A stretch of DNA of 64,000 nucleotides from Acidimicrobiia bacterium (GCA_965203555.1 CBDBCY010000001.1:28427-92426); one strand, 5' to 3'. Shown: positions 1 to 64,000, counted from the first letter of the stretch. Notes: a model not told the origin generated them from the sequence alone. Made by a program: numbers and translations.

Positions 1-132
1 TCACCACCGCAGCCAATGCGTGCCGGCGAGCGATCTCAAACCGGTGAGGACTCCGGGCCGAGGATGAAGCCGCTGGGACTTAGTCATCGGACTTAGTCTA
101 TAATTCCGTTTGACAGGAACAGGAGGCCCGAC

Positions 133-369
133 ATGACTGCCACCGTGAATGTGCACCAAGCCAAAACACACCTGTCCAGGTTGATGGAACGCGCCCATGC
201 CGGAGAACAGATCGTCCTAGCAAAGGCCGGGAAACCCTACGCGCTGTTGGGACCTCTACCGCCGTCTCCGACGACCCGCCGGCCCGGACGACTGGCCGGG
301 GAGTACGTCGGCCCCGAGATTCTCCTGCCGTTGCCCGAGGCGGTGCTGGACGCCTGGGAGGGTCGTTGA
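133..369 (+). CDS. vapB: Phd/YefM-family antitoxin
   Basis: N-terminal VNVHQAKTHLSRLMERA Phd signature; overlaps the downstream PIN gene by 4 nt. Confidence 0.9.
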   Translation: MTATVNVHQAKTHLSRLMERAHAGEQIVLAKAGKPYALLGPLPPSPTTRRPGRLAGEYVGPEILLPLPEAVLDAWEGR

Positions 370-755
370 CGCGCCTGCTCTTGGACACCCACACCCTGCT
401 TTGGTGGTGGACCGACGATGACAGCCTCTCCGACGAGGCCCGGCAGGCGATAGCCGACCCCGGCGCCGAGGTTCACGTCAGCGCTGCCAGCGCCTGGGAG
501 ATCTCCACGCTGTGGAGACTGGGACGTATCGAGCACGCCCCCGGCGCCGTCAGTCGCTTCCACGAACTCGTGGCAGCCGATGGTTTTCACCATCTCGCCA
601 TCACCCACTTTCATAGTCTGCGAGCGGGCGGCTACGCAGTGGAACACCGGGATCCGTTCGATCGGATGCTGGCCGCTCAAAGCGAGTTGGAAGGACTGAC
701 CCTGGTCACCAGGGACATCGCCTTCACACAGTTTCCGGCCATCGTCTTCTGGTGA
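366..755 (+). CDS. vapC: VapC PIN-domain toxin
   Basis: LLLDTHTLLWW and HRDPFDRML...LVTRD PIN motifs. Confidence 0.93.
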   Translation: MTRLLLDTHTLLWWWTDDDSLSDEARQAIADPGAEVHVSAASAWEISTLWRLGRIEHAPGAVSRFHELVAADGFHHLAITHFHSLRAGGYAVEHRDPFDRMLAAQSELEGLTLVTRDIAFTQFPAIVFW

Positions 756-967
756 GCCCGCCGGCGCGCTCTGCATCCCGAGGGATGGTTGCTGCGGCCC
801 TTCGCCCCGGATGCAGAGACGATCTCGACAACGGCCACTCCCCGTCAAGTCCAGCCGCTGCCGGCGACCCCCTCAGATTCTCAGATTTCCACCTCGGCCA
901 ATGCAAGCCGGCGAGTGATCTCCGACCCTGAGTTCGAAGGCTGCGAAGACCCGCCGCATTACCAAAG

Positions 968-2821
968 TCACCCGGGAGCGCTGGAGCGGACGCCCGCGAA
1001 CACCGCGTCGGGGGTGGCGATGCGGCCGGCGCCGCCCTCGGGATAACGCTCGGGGGTGATTATCCCGTTCAAGGCATCTCGGAGGTAGATGGCCAACGAT
1101 TGTTGCGTCACGACCCCGAGCCGGGCCTGTCTCCCGTTCCCGAACAGGTACTGGTCGCCACCGTCGGCCAGGAAGTCCACCGTCGCCACCGTCACGTTGG
1201 GAGCGCCCTCCACCACCTCTCCGCCGCGCACCAGGACCGTCCCGTCGTCCAACTCGACCAGGAGCACCCGCTCACCGGCACCCACCACCGCATCATCCTC
1301 GATGACCTGCGCAACCCCTTCCGGATCGTAGACAAACCGCAGGCCCGCCACTTGAACAAACCGGCCTGCCGATTCTTCGACACGCGACACGGCGTTTTCC
1401 AACAGCACTTTCAACTGCGCCGCGGAGACATCCTCCACCACTGTCAGAACATTGCTGTAAGGAACGATGTCGAAGGTGTCCGACTCGGTGACCGGGCCGG
1501 GTGGAATAACGGAGTCGTTGCGGATCCCTCCCCCGTTCATGAGCGCCACATCCGGAAAGGGCGCGCCGAAGTCCGGTGCGAGCCGACGAGCATCCCACAG
1601 CAGCGCGTCGGCCACCAGGTCGCCCAGATTGGTCTCCATGGTCCTGACCCCGGGAGACCTCCGCCCGTCCAACGGGTCCGCAGTCATGCCGACCGCCGTG
1701 CCGGCCATCTCCTGCAATGCAGCCACCACCGGTTCGGTCACCTGCGACTGCACCTGCGGGTCCGGCGCCACGGCATCGGGTTCGGCGCCACCCGCCACCC
1801 TTACCAGGCCGCTGCCATCCTCCACTGCGATGACATTGCCGCGGGCATCAATGTCGAGGACCAACCGGCCCAGGTACGTGTAGTCACCCGGCGTGGTCAC
1901 CAATGCCACGGGGCGCCCGTCCGCCAAGGTGGCCGTTTGCGGGTAGGGACCGACAGGATCACCCTCGCCGGGCAGGAGCAAAGTGGTCTCATCAGCCAGC
2001 AGCGCGTTGCTGCCCCCGGCCACGATGGCGTCGACCCCGGTGAGACCGGCGGCCAGATCGATCTCACCCTGGAGAGACTGCAGATGGGTGGCCACAATGA
2101 TGATGTCTATCCCCTCCCGGGTGAGGCGGTCGATCTCGCCCTGGACGACCTCGGTCACCATGGCGTCGACGGTCACGTTGCGAAGGCTGGTGAGGAAAGG
2201 CAGATCCGGGGTGGTGGCGCCGATGATCCCGATCCTCCGTCCCTGCTTGGTGACGACCACCGAAGAAGCGATCCTTCCCTGCTCCACCAGGGCCTGCAGG
2301 GCCGGCTCCCCCGACATGTCCAGGTTGGCGCTGACAAAGGGAGCGTTACCGACCTCCTCCACCAGCCTGGCAAACAGATCGGGACCCTGATCGAATTCGT
2401 GGTTGCCGATGGTAAGGGCGTCGTAGCCGATCAGTTTGAGGGCGATCGCGTCATAGAACGGGCCCTCCCCGGTGAGGCTGGCCGACAGTTCCGGACCGCT
2501 CAGAATGTTGTCGCCCGAGGAGAGAGTCACCACCGCTGCTCCCTCCTGTTCCGCTTCCGATCGCACATCGTGCACCAGGGTGGCGAAACGAGCCACCCCG
2601 CCGAAGTCGGGAAGGTCGGCCCCTGCCTGCACCAGATGCGACTCTCCGTCGTTGTGGTGGAGGATCACCAGCCTGAGATCTTCCCCGCCCCCCTGCAAGG
2701 TCAGGAAGGCTGCGACCAGCACCGCCACGATGATGGGAATCACACTCCACCGGATCGGTCGGGCTTTCCTGCTCATCTGTGTTTCCGGATGCCTCCCGGT
2801 AATGCCATGCCCGCCTGACAT
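968..2821 (-). CDS. Secreted/membrane-anchored bifunctional metallophosphatase/5'-nucleotidase (true start may be slightly downstream)
   Basis: HHND, SSGD, GNHEFD, NGGGIR motifs; N-terminal hydrophobic segment. Confidence 0.9.
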   Translation of the reverse strand: MSGGHGITGRHPETQMSRKARPIRWSVIPIIVAVLVAAFLTLQGGGEDLRLVILHHNDGESHLVQAGADLPDFGGVARFATLVHDVRSEAEQEGAAVVTLSSGDNILSGPELSASLTGEGPFYDAIALKLIGYDALTIGNHEFDQGPDLFARLVEEVGNAPFVSANLDMSGEPALQALVEQGRIASSVVVTKQGRRIGIIGATTPDLPFLTSLRNVTVDAMVTEVVQGEIDRLTREGIDIIIVATHLQSLQGEIDLAAGLTGVDAIVAGGSNALLADETTLLLPGEGDPVGPYPQTATLADGRPVALVTTPGDYTYLGRLVLDIDARGNVIAVEDGSGLVRVAGGAEPDAVAPDPQVQSQVTEPVVAALQEMAGTAVGMTADPLDGRRSPGVRTMETNLGDLVADALLWDARRLAPDFGAPFPDVALMNGGGIRNDSVIPPGPVTESDTFDIVPYSNVLTVVEDVSAAQLKVLLENAVSRVEESAGRFVQVAGLRFVYDPEGVAQVIEDDAVVGAGERVLLVELDDGTVLVRGGEVVEGAPNVTVATVDFLADGGDQYLFGNGRQARLGVVTQQSLAIYLRDALNGIITPERYPEGGAGRIATPDAVFAGVRSSAPG

Positions 2822-2838
2822 CTCGGATGCAGGGAGAA

Positions 2839-3360
2839 CTAGCGGTAAGGGTCGGCGTATGGGCTTTCGACCTGGAAGGGTCTTCCCTCCTCTCCGAACT
2901 GGATCAACTCGATCGAGATGTCATCGGGGTCCCGGAGATAACAGGTTAGAGCCCCTTCATACCTGCCCCAGGCGCAACGGACCGGCTCGGATGAGCGAAA
3001 CTCGGCCCGTCCTCGCATACGCTCGTAGTCGCGGTAGATGTCCCGTGTCTCCAGGCAAATGTGGGTGTTCCCCGCGTTGTACGTCGCCATGTCCACCTTC
3101 CCGGGCGGAGGATTGTGATACTGCAGCATCTCCAGCACGGTGCCCCCGGGAAGCGCCCAGAAGGCGCCCGACATGTCGCAATCGGGATAACCCACGATGT
3201 CGCCCACGTAATCGTCGATCTCCGCCGCCACCCAGGTGCCCTGCATGAAGGGCTCCGACTCGAGGAAATGACTCCACCAGGGAACCGACACCCCCAGGTC
3301 CGTCACCGTTATCCCGATGTGATCAATCGACTTGAAAATCATCACCCACCTCCGAGGCAA
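2839..3360 (-). CDS. VOC/glyoxalase family protein
   Basis: DHIGITVTDL, LEMLQY, HICLE, YLRDPDDISIELIQ. Confidence 0.88.
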   Translation of the reverse strand: MPRRWVMIFKSIDHIGITVTDLGVSVPWWSHFLESEPFMQGTWVAAEIDDYVGDIVGYPDCDMSGAFWALPGGTVLEMLQYHNPPPGKVDMATYNAGNTHICLETRDIYRDYERMRGRAEFRSSEPVRCAWGRYEGALTCYLRDPDDISIELIQFGEEGRPFQVESPYADPYR

Positions 3361-3616
3361 ACCTCATACCATATGGCAGTTACGGGTCTTCCGCTCTTCT
3401 TGGCTAATACTCGGGCATGGTAACGATGCTCCTTCTCACCCGCCGACCTGCCCTGAATATGCCTTCAGAAAGCCCAGGAGTCCCCGATCTCCCATCCCAT
3501 AGGACCCCGTAAAGCTAGCCTCCGAAAATGGACAGAGCTGGGTTTGCCGTTGCGCATCGGGCAAAAGCGTCAATATCCTCCACAAAGCCCAGGCGGAGAA
3601 CGGGATCGTTCAGCCG

Positions 3617-4636
3617 ATGAACCCCGCCATCAAGGGGACGCTTTGGGCAGTGAGCGCCGTGGCTTTCGGCTCCTGGTTGCCCCTGTTCTATCTATTCACC
3701 CACGTCAGCAACGATCCGTTCGTGTGGCGCTCCTGGCTGATCATCTTCCAGAATGTGGCGATGATCCCAGTGTTCATCCTGTTACCGGCCAGGAACAAGG
3801 AATGGAGAGAGAAGGCCCGCCGGCTGCTGTTCTACTGGGAACAGAGAGGAACGCCCGTGCGCATCCGACGTCCCGTGCAGGTTGTGCGAACGCCGGCGTT
3901 TTGGATGGTGGTCTCCTTCGCTCTCGATCTGGCCTTCTGGGTGTGGGCGGCAACCCTGATCGACCCGCTGGTGGTCACCATCATCTTCCAGTTGGCCCTG
4001 ATCGGACTGGTGTGGTTGGCGGCCAGGCTAGGCCGGAAGATATCCCGCGGACAACAAATCTCTCCGCACGTCATAGGCGGGAGGCACTGGGCACTGATGA
4101 TCCTCTCTTTCCTGGGCGCCGCCCTGGTTATCTGGTCGGAAACCGGAACGATCAGAAACCTCAATTGGCTGGGAATAGCTGTGGCTGTGGCCGGCGCAGC
4201 CACCGCGGCCGCCAGTATGTGGGGAACCGTCTCCACCGGACGCATAATGGGGTGGCCCGGCAGCAACCCGAACGATCTGGTATGGAACGCTACCTTTTCG
4301 GCAGTGGCCGGACGGTTTCTCGCCCTGCCGTTGACCCTGGCCGCAAGCGCCCTGTTTTTCCCGCCGACGGACAAGAGTTTCGAACTCACCGGGACCACGC
4401 TGGGTTTTCTGAGTCTGGTTGGAGCCTTCAACGCGGCCGGAGCACTCAGCCACCGTTACTCCCTCTATGTCACCTCCAGTCTGAGCGTCCAGCGGATCAT
4501 GTTCTTCTCCCCGGTCCTCCAGATGCTGTGGATCTGGCTCTTCGCCGACGTCTCCATCGCCAACCCCGTGGCGCTCCTGGTCGGCACCGGGATCGTCCTC
4601 CTCTCCAACCTGGGCTGGCAGAGCGAAACGACTTGA
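3617..4636 (+). CDS. DMT/EamA-like membrane transporter, paralog 1
   Basis: 339 aa, about 10 hydrophobic segments, C-terminal PVLQMLWIWLF...GIVLLSNL resembling DMT proteins. Confidence 0.7.
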   Translation: MNPAIKGTLWAVSAVAFGSWLPLFYLFTHVSNDPFVWRSWLIIFQNVAMIPVFILLPARNKEWREKARRLLFYWEQRGTPVRIRRPVQVVRTPAFWMVVSFALDLAFWVWAATLIDPLVVTIIFQLALIGLVWLAARLGRKISRGQQISPHVIGGRHWALMILSFLGAALVIWSETGTIRNLNWLGIAVAVAGAATAAASMWGTVSTGRIMGWPGSNPNDLVWNATFSAVAGRFLALPLTLAASALFFPPTDKSFELTGTTLGFLSLVGAFNAAGALSHRYSLYVTSSLSVQRIMFFSPVLQMLWIWLFADVSIANPVALLVGTGIVLLSNLGWQSETT

Positions 4637-4831
4637 CCTGGACGCGGACATCTCAGCTTCCTGTTGCGGGTCCCCGCTGCACACACCGCTTCTCATGACG
4701 GCCCGCTCCCCAACCCGCCGACAACACAGTTAACCTCTGAGAATGGACAAAGGCTCGCCATGGTTTGCCCTCCGCGGTCACCTGTCGCCAGCCCCTAGCG
4801 AGTCGGAGCGGAAAGTGGGATCGTTCGATCG

Positions 4832-5851
4832 GTGAACCCAACCACCAAGGGAACTCTGTGGGCCGTGGGCTCGGTGGTTACCGGTTCCTGGTTGCCACTG
4901 CTGTATTTCGTCACCCATGTCAGCGACGACCCCTTCGTGTGGCGCTGCTGGGCGTTCGTCTTCCAAGCGTTGACCCTGGCGCCGCTGTTCCTTCTGATTC
5001 CCGCCACCAATAGGAACTGGCGGGAGAAGATCCGAAAACTCCTGTTCTACTGGGGAGACACCGGAGAACCGGTCCCAGTTCGAAGTCCCATGGAGGTATT
5101 GCGAACTCCGGCGTTGTGGATGGTGATCTCCTACCCTCTCGACTTGGCTTTGTGGGTCTGGGCGGCCACTCTGATCGACCCGCTGGTGGTGACCGTCATC
5201 TTCCAGTTACTGGTGATTGGCATGGTGTGGATGGCAGCCAGGCTGGGAAGGAAGATTTCCACCGGAAAACGGGCGTCCCCCCATGTCATAAGCAGAAAGT
5301 ACTGGCTGCTGATGGTGCTCTCCTTCCTTGGGGCAGCCCTGGTCATCTGGTCGGAGACCGCCACAGTCGGAGCCATCAACTGGTTGGGAATAGCCTTGGC
5401 GTTCGGTGGCGCCGCCACCGCGGTCGGCAGTCTTTGGGGAACCGTCTCCGCCGGACGCCTCATGGCATGGCCCGGCGGGTCCGCCCATGACATGGTGTGG
5501 AACGCCACCTTAGCTGCGGTGGGCGGACGGATTCTCGCCTTTCCCCTCGCCCTGGCCGGAAGCATCCTGTTCTTCCCGCCGACCGACAACAACTTCGATA
5601 TCAACTGGTCCACCCTGGGATTGCTGACCCTCATGGGACTCTCCAACGCGGTGGGCGCGCTCGGCTACCGGTATTCGATGTATGTGACCTCCAGCTTGAG
5701 CGTCCAGCGCATCATGTTCTTCAACCCGGTCCTCCAGATGTTTTGGATCTGGCTCTTCGCCGACGTCTCCATCGCCAACCCCGTGGCGCTCCTGATCGGC
5801 GCCGGAATCGTGCTCCTCTCCAACCTGGGCTGGCAGACCAAATCCGGTTGA
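4832..5851 (+). CDS. DMT/EamA-like membrane transporter, paralog 2
   Basis: 339 aa, colinear paralog of 3617..4636. Confidence 0.7.
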   Translation: MNPTTKGTLWAVGSVVTGSWLPLLYFVTHVSDDPFVWRCWAFVFQALTLAPLFLLIPATNRNWREKIRKLLFYWGDTGEPVPVRSPMEVLRTPALWMVISYPLDLALWVWAATLIDPLVVTVIFQLLVIGMVWMAARLGRKISTGKRASPHVISRKYWLLMVLSFLGAALVIWSETATVGAINWLGIALAFGGAATAVGSLWGTVSAGRLMAWPGGSAHDMVWNATLAAVGGRILAFPLALAGSILFFPPTDNNFDINWSTLGLLTLMGLSNAVGALGYRYSMYVTSSLSVQRIMFFNPVLQMFWIWLFADVSIANPVALLIGAGIVLLSNLGWQTKSG

Positions 5852-6008
5852 AATCGCCCCCCGGTATCAGCTGCCACAGAGAGGCCCGCTTCCCCGCACA
5901 GGGGCCTCACCGGAAAGCTAACCTCCAAGGGCACGAAGCGCGCCAGCGGCAGCCCGACAGAGTGGTGTCGCCAGCTCCACCAGACCAGAGAACAGGATCG
6001 TTCGAGCG

Positions 6009-7028
6009 GTGAACCCAACCATCAAGGGGACGTTGTGGGCGGTGAGCGCGGTTGTCGGGCTCTCCTGGCTGCCTCTGTTCTATCTCTACACCCATGTCAG
6101 CGACGACCCCTTCGTGTGGCGCTCCTGGTCGTTCGTATTCCAGGCGGCCGGGTTGGCGCCGGTGCTTTTCGTGCTACAGACCAAGAACAAGAACTGGAAG
6201 GAGAAGGCTGGCAAGCTGCTGTACTACTGGGGAGACACCGGAGAACCGATACGCATTCACAATCCCCTGGAAGTGGTGCGAACGCCGGCGTTCTGGATGG
6301 CGATCGGATTCGCGGTCGATCTGGCTTTCTGGGTGTGGGCGGCCACTCTGATCGACCCGCTGGTGGTGACCATCATCTTCCAGTTGGCTTTTATAGGAAA
6401 TGTGTGGATGGCGGCCCGACTGGGCAGGAAGATATCCACAGGCGACCGCACCTCGCCGCACGTCATTGGCGGTAAGCACTGGGGCCTGATGGCCCTTGCT
6501 TTCCTGGGCGCCGCCCTGGTCATCTGGTCGGAGACCGGCGAGATCGGAACCCTCCACTGGCTCGGTGTAGCGGTTGCGTTTGTCGGCACCGCCACCGGCG
6601 TCGCAAGTCTGTGGGGGACCATCTCGCTGGGACGCATAATGGGGTGGCCCGGAGACGACCCCATGGACCTGGCATGGAACTCCACCTTTGCGGCCGTGGC
6701 CGCACGGGTGCTCGCCCTCCCCCTGACCTTGGCAGGAAGCGCCCTGTTCTTCCCGCCGACCGAAAACGCCTTCGACATCAACTGGACCATCGTCGGTTTC
6801 TTCAGCCTGATAGGAATCTTCAACATGGTGGGGTCACTCAGCTACCGGTTCTCCATGTACGTGACCTCCAGTTTGAGCGTCCAGCGCATCATGTTCTTCA
6901 CCCCTGTCCTCCAGATGCTTTGGATATGGCTCTTCGTAGACGTCACTATCGCCAACCCCCCGGCGCTTCTGATCGGCAGCGGGATCGTACTCCTCTCCAA
7001 CCTGGGATGGCAGACCGAAGAGGGATGA
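6009..7028 (+). CDS. DMT/EamA-like membrane transporter, paralog 3
   Basis: 339 aa, colinear paralog of the previous two. Confidence 0.7.
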   Translation: MNPTIKGTLWAVSAVVGLSWLPLFYLYTHVSDDPFVWRSWSFVFQAAGLAPVLFVLQTKNKNWKEKAGKLLYYWGDTGEPIRIHNPLEVVRTPAFWMAIGFAVDLAFWVWAATLIDPLVVTIIFQLAFIGNVWMAARLGRKISTGDRTSPHVIGGKHWGLMALAFLGAALVIWSETGEIGTLHWLGVAVAFVGTATGVASLWGTISLGRIMGWPGDDPMDLAWNSTFAAVAARVLALPLTLAGSALFFPPTENAFDINWTIVGFFSLIGIFNMVGSLSYRFSMYVTSSLSVQRIMFFTPVLQMLWIWLFVDVTIANPPALLIGSGIVLLSNLGWQTEEG

Positions 7029-7139
7029 CCTCGACTGCAGACATCTTGGCAATGGCTCATACCTGACGCACCTCCGGGACTTTCGGCAACGGGTTTTTGC
7101 GCACGGCATTCCCTGATTCGATACAATCCCAAAACCGAA

Positions 7140-9380
7140 ATGGTTTCCCCCTCCCCACCCCGTGGCAAATACGATCCCCGGCATGTCCAGGGTCGCCGTC
7201 CTGTTGGTATTGCAGAGGCGAGGAAAACAGTTTCAGAAGCCCAGCAGATCGCGAGGGAAGCGGCAGGTCTTCTCGCTACTTTGGAATCCGCCGAACGAAA
7301 GGCATTTGATGCCTACAGCCAAGAACGGGAAAGCTCTGTGAGCCGACACCTGTCCGTGACGCCGATTGAAGAAATCAAAAGGGTTGCGCCTCGTCCGATC
7401 CGACTGAAGGCGGTCAAGTCGGCAGGAATTCGTACAGTAGGGGCCGCTCAGAGAGCAGGATATGGACTCGACTCCATCAGAGGCGTCGGTTCCCGCACCT
7501 CAACGAGAATCCTTTCCGCCGCCGCCGAGTACGAAGAGGTTCTTCGTAGGGACTGGAGAGTCCGTTTCGATGTGGAGAACCGTCCGGGGACACAAACACA
7601 CCTTCTCTCTCGGTTGAGTGCTCTGAACATCGCCCGCCGACACATCATGCCGGCGCGTCCCCGATTGGAGGAATTGCATCACGCTATCCAGGAGTTCACC
7701 CAAATGGCAGGCCTCCTTTGCCGACGGATCCTGCGACTCTTCGCCGGACGAAAACGAACAGCCAGGGCAAGAGCAGCGTTTGAGAATCTGGTTGGACTCT
7801 TGAGCAGTTCGGGCACTATTGCCCTAACCGAAGAAATGAAGGCCATCAATCAACGGCTGTCCTTTTGGGAACACGATCTCCGTGGGATCTGGGATGACTA
7901 TATGGCCGAACCCATAACCTACAACGGACTCCTCGACGAGATCGGGGAACAGGAACCGCAGGAGGAGGCCTCCCAGGGTTTCCTGCCCCAAGAGATCGTT
8001 GATCGTGTAAACGCCTTCAGCCTGGACAAACGCCTACTCACAGCCTCATTGAGGGGCTACCAAGCCTTCGGCGCCAGATACGCACTGGTTCAGGAGCGAA
8101 CCATCCTGGGGGATGAGATGGGTTTGGGCAAGACGATCGAGGCTCTGGCCGTTATGTGCCATCTGCATTCGGGAGGAGCCATGCATTCCTTCGTGGTCTG
8201 TCCGGCCAGCGTGCTGGCGAACTGGGAACGTGAGATAATCAGCCACACTCGCCTCCGTAGAACATGGCGACTCCACGGCTTCAATCGGGAAGGCTCTCTC
8301 CGACAATGGGCTCTTGAAGGAGGCGTGGCCATCACTACTTTCGACACCCTCGGATCTCTTGACCTTCCCAATGTCGAGATCGCGGTGGCGGTGATCGATG
8401 AAGCCCACTACGTAAAGAATCCCGATACGAAGCGAACCAAGAACGTCCGGTCTCTGCTTGCCCAGTCGAAACGTCACCTGCTGATGAGCGGAACCCCGAT
8501 GGAAAACCGTGTCGACGAGTTCCGCGTGCTGATAGACCATATTCGTCCCGCTATGGCCGCGACGATAAGCACTGCCGACACCATTACCGGAGCAAACACT
8601 TTTCGTAAGGCGGTGGCACCCGTCTATCTGAGGCGCAACCAGGAGGATGTCCTGAGCGAACTTCCGGACAAGATCGAAGTGGAGGATTGGTTGGAACTGA
8701 GCGGACACTCCGCTGAGAGGTATCGACAAGCCGTATCCACCGGGAACTTCATGGCTATGCGACGCGCGGTTTTCCTTACAGACCGTCCCTCGGATTCTCC
8801 AAAACTGAGTAGATTACTTGAGATTGTCGAAGAAGCCATGGCCAACAACCAAAAGACCGTGGTCTTCTCGTTTTTTCGCGATGTCATTGACCGAACATTC
8901 AAAGTCCTCGGATCTGACGCGTTCGGACCTCTAACCGGCGGTGTGTCGGCACCTAATCGCCAAAAACTGTTGGACGAATTTTCCCGCGCCCCAAATCCAG
9001 GGGTTCTGGTCAGTCAAATCGAAGCGGGCGGCGTAGGGCTCAATATTCAGGCGGCCTCGGTTGTCATCCTGACCGAACCTCAATGGAAACCGAGCGTCGA
9101 AGAGCAAGCTATCGCAAGGTGTCACCGTATGGGACAAGTCCGACCCGTACAGGTTCATCGCTTGCTTACCGAGAACAGTGTCGACGAACACATGCGGGAA
9201 ATATTGTCCCGCAAATCCGTACTCTTCGCCGAGTACGCCCGAAAGAGCGCCATGAAGGAGGCGACACCACAGGCCGTGGACACAACCGACGGAGACAACA
9301 TTCGGACAGCTGGCACCCAGGCCGAACAGGAACGTCGCATTATCGAATTCGAAAGACGCCGACTCGGTGTGCATACCTGA
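7140..9380 (+). CDS. SNF2-family (DEAD/DEAH) helicase
   Basis: LGDEMGLGKT, DEAH, SGTPMEN, GGVGLN, QAIARCHRMGQ motifs. Confidence 0.93.
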   Translation: MVSPSPPRGKYDPRHVQGRRPVGIAEARKTVSEAQQIAREAAGLLATLESAERKAFDAYSQERESSVSRHLSVTPIEEIKRVAPRPIRLKAVKSAGIRTVGAAQRAGYGLDSIRGVGSRTSTRILSAAAEYEEVLRRDWRVRFDVENRPGTQTHLLSRLSALNIARRHIMPARPRLEELHHAIQEFTQMAGLLCRRILRLFAGRKRTARARAAFENLVGLLSSSGTIALTEEMKAINQRLSFWEHDLRGIWDDYMAEPITYNGLLDEIGEQEPQEEASQGFLPQEIVDRVNAFSLDKRLLTASLRGYQAFGARYALVQERTILGDEMGLGKTIEALAVMCHLHSGGAMHSFVVCPASVLANWEREIISHTRLRRTWRLHGFNREGSLRQWALEGGVAITTFDTLGSLDLPNVEIAVAVIDEAHYVKNPDTKRTKNVRSLLAQSKRHLLMSGTPMENRVDEFRVLIDHIRPAMAATISTADTITGANTFRKAVAPVYLRRNQEDVLSELPDKIEVEDWLELSGHSAERYRQAVSTGNFMAMRRAVFLTDRPSDSPKLSRLLEIVEEAMANNQKTVVFSFFRDVIDRTFKVLGSDAFGPLTGGVSAPNRQKLLDEFSRAPNPGVLVSQIEAGGVGLNIQAASVVILTEPQWKPSVEEQAIARCHRMGQVRPVQVHRLLTENSVDEHMREILSRKSVLFAEYARKSAMKEATPQAVDTTDGDNIRTAGTQAEQERRIIEFERRRLGVHT

Positions 9381-9407
9381 AATGGCAGGAAGGCAATTCG
9401 GAGGGTC

Positions 9408-10931
9408 ATGGTCTCTCTGGTAACCGATCTCCTCGACCGGTCGGCTCGTCTGTATCCGCAACGGTGTGCCGTGCGGATAGTGGGGGGGCCGTCGCTCACC
9501 TACGCCCGACTGTCCCACAGGGTGGAGCAGGTGGCGGGCGCCCTGAGACGGCTCGGCGTGCGAAGGGGCGACCGAGTGGCGGTGATGGCTCCCGCGGGAC
9601 TGGCGTTCTTCGACGCCTATCTGGGCGCCGCCCGGCTGGGCGCCGCCGCCGTTCCCTTCTCGACAAGGCTGGCCCCGGCCGAGGTCGCCCGACAGTTGGC
9701 CGACGCCGATCCCCGGGCCGCCATCGTCGCAGCGGCATACGCAGAGTTGGTGGCGCGGGCCGGGGACCCTGGGATGGCCGTGCTTGAACATGAAAGCTCC
9801 GAATACCGCCAAATGCTGTCCTCGTCTCATCCGGTTCCCCACAAAGCCCGACCCGAGGACACGGCATTGATCATCTACACCAGCGGCACCACCGGAGATC
9901 CCAAGGGGGTGTGCCTGTCCCAGCGGGCTCTGACCTTCAATGCCTTCGTGACGGCCGTCGCCCAGGGGCTTGTCCCGACTGACGTGTACCTGTCTGCTAC
10001 CCCTCTTTATCACGCCTCGGCGGGACTGCGGGTGATCACCATGCTGGTGGATGGACAGTCCCATGTGGTGCTCCCTTCGTTCAACGCCGACGATGCGATG
10101 CGAACCATCTCCGCTACAGGAGTGACCACCACCATCATGGTTGCCACCCAGTTGCAGAGAATCCTTGACTCTCCCGGTTTCGATCCCGACCTGTTTCGTT
10201 CCATGCGACTGTTGCTGTACGGCGCGGCTTCCACCCGCTCCAATCTGGTCGAGAGGATGATGGAATCTCTGCCCTGCGGTCTCTATCACGGGTACGGACT
10301 AACCGAGGCCACCGCGGCGTGCGCGGCTTTGGGCGCCGAGGACCATGAACGCAGGATCGGCATCACTTCAAGCGGGCTCTCCATCGGCCGTCCCATGGTG
10401 GGAGTGGATATAAGGATCGCCACCCGTGAAGGCCGGGACACCGAACCTGAACAGGTGGGCGAATTGCTGATCCGCACTCCAAAGCTGATGTCGGGTTACT
10501 GGAAACAACCTCAGGCCACCGAAGCAGCCATCCGGGATGGCTGGCTCCACACCGGAGACCTGGGTTATCACACCGAGCAGGGTTACCTGTACCTGTCGGG
10601 ACGGCTCAAGGAACTGGTTATCAGCGGGGGCGTCAACATCTACCCCCCGCAGATTGAACATGTTCTCTCCCATCATCCCCAGGTGGCGGAGATCGCAGTG
10701 ATCGGCCTGCCCGACCGCCATTGGGGCGAGGCCGTGACGGCGGTGGTGGTTCCCCGCCCCGGCCCCAGCCCGACGCTGGAGGACATAGGCCGGTGGGTGA
10801 GTGACCGACTGGCTTCCCACATGAAACCCAAACGACTGATCCTTGCCGACCGGCTCCCTCGCGGCGCAACCGGAAAAGTGCAAAAGCACCGGCTGGTCGC
10901 GTTGCACAGCGAATTGGAAGCCGACCAATGA
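9408..10931 (+). CDS. AMP-binding acyl-CoA synthetase
   Basis: YTSGTTGDPKG, YGLTE, WLHTGDLG, GKVQK. Confidence 0.93.
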   Translation: MVSLVTDLLDRSARLYPQRCAVRIVGGPSLTYARLSHRVEQVAGALRRLGVRRGDRVAVMAPAGLAFFDAYLGAARLGAAAVPFSTRLAPAEVARQLADADPRAAIVAAAYAELVARAGDPGMAVLEHESSEYRQMLSSSHPVPHKARPEDTALIIYTSGTTGDPKGVCLSQRALTFNAFVTAVAQGLVPTDVYLSATPLYHASAGLRVITMLVDGQSHVVLPSFNADDAMRTISATGVTTTIMVATQLQRILDSPGFDPDLFRSMRLLLYGAASTRSNLVERMMESLPCGLYHGYGLTEATAACAALGAEDHERRIGITSSGLSIGRPMVGVDIRIATREGRDTEPEQVGELLIRTPKLMSGYWKQPQATEAAIRDGWLHTGDLGYHTEQGYLYLSGRLKELVISGGVNIYPPQIEHVLSHHPQVAEIAVIGLPDRHWGEAVTAVVVPRPGPSPTLEDIGRWVSDRLASHMKPKRLILADRLPRGATGKVQKHRLVALHSELEADQ

Positions 10932-12031
10932 TCGACGACACCCTTCGTCACCAGCCGACTCCCGCCCTGGTCATCGACAGGGTGGTCATGCAACGCAATG
11001 TCACGGAGATGGCGCAACGGATGAAGAATCTGGGTGTGGCACTACGCCCCCACTGGAAGACTTCCAAAATGGTTGAAGCGGCTCACATGCAGAGCCGGGC
11101 GGGCTGCGTCGGTTTCACCTGCGCCACCCCGGCCGAGGTTGAATGTTTGCTTGACAACGGGTATACAGACATCACTTGGGCCCATCAACCAGTGGGATAT
11201 CCCAAAGTCGCCTTTGCAGTGGAAGCCAACCGGCGGGGACGGGTGCGGGTGGCGCTCGACTCCCTGGGAGCAGCAGCCCCGCTGGCCCGAGCCGCCCAGG
11301 CTGCGGAGGTGGAGATTCCCTACTTGATCGAGGTTGACACCGGACTGGGCCGGGCGGGGGTTGCTCCCGGCAACGCGGTCGACTTGGCAAGACAACTGGA
11401 GGGGCTGGATGGCCTGAGACTGGAGGGCATCATCACCCACGAAGGGCATCTGAGCGGCTACTGGACCGACCGGACGGGGCTGGAGAACGCGGGCCGATCG
11501 GCGGGGCAGACCATTGTGGGAACGGCGAAGGCTCTTCGGATGGCCGGATTCGAAGTGAAAGTGGTGTCAGTCGGATCCACACCGGGGTCGACCTCCACCC
11601 CTACCATCCCGGGAATCACCGAAGCCCGTTGCGGAACCTATGTGTTCAACGACGCCAATCAGGTGACCATAGGAAGTACCGACCTCTCGGGCTGCGCTCT
11701 AACCGTGGCCGCTCGGGTGGTCAGCACCCCCAGACCCGGTGAGGCCATCATCGACGCGGGAAGCAAATCGATGAGTTCCGACGGCCCGACCTCCGGGGCC
11801 GGCTTCGGAAGGGTTCTGGCCGCCGACGGCGCCTATGCCGACATCGCATTTTTCAAGGCCAACGAGGAGCACGGTTTTCTGAGTGGACCGGGCGTGGAGA
11901 TTCTCCGAGTGGGTGACATGGTGCGTACCGTCCCCAATCACGCCTGCGCCACGGTGAACATGTGGAGCCGGGCGTTGGTGGTTGATGAGAGTGGCGCCTT
12001 CGAGGAGTGGAGGATCAGAGCCCGCCGCTGA
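10928..12031 (+). CDS. DSD1-family PLP enzyme (alanine-racemase fold; D-serine dehydratase/D-threonine aldolase-like)
   Basis: TPALVID, LRPHWKT, EVDTG, GTYVFND, NEEHG, PNHAC. Confidence 0.88.
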   Translation: MIDDTLRHQPTPALVIDRVVMQRNVTEMAQRMKNLGVALRPHWKTSKMVEAAHMQSRAGCVGFTCATPAEVECLLDNGYTDITWAHQPVGYPKVAFAVEANRRGRVRVALDSLGAAAPLARAAQAAEVEIPYLIEVDTGLGRAGVAPGNAVDLARQLEGLDGLRLEGIITHEGHLSGYWTDRTGLENAGRSAGQTIVGTAKALRMAGFEVKVVSVGSTPGSTSTPTIPGITEARCGTYVFNDANQVTIGSTDLSGCALTVAARVVSTPRPGEAIIDAGSKSMSSDGPTSGAGFGRVLAADGAYADIAFFKANEEHGFLSGPGVEILRVGDMVRTVPNHACATVNMWSRALVVDESGAFEEWRIRARR

Positions 12032-12068
12032 TCGGGGCGATCGACGACCGACCTTTCCCGGGCGCGGT

Positions 12069-12266
12069 TCAGTTCAAGCGGTCGATGATCCGATCCAGAT
12101 TCTCGTCGATGTAGTCGAGCCGAGCGTCCATGTGAGTTCCCATCCGGTCGATCCGATTCTCCACCCGGTCGAGCCGAGCGTCCACTCGATCAAGCCGTTC
12201 GGACATCCGCCCGTCCATGAGTTCTATGGCATCCACTGTCATAGAGGCAACATCGCGGGCATCCAT
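12069..12266 (-). CDS. Small heptad coiled-coil protein, copy 1
   Basis: RLDRVDA/RLDRVEN heptads; ORF is intact in both repeat copies. Confidence 0.65.
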   Translation of the reverse strand: MDARDVASMTVDAIELMDGRMSERLDRVDARLDRVENRIDRMGTHMDARLDYIDENLDRIIDRLN

Positions 12267-12509
12267 CAGGCCTCAATCATAGTGCGCACCCTGCGCGTTT
12301 GTCCGCCCGGCAAGGAGATTGGGGCCTCGTCAGGTAGACGGCGAAATCTATCTCTTGATCCAGAGACCCCTCGAATAGGTCATGTCACACCGATCAGACC
12401 GCATCATGTGCGGTATTCACATCAGTCGCAGAGAGGGAGAAACATGAAGGACATCCCCAAAACCCTCTTCCTCGCAGACGATGGACGACCGACCTTTCCC
12501 GGACGCGGT

Positions 12510-12728
12510 TCAGTTCAAGCGGTCGATGATCCGATCCAGATTCTCGTCGATGTAGTCGAGCCGAGCGTCAATGTGAGTTCCCATCCGGTCGAGCCGATTC
12601 TCCATCCGGTCGAGCCGATTCTCCATCCGGTCGAGCCGAGCGTCCACTCGATCAAGCCGTTCGGACATCCGCCCGTCCATGAGTTCTATGGCATCCACTG
12701 TCATAGAGGCAACATCGCGGGCATCCAT
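12510..12728 (-). CDS. Small heptad coiled-coil protein, copy 2 (one extra heptad)
   Basis: Duplicate with an additional RLDRMEN. Confidence 0.65.
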   Translation of the reverse strand: MDARDVASMTVDAIELMDGRMSERLDRVDARLDRMENRLDRMENRLDRMGTHIDARLDYIDENLDRIIDRLN

Positions 12729-13129
12729 CAGGCCTCAATCATAGTGCGCACCCTGCGCGTTAGTCTGCCCAGAAAGCGGACACCTCCACGGTGGATCTCG
12801 GGGTATTCTGACCGGTTCGCATGGAGCGAGTGAAACCGTTCAAGAGCTTCGGAGACGCCTTGTGGAAGTCGGCCAAGCCGCATACGGTTCCTGAGAGAAA
12901 CGCACCGAGGCCGGGGCGGTTCACCCTGGAAATCGGGGCTGTCCCGGGAGGAAACCGGCTCCGTTTCGCCTGACTATCGGGATTGTCCGCGGGGGACGAC
13001 ATCGGTGTGATGGGAGCGCCAGACTCGACGGGATCGCCCGGGCTACTCGGAATCTCTCCAAGATGACATTTCCGAATCCAAGGCCGGAGACCATCCCGGA
13101 GCGCCCTGCTCAGGGACACTGACTTCTGC

Positions 13130-13430
13130 TCATCCATGTATACGACCCCCGCCGATCTCGAACTGGCTCAGATGCCCACAGCACTCGAACCATATCCGAC
13201 GAAGAAAGAGCAAGCGCTGCAAGGTCGTCACTGCGGGCGTTTCGATATGCAACCAGTAGTGGGTGTTGTACTCATCCACTTTTTCAAGTGAAAAGCAGGT
13301 ACCCTCTTTGCCGCTCCCCCGGTGATTCTCCGGCGACAATCTGTGATGTGCCGAGACATGCCGGCACGGGTGTAGGTGCGGTCACATAGTCGACACATCC
13401 CTACCGATTCGTTTCTCGGGGTCTTGATGC
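13130..13430 (-). pseudogene. Truncated, frameshifted pRiA4b ORF-3-like / zinc-finger protein
   Basis: CRLCDRTYTRAGMSRHITDC, then in another frame YWLHIE...FLRRIWFECCGHLSQF; ends prematurely. Confidence 0.6.
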
Positions 13431-13790
13431 TGTCCGCGCTTTTGGAAGAAACTCACTGTCACCATCCCTTTTGGACGCCACGGCGAACTTCTTCACAGGC
13501 CGACAGCGCGGTGGCAGAGGTGGAGACCAAAGCACCAGTTCCGGATCACACCGCATTCGTAACGAGCAGTTCAATGTTCGCTCTGTATGGCCCGGACTGC
13601 CTGCCCTCCGAGGAGCCGACCCATGTCCGCCTGAGTTTTCCAGATGTGAGTTGACACTCTCACCGAGTTGCCCCGTACCGAGACATACACGGATCAAGAA
13701 GCCAGCTCCGTCATCAGCGATTGATGCCTTCCGGTATCCGAGTGTTCTTTTAGTGTTTGTTTTGACAACTTGGTGTTATGTGGTGTTGTT

Positions 13791-13812
13791 TGTCACACCT
13801 CTGGTGCATACT
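13791..13812 (+). promoter_or_regulatory. RecA-NDp/PafBC-like DNA-damage promoter motif
   Basis: TGTCAC-N10-CATACT just upstream of the ATG at 13820, close to the TGTCRG-N10-TAnnnT consensus. Confidence 0.45.
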
Positions 13813-13819
13813 GGTATGC

Positions 13820-15064
13820 ATGAACAGAAAAGACATGAACGGTTCGGTGGCCAATCGGGTGCGTTTGTTGGTGCCTTCTTTGCCGGTTTCTGAGGCTTCG
13901 TTGGAGCAGTTGCGCAAGCGGTTGAAGTCCACTGTCCGTGTTCAGAACCAGGCAGCGGCGATCCGCGCCGAGATTGTGTCGGAGTTGCGCCGCCGGGAAG
14001 GCACCGAGGTGGTGGAAACGGTGTTACAAACCGACGGCCTGCTAGGCCGTAGACGGGCCCGGTCGGAAGTGGAGACCGCCCGAGCATTGGAGGAACTACC
14101 AAAAACGCGGGAAGGGCTTCGCGCGGGGGAGATCTCCCACGACAACGCGCGGATCCTCGCTGGTGCCAACCAGCGGGGAACCATAGCAGAAGACGAGTTG
14201 TTGGATGATGCTCGTTCCCAGTCTCCGGACAAGTTCGCGGCGACGGTCCGCAAACACGAACAGAAGCGTGCCCGGGATGATGGTGTGTCGAAGTTGGAGC
14301 ATCAGCGGTCCCATCGGTTCGCCAGGATCACCACCGACCAAGACGACGGGATGACCGTCCTGTACGGACGTTTCGACCCGGTCACCGGTGCCCGGGTGGA
14401 AACGGCCGTGTCACACATGATGAAACAACTATGGCACAAAGAAGACCCCCGGGACCGGGCCACATCAGGTCAGAGAATGGCCGACGCTTTGGCCGAACTT
14501 CTTACTCGGGAAGGAAAAGACGGTCGGTCGCAGGATGTGCGCCTGTTGCTGATCGCCGACTACGACACCATCAATCAACAACTGAAAGATGCCCGCCTGG
14601 GGGACGGGACTCCCATTCCCGCCAAGACGCTGCGGGAACTGGCCTGTGACGCCCAGATCCTGCCCGCCATCTTCTCAGGGTCGTCGATACCCCTGGATCT
14701 GGGACGAGCCAGACGCAAAGCCAGCCCGGCCCAACGCGCTGCGCTCATCGCCCGCGATCAACACTGTGTCGGGTGCGGAGCGAAAGCCGCCTGGTGCCAG
14801 GCCCACCACATCGTCCACTGGGCCGACGGAGGCCCCACCAACATCGACAACCTCGTCCTGCTATGCAGCAGATGCCACCACAAAATACACGACCAAAACT
14901 GGACAATCCACCAGTCACCAGCAGGAAGATACACCCTCCGCCGACCACCCACCCAATGGGGACACCCACCCCGCCAACCCACCTCCCACCGCTACCCCCG
15001 CAAACGCCGACCCAACAGCCGCTACCCTCGCAAACGCCGACCCACCATAAAACAACGAAAATAA
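13820..15064 (+). CDS. DUF222 domain + HNH endonuclease (13E12-repeat-like)
   Basis: QRMADAL, RELACDA, LIARDQHCVGC, HHIVHWADGGPTNIDNLVLLCSRCHHKIH. Confidence 0.92.
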   Translation: MNRKDMNGSVANRVRLLVPSLPVSEASLEQLRKRLKSTVRVQNQAAAIRAEIVSELRRREGTEVVETVLQTDGLLGRRRARSEVETARALEELPKTREGLRAGEISHDNARILAGANQRGTIAEDELLDDARSQSPDKFAATVRKHEQKRARDDGVSKLEHQRSHRFARITTDQDDGMTVLYGRFDPVTGARVETAVSHMMKQLWHKEDPRDRATSGQRMADALAELLTREGKDGRSQDVRLLLIADYDTINQQLKDARLGDGTPIPAKTLRELACDAQILPAIFSGSSIPLDLGRARRKASPAQRAALIARDQHCVGCGAKAAWCQAHHIVHWADGGPTNIDNLVLLCSRCHHKIHDQNWTIHQSPAGRYTLRRPPTQWGHPPRQPTSHRYPRKRRPNSRYPRKRRPTIKQRK

Positions 15065-15427
15065 ACAGACCACTTCCCCCGACTCTTCCCACCCGGGACA
15101 CCATCCCCCACCCGCCACCGGACCCCTACCATCCGGTTTCCCACTCTTGCCCCGCGGCATCCCCCTCCTAATTTGGGTTTCCCCTCCCGACCCGCCGCCC
15201 CCTGACCGTCACAAAAGGTGCGAACAGGCGCAGGCCTGCCCGAACCCGAAACAAACCAGTATTCGGCTAGATAGTCCACTCTCGGGGACACTGTCAAACC
15301 AGCGTCTCGACCGAGAACAAGACCGATCTGATGACGGCGATCCGGACCGCGCATTCATGTTTGTCTATTCAATATGCAACGGACCTGAGACAAAACACAA
15401 GCGTTTCGTCATGAATCTTTGGGGAAA

Positions 15428-16594
15428 TCATCGCGACTCTTTCAGCCAGGCGGCCAACCCTTCGAGTAGGCGATCCATGTCGGCTCGGGTGTTCCACATG
15501 TGCGCCGAGACCCTCACCGAATTGCCTCGCACCGATACGTAAACCGACCGGGAGGCAAGATCCGTCACCAGCGAACGCGGATCGGCGCCCTCCGGCAACC
15601 GCAGACCCACCAGGTGGGAGCTTCGGAACTCGGACCGGGGAGCATTGAGTCCCAGGGCGGCGGCCTCTTCGGCCAGGTAATCGGTGAGCCCTTGACTGTA
15701 CGCCGACAAGCGGTCGGTCCCCACCGACGATACGATCTCCAGAGCGCGACCGGCCGCCTCGGTCAGCCACAGATTCCAGGTCTGCCCGGCGTCGTAGCGT
15801 CTTGCTCCCGAAGCCAACTCCCAGCGGTACTCGTTTACCCGAGAAAAGTCTTCGCTTCCCGCCCTGGCCATCCAGTTGGCGTCGATCGGTCTCCCCTCCC
15901 GGTTCTCCGGCGACGCCCACAAATAGCACAGGCCCGGCGGACCCAACAGCCACTTGTATCCCACAGAAACCACAAAGTCGGGGCGGATGCTCTCCACATC
16001 GAAGGGCGCCATTCCCAGGCTCTGCGAAATATCCAGGACCACGCGAGCGCCCACCGCGCGGGCTGCTTTTCCCACCGTTTCCAGATCCACTCGGGTCCCG
16101 TCCGTCCAGTGACAGGCCGGCGCCGACACCGCCGAGATCGTCTCATCCAGGCGGTCCAGCACCGCGGCAGTCCAATCGTCGTCCGAAGGTCGCTTCACAA
16201 AGACCGCCTCAGCGCCTCGCTCGGTCCAGGGATACACCATGGCGGGGAATTGCTCCTCGAGCATCAACACCCGGTCGCCCTCCCCTACCCCCAGGGCGGA
16301 GGCTGCGGTGGCCACCCCGTAGCTGGCCGAGGGTATCAACGCAACACCTTCGGCATCTCCCCCAACCAGCCGGGCAACCCATTCCCTGATCCGGTTTCCG
16401 GGCTTGAAGAAGTCCGAGACCGTCACCTCCGACAGCGGCCGGTTCACCGCCGCTGCCACCGCCTCGGTTACCGGCCTGGCCCGGGCGCCCAGATAGGCGC
16501 TGTTCAGCCAGGCAACGTCCCCCGGAAGATCAAACAGCCCCCGGGCAGGCAATTCCAAACGCGAAAATGAGGCTCTCATCGATTCCGAAATCAA
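15428..16594 (-). CDS. Aminotransferase class V (PLP), selenocysteine lyase/kynureninase-like
   Basis: WLNSAYLG, LDISQSLG, SVGYKWLLGPPG, RVSAH. Confidence 0.88.
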   Translation of the reverse strand: MISESMRASFSRLELPARGLFDLPGDVAWLNSAYLGARARPVTEAVAAAVNRPLSEVTVSDFFKPGNRIREWVARLVGGDAEGVALIPSASYGVATAASALGVGEGDRVLMLEEQFPAMVYPWTERGAEAVFVKRPSDDDWTAAVLDRLDETISAVSAPACHWTDGTRVDLETVGKAARAVGARVVLDISQSLGMAPFDVESIRPDFVVSVGYKWLLGPPGLCYLWASPENREGRPIDANWMARAGSEDFSRVNEYRWELASGARRYDAGQTWNLWLTEAAGRALEIVSSVGTDRLSAYSQGLTDYLAEEAAALGLNAPRSEFRSSHLVGLRLPEGADPRSLVTDLASRSVYVSVRGNSVRVSAHMWNTRADMDRLLEGLAAWLKESR

Positions 16595-16851
16595 TCAGTG
16601 GGATAGACGAGAGTCAAATCCGAAAAGGTCACCCCTTCCGAGCCGAGCCGAGAGGAGAGCATCCCTTCGAACATCTCCTTGGGAATCAGACACTCCTCAC
16701 AGGCGTCGGGTCCCGCCACTATCTCCACCCGCAGGCCTCCCACGCCCGCCACACTCACCTCCAATGTGTAACCATCGGCGGCCAGTCCCGACGAGAAAGG
16801 CATCAAAGCCGAGATTGCCGACTCCACACCCGGGTGCGGCTTTCCAGTCAC
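16591..16851 (-). CDS. Small NifU-C-like protein
   Basis: ADG...ACEEC (CxxC) pattern; coupled to the aminotransferase. Confidence 0.6.
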   Translation of the reverse strand: MTGKPHPGVESAISALMPFSSGLAADGYTLEVSVAGVGGLRVEIVAGPDACEECLIPKEMFEGMLSSRLGSEGVTFSDLTLVYPTD

Positions 16852-16938
16852 AGTCCCCTTAGGGTAGCCTTCAAGATCATCCGTCCGAAGGTCGCATTCT
16901 TGCTTGACAATAAGCCTCTCCCCCTACCTCTGGGAACC

Positions 16939-17580
16939 GTGCTCCTCCAGGGCATCCGAGCCTTTCTCAACTCTCCCGCCGCGTTGACGGCTCGCTCTCT
17001 CTATGTCTCGGCCGTCCCCGCGGTGGTCCTGGTGATATGGCAGGCCAGCGAGAACACGCGGGAAGGCAACCCTCTCTTCTTCTGGGTTTACTTGTTCATC
17101 TGGTGCGGGAGTTTCTTCGTGACCGGCTATGTTGGATGGCCTCTCGCCCGCACCGCACTGGCGGCGGCGTCCGCCGACCTTTCCTCCGACCGGGATGACG
17201 ACTGGTGGGTGCGGGACGGGTTCGTAAGGGCAACGGCCGCCTTCTCGTTCACCGTCGCAGTGGGAATGGTATTCCTGGTGATCCCGGGTTTGATGGTCCT
17301 GATGATCTACACCTTCTATCCCTTCCTGATCATTGAGAAGAAGACCAAGGGTTTCATGTCATTGGCGATGAGTGCGGAACTGACCAGGGGAAACCGCATG
17401 CGCCTTTTGGTCGTGGTGCTGGTCATGGCGGTTTTGTTTGTACCGGCCGGCGCTTTGTTCTACCTCTGGGAACCGGGCTTGGCAAGGGTCCTCGCCTTCT
17501 GGGTGCTGAGCGCTCCGGCTCTGGCTGTGGCGGCGGCTACCGTGGCAGCGGCGTACCGCATTCTCGGCTCTTCCCGATAG
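16939..17580 (+). CDS. Integral membrane protein (start inferred at GTG)
   Basis: Multiple TM segments; LVIPGL...S.ELTRGNR pattern of actinobacterial membrane proteins. Confidence 0.7.
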   Translation: MLLQGIRAFLNSPAALTARSLYVSAVPAVVLVIWQASENTREGNPLFFWVYLFIWCGSFFVTGYVGWPLARTALAAASADLSSDRDDDWWVRDGFVRATAAFSFTVAVGMVFLVIPGLMVLMIYTFYPFLIIEKKTKGFMSLAMSAELTRGNRMRLLVVVLVMAVLFVPAGALFYLWEPGLARVLAFWVLSAPALAVAAATVAAAYRILGSSR

Positions 17581-17687
17581 GAGTCGTTGACACGACTGGC
17601 TAAAAACCCGCGAATTTCCCACATTGGGGCATCTCCGCCCTCTAGGGTTATAGGTGTATACCGTAATACCCCTCTAAAGGAGGAAGA

Positions 17688-18782
17688 ATGCTCGCACGTC
17701 TACAGAAGTTTGGCGGGTTTATGGCGGGTATGGTCATTCCCAACATTGGGGCGTTTATCGCCTGGGGATTGATCACCGCCTTTTTCATTCCCACCGGATG
17801 GACACCTAACGACGATCTGCTAGAGCTGGTAGGCCCAATCATTGTCTACCTGTTGCCCGTACTAATCGGTTACACGGGCGGCAAGATGGTGTATGGCCAT
17901 AGGGGAGGCGTGATGGGCTCCCTTGCCACTATGGGAATCATTGTCGGTGCTGACTTTGCTCTGGAAAGCGGCGCCACCGGTGACCCACCCCAGTTCTTGG
18001 GCGCGATGGTGGTCGGTCCCCTGGCTGCCTGGATAATGATGAAAGTCGACCAGGCTTTCCAGGACAGGGTGGCTGTCGGATTCGAGATGCTCTACAACAA
18101 CTTCTCGGCCGGCATTCTGGGCGCCATTCTGGCGATCATCGGACGCTACATCATGGGTCCGATCATGGGCGGTATCGCCAGCTTCTTCGGAAATGTCGTT
18201 GACGCCGTCAACGATGCCGGACTACTACCCCTGGCGGATATACCCATCGAAGTCGGAAAGGTGTTGTTCCTGAACAACGCCATCAACCATGGAATCCTCG
18301 CGCCGCTGGGCGCAGCGGAGGCCGCTGAAACAGGGAAGGCGATCCACTTCCTGCTGGAAACCAACCCTGGCCCGGGGCTGGGATTGCTCCTGGCCTATTG
18401 GTTCGCCGGCAAGGGTATGGCCAAGCTGTCCGCTCCCGGCGCTATCGTCATTCACTTCTTCGGTGGCATCCATGAGATCTACTTCCCGTACATTCTCATG
18501 CATCCCATCATGATTCTCTCGGTTTGGGCCGGAGGCATCCTCGCTGACATCATCTTCGTGATTTTCGACTCGGGGTTATCGGCCACGCCCTCGCCGGGCT
18601 CTATCTTCGCCTATCTGGCGGTAACGCCGAGGGGCGAACACATAGGGGTCTATCTAGGTGTGGCGGCCGCAGCGGCGGCAGCATTCGTAGTGGGTACGCT
18701 GCTGTTGCGGATCTCACCGGTCAAGGAAACGGAAGGCACCGAGGATATGATCGGCACCATGCCAAGCGTTCCAGCCGGTTAA
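17688..18782 (+). CDS. mtlA: PTS mannitol transporter IIC
   Basis: MVIPNIGAFIAWGLITA, LFLNNAINHG, ETNPGPGLG, GGIHEIYFPY; AAGGAGG RBS. Confidence 0.95.
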   Translation: MLARLQKFGGFMAGMVIPNIGAFIAWGLITAFFIPTGWTPNDDLLELVGPIIVYLLPVLIGYTGGKMVYGHRGGVMGSLATMGIIVGADFALESGATGDPPQFLGAMVVGPLAAWIMMKVDQAFQDRVAVGFEMLYNNFSAGILGAILAIIGRYIMGPIMGGIASFFGNVVDAVNDAGLLPLADIPIEVGKVLFLNNAINHGILAPLGAAEAAETGKAIHFLLETNPGPGLGLLLAYWFAGKGMAKLSAPGAIVIHFFGGIHEIYFPYILMHPIMILSVWAGGILADIIFVIFDSGLSATPSPGSIFAYLAVTPRGEHIGVYLGVAAAAAAAFVVGTLLLRISPVKETEGTEDMIGTMPSVPAG

Positions 18783-18866
18783 ACCAAACCAACTCCCGTA
18801 TTAAAGTGGGGAGCGTCTCCTACCCCGGGAGACTCTCCCCACTCTCTTATCCGGAAGGATTACAAC

Positions 18867-19190
18867 ATGAGTTCAGTAGTAAAGGCGGCGTCGGATGTCA
18901 AGTGGATCGTTCTCGCCTGTGAAGCCGGGATGGGTTCAAGCCTGATGGTGACCAACGCCCTCAAAAAGATGGTCAAGAAGGCCAAACTCAAGGTAAAGGT
19001 CAGCCACTCGCCGGTGCACGACATACCCGCCGAGGCCGATGTGGTGGTAACCCATCAGGGACTGGCCGCCCGGGTAAAGCAGGTTGCGCCTCACGCCGCC
19101 GTCGTTCCGTTCAGGACCTTTCTGAAAGACCCGGCCCTGACCCAGTTGGTGAAGAACCTCGCCACCGGGCAGGACGTGGAGGGGATGTAG
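18867..19190 (+). CDS. PTS mannitol-type IIB component
   Basis: ACEAGMGSS phosphorylation loop. Confidence 0.92.
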   Translation: MSSVVKAASDVKWIVLACEAGMGSSLMVTNALKKMVKKAKLKVKVSHSPVHDIPAEADVVVTHQGLAARVKQVAPHAAVVPFRTFLKDPALTQLVKNLATGQDVEGM

Positions 19191-19193
19191 CCG

Positions 19194-19640
19194 ATGGCGG
19201 AAGAGTCCGTAGCTTCGGTGGAGGCCATCTCCCTGGGCGAAAAAGGCCTAACCATGGAAGAAGCCATAGGTCGGGTGTCAGGAATGCTGTTCGACCTGGG
19301 GGCTGTGGAAGAGGGATACGGAGCATCAATGCTGGCCCGAGAAGAGGTGATCTCCACCTACCTGGGAAACGGGATCGCCCTTCCCCACTGCACCTACGAG
19401 GACAAGGGCCTTATCAAACGCACCTCCCTGGTGCTGGCTCAATACCCCGCGGGTATCCCCTGGGGTGATGAGGACGACACAGCTTACCTGGTGTTCGGAT
19501 TGGCGGCGGTGGGCGAAGAACATCTGGCGGTGATGTCGCATCTGGCGGAAGTGTTGGACGACGAGGACCTGTGCGACCGGCTGGCAGTGGCCACCGACGA
19601 AAACTATGTCAAGGAGACCTTGGCCGCTTCTCCGGAATGA
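19194..19640 (+). CDS. mtlF: PTS mannitol-type IIA component
   Basis: RE..STYLGNGIALPH. Confidence 0.9.
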   Translation: MAEESVASVEAISLGEKGLTMEEAIGRVSGMLFDLGAVEEGYGASMLAREEVISTYLGNGIALPHCTYEDKGLIKRTSLVLAQYPAGIPWGDEDDTAYLVFGLAAVGEEHLAVMSHLAEVLDDEDLCDRLAVATDENYVKETLAASPE

Positions 19641-20758
19641 CCCGACGACGGGTGGCCGTATTCGGCGCCGGGAACATAGGAAGAGGGTTGCTGGGATGGC
19701 TGTTCGGGCGCGCCGGATGGGAAGTGATCTTCGTTGATGTCTTTCCTCGATTGGTGGACGGAATCAACACGGCGGGGCAATACCGGGTGATCGAGGTGGG
19801 ACCCGAAGGCAGATCCACCCGGTTGATCGAAGGAGTCAGGGCAGTAAACGGTACGGCGGACGAAGCCATTTCCGCCACGGCATCGGCGGAGGTGGTGTGC
19901 ACCGCGGTGGGCGCAGGCATACTCGACCGCGTGGCGCCCACTGTCGCAGCGGCTCTTTCCCGCCGCGACAGTCGCATCCGCAATGTGCTGGCCTGCGAGA
20001 ACGCCGACCCCAACAGCGCCCTGCTCCTAAAACATGTTCAAGGTGTCATGGGCGTCCGCCCGACGGGAGTGGGGTTCCCCGAGACGCTGGTCGACCGGAT
20101 GGTGCCCGGTTCCACCGGGGAAAGTCTGGATGTGGAGGTGGAAGCGCGCTTTGACTTCAAAGTGGCCGAGGAGGCGTGGATCGGTAGGGACCCGGGCGTG
20201 CCGGGAGTGGAGTTGGTGGGCAATCTGGGTCTGTACCGCAAGAGAAAACTGTGGCTGGTCAACGGACTGCACGCCGCCGGAGCCTTCCTCGGATGGCATG
20301 CCGGCCACGAAACGGTGGCGCAGGCGGTTTCCGATCCGTCCATCAGACGGCGACTGGAGGAGATAGCCATCACCATGGCAGCCGTCCTCTCCGAGCAATT
20401 GGAGGATTGGACCGAAGAAGAGTTGGCCGACTACGGACGGTACAACCTCCAACGGTTCCAGAGCACCGCCCTGGTGGATCCCGTCGGTCGGGTGGCTCGC
20501 AATCCCCTGAGGAAGCTGGGACCCACCGAGCGCCTGGTCAGCCCTGCCCGAGAAGCGGTCCGGCGGGGCCTCCCGTCGGGCGCCCTCTGCGACGCGATCG
20601 TGGCGGGGCTTTCGATAGACGACGACCGTGTGGAGGGAATGGGAGAACTGCGAGACATCCTGGCGTCGGGAGGGTGGAAGTCGGTGCTGGACCTGGGCGA
20701 GGCAGACCGGGCATTGGTTGAAATACTGGAAAACCGCATGGCTGAGCGGGTAATTTGA
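19637..20758 (+). CDS. mtlD: Mannitol-1-phosphate 5-dehydrogenase
   Basis: FGAGNIGRG, ACEN, VDRMVP, RKLWLVNGLH, RVARNPLRKL. Confidence 0.93.
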   Translation: MTRRRVAVFGAGNIGRGLLGWLFGRAGWEVIFVDVFPRLVDGINTAGQYRVIEVGPEGRSTRLIEGVRAVNGTADEAISATASAEVVCTAVGAGILDRVAPTVAAALSRRDSRIRNVLACENADPNSALLLKHVQGVMGVRPTGVGFPETLVDRMVPGSTGESLDVEVEARFDFKVAEEAWIGRDPGVPGVELVGNLGLYRKRKLWLVNGLHAAGAFLGWHAGHETVAQAVSDPSIRRRLEEIAITMAAVLSEQLEDWTEEELADYGRYNLQRFQSTALVDPVGRVARNPLRKLGPTERLVSPAREAVRRGLPSGALCDAIVAGLSIDDDRVEGMGELRDILASGGWKSVLDLGEADRALVEILENRMAERVI

Positions 20759-20810
20759 GCCCTTGCCCTATATGATCGGGGAAACAGTAACCGACCCTCC
20801 CAGGTGAGAA

Positions 20811-21110
20811 ATGTCCCGAATGACCGAAGACCAACTCCGGCAGGCAATGATCAACAAATTGTCCGCCGAACCGGATCCCACCGGAAAAGCCGACCTGGTC
20901 TGCTCCAAAGGCGCGTTGGGTATCGCCGCCAACCACAAGCAGATCAAAAAGACCGTCAAGCGCCTGAGACCGCTGATGAGCTACCGTTTCCTGGTCATCA
21001 ACCGAGCCGACCTGTTCGCAGCCAGTCCCGCCACCATCGGCACCAAGATCGGCATCCTCGACGCCAACGGATCCCTACTGAAAGCCGCCGACCTCCCCCG
21101 CAAACGCTAG
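20811..21110 (+). CDS. Hypothetical protein
   Basis: 99-aa ORF with good GC3 codon usage and a GGTGA RBS-like element. Confidence 0.55.
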   Translation: MSRMTEDQLRQAMINKLSAEPDPTGKADLVCSKGALGIAANHKQIKKTVKRLRPLMSYRFLVINRADLFAASPATIGTKIGILDANGSLLKAADLPRKR

Positions 21111-21440
21111 GCGGCGCCCGCGAAGAAGATGACCAGCTCCAGCTCCGAAGGGAAGCCTGTTTGGCCTGAGTAACGTCGACTCGCCAAACCGAGGCTTCGG
21201 TAGGAGCACGAAGTGACGCTACATCCCCGCTAGACCCTGGGGATCTGCCATCGTAGCCTTGGGAGTCGGCTTCAAGCAGCGATTCGAAGTTCTGGAAATG
21301 AAGGCGCTCATGCTGAGGTCGCGGGTTTCGGATGCCCAGCGCACCTGCTTCGCAAGCTGGTCGTCACGCGAAATTGTCTCTTCATGATGCATCAACTGAC
21401 AGTGATCGCCAACATCAACACTTGAACCCGGGGAATCAAG

Positions 21441-21707
21441 TCAGAACAGCCAACCGAAACGACGCAGGCCAGGTTCGGAGTGGAACGCCATGTTCTCAAA
21501 CCTGTCCACAAACACCACCAGCGGATTTCCCGTGACATCATATCCGGCATAAACGATCACATTCAGCCTGTCCGACTCGCCCGTACCGCTCCCGCCTATA
21601 TCAGACAATCTCACAACTTGGTCGGGATACTGCAGCACCAACCTGACATCGTCAGGTGTAACCCCATACTTACAAGCCGACCGAGCTACGTATATTCGTT
21701 CCTTCAA
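21441..21707 (-). CDS. Small RelE/BrnT-like putative toxin
   Basis: SACKYGVTPDDV...GYDVTGNPLVVFVDR...FHS pattern, 88 aa. Confidence 0.55.
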   Translation of the reverse strand: MKERIYVARSACKYGVTPDDVRLVLQYPDQVVRLSDIGGSGTGESDRLNVIVYAGYDVTGNPLVVFVDRFENMAFHSEPGLRRFGWLF

Positions 21708-21716
21708 CTACCTCGG

Positions 21717-22073
21717 CTAGGCGGCAAGGTCAGCCAACAGCCGCTCCACTTCCCCTCTGCGGTGGCGGTCAATGAGCATCAAGAGCTGCTGGCGCTCCTC
21801 CGGCGGGCGACAAGCAATATCCCTCGCCGCCTTGGACGGGCTCAGACTGTTCAATACCCTGCGCCAGTCCTCATCGGTGTATCCGTCCGCTATAGCATCC
21901 GCCATCCGCCTTCCCAACTCCCACGCCCCAGAATCGGCAGGCTGCCAATTGCTGGGGTCTCGTCCCAATTCGGCGATACGCTCAATCTCTTCTTCAGGAT
22001 AACCCACCAGACGGAAAATGATACCAAACCCAGACTTCCAGTGGTCTGAAAATCTCCTCGTCAACTGCACCAT
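21717..22073 (-). CDS. Hypothetical protein, possible antitoxin of the downstream gene (start uncertain)
   Basis: Acidic/helical ORF ending 9 nt before the toxin-like gene. Confidence 0.4.
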   Translation of the reverse strand: MVQLTRRFSDHWKSGFGIIFRLVGYPEEEIERIAELGRDPSNWQPADSGAWELGRRMADAIADGYTDEDWRRVLNSLSPSKAARDIACRPPEERQQLLMLIDRHRRGEVERLLADLAA

Positions 22074-22978
22074 GGCGCCAGTTTCGAGATCCTCCTTCGA
22101 ACCGAGCCGATAGTCCCTCGTGTTCCTCCTCCCACAGGAATTGAGCTAAGCCACCGATGGGAAGCCAACCGTGTTGGGCCTGAACGCGTAACAGATCCCT
22201 ACTGAAAGCCGCCGACCTCCCCCGCAAACGTTAGGCGGCTCCCCGCGAAGAAGATGAGCAGCTCAAGCTCCCAAACGCAGCCTGTTTGGCCTGAGTAACG
22301 TCGACTCGCCAAACCGAAGGCTTCGGTAGGAGCACGAAGTGACGCCACATCCCCGAGTCCTGGGAGGATGTAGCCATCCGTAATCCTGGAAATCGGCTTC
22401 ATAGCATCGTTTCAAAATCCTGGAAATGAAGGCGCTCATGCTGAGGCCGCGGGTTTCGGCTGCCCGGCTCACCTGCTTCGCAGGCTGGTCGTCAAGCGAA
22501 ATTGTGGTCCTGATGATGCATCAATTAACAAGTTGTCATCACTGCAAACACTTGAACCCGTGGAACAGATCAGAACAGCCTACCGAAACGACGCAGGCCA
22601 GTTTTTCGGAATGGAAGCCATGTTCTCGAATCTGTCGGGAGCGGTTCGGTCTGGTTTTAGGACAGGAGTCGGGCGATGCGGGCGAGAAACCTCGCAGTGT
22701 CTTGGCCGCCCAACAGGTAACCCACCACAGCAACAATGCCGATAGCGATTATCCAGAAGAAGCGGCGGCGGCTCATCTCGGTCTTACCTAGCACCGACTG
22801 CGCCGAGGACGATCTTCACAGTTCCTACGACCCTCATGCGCTACTAACCAAGACTAACACTCTCCGTTTTTCCAGTGGTCTGGAAATCTCCTCGTCACCT
22901 GCATCATGGCGCCAGTTTCGAGAAACTCCTTCGACCGAGCCATGACCCTCGTGTTCCTCCCCCACAGGAATCGAACTA
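22036..22978. repeat. Diverged ~110-bp direct repeat (22036..22148 and 22870..22978)
   Basis: ttccagtggtctg...ggcgccagtttcgaga...cccacaggaat present in both. Confidence 0.8.
22657..22776 (-). CDS. 39-aa single-TM small protein MSRRRFFWIIAIGIVAVVGYLLGGQDTARFLARIARLLS
   Basis: Read from the - strand; basic N-terminus, TM segment, amphipathic tail. Confidence 0.5.
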   Translation of the reverse strand: MSRRRFFWIIAIGIVAVVGYLLGGQDTARFLARIARLLS

Positions 22979-23147
22979 CACCGCCGCTGCGAAGAATGCC
23001 ACCGGATGATGTGACCTTGCAGGCCGAAGACCAAGTCGAGTTGAAGATTTCGGGCGAGAATCCCCAAACCGGTGTACACGTTGCGACAACTCAACGAAGA
23101 CTTTTCCATGGTTCGACTGGTCCCAGCAGAGAATACAGACGCCACCA

Positions 23148-24380
23148 TCAGGAGGCCACTGACAACGTCGGATCCATCACTGGAACCGCACGGTCGGCTC
23201 GGTTGGCTATCCAGTCCGCCAACTTCTCAACCTCCGCTTCAACCTCGGCGGGCGAACCGGACAGGTCCACACCCCAGGTGTGCAGAACCTTGTCGGCATT
23301 GCGGACGGCGATCGAGCTCTGCCGGTCGGCGCCCGATTCGCGGCAATAGATCAGCACGCCCTCCGGCAGATCTAGAGCCGTGAGATAGGCGAGCAGCTGG
23401 TAGTAATCGGCGCTGATCGCATCTGCTTTGTCCCCCATGATTTTGTACTTGAGATCGCCCACGAAAGCGTTTTCGCCCCGCCGACGGAACACCAGGTCGG
23501 GACGAATGGGCACCTGCCCTCCCCGACCGAGGTGATCCCAATGCTGGGGCCTCACATCCAGGCGACCCCGGAGGGACCGCTGGAGCCGGTCGGTGACGAA
23601 CCGCTCGAAGAGAAAGTTCATGTCAACCATGAACGAGACAGCCTGAGTTTCACCCGGGTCGTCCGTCAGAGTGAGATTCTCCAACAGCAACCTGGCCAGG
23701 CGCAGGGTGGGTTCGTAGTGGGCGTTGAGCCGATTGAAGTCGATTCGATCCAGCAGTTCGGGCACTACGGCCGACGCGCTTACCTCTTCGAGGGTGATCC
23801 GCAGGCGGTGGAGCCGACGACGATCTTCGGGCAACACACCGGGGACCCGTAGAGACTTCAGGATGGCCGCTTTCAGATACCGGTTTTCCGCAATGTCGGC
23901 GGTGTATTCATCAAACCGGCAGGCGATCGGGTACACGATCCCGGCTCGGGTCATCTCGGCCGGGGTGTCGATCCGCCCTCGAATAGTTGACAGGCGATCG
24001 CGTTCCTCTCGGTAGTGCCGGTAGACGCCCCTGCGCAGGGATAGGTCGGCTGAGCGGGTGAAGAAGGAAACAACTGCCGGGAGCAGATTCTGGTTCAGGT
24101 CATACTGGGTGGCAGCCTTCATCCAGTCCTGCTCCCTCAGGCCCACCCCCAAGAGCAGGAACAGGTTTTCGAGCCGGATCTTCGGCTTGATGTAGATCCG
24201 CAGGTCCTCCACCACCAGCGTGCCGACGTAGTGGCCGGCGGTGACCTCCCACCATCCCGGTTCGGGATCAGGAGCTACTTTCGTATGGCGGCCGGCAACG
24301 AGCCGCATTGCCACCGACCGGGACAACCGGAAACGACGAGTCTGAAACTCAGTCAGCCTCAGGGTCTCGGTCTTCATCAA
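23148..24380 (-). CDS. mcrC: McrC-family restriction subunit
   Basis: HYVG, DMNFLFERFV, IRPDL, DLKYK, DYYQLLAY. Confidence 0.93.
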   Translation of the reverse strand: MMKTETLRLTEFQTRRFRLSRSVAMRLVAGRHTKVAPDPEPGWWEVTAGHYVGTLVVEDLRIYIKPKIRLENLFLLLGVGLREQDWMKAATQYDLNQNLLPAVVSFFTRSADLSLRRGVYRHYREERDRLSTIRGRIDTPAEMTRAGIVYPIACRFDEYTADIAENRYLKAAILKSLRVPGVLPEDRRRLHRLRITLEEVSASAVVPELLDRIDFNRLNAHYEPTLRLARLLLENLTLTDDPGETQAVSFMVDMNFLFERFVTDRLQRSLRGRLDVRPQHWDHLGRGGQVPIRPDLVFRRRGENAFVGDLKYKIMGDKADAISADYYQLLAYLTALDLPEGVLIYCRESGADRQSSIAVRNADKVLHTWGVDLSGSPAEVEAEVEKLADWIANRADRAVPVMDPTLSVAS

Positions 24381-26205
24381 ACTGGGAATCTGCGGGCGAG
24401 GCGTCCGGCGGCGAGGTGGTGGTCACATAAGGTTTGCTCACTTCTTCCCAACGGAACTCCCTGACCCGATCCGGATCGTCGAAAAACTGCTCCTCGATGA
24501 ACGGCTCCACCGTGTATCGCCACACCATCTCCAGCCTGCCGGTCCTGTGGTCACTGATACCCGGCTTCATAAAGTGGCTGTGCCCCAGCTGCAGGTGCGG
24601 CCCGCCCAACAGCTCAGAGAGTTTTCCGTTCACCTTCGCCACCAACTCCCCCACCCACTGCTTCTCGCCGTTGGCTCTGAGCCAGCGTTCCAACAGCCCC
24701 TCCATGGGACCCTGGTGGGGAAAGAACGGCACAAAGTGGAAACGCCGACGCAGAGCGGCGTCAATCAGGGCAATTGATCGGTCTGCGGTATTCATGGTCC
24801 CGATAAACCACAGATTGGGACACAACCCGAAAGGCTCGGCAGGCCGATAGAGCGGCAGCACCGTGTCATCCCGGTATTCCAGCAGGAACAACAACTCGCC
24901 CAGCACTTTCGGAAGATTGGCCCGGTTGATCTCGTCAATGATCATGACATGCCGATCATCGGGGTTCCGCGCCGCCCGCCGGGCGATCCTGCGCAGGGGG
25001 CCGGAAGTCAGCTTGTAGGTCATAGCGCCACCGTCACCGGTTTGCGGCCGATATCCCTCGAAGAAGTCCTCGTAGGACATTGAGGGATGAAACTGTACCA
25101 ACGCCCGCCGAGAGTCATCCGCCGCCAAACACTCAGCGAGCCTCTTGGCCAGAAACGTCTTCCCGGTCCCCGGCGGGCCGTAGAAGATCACCTGGCTCTT
25201 GTCCTCCAACAATCCGACGATTTCCTTCAAGAATCCCCTGTCAACAAACAGATCCTCAGCCAACTGATCTATTGTGTCGTCCAGTGGGGGATCCGTCGGG
25301 CCATTCCCATTCGGCGGACTGGTTACACCGCTATAGAGATCCATCCACTTGTCCAAAGCCGGACGAAGTTGGGGGACAACGGTCTGCAACTCCGATCGCA
25401 GATCCAAATCGGTCAATTCTTCTTTGTCATACCATTTCCCATAGACAAAGCTCCCCATCCGGCCATAAAGATTGTGATCCTGACCGAATTTGCCACCACT
25501 GACATTGATCACCTCGAAGTCGTCAGGCTTCTCCCACTCCGACATGGATTCGATTATCTCGCGGTACCACCTTTTTTCCGTGCCTTTGCCTCCGTATCGA
25601 TCGGGTGGGCCAATGCCTGGACGCAGACATATGGTCGCCCCGAGGTTATTGATCAATAGCTGCAGTGCCCCCCCATACTGTTCCGGCACGGGCCATTGAA
25701 CCTGCAAGTGCCAAGGGCGCTGCCCACGCTTGGGGATCTCAAGTGTCACTTTCCGCTCCAGAAGCACCGCTACCACTCCCCAGAGCGTATGGCCTATATG
25801 CTGCGCGACGCTGTTCAAAGCCCGAGCATTGGCCCTCCGTGCCGCCTCTGATTCGGGATCCCACTTTCTGCTTGATTCGTCCCAAAAGCCCAACCTGAAC
25901 TCAAAACGCTCAACGAGCACGGGATCAAGCAGGATCGGGTTGTGCTTCTCCCACCAACTGGCTACCTGTTCAAACCGCTCATGGTTTTCGTCTATGTCTC
26001 GAATTTGATTCAAATAGGCCTCGGAACGTTCGGAGGGATCACCTGGCAAGTCTCGTCCAGTTATGAATTCGAAAAACTTGGCAACGCTGCGCCATTGAGT
26101 TTGAGCTTCAACCGCTTCCCGATCGAGCTCGAAACGACGCAGATGCGCTTTGTACCACGGGCGACGGAAATCCTGCTCCTGTCGTTCGTAGGTTCTATCA
26201 GCCAT
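24349..26205 (-). CDS. mcrB: McrB-family AAA+ GTPase with uncharacterised N-terminal domain
   Basis: GPPGTGKT, VQFHPSMSYEDFFEG, IIDEINRAN, GTMNTADRSIA, ALRRRF. Confidence 0.93.
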   Translation of the reverse strand: MADRTYERQEQDFRRPWYKAHLRRFELDREAVEAQTQWRSVAKFFEFITGRDLPGDPSERSEAYLNQIRDIDENHERFEQVASWWEKHNPILLDPVLVERFEFRLGFWDESSRKWDPESEAARRANARALNSVAQHIGHTLWGVVAVLLERKVTLEIPKRGQRPWHLQVQWPVPEQYGGALQLLINNLGATICLRPGIGPPDRYGGKGTEKRWYREIIESMSEWEKPDDFEVINVSGGKFGQDHNLYGRMGSFVYGKWYDKEELTDLDLRSELQTVVPQLRPALDKWMDLYSGVTSPPNGNGPTDPPLDDTIDQLAEDLFVDRGFLKEIVGLLEDKSQVIFYGPPGTGKTFLAKRLAECLAADDSRRALVQFHPSMSYEDFFEGYRPQTGDGGAMTYKLTSGPLRRIARRAARNPDDRHVMIIDEINRANLPKVLGELLFLLEYRDDTVLPLYRPAEPFGLCPNLWFIGTMNTADRSIALIDAALRRRFHFVPFFPHQGPMEGLLERWLRANGEKQWVGELVAKVNGKLSELLGGPHLQLGHSHFMKPGISDHRTGRLEMVWRYTVEPFIEEQFFDDPDRVREFRWEEVSKPYVTTTSPPDASPADSQFDEDRDPEAD

Positions 26206-26231
26206 GAATGACCAAAGATAGCGAAAGGAGG

Positions 26232-26517
26232 ATGACACAGGCCCCACCCTGGGGCGCAGGCTCTTCCGATCTTGCTGTTGCTTTGGAAGCGGCCCAGGCG
26301 GAGGCTGAGGTGGTGGCGGTTGGGCTGGGCCGGGCTACCGATGTCTTTTTCAAAGGTGATTCCAACCCGGGTACGGAAGTGGACCACCGGTCTGAGCGAG
26401 CGGTTCTTGAGGTGATTTCCCGGCACACCCAGACGACCCCATGGTGAGAGAAGAGGGGAGGCAAACCTCGGCAAGCTCTAATGGAGGGCGCGTGTGGTTG
26501 GTCGAATCCCATAGACC
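26232..26517 (+). pseudogene. Diverged 5' fragment of the inositol monophosphatase gene
   Basis: SDLAVALEAAQA.AEVV...DVFFKGD...DHRSE, then RVWLV.PID in a shifted frame; homologous to 30284.. Confidence 0.8.
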
Positions 26518-26580
26518 GCGACGCTGTGGTATACGTTTTGGTAGTCGATGAAGACCACTACCTGTTTTACTACCAAGTCT
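26518..26580 (-). pseudogene. N-terminal fragment of a NYN-domain (PIN-like) gene
   Basis: VVVFIDYQNVY motif; sequence abuts the IMPase fragment. Confidence 0.5.
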
Positions 26581-26591
26581 TCCAAAAAAAG

Positions 26592-27163
26592 GGGATTTAT
26601 ATACCTAAGTGGCGAAAACCGCCGTGAGCCAAAAGATAAGTCAGTGCTCGCCGCGGTTTTCCAGGTATCGCCAGTCCCTCTTGGGAGGCGCGGAGAGAAC
26701 GGCACGAGCGATGTTCTCCGGCGTATCAGGGACCGGCGGAGGAAGCGGCTTCTCCACCGGATGGCCGCGGGGGCGCTTGGGTCAGGGTTTACTCGCAGCC
26801 GTCATGCGCCCTTCTTGGTGTTCGCCGAGAAGGCATCAGGACAATATGCTCACGATAGCAACGATGCTAGCCAGGTGATACCCCGCCATCCACATAAGCA
26901 TCCGATTGAGTTCACGTCTGAACTCTGCCGTCACGCCCTTAGCGCTGGCGTCGATCTTGGCGTCCACCATCACTATCCTGCTTTACTGACGCGGCGATCC
27001 TGTCGGGTTGCTCGCTGAATACAAGAGCCTGTGAACGGCGGAGGGTAGCAACCTCGAACTTCCCTGGGCCCTTGCCCATTCTCTCCATATATTGAAGAAT
27101 AGTGGCGGCCTGTGACACTTTTGGTCAGAGGCCGGCTTCCCGCCACTTAGGTATATAAATCCC
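26592..27163. mobile_element. 572-bp non-autonomous element (MITE), IS1595-family-like
   Basis: Perfect 23-bp TIR GGGATTTATATACCTAAGTGGCG (26592..26614 / 27141..27163); 8-bp TSD AAAAAAAG (26584..26591 / 27164..27171); no transposase. Confidence 0.85.
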
Positions 27164-27210
27164 AAAAAAAGGCCCCGCCAGTGCGAACCCGGAGGTCCGG
27201 ACGGCGGGGA
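27164..27210 (-). terminator. Intrinsic terminator on the - strand; its U-tract is the MITE target
   Basis: CCCCGCC...GGCGGGG hairpin followed by CCTTTTTTT. Confidence 0.6.
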
Positions 27211-27260
27211 GATTTCGTAAAAGAGTATAAACCCTGCCGTCGGAAGATTACAGGTCTCAA

Positions 27261-27535
27261 CCATACCTGTCTCTTGCTCGGTGGCCTACCAAGTGTCCAC
27301 AGGGTTGGAGGGTCCCCTCAATGGTTGGGGTTAGCATCACCATAGGCGATGAACTTTAGCGAAGGGGGTGTGACAAGAGCCCCGCCACGGCTTTCCGATT
27401 TGGAGGTGGGTTTGGCGGCGGCTCAGGCGGGGGCCGAAGTGGTGGTAGCGGCATTGATCAGCCGACGGACGCCTTTTTCAAAGGGGACTCCGACCCGGTT
27501 ACGGAAGTGGATCACCAATCCGAGCGAGCGATTCT
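27261..27535 (+). repeat. Near-identical copy of the IMPase upstream region and 5' end (matches 30175..~30450), truncated at the IS1-like end
   Basis: Direct comparison; both translate MNFSEGGVTRAPPRLSDLEVGLAAAQAGAEVVVAAL. Confidence 0.92.
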
Positions 27536-27536
27536 C

Positions 27537-28313
27537 GGTAGTGGTTCAGTTTGAATCTACCACCCGAGTGACGATGTCGGCGTGAGTCCATCGATGATCC
27601 GCTACCCCCGCGACCATTGCGGGGGTTTTGCCCTTTAGCGTTTGGTGGGGGCGGGCGAAGTTGTAGTTCATGAAATACAGACTCATGCTGTAGGCGTGGT
27701 TGACGAGCTTCTTGGAGAAGGGGCTGGTGGCTCGGGCGTAGCGGCGGTTGCTCATCCGCAGGGTGAGATTCTTCCGTTCCACATATGAGGTGCGGGCGGT
27801 GGTGGCTTTGGGGTATTTGCGTTTGAGGATGCGATGTTCGACCATGCCGTCATCGAACGCGTTGTCGATGACGTCTAGGTAGGCGTCCAGTCCGTCGCTG
27901 GTTATTTCGATGGGGTGTGCGACGCGGGATGCGAGGTCTTTCATGAACGGCAAGCCGCTGTCGTTGGTGCGGTCTCCGATCCACCAGGCGGGGACTAGTT
28001 TGCTGTCGTTGCAGATCGCTACCCAGGTCCACACATCGCCGGCTTCGGGGGTGTCGGTCTGGGTTTTCTTTTTGGCGTAGACGAAGCTCCAGATTTCGTC
28101 TACTTGGAAGCGGCGGCATTCCAGATTGCGGATGGTCTGGTCTTGGTAGGCGGCACAAGCGATACCGGCGTCGCGCAAGAGCTTGAAGACGGTGTTCTTG
28201 GCGCATCCCGCGATTCGGGTGGTGGCGTTGATGCCCATGCCCTCGGTGAGCAGTTGGAGAATAAGAGCCCGTTTCTCGGTTGACAGCCTGTTCACTATGT
28301 GAACCATACTACC
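27537..28313 (-). mobile_element. IS1-family (single-ORF, ISMhu11-like) element
   Basis: Ends GGTAGTGGTTCA / GGTAGTATGGTTCA; no TSD seen, so the true left end may lie further out. Confidence 0.65.
27546..28307 (-). CDS. IS1-family DDE transposase
   Basis: N-terminal HTH; QVDEIWSFV, ITSDG, YVERKNLTLR, YNFARPH, TPAM. Confidence 0.9.
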   Translation of the reverse strand: MVHIVNRLSTEKRALILQLLTEGMGINATTRIAGCAKNTVFKLLRDAGIACAAYQDQTIRNLECRRFQVDEIWSFVYAKKKTQTDTPEAGDVWTWVAICNDSKLVPAWWIGDRTNDSGLPFMKDLASRVAHPIEITSDGLDAYLDVIDNAFDDGMVEHRILKRKYPKATTARTSYVERKNLTLRMSNRRYARATSPFSKKLVNHAYSMSLYFMNYNFARPHQTLKGKTPAMVAGVADHRWTHADIVTRVVDSN

Positions 28314-28476
28314 AAAGGGGGTGTGACAACCGTTAGGATTGAGTCCGGGGCCTCTGTCTAACCCTCAAAGCCTTCGACCGCTAAGTGGCAGAGGCCCCTT
28401 TCTCGTGCGACGGATTCGGCGGCGGAGCCGATTCCTACTCCCCGGCCCGCCGACCGGGGAATTCTATGTTGTGAGT

Positions 28477-28695
28477 CTAATTGGCGGTTGCCCAACGTTT
28501 GCGGGCGCCTTTGCGTCCGTTGGCGATTCGCTGTTCCATCGGAACAGCCTCATTCCGAGCCAACCCAGACAACTCGCGGCCCATCGGCGGAAGCGCATCG
28601 ATCTCCTCCTGAGTGATCTGCCCAGTTGCCAGATCACCTATGAACTTGGCCCGTTGGGTGACATCACTAGGGCGGCGAGGCAATTTACCAGCCAT
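28477..28695 (-). CDS. Small basic protein of the kind found beside IS1/IS1595-type transposases
   Basis: RRPSDVTQRAK.IGDLATG...GLAR...R....RKGARKRW. Confidence 0.6.
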   Translation of the reverse strand: MAGKLPRRPSDVTQRAKFIGDLATGQITQEEIDALPPMGRELSGLARNEAVPMEQRIANGRKGARKRWATAN

Positions 28696-28945
28696 ACGCG
28701 CCGATCCTAGTGGAATGCGTGTCTGTGATGGTCATGGCTATGACTATAGCAACCTGCAAGGGACATGGGTTTAGGGTTGTGGGTGATTCGTGTGGATCAG
28801 CGAGCATCCTTTGTCGGGTTGCTCGCTGAATACCATAGCCCCCGCCACGAGGTTGGGAGTAGCTACCCAACCTTGGGACGAATAGGAGAGACCTCACGCG
28901 CTTCGCGTTGATCCACACGACGACCCGACGCGAAAAGACACTCCG

Positions 28946-29407
28946 ATGGCCACTCCTCCACAGTGCCGCGACTGCGGAACGCTTGTGTCACGATCCGCGA
29001 AAGCCTTCCCCACTTGCGACACCGACGATCCCAGCACCAGCAGGGGACTCCGAGGATGCATGCTCACCTTCCAAGCCATCGTAGGCATCGCCGTGGTCTG
29101 TGGGTGCTGTCCGTTTGCGGCGAGATTGACCTGCCCGACTTCGACACCTCGACCAACACCACCCGCGCCGCCAGAACAACCAGAGCGCCGACCACTACCG
29201 TCGCTGTCGAAACAGACGCAGAATACTTGGATGCAACATTTGAACTGGCGCTGGCAACATTCGAGGTTAACCCGCTCTACCCCGTCGAGGCTGCCAAAGA
29301 ACTGGCGTTGGCAGTCTGCGCCGAAGTTGGCTTATGGATCGACCCGTAGTGAAATCGAAGAACAAGTAGCGTGGCTGGCCGTGGAACAGGGTGCCCCTGA
29401 GGAGTAG
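28946..29407 (+). pseudogene. Frameshifted zinc-ribbon/TM protein with a T-rich linker
   Basis: CRDCG...AKA.P.C, TM segment, then TTRAPTTTVAV in another frame with an internal stop. Confidence 0.5.
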
Positions 29408-29447
29408 GCTTGGCGGCGGGGGTGATCGGCGGATTTGGGAGGCCCGG

Positions 29448-29700
29448 TCACAGCTTGAACAGGCGCTCGTACTTCCTTTCGAACCCTTGGGCGTGGAAAA
29501 CCGTTTCGGTCTCCATGTCCACCAGGATCACGATAGGGATGCCCCGTGAAGTGAAACCCCCCACTGCCATGACGCCTTCCCGAGGAAAGTCGGATGCTCT
29601 TGCCTACCAATGAAAAAGCGCCCACACGACTTCCTCCTCCGAGAATCTCTTGAGTGCAGAGTCGAGGACCGTATAGAACAGATCAGGAGGAGGAGACTGC
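29448..29700 (-). pseudogene. Decayed RelE/BrnT-like toxin (homolog of 21441..21707)
   Basis: SALKRFSEEEVVWAL, stop and frameshift, then GFTSRGIPIVILVDMETETVFHAQ...KYERLF. Confidence 0.5.
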
Positions 29701-29982
29701 CGGCTCTCCGAACTCCTCGGCCATAGCCGTGGGGAGTCGGGACAGAATATCGGAGCGCCGGTCCCCTGCCAGCAGGCCGAGAACCCGGACAGCGAAGTCC
29801 GGCGTCCCGTTTGAAACGAGTCTGGCCTGTGTCTCGGGGGCGCATTGGAGAAAGGCCCGCTCCGCCACTCTGTCCAGTCGGACATGCTCCTCAGGAGTGG
29901 GCGGCCGGCCGGGCACATCCTCAAAGGTCACATTGGGGTCCTCGGAGAGGGCGATTATCTCCTCATGATCAAGCCTGGGCAT
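29683..29982 (-). CDS. Hypothetical protein, possible antitoxin
   Basis: MPRLDHEEIIALSEDP... directly upstream of the toxin relic. Confidence 0.4.
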   Translation of the reverse strand: MPRLDHEEIIALSEDPNVTFEDVPGRPPTPEEHVRLDRVAERAFLQCAPETQARLVSNGTPDFAVRVLGLLAGDRRSDILSRLPTAMAEEFGEPAVSSS

Positions 29983-30283
29983 ACGGATAAGCCTACACGG
30001 CCTCGGTTCGTTCGGCTGGCCGCTGGCGGGGGAGGTCGGCCGTACCTCCCCCGCCGTCGTTAGATGGCCACCATTCGCCCTCGGCGGAATCTGCGGCTCG
30101 GACCTCGCCGATGACCCGATCATTCCGGCGCAAAGCCTCGCAGTCATACAGCGCCTGCATGAAGTTCCCGAATTCCATACTTGTCTCTTGCTCGGTGGTC
30201 GGCCAAGTGTCCACAGGGTTAGAGGGTCCCCTCAATGGTTGGGGTTAGCATCACCATAGGCGATGAACTTTAGCGAAGGGGGT

Positions 30284-31078
30284 GTGACAAGAGCCCCGCC
30301 ACGGCTTTCCGATTTGGAGGTGGGTTTGGCGGCGGCTCAGGCGGGGGCCGAGGTGGTGGTTGCGGCTTTGAACAAGCCGACAGATGTCTTTTTCAAGGGT
30401 GACGCCGACCCGGTTACCGAGACCGATCATCGCTCCGAGCAGGCAATCCTGCGGGTTCTGGGACAGCACTGCCCCGAAGATCCGGTGGTGAGGGAAGAAA
30501 GCGGCGGAGGACTGCCGGACCGGGGACGGGTGTGGCTGGTGGATCCTATTGACGGCACCACTAATTTCATCCGCGGGTTCCCCTGGATGGGTGTGTCGGT
30601 GGCGCTGTGGGTCGATGACAGCCCGGCGGTGGGGGTGGTGGTGGACATCGCCAACGGCTACGAGTACACGGCGGTGGCCGGGGAGGGGGCGTGGTTGAAC
30701 GGATCGCCGATCGGGGTGAGTCGGGTACAGGATCTGGGAGAAGCGCTGATCGTGACGGGCTTCCCCTACGACCGGAGTGAGCGTACCGAGATTTGCGACA
30801 CTCGTTTCAGGCGGGTGCTGGCATCGGCACAGGGTATCCGGAGGCTGGGCGCGGCTTCGCTTGACCTGTGCATGGTGGCCTGCGGGAAACTGGACGGGTA
30901 CTGGGAGGAGGATCTTTCGCCCTGGGATATGGGAGCGGGGGTGCTGATGGTCCTGGAAGCGGGCGGTAAGGTCACTGACCGGTCCGGTCGTGCGGTAAAA
31001 GCCGGAACGCCGTTCGTGGTCGCCAGCAACGGCCTGATCCACAACCGGTTTCTCCAAACCCTTGGAGCAGCCTCCTGA
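30284..31078 (+). CDS. suhB: Inositol monophosphatase family protein (ATG at 30263 is an alternative start)
   Basis: WLVDPIDGTTNF, RRLGAASLDLC, PWDMGAG. Confidence 0.9.
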   Translation: MTRAPPRLSDLEVGLAAAQAGAEVVVAALNKPTDVFFKGDADPVTETDHRSEQAILRVLGQHCPEDPVVREESGGGLPDRGRVWLVDPIDGTTNFIRGFPWMGVSVALWVDDSPAVGVVVDIANGYEYTAVAGEGAWLNGSPIGVSRVQDLGEALIVTGFPYDRSERTEICDTRFRRVLASAQGIRRLGAASLDLCMVACGKLDGYWEEDLSPWDMGAGVLMVLEAGGKVTDRSGRAVKAGTPFVVASNGLIHNRFLQTLGAAS

Positions 31079-32367
31079 TGCTTCATCGTCGTCTTCAGGA
31101 GCTGGAACGACGCGGCGCCAAGATCAGGGTGGGCCTGGTTGGCGCCGGACAGATGGGAGAGGGGCTGGCGGTGGTGTTGGAACAGATGTCGGGTATCGAG
31201 ACCGCCGTGGTGGTGGACGCCAAGCCGGGCCGGGCGGTGCGGGCATTCGCATCGGCAGGAATACCTGCGTCCGAGGTGATGGAGACCGATGATCCCGACC
31301 ATGCCCTGGCCGCCTTTTCCGATGGGCGGCGGGTGGCGACCTCCAACGTGGCGCTGGCCTGGTGTGAACCCATAGACATATCGGTGGAGGCGACCGGCGT
31401 TCCCGAGGTGGGCGCGGCGGTTGCCAAGGGCGCCATCGAAGCCCGAAAGCACGTTATGCAGATGAACGTGGAGACCGACGCCACGGTGGGATACGCCCTG
31501 CGCCGCATGGCGGAGGAGGCAGGGGTGGTCTACACGCTGTCGGGAGGCGACGAGCCGGGGGCGATCATGGAGTTGTACGACTTCGCGACCACCCTGGGTC
31601 TGCAGGTGGTGAGCGCCGGGAAGGGCAAGAACAACCGGCTGGATCGGACCGCCACTGCGGACACGGTGGCCGATCTCGCCCGAAAACGCCGAATGAACCC
31701 CAAGATGCTGGCCTCGTTCGTGGACGGCACCAAGACCATGGTGGAGATGACCTCGCTGGCCAACGGGATCGGCTTCGCGCCGGACATACGGGGCATGCAC
31801 GGACCGCCGGTCACCGTCGAAACCATCGCCTCCACCTACATCCCCTCCGACCACGGCGGCGTGCTTTCCGGACCCGGCAGGGTGGACTACGGAAGGGGAA
31901 TCGCTCCCGGAGTGTTCGTGGTGTTCACCACCGATCACCCCAAGCTCATCCGCGACCTGGGATACCTGTCCATGGGCCCGGGACCGTACTACGCCCTCTA
32001 CCGTCCCTACCATCTGGCCAACATCGAGACTCCCATCTCCATGGTCCGGGCGGTGTTGGCCGAGGAGACGACGCTGGCCACCGACCGTCCTCCCACCGCC
32101 GAAACCGTGGCGTTCGCCAAGCGAAACCTGGCGGCTGGAGAGACAGTTGATGACCTGGGGGGGTACTGTGTATACGGCATGATCGAAAAGGCCGAGCCAG
32201 CGGCCAGAGAACGCTTGCTACCTGTGGGTTTGGCACCGGGCGCAGTGGTGACTTCGCCGGTGAGAGCCGGGGAACCCCTCACATACCATGACGTGGATCT
32301 GGACGAATCTTCGCACATAGTGTCGCTGCGGCGCCTTCAGGACTCACTTACCGGAGACTCACCATGA
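31078..32367 (+). CDS. Homoserine-dehydrogenase-like NAD(P) oxidoreductase with C-terminal SAF domain
   Basis: GLVGAGQMG, NVETD, GDEPG, AGKGKNN, SFVDGTK, YRPYHL, AKRNL. Confidence 0.88.
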   Translation: MLHRRLQELERRGAKIRVGLVGAGQMGEGLAVVLEQMSGIETAVVVDAKPGRAVRAFASAGIPASEVMETDDPDHALAAFSDGRRVATSNVALAWCEPIDISVEATGVPEVGAAVAKGAIEARKHVMQMNVETDATVGYALRRMAEEAGVVYTLSGGDEPGAIMELYDFATTLGLQVVSAGKGKNNRLDRTATADTVADLARKRRMNPKMLASFVDGTKTMVEMTSLANGIGFAPDIRGMHGPPVTVETIASTYIPSDHGGVLSGPGRVDYGRGIAPGVFVVFTTDHPKLIRDLGYLSMGPGPYYALYRPYHLANIETPISMVRAVLAEETTLATDRPPTAETVAFAKRNLAAGETVDDLGGYCVYGMIEKAEPAARERLLPVGLAPGAVVTSPVRAGEPLTYHDVDLDESSHIVSLRRLQDSLTGDSP

Positions 32368-34058
32368 TTGAACGAAACGGCATCGGCGCTTCCCCCGGAA
32401 TCGCCATCGGGCCTGTCTATCTGCATTCGTCAACGCTTCCCGATGTCACCGTGCGTCGCGTGGAGGACACCGACGCAGAGCTCGAGAAGTTGACCCTCGG
32501 CGAAGCGAGGGTACAGGAGAGGCTGGAGGGGCTCCAGGAACTTCACGGCGAGGACTCGGAGGAGGCGGAAGTCATCGGGGCGCATCTGCTCCTGCTGGAA
32601 GACCCGGAGTTCACCGGTGAGATCCGCATGCTCATCGAAGATGATTCCCTGTGCGCCGAGGCGGCGACTTTGCAGGTTACCGAAGAGTCGGCGGCGATGC
32701 TGGAGTCCCTGGAGGACGAGTATCTGGCAGCCCGGGCCGCCGATGTTCGGGATGTGGGCACCCAGCTACTGAAGTCGGTCCTCGGGCTTCCCCTGGAGAC
32801 CTGGGACCACCTGCAAGCCCCGTCTGTGCTGGTGGCGTCGGATTTCTTTCCTTCCGAGACCGCCACCATCCCGCCGGGGATGGCCCTGGGGTTGTGCACG
32901 GAGGAAGGCAGCGCCACCTCTCACATTGCGGTCTTTGCCCGAGGCATGGGGCTGCCTGCGGTGGTGGGAGTCGACCTGCCGCCATTGGAGCCCGGAACCC
33001 GGGTGGCGTTCGACGGCGAGACCGGGCAGGTCTACATCGACCCTTCCCAGGAGGTGGTCGATCGGCTGCGAGGCCAACAGGAAGAGCAGCGGCGGACCAG
33101 AGAAGGCGCCGCCGAGCGAGCGCACGAACCGGCGGTAACCCGGGACGGGACACGGATAGAGGTCGCGGCCAACATCGGGTCCGATGAGGACGCCGCCCGG
33201 GCCGTGGAGTTGGGCGCCGAGGGGGTGGGGTTGTTCCGGACCGAGTTCCTGTTCCTTGACAGGACCCGCCCCATCTCCGAGGAGGAACAGTACGAGGCGT
33301 ACCGGTCGGTGCTCTCCACTTTCGGACACCACTTGGTGGTGGTGCGCACCCTGGATGTGGGGGGAGACAAGCAGGTCCCCGGCATCGAGATAGGTGAGGA
33401 ACTCAATCCTTTCCTGGGCCTGCGGGGCATCCGGCTCACCCTGGCCCGCCCCGAGATGATGCATGCCCAGTTGCGGGCGCTGCTGCGCGCCGGAAGCGCC
33501 GGCCGGTTGGGGATAATGGCGCCCATGGTGGCAACAAAAGCCGAACTGTCGGCGTTTCGGGCGGCGCTGGACGAAGCCGAACGTTCCCTGGTGGCTGACG
33601 GCTTGGATTATTCCACCGACTACCAGGTGGGGATCATGATCGAAGTTCCATCGGCCGCGCTGATCGCCGACCGCCTCGCACCCCACGTCGATTTCTTTTC
33701 GATCGGCACCAATGACCTCACCCAGTACACGCTGGCGGTGGATCGCACCAACCGTGAGGTCGCCGACCTGGCCGACTCTTTCGATCCCGCCGTGCTGCGT
33801 CTCATCGCCGAGACCACCTCGGCGGCGAAGCCGCACCAACGCTGGGTGGGAGTGTGCGGAGCGATGGCCGGCGATCCCCTGGCGGTTCCGGTGTTGATCG
33901 GGTTGGGAGTCACCGAGTTGTCGGTGGCCATTCCCTCGGTGCCCACCATCAAGGACAAGGTCCGGTCTCTGAGTATGGAAGACTGTCGGGAGGTCGCCTC
34001 CCGCTGCCTGGAGGCCGTCGACGCGGCGCAGGCGCGGCAACTCCTGAGCGAGGTGTGA
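32364..34058 (+). CDS. ptsI: PEP-protein phosphotransferase (Enzyme I)
   Basis: GSATSH, GVGLFRTEFL, ELNPFLG.RGIR, SIGTNDLTQY, GVCG. Confidence 0.95.
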   Translation: MIERNGIGASPGIAIGPVYLHSSTLPDVTVRRVEDTDAELEKLTLGEARVQERLEGLQELHGEDSEEAEVIGAHLLLLEDPEFTGEIRMLIEDDSLCAEAATLQVTEESAAMLESLEDEYLAARAADVRDVGTQLLKSVLGLPLETWDHLQAPSVLVASDFFPSETATIPPGMALGLCTEEGSATSHIAVFARGMGLPAVVGVDLPPLEPGTRVAFDGETGQVYIDPSQEVVDRLRGQQEEQRRTREGAAERAHEPAVTRDGTRIEVAANIGSDEDAARAVELGAEGVGLFRTEFLFLDRTRPISEEEQYEAYRSVLSTFGHHLVVVRTLDVGGDKQVPGIEIGEELNPFLGLRGIRLTLARPEMMHAQLRALLRAGSAGRLGIMAPMVATKAELSAFRAALDEAERSLVADGLDYSTDYQVGIMIEVPSAALIADRLAPHVDFFSIGTNDLTQYTLAVDRTNREVADLADSFDPAVLRLIAETTSAAKPHQRWVGVCGAMAGDPLAVPVLIGLGVTELSVAIPSVPTIKDKVRSLSMEDCREVASRCLEAVDAAQARQLLSEV

Positions 34059-34348
34059 GCAACTCTTCCGGCCCGGCCCGCCTGCAGGCCGTGGTCCGGG
34101 GACGGGTACAGGGAGTGGGTTTCCGATGGTGGGTCCTCAACCAGGCGCGAGAACTGAAGTTGGTGGGACGGGTCTCCAACCGGTCGGACGGAACGGTGCT
34201 GGTGATGGCGGAGGGAGACGGAAACCGATTGGAGGAACTGGCTGACCGCCTGCATCAAGGTCCTCGCCATGCGAGGGTCATCGGGGTGGAAACGGAATGG
34301 TCACCACCTCGAAATCGGTGGAGGCGCTTTGCGATAGACCACCATTAG
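34055..34348 (+). CDS. acyP: Acylphosphatase
   Basis: GRVQGVGFR, GRVSN.SDGTV, GPRHA. Confidence 0.93.
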   Translation: MSNSSGPARLQAVVRGRVQGVGFRWWVLNQARELKLVGRVSNRSDGTVLVMAEGDGNRLEELADRLHQGPRHARVIGVETEWSPPRNRWRRFAIDHH

Positions 34349-34514
34349 GCGTGTGTCGACAGAGATAACCGCCGCCGAGCGGGACACATGCGACCAAGGC
34401 CGGACTCGACCCGTTTCGACAGACGAGTAGAGTAGGAAATGGGAGCAGTTTCCCCATGTGACGAGGGCGGACTCGACCTGTTTCGAGACACGCCGGCGGC
34501 GAAAGAGCAGACCT

Positions 34515-34895
34515 ATGTTGGACACGACCGACCCTTGGCCTTCTCTGAGGGACGCCAAGAAAACCGCAACGGTCATAGCGGCGCACGCACGCGATTTCTA
34601 TGGGGACAACTTGGAAAGCGTGTGGCTGTACGGATCCCGCGCCCGTGGAGACCATCGACCCGATTCGGATCTGGATGTGCTGCTGGTGAGACACTCCGAA
34701 AATCTCACCGATCCCATCGAACAGCACCGAGACCGGGTGGACGAGCCTTTCAAAGACATGCTGGAGGAACGCATGGCCGGATACTCCGCTCTGTTCACAC
34801 CGATACAGATCAACTCGGTGAGGCCTCAGCAGCTTCGGACCTGGGACACCATGTTCTTCCGCAGCGTCCGAAAACACGCCATCAGAGTCCTGTGA
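34515..34895 (+). CDS. Minimal nucleotidyltransferase (MNT) antitoxin
   Basis: LYGSRARGD...SDLDVLLV. Confidence 0.88.
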   Translation: MLDTTDPWPSLRDAKKTATVIAAHARDFYGDNLESVWLYGSRARGDHRPDSDLDVLLVRHSENLTDPIEQHRDRVDEPFKDMLEERMAGYSALFTPIQINSVRPQQLRTWDTMFFRSVRKHAIRVL

Positions 34896-35296
34896 CCCAC
34901 CTGGAGGAGGCCTTCGGATGGCTGGCCTATGCCGAGGACACCCTCCGGCACGCCGAGGACAACTTCGAGAGGGGAATCCACAACGTGGCCTTGACGTTGG
35001 CCTATTACTCTGTCTTCCGCGCCGCCAAGAGCATTCTGGCCTTCCTGAGGCAGGACGACCCCAGGACCCACTCCGGTCTCATCGGAAGATTCGGGGAACT
35101 GGCGGTCAGAGAATCCGATTTCCCGGCCCCTACCGCCAAGACGTTGGCCCGGCTCTTCGATCACCGGCTGAAAGCAGATTACGATCAGGCTTACCGGCAC
35201 ACCCTGACCCGGGAAGCAACAGCCCACCAGTTGGAAAGAGCCCGGGAGTTCGTGACGGAAGCGGCCGACTGGTTAGAGAGACGCCATCGGCCCTAG
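34892..35296 (+). CDS. HEPN-domain protein (MNT-HEPN TA pair)
   Basis: AYYSVFRAAK, THSGLI, RLKADY; GTGA overlap with the MNT gene. Confidence 0.85.
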   Translation: MTHLEEAFGWLAYAEDTLRHAEDNFERGIHNVALTLAYYSVFRAAKSILAFLRQDDPRTHSGLIGRFGELAVRESDFPAPTAKTLARLFDHRLKADYDQAYRHTLTREATAHQLERAREFVTEAADWLERRHRP

Positions 35297-35311
35297 CGAG
35301 GTGATAGGGCC

Positions 35312-35569
35312 TCAGCCCTCCTCGGACAGCAGTGCCCTGAAATCGGCGATAACCTGCTCGGCGTCTTCGCCGTCCACCTCCACCTTGATGGTGGTTCCCT
35401 GGGTGGCGCCCAGTTTGAGGATGCCCAGAATGCTCTTGCCATTAACAGGCTTCTTATCGCCTGAGGTGACCGTGATCTTGGAGGAGGAAGCCTTGGCGCG
35501 ATTTACGAAAAATTTTGCCGGCCGGGCGTGGAGGCCCGTCGGGTTGGTGATGGTGATCTCTACCTGCAT
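35312..35569 (-). CDS. ptsH: HPr phosphocarrier
   Basis: GLHARPA, NGKSILG. Confidence 0.93.
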   Translation of the reverse strand: MQVEITITNPTGLHARPAKFFVNRAKASSSKITVTSGDKKPVNGKSILGILKLGATQGTTIKVEVDGEDAEQVIADFRALLSEEG

Positions 35570-35592
35570 CTTCAGTCTCCAGGGGTGGCGAA

Positions 35593-36378
35593 TCAGCAGA
35601 AGTTTACCGACACCGATCCCAGCCGGTCGAAGGACGCCCAAACATTGTCTCCGGGTTCGACCGGGAAGGCCGAGTGCAAAGCGCCGGTGAGAACGAAACT
35701 TCCGGCCTTCAATTCTTCTCCGTACCGGGCCAGTTCGTTGGCGAGCCAGGCCAAAGCTGTGAGGGGGCTGCCCATGCAGGCTGCGCCGGCGCCGGTCCCC
35801 GCCAGGTCACCGTTGTGGTAGATCGCCATCCCACACAATCTCAGGTCGAAGTCCACCGGCACAACCCGATCGCCCAGCACCGCTGCCCGGGAGGAACCCA
35901 GGTCGGCGACCGTGTCCACCAGTTTGATCCTCCAGTCGGCCACCCTCGAGTCGACCACCTCGATGGACGCCACCGCACCCTCCACCGCCCGGGAGGCGGC
36001 CAGCGCGGTGACTCCCGGACCCCGCAGGGTCTTTCCCACCATCAAGGTGATCTCCGCCTCGGCCTTGGGAGCGATGGCGGTATCGATGTCCACCCGCTCT
36101 CCCGAGTTGTGGGACATGGTCGAGATCACCGGAGCGAAATCGGGGGTGTCCACCCCCAGAAGTTTCTGCATGGGTTCGGAGGTCAGTCCCAGCTTGTATC
36201 CGATCATCTCCCCACCGAGCCAGGACCGGAGTCTCTCGGCGAACATCTTCTGGATCAGGTGGGCATCTCCGACCTGCAGGCTCGGATCGGTCTCACTCAA
36301 AGGTTCGATCGGTGAGCCGGTGCGGTAGGAATCAAATAGGATCCCTGCCCATCTGCGCAGTTCCCTCTTGCTCTTCAC
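35593..36378 (-). CDS. mhpD: 2-keto-4-pentenoate hydratase (FAH fold)
   Basis: GYKLGLTS, EAEI, EVVDSR, DTVAD, WLAN, VLTG. Confidence 0.85.
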   Translation of the reverse strand: MKSKRELRRWAGILFDSYRTGSPIEPLSETDPSLQVGDAHLIQKMFAERLRSWLGGEMIGYKLGLTSEPMQKLLGVDTPDFAPVISTMSHNSGERVDIDTAIAPKAEAEITLMVGKTLRGPGVTALAASRAVEGAVASIEVVDSRVADWRIKLVDTVADLGSSRAAVLGDRVVPVDFDLRLCGMAIYHNGDLAGTGAGAACMGSPLTALAWLANELARYGEELKAGSFVLTGALHSAFPVEPGDNVWASFDRLGSVSVNFC

Positions 36379-36457
36379 GTCCCTGACAACGATACCGGCC
36401 CGATGGTTTCCGCATCCCCGATGAAACGACAGGCCCCGACCCGGTAGCCTTGCTGTC

Positions 36458-37069
36458 ATGACCCGTCTTCTCCTGGTCCGCCATGCCCCGGTCGCCACCA
36501 CCGGGAAGGTCCTGTACGGCCGGGAAAAGGGCCATCATCTCACCGAAGAGGCCAAAAGCGCCACTCGCCGACTCGCCGGCCGACTATCGGAGACCGACCT
36601 GCAGGCGGTCTATTGCTCACCGATGGAACGGACGGTGGAGACCGCGGGACTGCTGGCGCCGCCTCACGGACTTTCCCCGTCTGTGGAGGAAGATCTCATT
36701 GAAGTCGACTACGGGGAGTGGACGGGACAGAAACTGGCCAAGCTCTACAAGTTGCCGGAGTGGAAAACGGTGGTCGGGCAGCCTTCTCGGATGCGTTTTC
36801 CGGGTGGCGAGTCACTGGCCGAGGCGCAACTGCGCGCCGTGGGCGCCTGCGAAGGGTTGGCGGGCCGCCATCCGGACGGAACGATAGCCCTGGTCACCCA
36901 CGCCGACGTCATCCGTTTGGTGTTGAGCTTCTATCTGGGGCAACCACTCGATCTGCTGGCGAGGCTCACGGTTGCTCCCACCTCGGTGTCGGTGCTGGAC
37001 ATCTCCAAGAAAGGCGCCGCGATGGTGGTGGCCGTCAACACCAACGGAGATCCGGGTACATGGCAATGA
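36458..37069 (+). CDS. MSMEG_4193-family histidine phosphatase/phosphomutase
   Basis: LLVRHA, SPMERT.ETA, EVDYGEW, THADVI. Confidence 0.88.
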   Translation: MTRLLLVRHAPVATTGKVLYGREKGHHLTEEAKSATRRLAGRLSETDLQAVYCSPMERTVETAGLLAPPHGLSPSVEEDLIEVDYGEWTGQKLAKLYKLPEWKTVVGQPSRMRFPGGESLAEAQLRAVGACEGLAGRHPDGTIALVTHADVIRLVLSFYLGQPLDLLARLTVAPTSVSVLDISKKGAAMVVAVNTNGDPGTWQ

Positions 37070-37542
37070 ACAACCTGGGACCTGCCGAGAGATTCCTGGT
37101 CGGCGCCATAGGACCGCCGGGCAAGCGTCGTTTCTATTTCCAGGTGGTGGCGGACGGCGAGCGCCACTCCCTTTTGGCCGAAAAGCAGCAGGTGCAGGCC
37201 CTGGCTTCTCAGGGTTGGCGCAGTCTGCAACGGTCGGGTGTGGTGGTGGACACCGAGTCGGTGGAAGCCATCCTGGCCACTGACCTGGAAATAGTCGATC
37301 CCGCCGGCCGCGAGGACTTCCGGGTGGGAACTATCAACGTGGGGATCCGCCCTTCCGGTCTGATGAACCTCTCCTTCGAGTCGGACCGTGACGACCAGGG
37401 TTTGATGTTCATGGTTTCTCCCGAGCAGTTCCGGGCCATGGTGGTGATCGCCCGGAAGGTGGTCCGGGCCGGGCGGCCCATCTGCCCGTGGTGTCGCCTC
37501 CCCAAAAGTCCTGAAGGCCATGAGTGTCCCGCCCGCAACTGA
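37066..37542 (+). CDS. DUF3090 family protein
   Basis: GPPG.RRFYFQ, EKQQV, AGRPICPWC..P....GHECP; conserved gene trio. Confidence 0.85.
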   Translation: MNNLGPAERFLVGAIGPPGKRRFYFQVVADGERHSLLAEKQQVQALASQGWRSLQRSGVVVDTESVEAILATDLEIVDPAGREDFRVGTINVGIRPSGLMNLSFESDRDDQGLMFMVSPEQFRAMVVIARKVVRAGRPICPWCRLPKSPEGHECPARN

Positions 37543-38233
37543 ACACCGGACCCAGCGGTTGATCATCTCGGACCTGGTGGGCAGGTTCACCTCCGCCTCC
37601 AACGCCACTTTCCTGGGTAGGGACTCCGACGGTGACCTGTGGGTCTATAAACCGGTGGAGGGCGTCCGTCCTCTATGGGACTTTCCTTCCGAATCCCTGG
37701 CGCACCGGGAGATAATGGCCTATGAGGTCAGCGCCGGCATGGAGTTGGATCTGGTTCCCGAGACGGTGGAGGCCGACGGCCCGCTGGGACCGGGCGCGGC
37801 CCAGCGTTACCTGGAGCCGGACCCTGATTTCGACCCGCGTCGGTGGTTCGAGAATCAGACGGATCCCTGTCTTTGGCCGGTTGCGGTCTTCGACCTGGTC
37901 ACCAACAACGCCGACCGGAAGCTGGGTCACATCTTGGTGGAGTCCGAGAGCGGGAGAATCTTCGCCATAGATCACGGCCTGACCTTTCATCTCCAGGACA
38001 AATTGCGCACCGTCCTGTGGGGCTTCGCCGGCCAGCCCATACCAAAGGCATGTGTCGAGGCGCTGACCAAGCTCAGTGACGCACTTTCCGGCAGGTTGGC
38101 GCCCCGGGCTCTACAGCTGTTGGACCCCGAAGAAACCGAAGCGCTCCGACTGCGCACCGAGCGACTCCTGGACAATCCGACTCATCCTCATCCTCCGGCC
38201 AACCGGTCGGCTTTGCCCTGGCCGCTGTGGTGA
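37520..38233 (+). CDS. SCO1664-family (PI3/4-kinase-like) protein
   Basis: ASNAT, YKP..G.RPLWDFP, NNADRK.GH, IDHG, PWP. Confidence 0.9.
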   Translation: MSVPPATEHRTQRLIISDLVGRFTSASNATFLGRDSDGDLWVYKPVEGVRPLWDFPSESLAHREIMAYEVSAGMELDLVPETVEADGPLGPGAAQRYLEPDPDFDPRRWFENQTDPCLWPVAVFDLVTNNADRKLGHILVESESGRIFAIDHGLTFHLQDKLRTVLWGFAGQPIPKACVEALTKLSDALSGRLAPRALQLLDPEETEALRLRTERLLDNPTHPHPPANRSALPWPLW

Positions 38234-38271
38234 CAGCCCGGACCGGACCGGACCGAACCGGCCGGCGCCGA

Positions 38272-39012
38272 CTACCGGATGACTGCCAGGGCCGACAGTA
38301 CTCCCTGACTCGACTCGACAGTCAGGTCGGGATCGGTGAGCACCGCCTCCAGGGAGGGGATGTGGCGCGCCAACTCGGCTGACACGATCGCCGCATCCTC
38401 ACTGCGGGTAGCCCTGGTTATCTCCGCCGTCTCCGACAATCGATAGGCGAGTGCATCCACAAAGGTGGCAATCACATCCACCCGCCACAACAAGTCCTCC
38501 GATCGGGCCACGGTTAGTTTGAAGGTACGGCCTTCCGGAGAAGTCGAGGAAGAAAGTTGAAAATCGACGAAGGACACCCCTCCTGCTTGATACAGACGCT
38601 GGGAGACAATCCTGAGATCCCCCACGGAACCGGCAAGGAACTCCTCCGCCGCCTGGGTGAATCCAGCCCAGAAGTTCACCCCCACCCCTACCTCCCCGAG
38701 TTGCAGGTAGTCGGAGACCGTTTCGATGTCAGCGCCCTCCGCCAGGGCCACCAACGCCATCTGCCCCTCCACCGTCATCCGGGCCGCCTCGTCCCAACGG
38801 TCGGCGGACAGCGCCTCCCAGAGGGCGGCAACGGTATCGACCGGCTCGACATACCCCGTGGGAGACTGCGGAGAGGAGGCGGTGACGGCTACCGAATCCT
38901 CATCCTCCCCGTCTCCGCACCCCGCCAGTCCCGATCCGAGGACCAGTAACGCCACCGCCAGGATGTTGGCCCATGCCCCCGGGGCGCCGGTCCTCTGTGA
39001 AGCGCTCATCAT
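38272..39012 (-). CDS. Putative lipoprotein
   Basis: Hydrophobic signal ending in the LAGC lipobox. Confidence 0.7.
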   Translation of the reverse strand: MMSASQRTGAPGAWANILAVALLVLGSGLAGCGDGEDEDSVAVTASSPQSPTGYVEPVDTVAALWEALSADRWDEAARMTVEGQMALVALAEGADIETVSDYLQLGEVGVGVNFWAGFTQAAEEFLAGSVGDLRIVSQRLYQAGGVSFVDFQLSSSTSPEGRTFKLTVARSEDLLWRVDVIATFVDALAYRLSETAEITRATRSEDAAIVSAELARHIPSLEAVLTDPDLTVESSQGVLSALAVIR

Positions 39013-39530
39013 GTCAGCTTCCCCGTGCGAAGGAAATGGCGAAGCCGGTCCGGAGTTCGCAGATCGGCGCCGCGCCACACGAACCACAGGTAGCAGAGGC
39101 CGATTCCCTCCGCCAGCCACCGCCACGGATCGGACTCCGCCCTCGCCCAGGCCTCCGGCCAGAACGGAAGATCCCGGGAAGGAAACGACCATCCCCAAAA
39201 GGGCCACCAGAGTATCCGCGGCTCCAGCCAGATCCCGTCCGCCAGCAGATGGATCAACCAGCCCACCATCATCACCATCAGGTTGCCTCGGGCCGTACTA
39301 CCGCGGCGGGTCAGCAGGAGCACCGCAACTCCCACCACCATCGTCACCGCCAGGCTGTGAGCGAATATTTCCCCGGAGGAGAAAGTCCCGGCCCAGATCA
39401 GGGCGCCGATCGGCATATCCACCAGGTCAGGCGCCAATGCCCCGACCATCAGCCATCGCAGGTCCGCCTCCGGATCGCGAAACACCCACCGAAAGCCAAA
39501 CAGGGCGGTGGCCAGGTGCCAGAGGATCAC
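39009..39530 (-). CDS. Membrane-bound metal-dependent hydrolase (YdjM-like)
   Basis: GALAPDLVD, AHSL, HLLAD, WWPF. Confidence 0.8.
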   Translation of the reverse strand: MILWHLATALFGFRWVFRDPEADLRWLMVGALAPDLVDMPIGALIWAGTFSSGEIFAHSLAVTMVVGVAVLLLTRRGSTARGNLMVMMVGWLIHLLADGIWLEPRILWWPFWGWSFPSRDLPFWPEAWARAESDPWRWLAEGIGLCYLWFVWRGADLRTPDRLRHFLRTGKLT

Positions 39531-39940
39531 GAGTCAAGCGCCCGGTTGGCCAACCGGTCGGCGTGACGGTTGCAGTCTCGCCGGATGTGCTCTATTCGCG
39601 CCATGGGTAAACCATCCAGGAGCTTTTTCGCTTGCCGGTGCAGGGGTCGCAACCCTGGGGATTTCACCCGGTACGCACCCAGCAACTGACGCACCAGCAG
39701 CTGGGAGTCGCACCGGACCACCAGGCGCCGGGGCGCAAAGTCGGATGCAACTTCCAGGCCTTCGATCACCGCCCGGTACTCGGCGACATTATTGGTGGCG
39801 TTACCTATTGACCGGCTCACCTCTGCGACCACATTGCCAGGGGAGGGTGATCCCCGGTACAACACCACCCCGATCGCCGCCGGACCCGGGTTGCCGCGGG
39901 CCGCCCCGTCGGCGTACAAGAAGAAGAGGTCGTCCGCCAA
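39527..39940 (-). CDS. rnhA: Ribonuclease HI
   Basis: DGAARGNPG, TNNVAEY, DSQL, N.HADRLAN. Confidence 0.92.
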   Translation of the reverse strand: MADDLFFLYADGAARGNPGPAAIGVVLYRGSPSPGNVVAEVSRSIGNATNNVAEYRAVIEGLEVASDFAPRRLVVRCDSQLLVRQLLGAYRVKSPGLRPLHRQAKKLLDGLPMARIEHIRRDCNRHADRLANRALDS

Positions 39941-39943
39941 GCC

Positions 39944-40645
39944 CTAAAACACCAGGATGCGCCGGCAATGCGGACAGCGGGGCGGGTCGCTTTCCCCGGC
40001 CTCCTGGCGTTCCGATTCGGAAAGCGCCAGATGACATCCCCCGCAGGTGCTCCCCTCCAATCGACCCGCCGCCACGCCTCCCCTGTCCCTGCGAAGACTC
40101 TCATACATGTCCATCACTGCCGAGGGCACCGGAAAGGCGAGGCCGTCCCTTTCCGATCTGAGCTTCTCCAACCGGGCGTCCATCTTCTCCCAGGCCTTTC
40201 GAACCACCGCGCCCACCTCACTCTCACGCCTGCGCGCTTCGTCCAGTTCGGCGGACAGAGCTCCCAGCCGGGACTCGGTCCTGTCCCGCTCCTCCATCAG
40301 GTCCAGGGCCTCCGATTCCTGCCGGTCGATTCGAACCCTCAACGACTCGACCTCCAGCCGACGGTTCTCGGTCTCCTTGGAACTCATCCCTCCCCCGAAC
40401 AACTTCTTTTCGGCGATCTCCAGCCTTTCCTCCATGATCTGCAATTCGCCGTTGGCCCGGTTGAAATTCGAGTCGAGGTTCCTCAGGTCATCCGACGCAT
40501 CCCCATGCTGGGATTCGACCGACTTTCTCTGCTCATGCAGTCGCCGTAATTCCTGCAGTTCCGGCAGGGTGACCTTTCGCCGTTCCACGCGATCGATCTC
40601 CAGATCAACGGACTGCAAGGCGACCAGGTCGTACCGAAGACTCAT
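39944..40645 (-). CDS. Coiled-coil protein with C4-type zinc ribbon
   Basis: CGGC...CPHCRRIL; canonical position between nif3 and rnhA. Confidence 0.9.
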   Translation of the reverse strand: MSLRYDLVALQSVDLEIDRVERRKVTLPELQELRRLHEQRKSVESQHGDASDDLRNLDSNFNRANGELQIMEERLEIAEKKLFGGGMSSKETENRRLEVESLRVRIDRQESEALDLMEERDRTESRLGALSAELDEARRRESEVGAVVRKAWEKMDARLEKLRSERDGLAFPVPSAVMDMYESLRRDRGGVAAGRLEGSTCGGCHLALSESERQEAGESDPPRCPHCRRILVF

Positions 40646-40649
40646 CCGA

Positions 40650-41756
40650 TTACCTCCTTACCCGGAACTCAGGACCCGAACCAAGCCCGGTCAGATCAAT
40701 AGCGCGCGGCGCCACCCCCGACACCACTTCGAACAATCTGCGCACACCGGGAGCTTCGGTGGCGGCATGGCCCGGATCGATCACTCCGATGCCCAGCTTC
40801 TCGCCTTCCGCCATCTGATGGTGGGAAACGTCTCCGGTGACCACCATCTCCGCACCGGCCGCCGCGGCGGAAACCAGAAACGATCCTCCCGAACCGGGCA
40901 CGACCGCCACCCTCTGAAACGAACGCCCTTCCACTCCGAGGCAGCGCACCGCCGATACTCCCAACACCTCGAAGATCTGATCAACGAACTGCGGTCCCGT
41001 AACCGGCGCCGGCAGGACTCCTGCCCGTCCCACCATCGGAAGGTTGGCCGACACCGGATAAAGATCGAAAGCCGGCTCCTCGTAGGGATGAGCATCGGCC
41101 AGGGCAGCCACCAGCGCATCCCTACGGGCAGCGGGAGCGATCATCTCCAGACGCACCTCCGGAACTCGATTCTCCTCGTCCGCCACCCCCACCACCGGGG
41201 AGGCGCCTTCCCCGGGCAGGAATGCCCCGGTGCCTTCACTGCGATAGCTGCACCCGCGGTAGTTCCCTATCCGGCCGGCGCCCGCCGAAGCCAGGGCTTC
41301 GGCTACCTCTTCGACATTTCCGGCAGGGACGAAAGTGACCACCTTGACCTGGGCAGAGGTATCCATCGGACCAAATCGACTGACATCCCGAAGGCCCAGG
41401 CCGGCTGCCAGGGAATCCGCCGCTCCACCCGGGCAAACATCGAAAGCAGTGTGAGCAACCGCCAAAGCGACTCCCATCCTCACCAGACGAAAAGCCAGAC
41501 CCTCGGCCCCCCGCACCGCCCGCAGGGTGCGAACCGGCCGGAAAAGGAGAGGGTGATAGGTTACCAGCAGATCAACGGGATCTTTCTCCATCGTCTCCAC
41601 GACCCGGTTGGTCACCTCGTGACACACTCCCGCCGACCTGACCGGCTGGTCAGGATCACCCAGCGTCAAACCGCTCACATCCCAATCAGCGGCCTGATCC
41701 CAGGGAATGGAGGTGGAAAGTTCTTCCAGCGCCGTAGCCACCGAACGTTCAGGCAT
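40650..41756 (-). CDS. Nif3-like dinuclear metal center protein
   Basis: WDVSGL, YHPLLF, HTAFD, HPYEEPA, GD..HH, GHAATE. Confidence 0.92.
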   Translation of the reverse strand: MPERSVATALEELSTSIPWDQAADWDVSGLTLGDPDQPVRSAGVCHEVTNRVVETMEKDPVDLLVTYHPLLFRPVRTLRAVRGAEGLAFRLVRMGVALAVAHTAFDVCPGGAADSLAAGLGLRDVSRFGPMDTSAQVKVVTFVPAGNVEEVAEALASAGAGRIGNYRGCSYRSEGTGAFLPGEGASPVVGVADEENRVPEVRLEMIAPAARRDALVAALADAHPYEEPAFDLYPVSANLPMVGRAGVLPAPVTGPQFVDQIFEVLGVSAVRCLGVEGRSFQRVAVVPGSGGSFLVSAAAAGAEMVVTGDVSHHQMAEGEKLGIGVIDPGHAATEAPGVRRLFEVVSGVAPRAIDLTGLGSGPEFRVRR

Positions 41757-41836
41757 CCGTATGAAAGGCTACCCTGCCGTCAGTCCATCCTGCAGCCGTT
41801 GACGGCAGGCCGGAACCGTGAGGGGGCTTTTCCGGT

Positions 41837-42313
41837 TTAGTCGGCGGAGATCGCTTCGGTGAAGGTCCTTTGGATCTCCGGTTCCGCCTTGAGTATCACC
41901 TGCAATCCCTCTACAACTGTTTTCAGTTCCTCCAGTTCCAGGATGTCCACAACGGCCTGCAAGCGATGGCGCCCAATGCGCCAGAACTGTCCTATCGCCT
42001 CTCGCCCGGCGTCCGTCAATTCGCAGATCACCAATCTCCGGTCGGCGGGATCCGAACGACGAGTGACCAATTCCTTCTCCACCAGACGATCGACAACCGC
42101 TGTCGTAGCCGAAAGCGCCCTCTGGAAATGAATAGCGATGCTGCTCATCCGGAGGGGTCCCATACGTTCCAGCAACACCAACGTCTTGATCTGCGGGATA
42201 GTGATGTCCAGCCCCTCCCAGCCGCCGAGGCGACCGGCGTGAATCTTGCGGTTCAAGTATTCGACCGACTCCATGAATCGGTCGGTCAACTCTTGCTTTT
42301 GGTCGCTAAACAT
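41837..42313 (-). CDS. MarR-family regulator
   Basis: SATTAVVDRLVEKELVTR..DPADRR...LT. Confidence 0.9.
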   Translation of the reverse strand: MFSDQKQELTDRFMESVEYLNRKIHAGRLGGWEGLDITIPQIKTLVLLERMGPLRMSSIAIHFQRALSATTAVVDRLVEKELVTRRSDPADRRLVICELTDAGREAIGQFWRIGRHRLQAVVDILELEELKTVVEGLQVILKAEPEIQRTFTEAISAD

Positions 42314-42529
42314 GCAGATTCCTACCCAGATACGACTTTCTACCTAAGACGATACGAGGGATAATAGATTGATGACAATAGTATGCCGTGGGGATCGATT
42401 GTCATATTAGCATCCCTCTGCGACCTGATTGAGATGACGACCGGGTGCGGCAAAAAAGTCGGGCTTGTCGCCTAATGCTGCTTGGGGATGCCATCTTTTT
42501 AGGTGTGGCTCTGCGGCTGGGATGATCCT

Positions 42530-42725
42530 TCTTTATTAGAGGAAGTCGGAGGGCGACGGTCGTGCCCTGTCCAAGCCCGTCGCTTGCGATTGTGACCTCC
42601 ATGGGCTTCGACAATGGCTCGGGTTATGGGCAGTCCCAGGCCGGTGCCGCCTGTCCCGCGACTGCGAGAGCGGTCGGCGCGGTAGAAGCGGCCGAAGACG
42701 TGGGGAAGGTCTGCGGTGTGGGTGC
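42530..42725 (-). pseudogene. C-terminal remnant of a sensor histidine kinase
   Basis: [34 protein letters not shown], then a shifted [11 protein letters not shown]. Confidence 0.75.
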
Positions 42726-43175
42726 CGATTTGTCCGAGAGGAGTGATCGGGCTCGACATGGCCGCCTTACGAGCCGCTTCTCCGCCGGACTCGGGGCCTT
42801 CAGCGCCGGACTCGCCCTCTTCACGCCCGAAGCCGAATACAGGCAACATGCCCCAAACCACCCCGGCCGCCTGATGGGGAAGCCCTGGTCGGTTAGGCCT
42901 GCCGGTCGGCCGTGTATCAATGCTTCAATGTCGCTTCTCAGCCACCGACCGCATGGGATGTGTCACCGCTCAGCCAAAGGCAGCCGGTGATGGCGCCGCC
43001 CGATGCCGCATATTCGAAAAGACATCGAGAACTCACGGAAAGACCGGAGCAGCTACCTCCAAACCAGAACGAGAAAAGCCCCGATTCCCATCCAAGCTCC
43101 GATTCCGATCCTCGCCCCGAGAGTGGGAGCCGCCCCCCGGAGAAAGCATCCACGCGTTGGCGGGCAACTCCCAAG

Positions 43176-43262
43176 CTAACGACCGTCCCGGCCAGCTATC
43201 CAAATGACAACAACACAGATTCCAAGAGTGATGACCACCCACCCGATGAACACCAGAATCAA
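43176..43262 (-). CDS. 28-aa hydrophobic peptide, candidate type I toxin
   Basis: TTG start, (M)ILVFIGWVVITLGICVVVIWIAGRDGR; SD-like AAAGGGGA 6 nt upstream, paired in a hairpin. Confidence 0.5.
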   Translation of the reverse strand: MILVFIGWVVITLGICVVVIWIAGRDGR

Positions 43263-44034
43263 CTTGTATCCCCTTTCAAAAAGGGAGAGGCGCCCCGCCT
43301 GCAAAGGGCAGGAGACCATACCGCGACCCTGTTGGCCTGGGGCCTCCCACCTTGGGTGGAGGGGGACAGGAGGTTCATGCCCAGCCAGAAAGCGGACTCG
43401 GCGACCATCCCCCTCCATGTGCTCCCTCGGAACAGGGAAAACCCAGGGAAATCTCAGCAGTAGCGGACGAGAAATCGACTCCCACCCCAAATCCCCAGTA
43501 CCGATGACGGCCACCCGACTCCCAACCCGGCAGAGGATCAGTTCCGCTCGAAGTCCACTCTCCCACGCTTCTTCCCGGTTGCGGCAAGGGCGTTAGCCGG
43601 AGCGGGTCTTGGTGGTCTGCCTGCTTGCCGTTTGATGTTGAATAAATGTGCTCGACGATTCCTTCTCAGCGGTAAGTTGCTGGCAGCCCCGGTCTCCCGC
43701 AAAGAGACAACTGGGCTGGGATTCCCACAGAAAACCAGAAGGAATGATAGAGACTTTTAGCCTGCATCCACGATGGTTTGGGGTGGATGGGGGTCAAATG
43801 CCGTGAAGTGCCTTTCTGACCTGGGTTAATAGCAGTTAGTAACAGTCGTCGGTGTCTTACATGATCGTGGCATGGGCACAGAACCGCCAACTAAACAGCG
43901 CAACCGACAGGACCCTCCCGTTTAGCAGCGTGGGTCCATTCTTCTTGGGTTGTTCCTCGGTGCCAAAAGGGACTAGTGGTTCAGTCTAAAACCGAACCAC
44001 GATCTCGGAGGTTAGAGAAGCGCTCTCCACAACG

Positions 44035-44274
44035 TCATGCCGACACCCTCACCTCGAAGCGGGAATCCACGGAGGTTTCGAGAGTGGCTTCCAGGTTGCT
44101 GACACGATTGTCGATATAGTTTCGAAGGTTCTTCTCGACGTTCTCGACTGCCAACTCCAACGTATTGAGCCGTTGATCGAGGCGACCGAACCGTTGCTCC
44201 ATGGCATCGAACCGCTGCTGCAGTCTGGTCTCGAGATCTTCAAGGAATGTTCGGGTTTCGTCACCCACGAGCAA
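44035..44274 (-). CDS. Small coiled-coil protein
   Basis: RFDAMEQRFGRLDQRLNTLE heptads. Confidence 0.55.
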   Translation of the reverse strand: MLVGDETRTFLEDLETRLQQRFDAMEQRFGRLDQRLNTLELAVENVEKNLRNYIDNRVSNLEATLETSVDSRFEVRVSA

Positions 44275-44506
44275 CCCGAACAGAACAATGAGAAATGATG
44301 GTGGTCATAGGCGTGAAACGATAACGCCCCCATTTGCCAACTCGCGGTATCTTGGGGCCTCGCCCTGGGAGGCAGGTAGACGTGAGCTCTGTTTCGTAAT
44401 ATCCCCAGATCGAATTAAATCCCCGCCGTGCGTCCTCTCCGATTAAGGGTGCCGTGTGAGGTCAGCTAATGCCGTTGATGGTTGGATCGTAGCGGTGTGA
44501 GTATTG

Positions 44507-45250
44507 TCATTGTTTGAGGGCAATACCGATCAATTCAGTGGCTCGGCTGGTGGCCAGGTCAATGATTTCATCGTCTCCGATGTTGTTGGCGATTCGGACG
44601 ATCGCTTCTCCCAGCAACCGGATCGATTCGACGAAATCTGCCAGGCCTGCGTTGCGCTTCTGTCCCGTGTCAGAGGAACGCAAACCTTCCAACATCCCGG
44701 ATATAGCGTCCGCCATTTGTTCAACCGCGGAAATAGCTGCGCCATGTCCCTGCGGTATCCCCCTTGCAGAGGGTGCCCTAATCAGTTGCAAGTCCCGGCT
44801 TATTCTGTGTGCATTGTCTACCGCATCTTGAAGACCGGTTTCCATCTGATTGTAAGAAATCCCTGTCTGAGTGCGCCCATCCCAAGCGGCGTTAAGAGAC
44901 TGCACATCCAACACCAGTAGCCTAATTGCATATTCGACGGCCAGTAGCTCCACGAAATACTCATGAGTTTCCTCGGGCCTCGGCGTCGGCGAAACCACTT
45001 GATTCGTGGTTATCGTGGGTTCTGGTGTCGTACTTGTACTTGTGGCTATCCGGGTCGTGCTGGTAGTGGTAGTGGTCAGTGCCGACTCCGGGAGGAGTGT
45101 ACTCAAGTCCCTCTGGCAACCCGCCAATAGAACCACGCAAAGCACTAACACGCCCCCTGGGATGAAGCCTCTTTCCAGCCGCCGACGTACAGCCCAAAGA
45201 ATGAACCCGCTCCCAATCCGCGAGACTCTTTCTCTTTTCACGTTCGACAC
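44507..45250 (-). CDS. Putative lipoprotein (true start probably downstream)
   Basis: LLAGC lipobox, T-rich linker, helical domain. Confidence 0.65.
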   Translation of the reverse strand: MSNVKRERVSRIGSGFILWAVRRRLERGFIPGGVLVLCVVLLAGCQRDLSTLLPESALTTTTTSTTRIATSTSTTPEPTITTNQVVSPTPRPEETHEYFVELLAVEYAIRLLVLDVQSLNAAWDGRTQTGISYNQMETGLQDAVDNAHRISRDLQLIRAPSARGIPQGHGAAISAVEQMADAISGMLEGLRSSDTGQKRNAGLADFVESIRLLGEAIVRIANNIGDDEIIDLATSRATELIGIALKQ

Positions 45251-45774
45251 CCACCAGCATCAACTGGGCGATAATGCAAACACCCCCAGCCAAAACCACT
45301 ATCGGACTTCGGTATGACCGATTTCTTCAGACCCACTGGGCGTTTCATGGCACATCCAAAGGATGTATAGAGATTTTCATGTTTTAAGATAATGTGCTGT
45401 GGATGGCCGCTGCGGTATTGGTTAAGCGGCGGCCCAACCCTGTTTTCCTGCGTTGAATCAAGTCCTCAAAGGGCGTCCCGCATGTCGGTTCTCAAACCAC
45501 AGCGCACGCCACCCACAATCCTTCACACGACACCGGTCCGTCGGTAGTCTTGGCGGGATGCGGATATGGGTGGGCTCGCGACCCTTGTCAGCGGCGCCGA
45601 CGGCGTATGATCGATCCGCCGTCTGTTTGCAGCATCCGGAGTCTCTTCGCAACCAGGGTCAGCCTCTCGGGAGGCGTTTCGAGCCGCTTCGGAGGGGTTC
45701 GCTCACCCGAGAGCCGACCTCCTTCCGCTTACCGGGCTGTTGATGACGACACCACTGTCCGAGATGAACCGTCC

Positions 45775-47670
45775 ATGCATCTAGCCCCGGGCTCGGAGCG
45801 CCGACGGAAAAGGACCGTCCGGGCCGAAGTGGCCGTGGTGGTTGTGGTGATCCTCCTTTTTGTGTTCCGTTTGTTGGCTGGAAACAGTGCGGACCCCATC
45901 TCGATCGGAGAGGTGGCAAGTAGCGCCGTGGAGAGCACGGCGCCTTCTGAGAGTTCGCAGTCTGTCACAACCGATGATCCGCCATCGAGCATTGCGTCGC
46001 CACCTGCGGCAACCACCACCGGTGTCGCACCAAACAATTCTGCCGGTGGGTCTTCTTCGATTCCACCCCTCTCATCCCCCACCACCGCCGCCTCCAGGGA
46101 ATGCCGCGGCGCTGCTTCTCCGTCCGGTCCGGAGGAGACCGCGACCCGGCTGGTTGAAATAGGCGGGAGCGACCCGGTCTCGGTGGCCGTGGCGATCTCA
46201 GAGAACCTTTACCGATGCGCGGATGACGTGGTGGTCGCTGATCCATCCGACTTGCACTCGGCGGCGGTGGCCGCCCAGTTGGCGGTTCACCTCCAATCCC
46301 CGCTTCTCTACTATGCACCGGGTCCGGACTCGGCACAGGTTCTGACCGCCGAATTGCAGCGGCTGGCCCCTGAGCGGGTATGGCTCATGACCGGCATGCC
46401 AGCCTCGGTGGTTACCACCGGAGCGGAGACCTCATGGATGCCTTCCACATCCGGGGAGCTGATCAGATGGATCGAGTCCCGTCACCCCACGGTGCGGATC
46501 GGTTACTACCCGACCACCAACCAGCAGTCCCTTCATTCGCTGGTGATCACCGGAGGAAGCCTGGACATGGTTCTGGCCCCGTTCTTTTGGCCATTCGGTC
46601 CACCGGTGCAGGGCGTCACGATGGGGACCGCCGACCGGCCTCCCGGTTCTTCGCGCCTGTGGCTGGTCGACCCACGGCTGCCTGCGGCCGGATTGGCGAC
46701 AGCCGCGGCGGCATCCTCCCTGGGGGAACGCGCCGTCTACTGGAATCCGGAGGAAGCGGGTGGATGGATCGATGCGGATCGGGTTCTCGATGAGTATGCC
46801 GAGGGTGTGAGAGAGATTTGGACCGTGGGAGAGATCTCCGAAACATCCCGGTGGCTGTTGGAAACCACCCTCGCAGGTAGGGAACTGCCCGGAGGGGGGC
46901 GAATCATGTTCCCCGGTCGGCGCCTGGTGGCGTTCTACGGCGGCGTCAGCACCCCTGCTCTCGGTGTTTTGGGCGAACAGGATCCCCCGGGGGCCTTGGA
47001 ACGCCTGGAGCCTTTTCTCGAGGAATACGCAGCCGACGGAATCATGACCATCCCGACTTTCGAGATAATCACCACCGTCGCCACCGAGCTTCCGGGAAGG
47101 GGCGGCAACTATTCGGCCGGGTATTCCATAGAGGATCTGATGCCCTGGATCGAGTACGCGGCTGAGAAGAACGTCTATGTGGTCCTGGACCTCCAACCAG
47201 GCAGGTCCGACTTTCTGACCCAGGCGCGCCGGTACGAGGATCTGCTCAAGCTGCCCCACGTGGGTCTGGCTCTCGATCCGGAGTGGCGGCTGGGTCCCAA
47301 TCAGGTGCATCTGCGCCAGATAGGGTCCGTGAGGGCCTCGGAAGTGAACTCGGTCAGCAGATGGCTTTCGGACCTGGTCAGAAGAGAGAGGCTGCCACAG
47401 AAGTTATTCATCGTTCACCAGTTCAGGTTGGACATGATCCGCAACCGGGAGTTGATCACCGTTCCACCCGAATTGGCGGTGGTCATCCACATGGACGGCC
47501 AGGGACCGCTTACCACCAAGTACAACACATGGAGCGTGCTCCTGGTCGGCACCGAAGATCGAGAATGGTTCTGGGGCTGGAAGAATTTCTTCGATGAAGA
47601 CGCCCCGTTGGCCACCCCCCAGCAGGTTCTGGTCCTCGAACCCACGCCCGTGTTCGTAAGCTACCAGTAG
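45775..47670 (+). CDS. Surface protein: TM anchor, S/T/P linker, cell-wall-binding repeat 2-like region, C-terminal actinobacterial domain (start uncertain)
   Basis: GGSDPVSVAVAIS..., SPLLY; ELPGGG...LVAFYG, LDLQPGR, LALDPEW, MDGQG, GWKNF. Confidence 0.75.
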   Translation: MHLAPGSERRRKRTVRAEVAVVVVVILLFVFRLLAGNSADPISIGEVASSAVESTAPSESSQSVTTDDPPSSIASPPAATTTGVAPNNSAGGSSSIPPLSSPTTAASRECRGAASPSGPEETATRLVEIGGSDPVSVAVAISENLYRCADDVVVADPSDLHSAAVAAQLAVHLQSPLLYYAPGPDSAQVLTAELQRLAPERVWLMTGMPASVVTTGAETSWMPSTSGELIRWIESRHPTVRIGYYPTTNQQSLHSLVITGGSLDMVLAPFFWPFGPPVQGVTMGTADRPPGSSRLWLVDPRLPAAGLATAAAASSLGERAVYWNPEEAGGWIDADRVLDEYAEGVREIWTVGEISETSRWLLETTLAGRELPGGGRIMFPGRRLVAFYGGVSTPALGVLGEQDPPGALERLEPFLEEYAADGIMTIPTFEIITTVATELPGRGGNYSAGYSIEDLMPWIEYAAEKNVYVVLDLQPGRSDFLTQARRYEDLLKLPHVGLALDPEWRLGPNQVHLRQIGSVRASEVNSVSRWLSDLVRRERLPQKLFIVHQFRLDMIRNRELITVPPELAVVIHMDGQGPLTTKYNTWSVLLVGTEDREWFWGWKNFFDEDAPLATPQQVLVLEPTPVFVSYQ

Positions 47671-47824
47671 GCGGCAGAACACAGCCTACGAGTGGCATGG
47701 CGACCAGTTTGAACCTGATACTGGACGAACCCGACCACCCCAAGGCATTCCACTGACAACCCAGCCTGGGTCCAGCACCCCATTCTCCGCCACACCGGCG
47801 ACCCGGTGTCCCTCGGGATTTGCT

Positions 47825-47830
47825 TAAAAT
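47825..47830 (+). promoter_or_regulatory. Candidate -10 box for S-layer copy A
   Basis: TAAAAT about 21 nt upstream of ATG 47852, inside a GCTTAA-N12-TTAAGC inverted repeat; not present upstream of copy B. Confidence 0.35.
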
Positions 47831-47851
47831 GGTGTGCCCTTAAGCTTACTT

Positions 47852-50031
47852 ATGTTTGCTACTTTCAGCCGTTTCCGGCGTCGGGTGGCGGTGCTGACGG
47901 TGTTGGCGATGATGGCCAGTGTGCTGGTCGCGGTGCCTGTTGCTGCTGCTGATGATCCGAAGGCGGATTACAAGGCGACTTTCGACGCCTGTGGTATGGC
48001 GCCTTCGTCGGGCTTTGAGGATGTTCCGATGAGTCATGCCAACGCTGGTGACATCGACTGCATCGCCTATTACGGGATCACCAAGGGCACCTCGGCCACT
48101 ACGTATTCGCCGTTGATGTCGGTGACCCGTGAGCACATGGCCCTGTTTTTGACCCGTTTGGCCGGCCTGGTGGGCATCGAGGTGGTGTCTGATCCGGATG
48201 ATGCTGGTTTCACCGATGTCGGTGATTTGTCGATGGAGTCGCAGACCGCGATCAATCAGTTGGCCGATCTGGGTATCACCATGGGCACCTCGGCCACCAC
48301 GTATTCGCCTGCGGACAGTGTGACTCGTGGTCAGATGGCGTTGTTTATCTCTCGGTTGATGGACAAGATGACCCCGATGATGGAGAGCAAGACCATGGTG
48401 TACGGTTACACCCCGTCGAAGGTGGTGCCGGTCGAGGACGATGATTCCACCCCCAATAAGGACGAGACCAAGAAGATCGGTTCTCCGTACACGGATTTGG
48501 GTAATGTGACCAAGACCACTTATGACGCGATCACCAACTTGTACGAGTTGGGTGTTGCTTCGGGTATCTCGGACACGGCGTATGGTCCGTCGGCTTTGAT
48601 CACTCGCGCGTCGATGGCCGGTTTCATGGCCGGTGTGTTGGATCATTCCAACGCCCGCCCGGCCGGGATCAGCATCCAGGCCGACAAGACCTGGGCTTCG
48701 GTGGCTTGAGATCCCACGATCGCGGTGTCCTATCGGGGTGACGATTTCATGCCAATGGCGGACGCGTCGATCAAGGTCTTCAACATTAGTGACAGTGAGG
48801 ATACGGATGCTGCCAAGCTCACCGAGGACAACACCTGCGATGATGGCGGATGATTGTTCTTGGAGCGACGCCGAGGATCTGACCGACATGTACGGCAACC
48901 TGTATCTCTCTGGTACCGTGGACGATGGACGGTATGAAGAACACGTACTATGCGTGGATGGGCGCCAAGAACGGCGACAAGTTCGACGCTGACACGTCCA
49001 ATCATGCGATGGTCACGTTGTCCTCGACCAAGGACGCCACCACGTTGAAGGTCACGACCGACATCAACAAGAACTCCAGTGACGGCGCCACTCCTCCTGT
49101 GGCGAACCAGGTGGACATGGACGTTGACAACAGCGTCACTGTCACGGTGCAGCTCACTGACGGCAGCGCCAATGTGGCCAAGTCGGGTGTGAAGATCACC
49201 GTGGGACTGTCGAAGAACACGTTGGTAGGTGCTGACGGCACCACCGACACGTCTGGTACCGTCGAGTTCAACAATCCCGATGCGGCGACGTTGACCACCG
49301 ACGACATGGGGATGGCCACCTACACGGTCACCGGTCCGACAGCAACCAAGAACGATGATCGGGACCGGACCGACACGGTCGACTTCACGGTCCGAAGATC
49401 TGACCGCAGGGACAAAGTGTGATCGATTGGATCGACGCCGACGAGACGTTGACGTCCGGTAAGGGATCGGTGCCCAATTATCTCATCATCAACGACGGGA
49501 AGATAAGCATCCGGGCCTCGGTCAGCTTCTACGACCAGTACGGCAACCCCTCCGGCGTCGGCCACAGGGTCGGCATCACCATCGGTGGCAATACCGCTGC
49601 GGTCAGGCCTGTCAACAGCAGGGGCATGGCCAGCCACCGAGGCTCGGTCGATGCTACGAAGAACTCTGCTATAACGGTGTCCTTCGGCAGATCTCGTGGA
49701 TAAAGACGGCGGTGCCGTTACGGGCGCTCCGGACCGTTGGCAATGAAACGGTGATGCCTGTGTCACATGCTCCGTGACGACAGCACACGCGCTGCCGCGG
49801 ATATTGATGGTGTGTTCGGCGATGACAATCGTTTCCACATCGCAGGTGACCTGTACACCTACGACTCGGACGACACCTTCTTGGACGGTGGCGAAAAGAT
49901 CACCATGGCCGAGTTCGAAACGAAGATCGGCGCCAACCTCGCAACCATAACCACTGCCGCGGAATATTCAGGTTGTGCTCTATGACGACGACGGCACCAG
50001 CATCTTCAGGGTGGTCTCAGACGCCGCCTAA
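47852..50031 (+). CDS. SLH-domain S-layer-like protein, copy A; several apparent frameshifts after ~48700 (pseudogene or consensus artefact)
   Basis: Signal peptide, SLH repeats (FEDV...GITKG...VTREHMA; GITMG...VTRGQMA); homologous pieces continue through different frames to VVLYDDDGTSIFRVVSDAA*. Confidence 0.85.
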
Positions 50032-50051
50032 ACAACCCGTTCTCTAACACA

Positions 50052-50080
50052 GTAGGAGGCCCCCACGAGGGGCCTCCTAC
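50052..50080 (+). terminator. Terminator hairpin after S-layer copy A
   Basis: GTAGGAGGCCCC-loop-GGGGCCTCCTAC. Confidence 0.85.
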
Positions 50081-50223
50081 CTATTTAAAGCTCAGACCGA
50101 CCATCCCTTGGCGTGCGAACCGTGTCCGAGGTTCCCGTGCCATGGGCCTTTGTCCCCCTTGTTGTTGAAGTTCTTCTACAGTCGTGTTATCTGTGTTAGC
50201 GACGATTTAGCGTTGTTTATGAG

Positions 50224-50253
50224 TTGACTTTGGAACGGCGGCAGGCGTATACT
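50224..50253 (+). promoter_or_regulatory. Sigma-A-like promoter
   Basis: TTGACT-N18-TATACT; a paralogous promoter lies at 52636. Confidence 0.6.
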
Positions 50254-50311
50254 GTGTCCAGAAAGGGTTTCTCGAGGGGACCAAAGCGATCCCCTTGAAG
50301 GGGGTGATGGG

Positions 50312-50755
50312 ATGTCGGCAGGAACGTCGATCGCAGAAGAAGACCGGACCGGGGCGGCCGCTACCAAAAGCGACCTTCAAGCGGTGCAGAACCACTTGGA
50401 AGGAAAGATAAGGGACGTAGACGTCAAAGTTGGGAAACTGGAGGGTAGGTTCGAGGGTCTGGAGGGTAGGTTTGAGGGTCTGGAGGGTAGGTTCGAGGGT
50501 CTGGAAGCGAAGTTCGAGGGTAGGTTCCAAGGCTTGGAGGGTAGGTTTGAGGGTCTGGAAGCGAAGTTCGAGGGTAGGTTCGAAGCTGTAGAAGGCAGGA
50601 TTGGGAGTCTGGAAGGCAAGGTCGGGGATCTGACCGGTGAGGTAAGAGAACTGGGTAAACAGATCACCGGTTTACGAGTGTCGATGGCGTGGACCACTGT
50701 GGGTGTGGCCGCCGGCCTGGCAAGTCTGATTACGGTTTTCCAGTTCCTTTCGTAG
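50312..50755 (+). CDS. CCDC90/DUF1640-like (mempromCC) coiled-coil protein with C-terminal TM
   Basis: ATKSDL beta-layer motif, LEGRFEG heptads, terminal hydrophobic helix. Confidence 0.7.
   Translation: MSAGTSIAEEDRTGAAATKSDLQAVQNHLEGKIRDVDVKVGKLEGRFEGLEGRFEGLEGRFEGLEAKFEGRFQGLEGRFEGLEAKFEGRFEAVEGRIGSLEGKVGDLTGEVRELGKQITGLRVSMAWTTVGVAAGLASLITVFQFLS
50438..50587 (+). repeat. In-frame 21-bp tandem repeat (CTGGAGGGTAGGTTYGAGGGT) with 33-bp variants
   Basis: Direct reading. Confidence 0.9.
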
Positions 50756-50769
50756 ACCGCATACCGCCG

Positions 50770-50991
50770 CACTTTCCCCATGACGGGGAACAACGGCGGT
50801 CCCAATCTCATGGTCATCCCGCCTAACGAACTTGACGTGACTGCCCTTTTTGGCTGACCTCCGCAAACCCCGCTCTACGCAGTTCGCCGGCGACCTGCCG
50901 GCAGGGAAGGAGCCTAAGCCGCTCCAACTTTCACGCGGAGGTCTTGGATTCCTGGCAGCACACTTCGGCCGGGGCGGTTCGAAGTGGAGTT
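50770..50991 (-). pseudogene. Decayed hicBA copy (homologous to ~60150..60370)
   Basis: GSHVKFV...TAVVPRH; nucleotide colinearity with the intact pair. Confidence 0.8.
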
Positions 50992-51164
50992 CTCGGAGAA
51001 TTGAAGGCTGGCAGTCAATACCCTGTCATGTGAACCAGTTAGGTGGCCAGCCTGGCAACCGATACCGACAACCCCCTAGGGGCGGCCTCACCCGTCGCCG
51101 CTGCTCGACAGCTTCAGCCAGTCCAGTTGGCGTTCGGGTGTGACAGTCGCTCTGTTGATCGACC

Positions 51165-52163
51165 GTGGAAAGGAAGACCATGAGCAGCACTGCGCCGGAT
51201 CATGTCCCGACAAACATTCCCCCTTCCGATATCCGTCTTCCGGTCAAGGACTGGGAGCGGGTCCAGGAAGCGGCTCGAAAAAGCCGATCTCACAACACCA
51301 AAATCGCCTATCGGACCTACCTGTCGGCGTGGACCGCCCACGCCCGGAAACGAGGGGTGGAGGCCAAACCGGCCCATCCCGCCGCGGTAGCGGAATGGCT
51401 CACCAGCCTGGCTGACGAGGGCAAGTCGATCAGCACACTCCAAGTGGCCAGAGCCGCAGTCGCGGCAGCTCACCGTGAGGAAGGCCTGGATGATCCAACC
51501 ACCACCGAATTGGTGAGACGCGTGCTGTCGGGCCTGACACGGGAAGCCGCCAAACAGGGACGTCGACCCTCACAGGTGAAAGGACTGACCCGCGGGGACC
51601 TCCAGCGGATCCTGGCCCACTTTACCCGCCCCAACGGTGTCCCGCAGAGCCGGATCCTGCTCAGGGACCTGGCGCTGGTCCAGGTAATGCGCGACGGATT
51701 GCTGCGCCGCAGCGAGGCCGCCAACTTGATGTGGGGAGACGTTATCAGTATGGAAGACGGGTCGGGCCGGCTGACCATCCGTCACAGCAAGACCGACCCG
51801 GAGGGAAAGGGCGCGGTGATGTATCTCGCTCCGTCGACCATGGCAGCGCTCAACCGGATACGGCCCGAAGACGCCCAGCCCCATCAGGCGGTGTTCGGGG
51901 TCAGCGGCCCGCATCTGTCCACTCGAATCAAGGTACTCGCCGAAAGAGCCGGCCTGGGTTCGGGGTACAGCGGCCACAGTTGCCGAATAGGGATGGCCCA
52001 GGACCTGGCTGCCCACGGCGCCACGCTGGCGCAGTTAATGACCGCCGGTCGTTGGACCAACCCGACCATGCCCGCACTGTACACCCGCAACCAGACGGCA
52101 GCCAACAATGCAGTAGCACAGTACTACCAGCAACTCACTCTGCTAGACCGACACCCGAGCTAG
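51165..52163 (+). CDS. Cre-like tyrosine recombinase/integrase
   Basis: SAM-like N domain; catalytic R (LLRRSE), K (SKTD), HxxR (GHSCR), W (GRW), Y (PALYTR). Confidence 0.92.
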   Translation: MERKTMSSTAPDHVPTNIPPSDIRLPVKDWERVQEAARKSRSHNTKIAYRTYLSAWTAHARKRGVEAKPAHPAAVAEWLTSLADEGKSISTLQVARAAVAAAHREEGLDDPTTTELVRRVLSGLTREAAKQGRRPSQVKGLTRGDLQRILAHFTRPNGVPQSRILLRDLALVQVMRDGLLRRSEAANLMWGDVISMEDGSGRLTIRHSKTDPEGKGAVMYLAPSTMAALNRIRPEDAQPHQAVFGVSGPHLSTRIKVLAERAGLGSGYSGHSCRIGMAQDLAAHGATLAQLMTAGRWTNPTMPALYTRNQTAANNAVAQYYQQLTLLDRHPS

Positions 52164-52429
52164 GCCGATCGCGAACCTTGAGTTCCCACAGACGATCACC
52201 AGAGGTTGCCGTACCCTATTGAGGGGGACGACAACATGGCAGCGTCAGCCACGCCGGGGTTTACAGTGCGGTCTGGTGAGAAGAGCGACTGTCTCAGTAT
52301 CGGATCCTGCCGTGCAGGCCGAGGAATGCACCTTGACCGATACCTACCAGCCAGCAGAGTTTCATTCGCGACTTTGATCGACTGAGGTGGTGTGGCAACG
52401 CTGCGGCGACCACGGCATCCTTCCGTAAG

Positions 52430-52605
52430 AACGCACTCGACCCGGATCCCTGAACCCGGTTCGGAGTGGCATCCTACGCGCTTGGACCTATCCACGAACA
52501 CGATCAACTCACCCTGGTGGGATGGATTCGGTTTGTCGCCTTTGACAGCCAACATTCTGGCCGCTGGTGCCTCCCGCTCTGCACAACTCGCTACTCGGAA
52601 TTTAC
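52430..52605 (-). pseudogene. Relic of the RelE/BrnT-like toxin family of 21441..21707
   Basis: ELIVFVDRSKRVGCHSEPG vs PLVVFVDRFENMAFHSEPG. Confidence 0.45.
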
Positions 52606-52635
52606 GGACGATATGTTGCTTTCGGCGCTGAACGC

Positions 52636-52664
52636 TTGACTTTGGACGATGGTGAGGGTATTCT
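52636..52664 (+). promoter_or_regulatory. Sigma-A-like promoter
   Basis: TTGACT-N17-TATTCT. Confidence 0.6.
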
Positions 52665-52718
52665 TTGATATGGTAAGGTCCTTAGGGACGGGATGTCACC
52701 TATGAATAGGGGTTTTCG

Positions 52719-53021
52719 ATGGCGTTGGGTGTTAGGGCAGAAGAGGGAGATTGGGCAGGAAGTCCAGCTACCAAGGCTGATCTGACCTTGGTGCGAGTTG
52801 ATCTGATGGGAATGGTCAAGGATGTTGAGGGCAAGGTCAAGGATGTTGAGGGCAAGATCAAGGATGTGGAAGGCAAGATCAAGGATGTGGAGGGAATCGT
52901 CAAGGACTTCAGGGTTGAAATGACCAGCGAGATCGCCAAGCTGCGGGTGTCGATGGCTTGGATGACGGTGGGTGTGGTGATGGGCCTGGGAGGTTTGATA
53001 GCCCTTTTCGAGTTCCTTTAG
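52719..53021 (+). CDS. CCDC90/DUF1640-like coiled-coil TM protein, paralog of 50312..50755
   Basis: ATKADL, four KDVEG heptads (21-bp repeat 52815..52898), LRVSMAW.TVGV TM. Confidence 0.7.
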   Translation: MALGVRAEEGDWAGSPATKADLTLVRVDLMGMVKDVEGKVKDVEGKIKDVEGKIKDVEGIVKDFRVEMTSEIAKLRVSMAWMTVGVVMGLGGLIALFEFL

Positions 53022-53160
53022 CAATCACAAAACCCAACTCGGGAGGTCGCCCACGGCGTTGGCCGGGGCGACGGTGGGATGACTACATGTGTTTTGACGA
53101 ATCCCCTCGGCGTCTGTCGCCTTCAGGTTTCAGCGATGTCTCGACTCCGGGTTCAAAAGG

Positions 53161-53190
53161 GTAGGAGGCCCCTTTGGGGGGGCCTCCTAC
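53161..53190 (-). terminator. Terminator hairpin after S-layer copy B
   Basis: Same stem as 50052, followed by CCTTTT on the - strand. Confidence 0.85.
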
Positions 53191-53213
53191 TGGTTGTTGG
53201 GGGGTGGGTTGGT

Positions 53214-55424
53214 TTACGCGACGGATGCGGCGGTTTCCACCTCGAAGATGCTTTGGCCGTCGTCGTCGTAGAGCACCACTTGCACGGTGGCTTCGGTCTT
53301 TGTTTGACCGGTGGTTGCCGTGAGTCCCACGCCGATCAGTTCCTCGAACTTGGCCATGTCGACCACCTTGCCCGCGTTGAGGAACTTGTCGTTCGAGTCG
53401 TAGGTGTACAGGTTACCGCCGATCCGGAACCGGTTGTCGTCGCCGTACACAGCGTTGAGTGTGGCGGCGTCCGCGGTGGTGTCGTCGCCGGCATGGTTGA
53501 CAGGCGTCACCATCACATCGGCGGCCTCCGGAGCGCCGGTAACGGGCGTGGTGCCGTCGGCTTCGTTGATAGTTCCGTAGTCGATGGTGATGTCGGTGCC
53601 CGCCGCGGTGGGTGTCACCGAGGTGCGGTAGCTGGCCATGCCCCGGCTGTTGATCACCCTGGTCGAAGCGGTACCCACCGGAGTGGTACCGGCCGAACCG
53701 ATGGTGATATCGATCTTGTTACCGGCGCCGATCGGGTTGCCGTACTGGTCATAGACGCTCACCGTGGCCCGGATGCTCACCTTGCCACCGTCGATGATCA
53801 CATACTCGGGCGCGTCTCCCATAGCAGAAGCGCCGTCCGTTCCCACGATGGTCGGGTCGGCGTCGCTCCACACGATCTCATACGGCTCGGTCTCGCCAAC
53901 GGTCGCGTCCTCGACCGTGCCATCCCCGTCCACGTCGGACGTGAAGGTCAGCGCGTCGGTCCTACCCGTGTCGGTATCGCCCTTGGTGGACTTGGGACCG
54001 GTCACCGTGTAGGTGGCCATACCCATGTCATCGGTGGTCAACGTCGCAATGTTGGGATTCACGAACTCGTCCGAATCGTCGGAACCGTCGTCCTTGTTCA
54101 GACCAACCTGGATCTTCACACCCGACTTGGCAACCTTCTTGCCGTCACCGTCCGCAAGTTGCACCGTCACCGTGACGCTGTTGTCAGCGTCCAGATCCAC
54201 CGTGTTGTCATTGTTGGACATCTTGCTGATGTCAGAAGAAGCCATCAACTGGGTGGCGTCCTTGGTCGAGGACAACGTGACCATCGCATGATCGGACGTA
54301 TCAGCATCGAACTCGTCGCCGTTCTTGGCGCCCATCCACGCATAATACGTGTTCTTCATACCGTCCTGTACGTCACCGGTCTCATACAGGTTGCCGTACA
54401 TATCAGTCAGAGCCTCGGCGTCGCTCCAAGAACAATCATCCGCCATCATGCAGGTGCCGTCCTCCTTGAGCGCGTCCCCGTCGATGTCATCAATGTTGAA
54501 CACCTTGATCGACTTATCCGCCATCGGCATGAAATCATCACCCCGATACGAAACCGCGATCGTGGTCTCAAACATATCGAAATCCCAGGTCTTGGCCGCC
54601 TGGATACTGATCCCCGCCGGGCGGGCGTTGGAATGATCCAACACACCAGCCATGAAACCGGCCATCGACGCACGAGTGATCAAAGCCGACGGACCATACG
54701 CCGTGTCCGAGATACCCGAAGCAACACCCAACTCATAGAGATTGGTGATCGCGTCATAAGTGGTCTTGGTCACATTCCCCAAATCCGTATAAGGCGAACC
54801 GATCTTCTTCGTCTCATCCGCATCAGTATCCGGATCGTCATCGACCGCCATCACCTTCGACGGGATGTAACCGTACACCTTGGTCTTGCTCTCCATCATC
54901 GGCGTCATCTTGTCCATCAACCGAGAGATAAACAACGCCATCTGACCACGAGTCACACTGTCCGCAGGCGAATAAGTGGTCGCAGAAGTACCCATCGTGA
55001 TACCCAGATCGGCCAACTGATTGATCGCGGTCTGCGACTCAGCAGACAAATCACCGACATCGGTGAAACCAGCATCATCCGGATCGGACACCACGTCGAT
55101 ACCCACCAGGCCGGCCAAACGGGTCAAAAACAGGGCCATGTGCTCACGGGTCACCGACATCAACGGCGAATACGTAGTCGCAGACGTGCCCTTGGTGATC
55201 CCGTAATAAGCGATACAGTCGATGTCACCAGCGTTGGCATGACTCATCGGAACATCCTCAAAGCCCGACGAAGGCGCCATACCACAGGCGTCGAAAGTCG
55301 CCTTGTAATCCGCCTTCGGATCATCAGCAGCAGCAACAGGCACCGCGACCAGCACACTGGCCATCAAAGCAAGCACCGAAAGCACCGCTACATGACGCCG
55401 AAAACGGCTAAAAGTAGCAAACAT
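53214..55424 (-). CDS. SLH-domain S-layer-like protein, copy B (736 aa, intact)
   Basis: Signal peptide, SLH repeats, acidic D/T/G-rich beta-type C-terminal region. Confidence 0.88.
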   Translation of the reverse strand: MFATFSRFRRHVAVLSVLALMASVLVAVPVAAADDPKADYKATFDACGMAPSSGFEDVPMSHANAGDIDCIAYYGITKGTSATTYSPLMSVTREHMALFLTRLAGLVGIDVVSDPDDAGFTDVGDLSAESQTAINQLADLGITMGTSATTYSPADSVTRGQMALFISRLMDKMTPMMESKTKVYGYIPSKVMAVDDDPDTDADETKKIGSPYTDLGNVTKTTYDAITNLYELGVASGISDTAYGPSALITRASMAGFMAGVLDHSNARPAGISIQAAKTWDFDMFETTIAVSYRGDDFMPMADKSIKVFNIDDIDGDALKEDGTCMMADDCSWSDAEALTDMYGNLYETGDVQDGMKNTYYAWMGAKNGDEFDADTSDHAMVTLSSTKDATQLMASSDISKMSNNDNTVDLDADNSVTVTVQLADGDGKKVAKSGVKIQVGLNKDDGSDDSDEFVNPNIATLTTDDMGMATYTVTGPKSTKGDTDTGRTDALTFTSDVDGDGTVEDATVGETEPYEIVWSDADPTIVGTDGASAMGDAPEYVIIDGGKVSIRATVSVYDQYGNPIGAGNKIDITIGSAGTTPVGTASTRVINSRGMASYRTSVTPTAAGTDITIDYGTINEADGTTPVTGAPEAADVMVTPVNHAGDDTTADAATLNAVYGDDNRFRIGGNLYTYDSNDKFLNAGKVVDMAKFEELIGVGLTATTGQTKTEATVQVVLYDDDGQSIFEVETAASVA

Positions 55425-55655
55425 AAGTAAGCATATCGGACGGGCGTTTTCTTCGCTATTTTGTTCCTCGGCCGCCAGCAGACGCCGGGGATCCGATCTT
55501 CGTCCCTCGAGAGCCGACGATCCCACCGACTCTGCTCTCATCAGTAGCCTGGTGCTTGTGGCTGTGAAAGGACCTCGAAAAGGGCTTGTCAGGCTCCCCC
55601 AGCCCGTTGCATGAGGGTAGGTTCTCGTTAAACTAGGGGACGGAGGAAACACATT

Positions 55656-56141
55656 ATGGCTGGCGAGTTGACCTTTCCTGTCCGTCCTGCATCCGAGATC
55701 CCTACCAGGCGGGAGCCTTCCTTTCGGGTGCGTCGCCGCGCAGTCGCCGAGTTGCCGCCCCACATGGTGGGCCGGACTCTGTTGGAGGCTTATCGCACAC
55801 CACTCTTGCAGTTCATAGCCGACTGGAACCGTTCACCTGCCAAAGCGGACATGATCGAAAAAGTCCCTTCCTATGAAGGTTCCGACCTTTATCTGCTGCC
55901 TTCTGTCGCGGCGGTGGTCCATGCTCTGGTCGACCGGCATCACCTGGCTGTTCCGGACTGGGTGTGGGAACATGAAGCCCCCGAGGATTGGGTCCTTTTC
56001 TGTGAGCCCGGGGAGTCCGGATCCTTTTTCTGGCGGAGGGGAATGGAGAACGCTCCTTCTACCTGCCGTCACCATCGGGTCTTTTTCCATTACAGGCTGT
56101 TGGATAAAGGGACACCCGATTGGTGGCTGCCATGGACCTGA
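55656..56141 (+). CDS. Hypothetical protein, possibly the antitoxin-like partner of a truncated downstream gene (MDLTPKRIVELFLEVDAEL at 56132)
   Basis: GGAGG RBS; AAVVHAL...VPDWV...RHHRVF. Confidence 0.55.
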   Translation: MAGELTFPVRPASEIPTRREPSFRVRRRAVAELPPHMVGRTLLEAYRTPLLQFIADWNRSPAKADMIEKVPSYEGSDLYLLPSVAAVVHALVDRHHLAVPDWVWEHEAPEDWVLFCEPGESGSFFWRRGMENAPSTCRHHRVFFHYRLLDKGTPDWWLPWT

Positions 56142-56799
56142 CCCCAAAGCGTATCGTTGAACTGTTTCTGGAAGTGGACGCAGAGCTATACGTTCTCACG
56201 GACAGGCATCAGGGGACTGTCCTGATTTTTAGGTGAAACGAGCGGGATAAGTCAGATGATTTTCCCAACTATCTGAGCAATCCGACTGGCCACCATCACC
56301 CACCCAGTGAGCCTGCTCTCCTTCGGTCCGTTCCGCAAAGTCCCTCGGAAGAGGGCCACGCACGGATTGCACTCAAGACCGATATAAACAACTCTGACGA
56401 TTTCTACTTCCGGGTTTGCTCTGCTGTGACTGCATCACCGGTCAGCCCCGGGCGGTAAGGATGCTATTTGAGCAACGGAACTTCCAGCATGGCGGTTACC
56501 CCTTCAACGTACTGCGTGCTCTTGCCCACCAACTGGCCCTTTCCCCTGATACCGACGTAGGCCACCCCTCCCGTTTCCAGCAGCAGGTTCGCTCCCGTAT
56601 CCGTGTAGGACAGCACCATCATAAGTCCCAGGCCGCGAATCGGGTCGACCTCGGACGTTGTTGGCGATCACTGAAATTCCCCAGTCTCGATCACTGAAAT
56701 TCCCCACCCTCTGGGAGCAAATACCCGTTGTTGGGTAGGGCTCTCTCCAAGCTAGGCGATTGTCATGTCACTAGCTGTGGAGAGGAGCCCTATCCCCTT

Positions 56800-58098
56800 A
56801 TGTTGGTACTGGAGGAGTGCGTGGAAGTTCATGCTTTGAGGAGGCGGGGGTGGTCGATCTCGGCTATTGCTCGTCATTTGGGAAGAGACCGGAAAACGAT
56901 ACGGGCGTATCTGTCGGACGGGCGAGCCCCGGGCGAGCGTGCCCGGGCAGAGACGGATCTGTTTGATGAGTTCGAGGCGTATGTGCGGCAGCGGTTGTCT
57001 GATGATCCGCATGTGTGGGGGTCGGCGCTGTTCGACGAGGTGGTGGCTTTGGGCTATGAGCAGAGCTATGTGACGTTTGTGCGGAAGGTCCGTCTTCGGG
57101 GCCTGCGGCCGTTGTGTGGCGCCTGTGCGGGTACCAGGGGCCGGGCCACGGCGATTATTGATCATCCACCGGGTGAGGAGTGCCAGTGGGACTGGGTGGA
57201 ACTACGTGACGCCCCGTGGGGAGCCACCGCTCATGTGCTGGTGGGAGTGCTGTCGCACTCGGGCCGGTTTCGGGCGTGGATCACGTCCCGCCAGGACCAA
57301 CCCCATTTGGTGGAGGGTCTCGACCAGGTGTTGAGACGACTGGAGGGTACCCCGCGGCGGTGGAGGGTGGATCGGATGGCTACCGTGGTGGCGGCCAGTG
57401 GTCGTATCCAGCCGTCGTTCGTTGGGGTAGCCAAACACTACGGGGTGGCTGTCGATCCGTGCCCACCGCGCCGTCCCCAACGGAAAGGCGTGGTGGAAAA
57501 GGCCATCCACTATGTCTCTCAGCGGTGGTGGCGCACCGCAGCGGTGACCAGCATCGCCGAAGCACAGCACAGCCTGGACAGCTTCTGCCAGACCGTGGGC
57601 GATCTTCGCCCACGGCGGGAGAGCACGGTGGGCGAGCTGGCCGATAACGAGCCTCTCCTCGAGCTTCCTGCGGTGCCTTACCCGGCAGAAGGGATCCTGG
57701 AGCGCAGGGTGACATCCAACGGGCTGGTATCGGTACGCGGTAACCGATACTCGGTGCCACCAGGGGTGATAGGAACCCAGGTCACCGTCCGTTGGAGGCT
57801 CGGTGACCCCACCATCAGCATGTTCTCGGCCAGTGGCCGGCTGGTCGCTACCCACCAGCAGGCACCCCGCGGTATGGGACGGGTGGTTCGGCTACCCGAG
57901 CACACCGCTGCTTTGGAGAACGTGGTCCTGGCCGAGTTCACCACCAAACCACCGTGCAAACCCAAACCCAACCGTCCGCCATCGGACGCGGCTTTGGCTA
58001 TCGCCGCCGGTATCGGAGACCTGTACACAGAAACGGTGATCGATCTGGAGGTGTACCAGCGGCACATCGACCAACAAAACCGAAAAGCGGGTCTGTGA
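56800..58098 (+). CDS. istA: IS21 transposase
   Basis: HTH GWSISAIARHLG, PGEECQWDW, VDRM, KGVVEK, NRYSVP. Confidence 0.93.
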   Translation: MLVLEECVEVHALRRRGWSISAIARHLGRDRKTIRAYLSDGRAPGERARAETDLFDEFEAYVRQRLSDDPHVWGSALFDEVVALGYEQSYVTFVRKVRLRGLRPLCGACAGTRGRATAIIDHPPGEECQWDWVELRDAPWGATAHVLVGVLSHSGRFRAWITSRQDQPHLVEGLDQVLRRLEGTPRRWRVDRMATVVAASGRIQPSFVGVAKHYGVAVDPCPPRRPQRKGVVEKAIHYVSQRWWRTAAVTSIAEAQHSLDSFCQTVGDLRPRRESTVGELADNEPLLELPAVPYPAEGILERRVTSNGLVSVRGNRYSVPPGVIGTQVTVRWRLGDPTISMFSASGRLVATHQQAPRGMGRVVRLPEHTAALENVVLAEFTTKPPCKPKPNRPPSDAALAIAAGIGDLYTETVIDLEVYQRHIDQQNRKAGL

Positions 58099-58880
58099 TG
58101 AACCAATCGGTGTACCAACAACTACGAGGCCATCTGGCCTACCTCAACCTACCCGCCGCGGCCGAGGCGCTCCCCACCCACCTCGAACAGGCACGAACCA
58201 ACCGTGAAAGCCACACCGAGTTCCTTGAAGGTCTACTTCGAGTAGAAGTAGAGACCACCGAACAGCGGCGATGGGAAACCCGTCTCAAACTGGCCAACTT
58301 CCCCACCCGCTGGAAACTGGAAGACTTCGACTTCACCGCCCAACCCAGCATCGACGAGAAAATGGTACGAGAACTCGCCACCGGCGCCTACCTGACCGAC
58401 GCCACCAACGTTTTGTTCATCGGACCACCCGGCGTGGGCAAAACCATGCTGGCGGTCATCCTGGGCCGCGCCGCGGTAGACACCGGACACAAGGTGTACT
58501 ACACCACCGCAGCCGACCTGGCGGCGCGGTGCCGCAAAGCCGCCCTACAAGGAAGATGGGCCCAAACGTTGCGGTTCTTCAACACCCCCAAAGTGTTGAT
58601 CATCGACGAACTGGGCTATCTGCCCATGCCGGCAGAAGACGCCGCCACCCTGTTCCAGGTCATCTCCCGACGGTACGGAAAAGGGTCGATCATTCTCACC
58701 ACCAACCTCGGTGTCGCCTCGTGGGGAGAGATCTTCTCCGACCACACCATCGCCGCCGCCATGCTCGACCGACTGCTCCACAAAAGCGTGGTGTTCACCA
58801 TCACCGGCGACAGCTACCGCCTCAGAAGCTACCAAGCCCAAGCCCGAAAACACCGACCGAAAGGAGACCTGCTAGCCTAA
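58095..58880 (+). CDS. istB: IS21 helper ATPase
   Basis: GPPGVGKT, LIIDELGY, LDRLLH, GDSYR. Confidence 0.95.
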   Translation: MMNQSVYQQLRGHLAYLNLPAAAEALPTHLEQARTNRESHTEFLEGLLRVEVETTEQRRWETRLKLANFPTRWKLEDFDFTAQPSIDEKMVRELATGAYLTDATNVLFIGPPGVGKTMLAVILGRAAVDTGHKVYYTTAADLAARCRKAALQGRWAQTLRFFNTPKVLIIDELGYLPMPAEDAATLFQVISRRYGKGSIILTTNLGVASWGEIFSDHTIAAAMLDRLLHKSVVFTITGDSYRLRSYQAQARKHRPKGDLLA

Positions 58881-59185
58881 AACCACCCAACCCAGGGTGG
58901 GGAATTTCGATGATCGACTCTGGGGACTTTCGATGATCGTCATCAACGTGACACCCCCTGAAAACGCTGCCGCTACCGCCAAACCCTCAACAATGTCGGG
59001 ATACGCCTTGCGCATGCTGGCATGTATTCATACCCCGCTCGCTGGTGCTCCAACCGTTGGTGAACCACGGTGACGGCTGTAATAACAGCTACGGATGGCA
59101 GCGCAGAAGTGGCCGGTGCCGCCGGCAGCCCCAACTTCGAAGCGGTATATGGTGACGACAACCGGCTTACTACCATCGGCCCGGG

Positions 59186-59812
59186 ATGAGTCTTCTCTAC
59201 GACACCCGGGTGGTGGCTGCGAAACCGCGTGGCCAGTATCGAATATGGGTGCGCTTTGCAGATGGTTCCGAGGGAGAAACAGACCTGTCCTCCCTCATGG
59301 ACGATCCGTCCCAAGAGGAGTGGTTCGAGCCATGGCGCGACCCGGATTTTTTTGCTGATATCTCTGTCGGGGGTCTGGGAGTGGTTTGGGGAGACCCGAA
59401 CGATTGTCAAAGCCCGTACGACGCTGTGTCGCTGGCGGGTGACGCGCTGTACAGCCATGTCAAGGGACTGACATCGGTTGAGATGCACCCCGAGATGCAC
59501 GCCACGCGGGTGGTGAAAGCAGAACCGCTTCGCAAATACCGGGTGTGGATACGTTTCGCTGACGGGACCGAAGGTATAGCCGATCTCGGGGACTTCGCCG
59601 GTAGAGGTGTTTTCTCCGAGTGGGACGGTCCCGGTGGGTGGGAAGGGATGCGCGTCGTCCATGAAACGTTGGAGTGGGGATCGGGCGATCTTACGGACGT
59701 GGTGGACTTTTGTCCTGAAATGCTGTACTCGAGGGTATCGGGTATCGGCAGGGCGGATATGGAGACGCCTGACTTTGCAAGGGCCGCCTTGGAGAGACTC
59801 CAATCCCGCTGA
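59186..59812 (+). CDS. Tandem DUF2442-domain protein
   Basis: Two copies of TRVV.A.P...YR.W.RFADG.EG..DL. Confidence 0.8.
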   Translation: MSLLYDTRVVAAKPRGQYRIWVRFADGSEGETDLSSLMDDPSQEEWFEPWRDPDFFADISVGGLGVVWGDPNDCQSPYDAVSLAGDALYSHVKGLTSVEMHPEMHATRVVKAEPLRKYRVWIRFADGTEGIADLGDFAGRGVFSEWDGPGGWEGMRVVHETLEWGSGDLTDVVDFCPEMLYSRVSGIGRADMETPDFARAALERLQSR

Positions 59813-60092
59813 ATGCCTGAAATCTGTCGGATGGGTTCTCTGTCATTCAGATGTACCACGACGACCATCCATGGCCCCATATTCACGTCCGATATCCCGG
59901 GTCGCCTCCGCTGGTAGTCAGGATCCACAGTCTCGAAACCAAAGGAGCCGACCGGTTTACGGCTGGAGAAATCGGGAGAGTCTGAAATGGGTCAGATTGC
60001 GAGAAACGGAGTTGCTCTCCGCCTGGGAAAGGGCAGAACGGGGCGAGCACCCCGGCAGAATCACTCCCCTTAGCGAACCTACAGTTGGTTGA
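59813..60092 (+). pseudogene. Frameshifted DUF4160-family gene
   Basis: MPEICR..IQMYHDDHPWPHIHVRY, then W...ELLSAWERA..GE.PGRITPL in other frames. Confidence 0.7.
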
Positions 60093-60303
60093 ACTGTTCG
60101 ACGCTCAGTCCCGCTTGGCGCAAAATGCTGTTCAGTGTTCCGACTCGCACTTCCCTGTGGCGCGGAACGATGGCGGTGCGTATCTCATTGCCCTCCCGGT
60201 TCACGAACTTGACGTGACTACCCCTTTGGCTGATCTCGGCAAACCCCGCTCTGCGCAGTTTGCGCGCGACCTGCCTATAAGGGAGAGGACTAAGCCGCTC
60301 CAA
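60079..60303 (-). CDS. hicA: HicA toxin
   Basis: GF.EISQRGSHVKF, VPRH, GTLNSILRQAG. Confidence 0.92.
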   Translation of the reverse strand: MERLSPLPYRQVARKLRRAGFAEISQRGSHVKFVNREGNEIRTAIVPRHREVRVGTLNSILRQAGLSVEQFNQL

Positions 60304-60499
60304 CCTTCACTCGGAGGTTATGGATCTCCGGCAACACAGTCGGCCGGGGCGGCTCGAAGTGGAGCTCCAATGCCTCAGCAAGGTTGTTTAGAGCACCATC
60401 CGGAGACTCGCCTTGGCTCGCCACGTCAACCTCCAAGGCTTGCGCTATGAACCATCCGTCCTCTGGCCAGACAACCGCTGTGAATTGTTGCTCCTGCAT
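60290..60499 (-). CDS. hicB: HicB antitoxin (short form)
   Basis: EDGWFIA...VASQGES.D.AL.NL.EALEL. Confidence 0.9.
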   Translation of the reverse strand: MQEQQFTAVVWPEDGWFIAQALEVDVASQGESPDGALNNLAEALELHFEPPRPTVLPEIHNLRVKVGAA

Positions 60500-61249
60500 A
60501 AAGGCATCCCCAAGCTCTCCGAGAGTTTTAGGCTAGCAGCCCAAAGCCCCGCCATGCTCTTGGGATATACGCCTTCGGACAGGAATTGTTGAGCCTAACC
60601 GCAATCCCTGCGGCTGTCCTGCATCAAGAAGCCAACATGATCTTCAAACATCCAAGCGCCTCCCTTCTCTCCCGACGAAGCAGTGGAAGTCGTCGTCGCG
60701 GGAGTGCGGAGCGTACGGTTTGTCTTCATGACGGACAGGGATCTGGGTCTCCTCTAGCCTTCCTTAGGAGGCGGGGGAAAGACCTGGTCAAGTGGCTGCC
60801 GCCCGTAGAATTCCGCCGAGAGGCAAGTAAGCATATCGGGAGCGGCAATTATTGCTAACGTCCGCTACACGTTTGTCCTTGTCAGGACAAAACAGGGGCC
60901 AGATCTCAAGCGCACCGGAGAGGGCCAATCAGCGGTGACGCGGGGGAGCCGACCGACCTTCGTGATCGGCGCCTCCCATGTCGTGTACCCAACGGGGCGA
61001 TGGACGCCGGCGCTCCCTCTGCGGGACCATCCCCCGAAGCCCGCGCCCGCTCGGTCCGCGCTACTCGTTCACATGCCAAGCTGTGGGAACCAGGGTTGAC
61101 TTGCTAATTTGGGGAAAATGGGTACTTCCCGACCCGTTTTCCCAGCCCAAGGTTGATGCCGAGTCGTTGACGATCAGCAAGTCTTGGGTGGTGAAGACCG
61201 GATGGTGGTTGCCTGCCCATCTTCCTGCCGGGGTGGAAACTCCCGGCTT

Positions 61250-61697
61250 CGGTAACATCACGATCTGTGAATGTGAGATCAGCACTGAAGACGGTCTGCT
61301 CGAAAAAGAAGGTTGTGCTGTTACCGTGGAGAATCTCGTCATTGCGCTGGACTGCGACGAATGCGAAGCCTTCACCGAGAATGACACCAGACCGGACATT
61401 ATCTCAGTTCGAGAGTGCGAGCACCGTTATCAATGGCTCATCATAGAGATGAAGAGCACCATGCGACCACGGGCAGCCGACCAGGCCCGGGCAGCACTTG
61501 AACGACTGGGATGCGATCCCATGTTCGGGGTTGATTTGGACGACGCCCACGTCATATTCGTTATCAAGAACAGACGCAAGGCGGACAATACCCTGATGCG
61601 GGAGATCGGCGCCATCGAAGTCGGCCAATGGCGTGTCGTGCCCCGCCTTCACAAGTCGGGAAGTATCGTCCGATGCAAGCAGGGCCCACATTCCTAG
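61250..61697 (+). CDS. Hypothetical PD-(D/E)xK-like protein (start uncertain)
   Basis: RPDII...LIIEMKS...A.DQ. Confidence 0.45.
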
Positions 61698-61832
61698 ATC
61701 GCGGTTACCGCGCCGGGGGCGGATGTCCGCGTCCCGACCGGGAAACGGTGGGATTGGTTCCATGTTGTGATGAAATCCATCCGAGTCTGTGACTTTCAGG
61801 TTTCAGCGATGTCTCGACTCGGGTTTAAAAGG

Positions 61833-61862
61833 GTAGGAGGCCCCTTTGGGGGGGCCTCCTAC
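61833..61862 (-). terminator. Terminator hairpin after S-layer copy C
   Basis: Identical to 53161..53190; flanking 3' region shared with copy B (about 53122..53213 vs 61795..61885). Confidence 0.85.
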
Positions 61863-61885
61863 TGGTTGTTGGGGGGTGGGTTGGT

Positions 61886-64000
61886 TTACGCGACGGATGC
61901 GGGGGTTTCCACCTCGAAGATGCTTTGGCCGTCGTCGTCGTAGAGCACCACTTGCACGGTGGCTTCGGTCTTTGTTTCACCTTCGCCTGCCGTGAGTCCC
62001 ACGCCGATCAGTTCCTCGAACTTGGCCATGTCGACCACCTTGCCAGCGTTGAGGAACTTGTCGTTCGAGTCGTAGGTGTACAGGTCACCGCCGATCCGGA
62101 ACCGGTTGTCGTCGCCGTACACCGCGTCGAGTACGACGCCGTCCGCGGTGCTGTCATCGTCCGCGTGGTTGACAGGCGTCACGGTCACATCGGCGGCGTC
62201 GGGAGCGCCGGAGACGGCCGTGCCGGCGGCGTCGTTGATCGCTCCGTAGTCGATGGTGATGTCGTCGCCTGCCGTGGTGGGTGTCACCGAGGCACGGTGG
62301 CTGGCCATGCCCCTGCTGTTGATCACCCTGGTCGAAGCGGTACCCGCCGGAGTGGTACCGGCCGAACCGATAGTGATATCGATCCGGTTACCGGCGCCGA
62401 TCGGGTTGCCGTACTGGTCGTAGACGCTTACCGTGGCCCGGATGCTCACCTTGCCACCGTCGATGATCACATACTTGGGTGCCGATCCCATAGCAGACGC
62501 ACCATCCGCGCCCACGATCGTCGGGTCGGCGTCGCTCCACACAATCTCATAGACCTCGGTCTCGCCACTGGCGGCGTCACCGGTCGTGCCGTTCCCGTCC
62601 ACGTCGGACGTGAAGGTCAGCTCGTCGGTGCGGCCCGTGTCGGTGTTGCCCTTGGTGGACTTGGGACCGGTCACCGTGTAGGTGGCCATACCCATGTCAT
62701 CGGTGGTCAACGTCGCGATGTTGGGATTCACGAACTCGTCCGTGTTGTCGGAATCGTCGTCCTTGTTCAGACCAACCTGGATCTTCACACCCGACTTGGC
62801 GACCTTCTTGCCGTCACCGTCCGCAAGTTGCACCGTCACCGTGACGCTGTTGTCAGCGTCCAGGTCCACCGTGTTATCACCGTCGGAGTTCTTGCTGATG
62901 TCAGACGAAGCCACCAACTGGGTGGCGTCCTTGGTCGAGGACAACGTGACCATCGCATGATCGGACGTATCAGCATCGAACTTGTCGCCGTTCTTAGCGC
63001 CCATCCACGCATAGTACGTGTTCTTCATACCGTCCATCACGTCACCGGTCTCATACAGGTTGCCGTGCATGTCGGTCAGAGCCTCGGCATCGCTCCAAGA
63101 ACAATCATCCGCCATCTCGCAGGTGCCGTCCTCGGTGAGCGCGTCCCCGGTGATATCAGCAATGTTGAACACCTTGATCGACTTATCCGCCATCGGCATG
63201 AAATCATCACTCCGATAGGAAACCGCGATCGTGGTCTCGAACGTGTCGAAGTCCCAGGTCTTGGCCGCCTGGATACTGATCCCGGCCGGGCGGGCGTTGG
63301 AATGATCCAACACACCAGCCATGAAACCGGCCATCGACGCACGAGTGATCAAAGCCGACGGACCATAAGCCGTGTCCGAGATACCCGAAGCAACACCCAA
63401 CTCGTACAAGTTGGTGATCGCGTCATAAGTGGTCTTGGTCACATTCCCCAAATCCGTGTAAGGAGAACCGATCTTCTTCGTCTCATCCATATCGGCAGTG
63501 GAATCATCGTCCTCTACCGGTACCACCTTGGACGGGGTATACCCGTACGGCGTCTTCCCGTCCATCATCGGGGTCATCTTGTCCATCAACCGAGAGATGA
63601 ACAACGCCATCTGACCACGAGTCACACTGTCCGCAGGCGAATACGTCGTAGCAGAAGTACCCATCGTGATACCCAGATCAGCCAACTGATTGATCGCGGT
63701 CTGCGACTCCATCGACAAGTCACCGACATCGGTGAAACCAGCATCATCCGGATCCGACACCACATCGATGCCCACCAGACCGGCCAAACGGGTCAAAAAC
63801 AGGGCCATGTGCTCACGGGTCACCGACATCAACGGCGAATACGTAGTAGCCGAGGTGCCCTTGGTGATCCCGTAGTAGGCGATGCAGTCGATATCACCAG
63901 CGTTGGCATGACTCATCGGAACATCCTCAAAGCCCGACGAAGGCGCCGTACCGCAGGCGTCGAAAGTCGCCTTGTAATCCGCCTTCGGATCATCAGCAGC
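61886..64000 (-). CDS. SLH-domain S-layer-like protein, copy C (5' end lies beyond the window)
   Basis: Open frame to the window edge; colinear with copy B. Confidence 0.88.
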   Translation of the reverse strand, partial: AADDPKADYKATFDACGTAPSSGFEDVPMSHANAGDIDCIAYYGITKGTSATTYSPLMSVTREHMALFLTRLAGLVGIDVVSDPDDAGFTDVGDLSMESQTAINQLADLGITMGTSATTYSPADSVTRGQMALFISRLMDKMTPMMDGKTPYGYTPSKVVPVEDDDSTADMDETKKIGSPYTDLGNVTKTTYDAITNLYELGVASGISDTAYGPSALITRASMAGFMAGVLDHSNARPAGISIQAAKTWDFDTFETTIAVSYRSDDFMPMADKSIKVFNIADITGDALTEDGTCEMADDCSWSDAEALTDMHGNLYETGDVMDGMKNTYYAWMGAKNGDKFDADTSDHAMVTLSSTKDATQLVASSDISKNSDGDNTVDLDADNSVTVTVQLADGDGKKVAKSGVKIQVGLNKDDDSDNTDEFVNPNIATLTTDDMGMATYTVTGPKSTKGNTDTGRTDELTFTSDVDGNGTTGDAASGETEVYEIVWSDADPTIVGADGASAMGSAPKYVIIDGGKVSIRATVSVYDQYGNPIGAGNRIDITIGSAGTTPAGTASTRVINSRGMASHRASVTPTTAGDDITIDYGAINDAAGTAVSGAPDAADVTVTPVNHADDDSTADGVVLDAVYGDDNRFRIGGDLYTYDSNDKFLNAGKVVDMAKFEELIGVGLTAGEGETKTEATVQVVLYDDDGQSIFEVETPASVA

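Follow-up and report, generated by a model that had tools for sequence, protein, structure and literature searches.

Is the gene cluster at 47.8-64 kb of the window, i.e. of the whole 64,000-nucleotide stretch analyzed, able to exchange surface-protein genes by DNA inversion, and which piece of DNA would be exchanged? The initial annotation had proposed a cassette inversion, joining alternative C-terminal halves to the promoter of the first gene, A. A recombinase-linked, invertible gene family, genus-wide in extent, is still the best reading; the swap of C-terminal halves behind A is not borne out.

The SLH genes and their products

Three SLH-domain paralogs, A, B and C, lie where they had been placed. 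Gene B (53214..55424, minus strand) is intact and encodes an SLH surface protein of 736 residues, with a signal peptide, an SLH trimer and a chain of beta-sandwich domains. Gene C (61886..>64000, minus strand), also coding for an SLH surface protein, is open for 704 codons up to the window end, which is the end of contig C1: its first 31 codons or so, including start and site, and its upstream flank are absent from the assembly. Gene A (47852..50034, plus strand), whose C-terminal half had been described as clearly different, shows homology to B and C over its whole extent, but is broken. Its ORF, containing a signal peptide and three SLH repeats, ends after 285 codons at an in-frame TGA (48707-48709), followed by frame-changing indels near 48839 (+1) and 48920 (+4), at 49390-49415 (-23 and -8), and at 49737 and 49771 (+1 each). 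Five pieces are needed to cover A by tblastn, and their starts fall in all three reading frames. The common terminator stem is present in all three genes as a 12-bp G+C hairpin (-26.3 to -26.6 kcal/mol; z -5.0 to -7.4), that of A being located at 50052..50080 on the plus strand (-26.3 kcal/mol, z -5.0).

A forms inverted repeats with B (47841-48442 vs 54834-55435, 602 nt at 94%) and with C (47945-48393 vs 63552-64000, 449 nt at 96%), both far above chance, while B and C are direct repeats, with 90-97% identity over their entire length. A/B identity begins abruptly, as reported, at 47841/55435; the distance from the ATG is 11 nt, not 8 (TA, one mismatch, then GCTTACTT).

The TAAAAT previously read as a -10 box upstream of A is present at 47825-47830, but a scan of 47500-56300 for sigma-70-like promoters returns three sites (3.0 expected), none of them upstream of A or B. 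The flank of A contains no Shine-Dalgarno sequence and no conserved leader or promoter; the role of expression site, assigned to this gene by the initial annotation, does not fit such a pseudogene. The 128-nt upstream flank of B (55425..55552, minus strand) is 96.9% identical to that of a paralog at C2:158412, also on the minus strand, while the coding regions of the two drop to about 50%. This is one of the additional paralogs found outside the window, on contigs C2 and C4. The present genome (G000) contains five type-1 copies (A, B, C, C2:151338 and C2:158412), besides more distant paralogs; A and C2:158412 are decayed, both being broken.

By domain architecture, SLH plus a chain of beta-sandwich domains, the family probably consists of S-layer-type surface proteins. 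Its SLH module is that of an SLH-anchored protein, with three SLH stretches after the signal peptide (the latter read by eye). In structure comparison, residues 53-267 of B match the SLH domain of B. anthracis Sap (3pyw, with Z 19.7 and an rmsd of 2.5 over 178 aligned residues), as well as the SCWP-bound form (6bt4: Z 18.8). A gene for a CsaB-type pyruvyl transferase for the SLH ligand (PF04230, 110.9 bits, above cut-off), located at C4:508834-509724, is weakly consistent with an SLH-anchored S-layer-type protein, the Pfam family being matched also in 9 of 14 control genomes.

Recombinase and neighboring elements

The tyrosine recombinase noticed between A and B (51165..52163, plus strand) is indeed intact, its catalytic domain (PF00589, 47.6 bits) and its N-terminal SAM-like domain (PF02899, 31.2 bits) each exceeding the cut-off. 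It is present in a single copy in the genome, and lies 3.3 kb from either candidate recombination site, A's or B's. Its nearest solved relative is Cre (E 4.8e-17), aligned over two stretches only and at low identity: LLRRSE/LLRAAE, GHSCRIG/GHSARVG, GRW/GGW and LY/NY are matched, and the alignment includes the H-x-x-R, W and Y motifs. We take the R..K..H-x-x-R..W/H..Y residues to be catalytic. Classification as XerC/D was rejected, the NCBIfam Xer models scoring far below their cut-offs.

Recombinase genes are found in 14 of the 16 other genomes of the genus and in none of 24 outside it; for the SLH family the figures are 16 out of 16 and 1 out of 24. Twelve of 18 full-length recombinase copies are close to a site, on its flank side, at a distance of 136-518 nt; the copy of G007, far from its SLH cluster, is an exception.

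The A-B segment also carries, as a passenger gene, cc1 (50312..50755, plus strand), which contains 21-nt tandem repeats and encodes a small coiled-coil protein whose C-terminus is hydrophobic, and its paralog cc2 (52719..53021, plus strand; 31% identity). A conserved 225-nt element upstream of the recombinase gene (50768..50992, plus strand) has a second copy at 60151..60349, on the same strand (80% identity); mean column identity is 87% over seven copies from five genomes, and no match was found in Rfam. Beyond B, orf55656 (55656..56141, plus strand) is a conserved neighbor of SLH genes, belonging to no family, with a 93% identical copy in the G003 cluster. It is followed by an IS21-family insertion sequence (56655..58949, plus strand; istA, istB and 56-nt terminal inverted repeats), which is skipped by one contig of run X1.

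A palindrome at the start codons

Type-1 genes begin within an element of about 22 bp, an imperfect palindrome that spans positions -11 to about +11 relative to the ATG: AGTAAAC-TTAT-GTTTACT in most species, GCTTAC-TTAT-GTTTGC in the present genome. The copy of A (TAAGCTTACTT-ATG-TTTGCTACT; 47841..47863, plus strand), where A/B identity starts, and that of B, in inverted orientation (55413..55435, minus strand), are candidate recombination sites. In regions of 10 genomes, a regular expression search locates the element at 63 gene starts; the flanks upstream of it are unrelated. Information content, computed on 34 of 43 SLH N-terminal matches from six genomes, is 0.0-0.6 bit at -40..-13 and 0.8 at -12, and rises to 1.6-2.0 bits at -11/-10; up to +8, near-invariance extends also to third codon positions. 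A stricter pattern matches in 10 of 17 genomes of the genus, its reversed control in none. Paralog dS reaches 1.0, yet noncoding bases and synonymous positions of the palindrome are near-invariant, a feature left unexplained if the genes formed a static family (see below).

Clusters contain up to 17-21 family matches (G003 and G013), within 20-70 kb; motif-bearing copies number up to about 11 per cluster and about 13 per genome. Sites are found on both strands in every multi-copy cluster. The type-1 gene locus is confined to a single Acidimicrobiia genus, and parts of the window are contained in public runs labelled as sponge and coral metagenomes.

Leader flanks

A conserved leader, formed by a promoter-like GTAAC-N17-GTCT and then a GGAGG Shine-Dalgarno, is found at 11 of the 63 flanks and marks a candidate expression site. 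A Shine-Dalgarno-like motif is present at 12 sites, of which 11 also have GTAAC-N17-GTCT, at -114..-128, while none of the 51 flanks devoid of the former has the latter. The leader aligns across about 130 nt in seven flanks from six genomes. There is at most one per cluster, except in G005, which has no recombinase, where both tandem copies carry it; two cluster parts examined have none. The two metagenome contigs with a leader both continue into the same coding start (by eye, about 240 nt past the ATG), which counts against switching. In the present genome the only leader flank is that of C2:151338, outside the window.

From this distribution, we infer that the leader flank may be the sole active promoter. 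A static family would explain neither the limit of one leader per cluster nor the two leaders of G005. Shine-Dalgarno use is weak in the genome: only 14% of long ORFs (background 9%) have a similar motif ahead of their first ATG/GTG, and its absence alone is therefore no proof of silence.

Duplicated segments in related genomes

In G006 two inverted sites enclose a segment of 4,569 bp, which occurs twice in opposite orientation, with 100% identity, and a second segment, of 11,690 bp, occurs twice with 99.9% identity. At all four segment ends (8 of 8 HSP ends) the -11 base is 0-3 nt away, and the sequences flanking the segments on the outside are unrelated. Among the paralogs in this genome, 5' blocks share only 62-85% identity, and perfect matching from the ATG onward extends over 20-83 nt. 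Two duplicate pairs in G003 (93.6% and 95.2%) have their start 0-1 nt away from a site. The tandem duplicate of G005, which lacks the recombinase, comes no closer to a site than 90 nt. Recent duplicates ending so close to the palindrome are not accounted for by a static family. The site-bounded copies of G006 are indirect evidence of inversion. Since they derive from a metagenome assembly, they could be assembly products, and identical end points would also result from homologous recombination limited to a short, perfectly identical core. For the expression-flank genes of G000 and G003, the best match of the 3' region (in G008 and G013) is found at a site other than the orthologous leader flank.

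A model for coat exchange and its alternatives

The 47.8-64 kb region may be regarded as a portion of a multi-copy locus, whose genes encode SLH-anchored, S-layer-type surface proteins. By acting on a pair of inverted sites, the recombinase would exchange DNA and place a promoter-less, whole ORF behind the single expression flank, the prior one being parked. The exchanged unit would be the entire ORF, from the 22-bp site over the start codon, not the C-terminal half. B, C and the decayed A would represent cassettes in the parked state. The sites of A and B, being in inverted orientation, would delimit an invertible segment of 7.6 kb with the recombinase gene inside, and the expression flank would reside on another contig, at C2:151338. 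We give roughly even odds to such a system, similar to vpma/vsp, which moves whole ORFs to a single expression site, with A, B and C as silent cassettes. From what is directly observed, i.e. the sequence architecture, the phyletic pattern and the duplicated segments ending at sites, we infer that the recombinase may act on the 22-bp site and that switching may occur; the association of recombinase and gene family suggests a bacterium able to swap its surface coat.

A more specific formulation is somewhat less probable than its negation: a shufflon-like system in uncultured, apparently sponge- or coral-associated Acidimicrobiia, where Cre-family recombinases act on a lox-like start-codon palindrome, bringing entire S-layer-type ORFs into one site with an ECF-type promoter, and two-site cassettes are duplicated by double crossover, as a natural form of cassette exchange. 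If true, the symbiont would own a repertoire of alternative cell coats, e.g. against phages or host recognition.

The strongest alternative, clearly less probable than the exchange model, is a static multigene family, where each gene has its own promoter, the element is a translation-initiation or regulatory signal, and there is no programmed switching. The recombinases would then either mediate rearrangements and duplications only rarely, in the course of evolution, or be part of unrelated mobile DNA located in a variable island. IS21 copies are indeed found in the island, and the weak use of Shine-Dalgarno sequences is in line with this view. Locus order in relatives had been named as informative: G013b and G010a, with flanks 87-97% identical, are collinear, four of four orthologous flanks having the same order and orientation. 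Two of the four coding regions are clearly orthologous, with 3' parts 97% and 90% identical, and a third pair matches weakly (74%, one copy truncated); shuffling is therefore not fast on that time-scale. No short-read Logan contig joins a flank to an alternative coding region, and no clear variant junction is seen among them: each of the two opposite-strand joints is supported by a single contig, over 32 and 36 letters, respectively. Purifying selection on B and C is expected if they are used in turn, and fits independent expression as well, as do the long ORFs (at least 560 aa) kept by 46 of the 51 non-leader copies, most "silent" copies being intact. In favor of exchange of whole ORFs are the invariant palindrome, the leader distribution, the recombinase genes close to sites, the end points of duplicates, the reassortment of flanks and coding regions (B and C2:158412; G000 and G003), and the occasional decay of silent copies, as in A and C2:158412.

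Non-reciprocal gene conversion, as in pilE/pilS, where silent copies would be copied into the expression site through homology in the core and the SLH block, has little probability. Near-identical coding regions at a leader and a silent flank (G003 4167 vs 35539, 93.6%) and the identity of the G006 segment copies (99.9-100%) agree with it, but in G006 entire segments with both sites have been duplicated into new contexts, instead of replacing sequence at the leader flank, and conversion neither requires nor explains recombinase genes clustered beside the sites.

Marginally less probable still is the mechanism closest to the initial annotation, i.e. RecA-type recombination between the inverted 0.8-kb 5' blocks, which would swap C-terminal halves behind a promoter of A as in Campylobacter fetus sap, the recombinase being incidental or accessory. 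The blocks are long, and in the fourth G013b/G010a pair (G013b_20096 / G010a_15891) the point where similarity is lost, near +830, coincides with the SLH block's end and not with a site. Their dS (0.25 for B/C, 0.22 for A/B; dN/dS 0.14-0.16), however, is not below that of the 3' half (0.16), indicating that the blocks are not homogenized; their similarity is attributable to purifying selection on the SLH domain. The block gives no sign of being a frequently used crossover substrate. Moreover, A is a pseudogene with neither Shine-Dalgarno nor leader, no promoter-like site was found upstream of it, and the duplicated segments of G006 reach the -11 base in spite of the divergence of the blocks.

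Mis-assembly of repeats in metagenome bins, the least probable origin of cassettes and duplicates, may be suspected since the window ends inside C and the end of G006:C5 is a palindromic X-segment-X' (98.7%) with nuoC/nuoD-like genes, which may join two haplotypes, but the same architecture is found in the single-contig genomes G002, G003 and G007, recurs in independent short-read assemblies and metagenome contigs, and Logan contigs of runs X5 and X6 show 0-1 differences to unique parts of the window.

Comparison with known systems

In Campylobacter fetus (sap) and Lactobacillus acidophilus (slpA/slpB), alternative S-layer genes with conserved 5' ends are inverted behind one promoter. Homologous recombination takes place within the extended conserved 5' regions and in C. 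fetus depends largely on RecA; to our knowledge, no dedicated Cre-like recombinase takes part. Here the 5' blocks are not kept near-identical, as the G006 values indicate, and breakpoints coincide with a short palindrome. Like the present locus, the R64 shufflon has many inverted short sites, conserved mainly on one side, with segments between them and a tyrosine recombinase (Rci). There the C-terminal segments of a single gene, pilV, are swapped, while here whole ORFs would be exchanged at the start codon.

The vpma genes of Mycoplasma agalactiae and the vsp genes of M. bovis are similar in combining a clustered surface-protein family with a tyrosine recombinase gene (Xer1/Mbr) in the locus; according to PMC2268961, a conserved sequence immediately 5' of each start codon is the proposed recombination site, and silent ORFs are joined to one unique promoter by site-specific inversion. 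Switching and its dependence on the recombinase are demonstrated there (PMC2268961), and only proposed here. According to the same account, the site extends from -1 to -72 (PMC2268961), while here about 22 bp overlap the start codon; its products are lipoproteins of a wall-less bacterium, compared with SLH-anchored, S-layer-type proteins of an actinobacterial lineage. The present recombinase is nearest to Cre, not to Xer, and several copies occur per cluster. A survey of gene-altering programmed inversions (PMC9881135) gives statistical enrichment only and, apart from individual cases that may be in its supplements, describes no such locus, site or lineage. Compared with Cre/loxP of phage P1, the arms are of 6-7 bp and the center of 4 nt, instead of the 13-8-13 arrangement, and there is no phage context; shared with it are a short palindrome with an asymmetric center, and segments between two inverted sites that resemble cassettes.

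SLH genes of the window and their products

The window carries three paralogous genes, A, B and C, each coding for a signal peptide followed by three SLH repeats; the ORF list, the repeat search and the Pfam scan agree with the initial annotation on this point. Gene A starts at 47852 on the forward strand (ORF list, Pfam), while gene B (55424..53214, 736 aa) lies on the reverse strand. Gene C, also on the reverse strand, extends from beyond 64000 down to 61886 and is incomplete at its 5' end: its start and upstream flank are not assembled, because the window (C1:28427-92426) reaches the end of contig C1, which has 92,426 bases. A and B form an inverted repeat of 602 nt (94% identity, from 47841/55435 in the repeat search), and a second one, of 449 nt at 96%, links A to C. 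B and C are repeated in direct orientation, with 90-97% identity over their full length. The same 12-bp G+C hairpin ends all three genes, as expected from the common terminator stem already noticed.

The C-terminal half of A had been described as clearly different. The three-way alignment contradicts this: A is homologous to B and C over its full length, but broken. Its ORF stops after 285 codons at an in-frame TGA (48707-48709), produced by a local -1/+1 shift; further indels, not multiples of three, are found near 48839, 48920, 49390-49415, 49737 and 49771, and in tblastn A is split into five pieces, whose start coordinates cover all three reading frames. Events of 4, 8 and 23 nt are among these indels, and the unique DNA flanking them agrees with independent short-read contigs to within 0-1 differences; homopolymer errors are therefore not the explanation. 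Over the 3' half of A, contigs of two public short-read runs, X5 and X6, deviate from the window (29 letters and 5 gaps over 918 nt in one case, 14 letters and 4 gaps over 610 nt in the other), and other alleles of A may thus exist. A 706-aa ORF upstream of A (45550-47670) has no family match and a 54% identical paralog at C1:4212-6158.

The dS between B and C is 0.25 in the SLH part (dN/dS 0.14) and 0.16 in the remainder (dN/dS 0.41); between A and B it is 0.22 (dN/dS 0.16). The high identity across the 5' 0.85 kb does not point to recent recombination; it reflects conservation of the SLH module.

A structure model of B was built with 43 family members (mean pLDDT 85). In it, residues 53-267 correspond in fold to Bacillus anthracis Sap, both to its SLH trimer (3pyw: Z 19.7, rmsd 2.5, 178 aligned) and to the complex with pyruvylated cell-wall polymer (6bt4, Z 18.8); residues 270-736 are modelled as a chain of beta-sandwich domains, for which structure matches are generic only (Z 9-11, rmsd 10-17) and name no function. 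A CsaB-type pyruvyl transferase family match is present in the genome. As modelled, the products of the A/B/C family are SLH-anchored surface proteins of S-layer protein architecture.

A conserved element over the start codon

The abrupt onset of A/B identity, originally reported for the two genes, turned out to be a property of the whole family. In an alignment of 43 N-terminal hits (6 genomes) at their 5' ends, flanks beyond -11 are unrelated and 34 of the 43 ends share the same element, an imperfect palindrome of about 22 bp over the start codon (-11..+11). The other nine are either members of a second SLH subfamily, located tandemly behind type-1 genes (SLH genes starting with the element), or copies that are truncated or cut by a contig end. 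From 0.0-0.6 bit at -40..-13 and 0.8 at -12, information content rises to 1.6-2.0 bits at -11/-10; it is high from -11 through the ATG and two codons, the variable -9 excepted, and third codon positions are near-invariant up to +8. The consensus is TA-N-GTAAACTT-ATG-TTT-GCT, containing the dyad AGTAAAC-TTAT-GTTTACT; the form found in the subject genome is TA-N-GCTTACTT-ATG-TTTGCTAC. A regular expression detects 63 sites in the regions fetched from 10 genomes, four of them in the subject genome: at A, at B, at C2:151338 and at C2:158412. A stricter pattern matched 10 of 17 genomes of the genus, while the reversed control gave 0.

The leader flank

An SD-like motif is present at -24..-8 in 12 of the 63 sites. 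The motif GTAAC-N17-GTCT, similar in spacing and sequence to ECF-sigma promoters, is found at -114..-128 in 11 of these 12 flanks and in none of the other 51. This leader can be aligned across about 130 nt (7 flanks from 6 genomes); non-leader flanks are conserved only among close relatives. Clusters contain at most one leader, with the exception of genome G005, and the cluster parts fetched from G010a and G008b contain none. In G005, where no recombinase was found, two tandem type-1 genes both carry a leader, and the end of the duplication nearest to a site is 90 nt away from it. In the second cluster of G013 the leader-flank gene is interrupted by an IS21 copy (G013:C1:1549838-1554406, locus L019).

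In the subject genome the leader flank, at C2:151338, precedes an intact 756-aa gene. A, B and C2:158412 are without a leader, and the C2:158412 gene is frameshifted after about 266 codons. The TAAAAT upstream of A, earlier read as -10-like, does exist (47825-47830); its role as a promoter finds no support, as the consensus scan shows no promoter-like site upstream of A or B. A simple sigma-70 scan was negative in front of both genes and also in front of the C2 expression flank.

The recombinase

The tyrosine recombinase lying between A and B is indeed intact (51165-52163), with PF00589 and PF02899 both above cut-off. Among solved structures, Cre is its closest relative (E 4.8e-17), and the two align at the motifs of the catalytic Arg, His-x-x-Arg, Trp and Tyr; the protein scores far under the cut-offs of the NCBIfam Xer models. 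At least 852 database proteins match it at E <= 1e-10 (8,000 candidates scored); few of the 120 matches listed show a source name, and these names are generic ('tyrosine-type recombinase/integrase' or 'site-specific recombinase XerD', for example).

In a tree, the 18 full-length copies fall into two groups, the window copy being placed with 80-86% identical ones. In the second clade (support 99/95), 7 of 8 members are oriented divergently to an SLH gene, 136-224 nt from its site. Altogether, 12 of the 18 copies are found 136-518 nt away from a site, on its flank side; the window copy is an exception, located within the A-B segment at 3.3 kb from each of the two sites. In G007 the recombinase is far from the SLH cluster, and a search for inverted repeats around it found nothing relevant.

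Passenger genes, repeats and mobile DNA

The A-B interval contains, in order, cc1, a 225-nt element, the recombinase gene, cc2 and the terminator of B. Genes cc1 (50312-50755) and cc2 (52719-53021) code for small coiled-coil proteins, paralogous at 31% identity, with a hydrophobic C-terminus and heptad (21-nt) tandem repeats (e.g. LEGRFEG, VEGKIKD). A sigma-70-like promoter match lies ahead of each gene (50224-50253, 10/12, and 52636-52664, 9/12, respectively). Similar genes adjoin recombinase copies in G013 and G004.

The B-C interval contains orf55656, an IS21-family element, a DUF2442 gene, a second copy of the 225-nt element and orf60978. The latter (60978-61697, 239 aa, no family match) takes, beside C, the position that the recombinase and cc2 hold beside B. 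The two copies of the 225-nt element (50768-50992, with a 1-nt insertion, and 60151-60349) are 80% identical; 7 copies from 5 genomes show 87% mean column identity, usually in front of a non-leader SLH gene, at a distance of a few hundred nt. The element has no Rfam match, and its forward-strand ORF no Pfam match; the Rfam scan of 44000-64000 (E <= 0.1) was negative throughout. The IS21-family element (56655-58949) has 56-nt terminal inverted repeats, and the genome contains 8 full copies of it, whose proteins are 92.5-100% identical. In a contig of run X1, 56654 is joined to 58946, indicating the absence of the insertion there.

Distribution in the genus

Further paralogs are located on C2 (151338-153605, 153699-155813, 158412-156572 and 141768-144002) and on C4. 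An overlap (839 nt, 96%) exists between the start of C2 and the end of C4. C3 (20.7 kb) matches C4:2095529-2116800 with both of its 1.5-kb ends, at 78-90%, and therefore looks like a variant copy of that C4 stretch, in a bin with more than one haplotype.

The recombinase is found in 14 of 16 other genomes of the genus and in none of 24 from other genera of the family and order; for the SLH N-terminal module, the figures are 16 of 16 and 1 of 24. In single- or few-contig genomes the paralog clusters span 20-70 kb, with recombinase copies inside, and feature up to about 11 motif-bearing copies, in both orientations. Runs labelled as sponge or coral metagenomes contain 0.32-0.39 of the window's words.

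Evidence for exchange at the element

In G006, a related genome, a 4,569-bp segment, composed of two convergent genes between two inverted sites, is present twice on one contig: the copies are 100% identical, opposite in orientation and separated by about 58 kb, and the four flanks outside them are unrelated. A longer segment of like design, 11,690 bp, is also present twice, at 99.9% identity. All four segment ends (8/8 HSP ends) fall 0-3 nt from the -11 base. Between G006 paralogs, the 5' blocks share only 62-85% identity, and perfect identity from the ATG onwards extends over 20-83 nt; the exchange points must therefore be located within the short core that the copies have in common.

G003 contains two older duplicate pairs (93.6% and 95.2%), which start 0-1 nt from the site. 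In the subject genome, the 128-nt flank of B is 96.9% identical to that of C2:158412, while identity of the coding regions falls to about 50%. For the expression-flank genes of the subject genome and G003, the best 3'-region match (in G008 and G013) is at a site other than the orthologous leader flank. At the end of G006:C5, the second 11.7-kb copy lies between inverted copies (98.7%) of a region with nuoC/nuoD-like genes; this may represent either two haplotypes differing in segment orientation or a real inverted duplication. The inverted repeat in G006:C5:1266678-1296000 (loci L062 and L063) is at least 9.4 kb long, and KduI/IolB-family and Schlafen AlbA_2 genes are also found there.

Contigs of X5, X6, X1 and X2, four of the seven runs retrieved, all of them available as short-read contigs, were compared with the window over 45000-64000 (93% likeness). 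Repeats are fragmented in these contigs, and no flank is joined to an alternative coding region, which counts against active switching. Three joints are found: in X5, 47841, exactly the -11 base of A's site, is joined to 63833 on the opposite strand (one contig, depth 7.8, 32 letters on the short side); in X1, 50144 is joined to 59029, on opposite strands (36 letters), and 53081 to 61823 (64 letters between).

Programmed switching or evolutionary exchange

We see about an even chance that the palindrome is the target of the Cre-like recombinases, that recombination between inverted sites carries whole leader-less ORFs to and from a single expression flank, and that double exchanges occasionally duplicate two-site segments. 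The window would then hold one such segment, 47841-55435, carrying the recombinase gene; A would be a decaying cassette, B and C intact ones. The expression flank would be on C2, perhaps an adjoining part of the same cluster. As the recombination site would fall within the region of the start codon, silent cassettes may do without any leader, an unusually compact design.

A static family, in which recombination at the site is evolutionary only and not programmed, is a less probable explanation. Locus order argues for it: G013b and G010a are collinear, with flanks 87-97% identical, and clearly orthologous coding regions are kept at two of their four orthologous flanks; the third pair matches weakly (74%, one copy truncated), and in the fourth similarity ends near +830, not at the site. 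The scarcity of SD-like motifs in the subject genome, at 14% versus a 9% background, also speaks against active switching, although the figure is a rough one, from crude ORFs including many spurious ones. Non-leader copies are mostly intact, and B and C are under purifying selection; as a sequence pattern, this fits periodic use as well as independent expression. Two leader-bearing metagenome contigs of another species share, by eye, the same coding start for about 240 nt after the ATG, and are therefore uninformative on switching. Homologous recombination with A as the expression site, as first proposed, is very improbable, given a dS of 0.22-0.25 in the 5' block and the lack of a leader at A.

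In the literature searched, no paper was retrieved on S-layers of sponge Acidimicrobiia, and none describes an SLH or S-layer cassette system like this one; for recombinase-driven inversion of S-layer genes, the C. difficile CwpV paper was the only one retrieved. A survey of gene-altering programmed inversions (PMC9881135) gives a statistical enrichment. If switching is real, this would be, within the literature searched, the first site-specific, recombinase-driven variation of an S-layer-type coat in Actinobacteriota, and the first in an apparently animal-associated unculturable lineage. Sponge-symbiont surface variation would be directly testable with existing long-read data, and a small natural recombinase/site pair related to Cre would be at hand. 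If it is not, the locus is still a clear case of a surface-protein gene family whose growth is shaped by a recombinase-linked site. The proposed switching resembles that of the vpma/vsp loci of Mycoplasma, where, according to PMC2268961, the same logic applies: silent ORFs are brought to one promoter by site-specific inversion.
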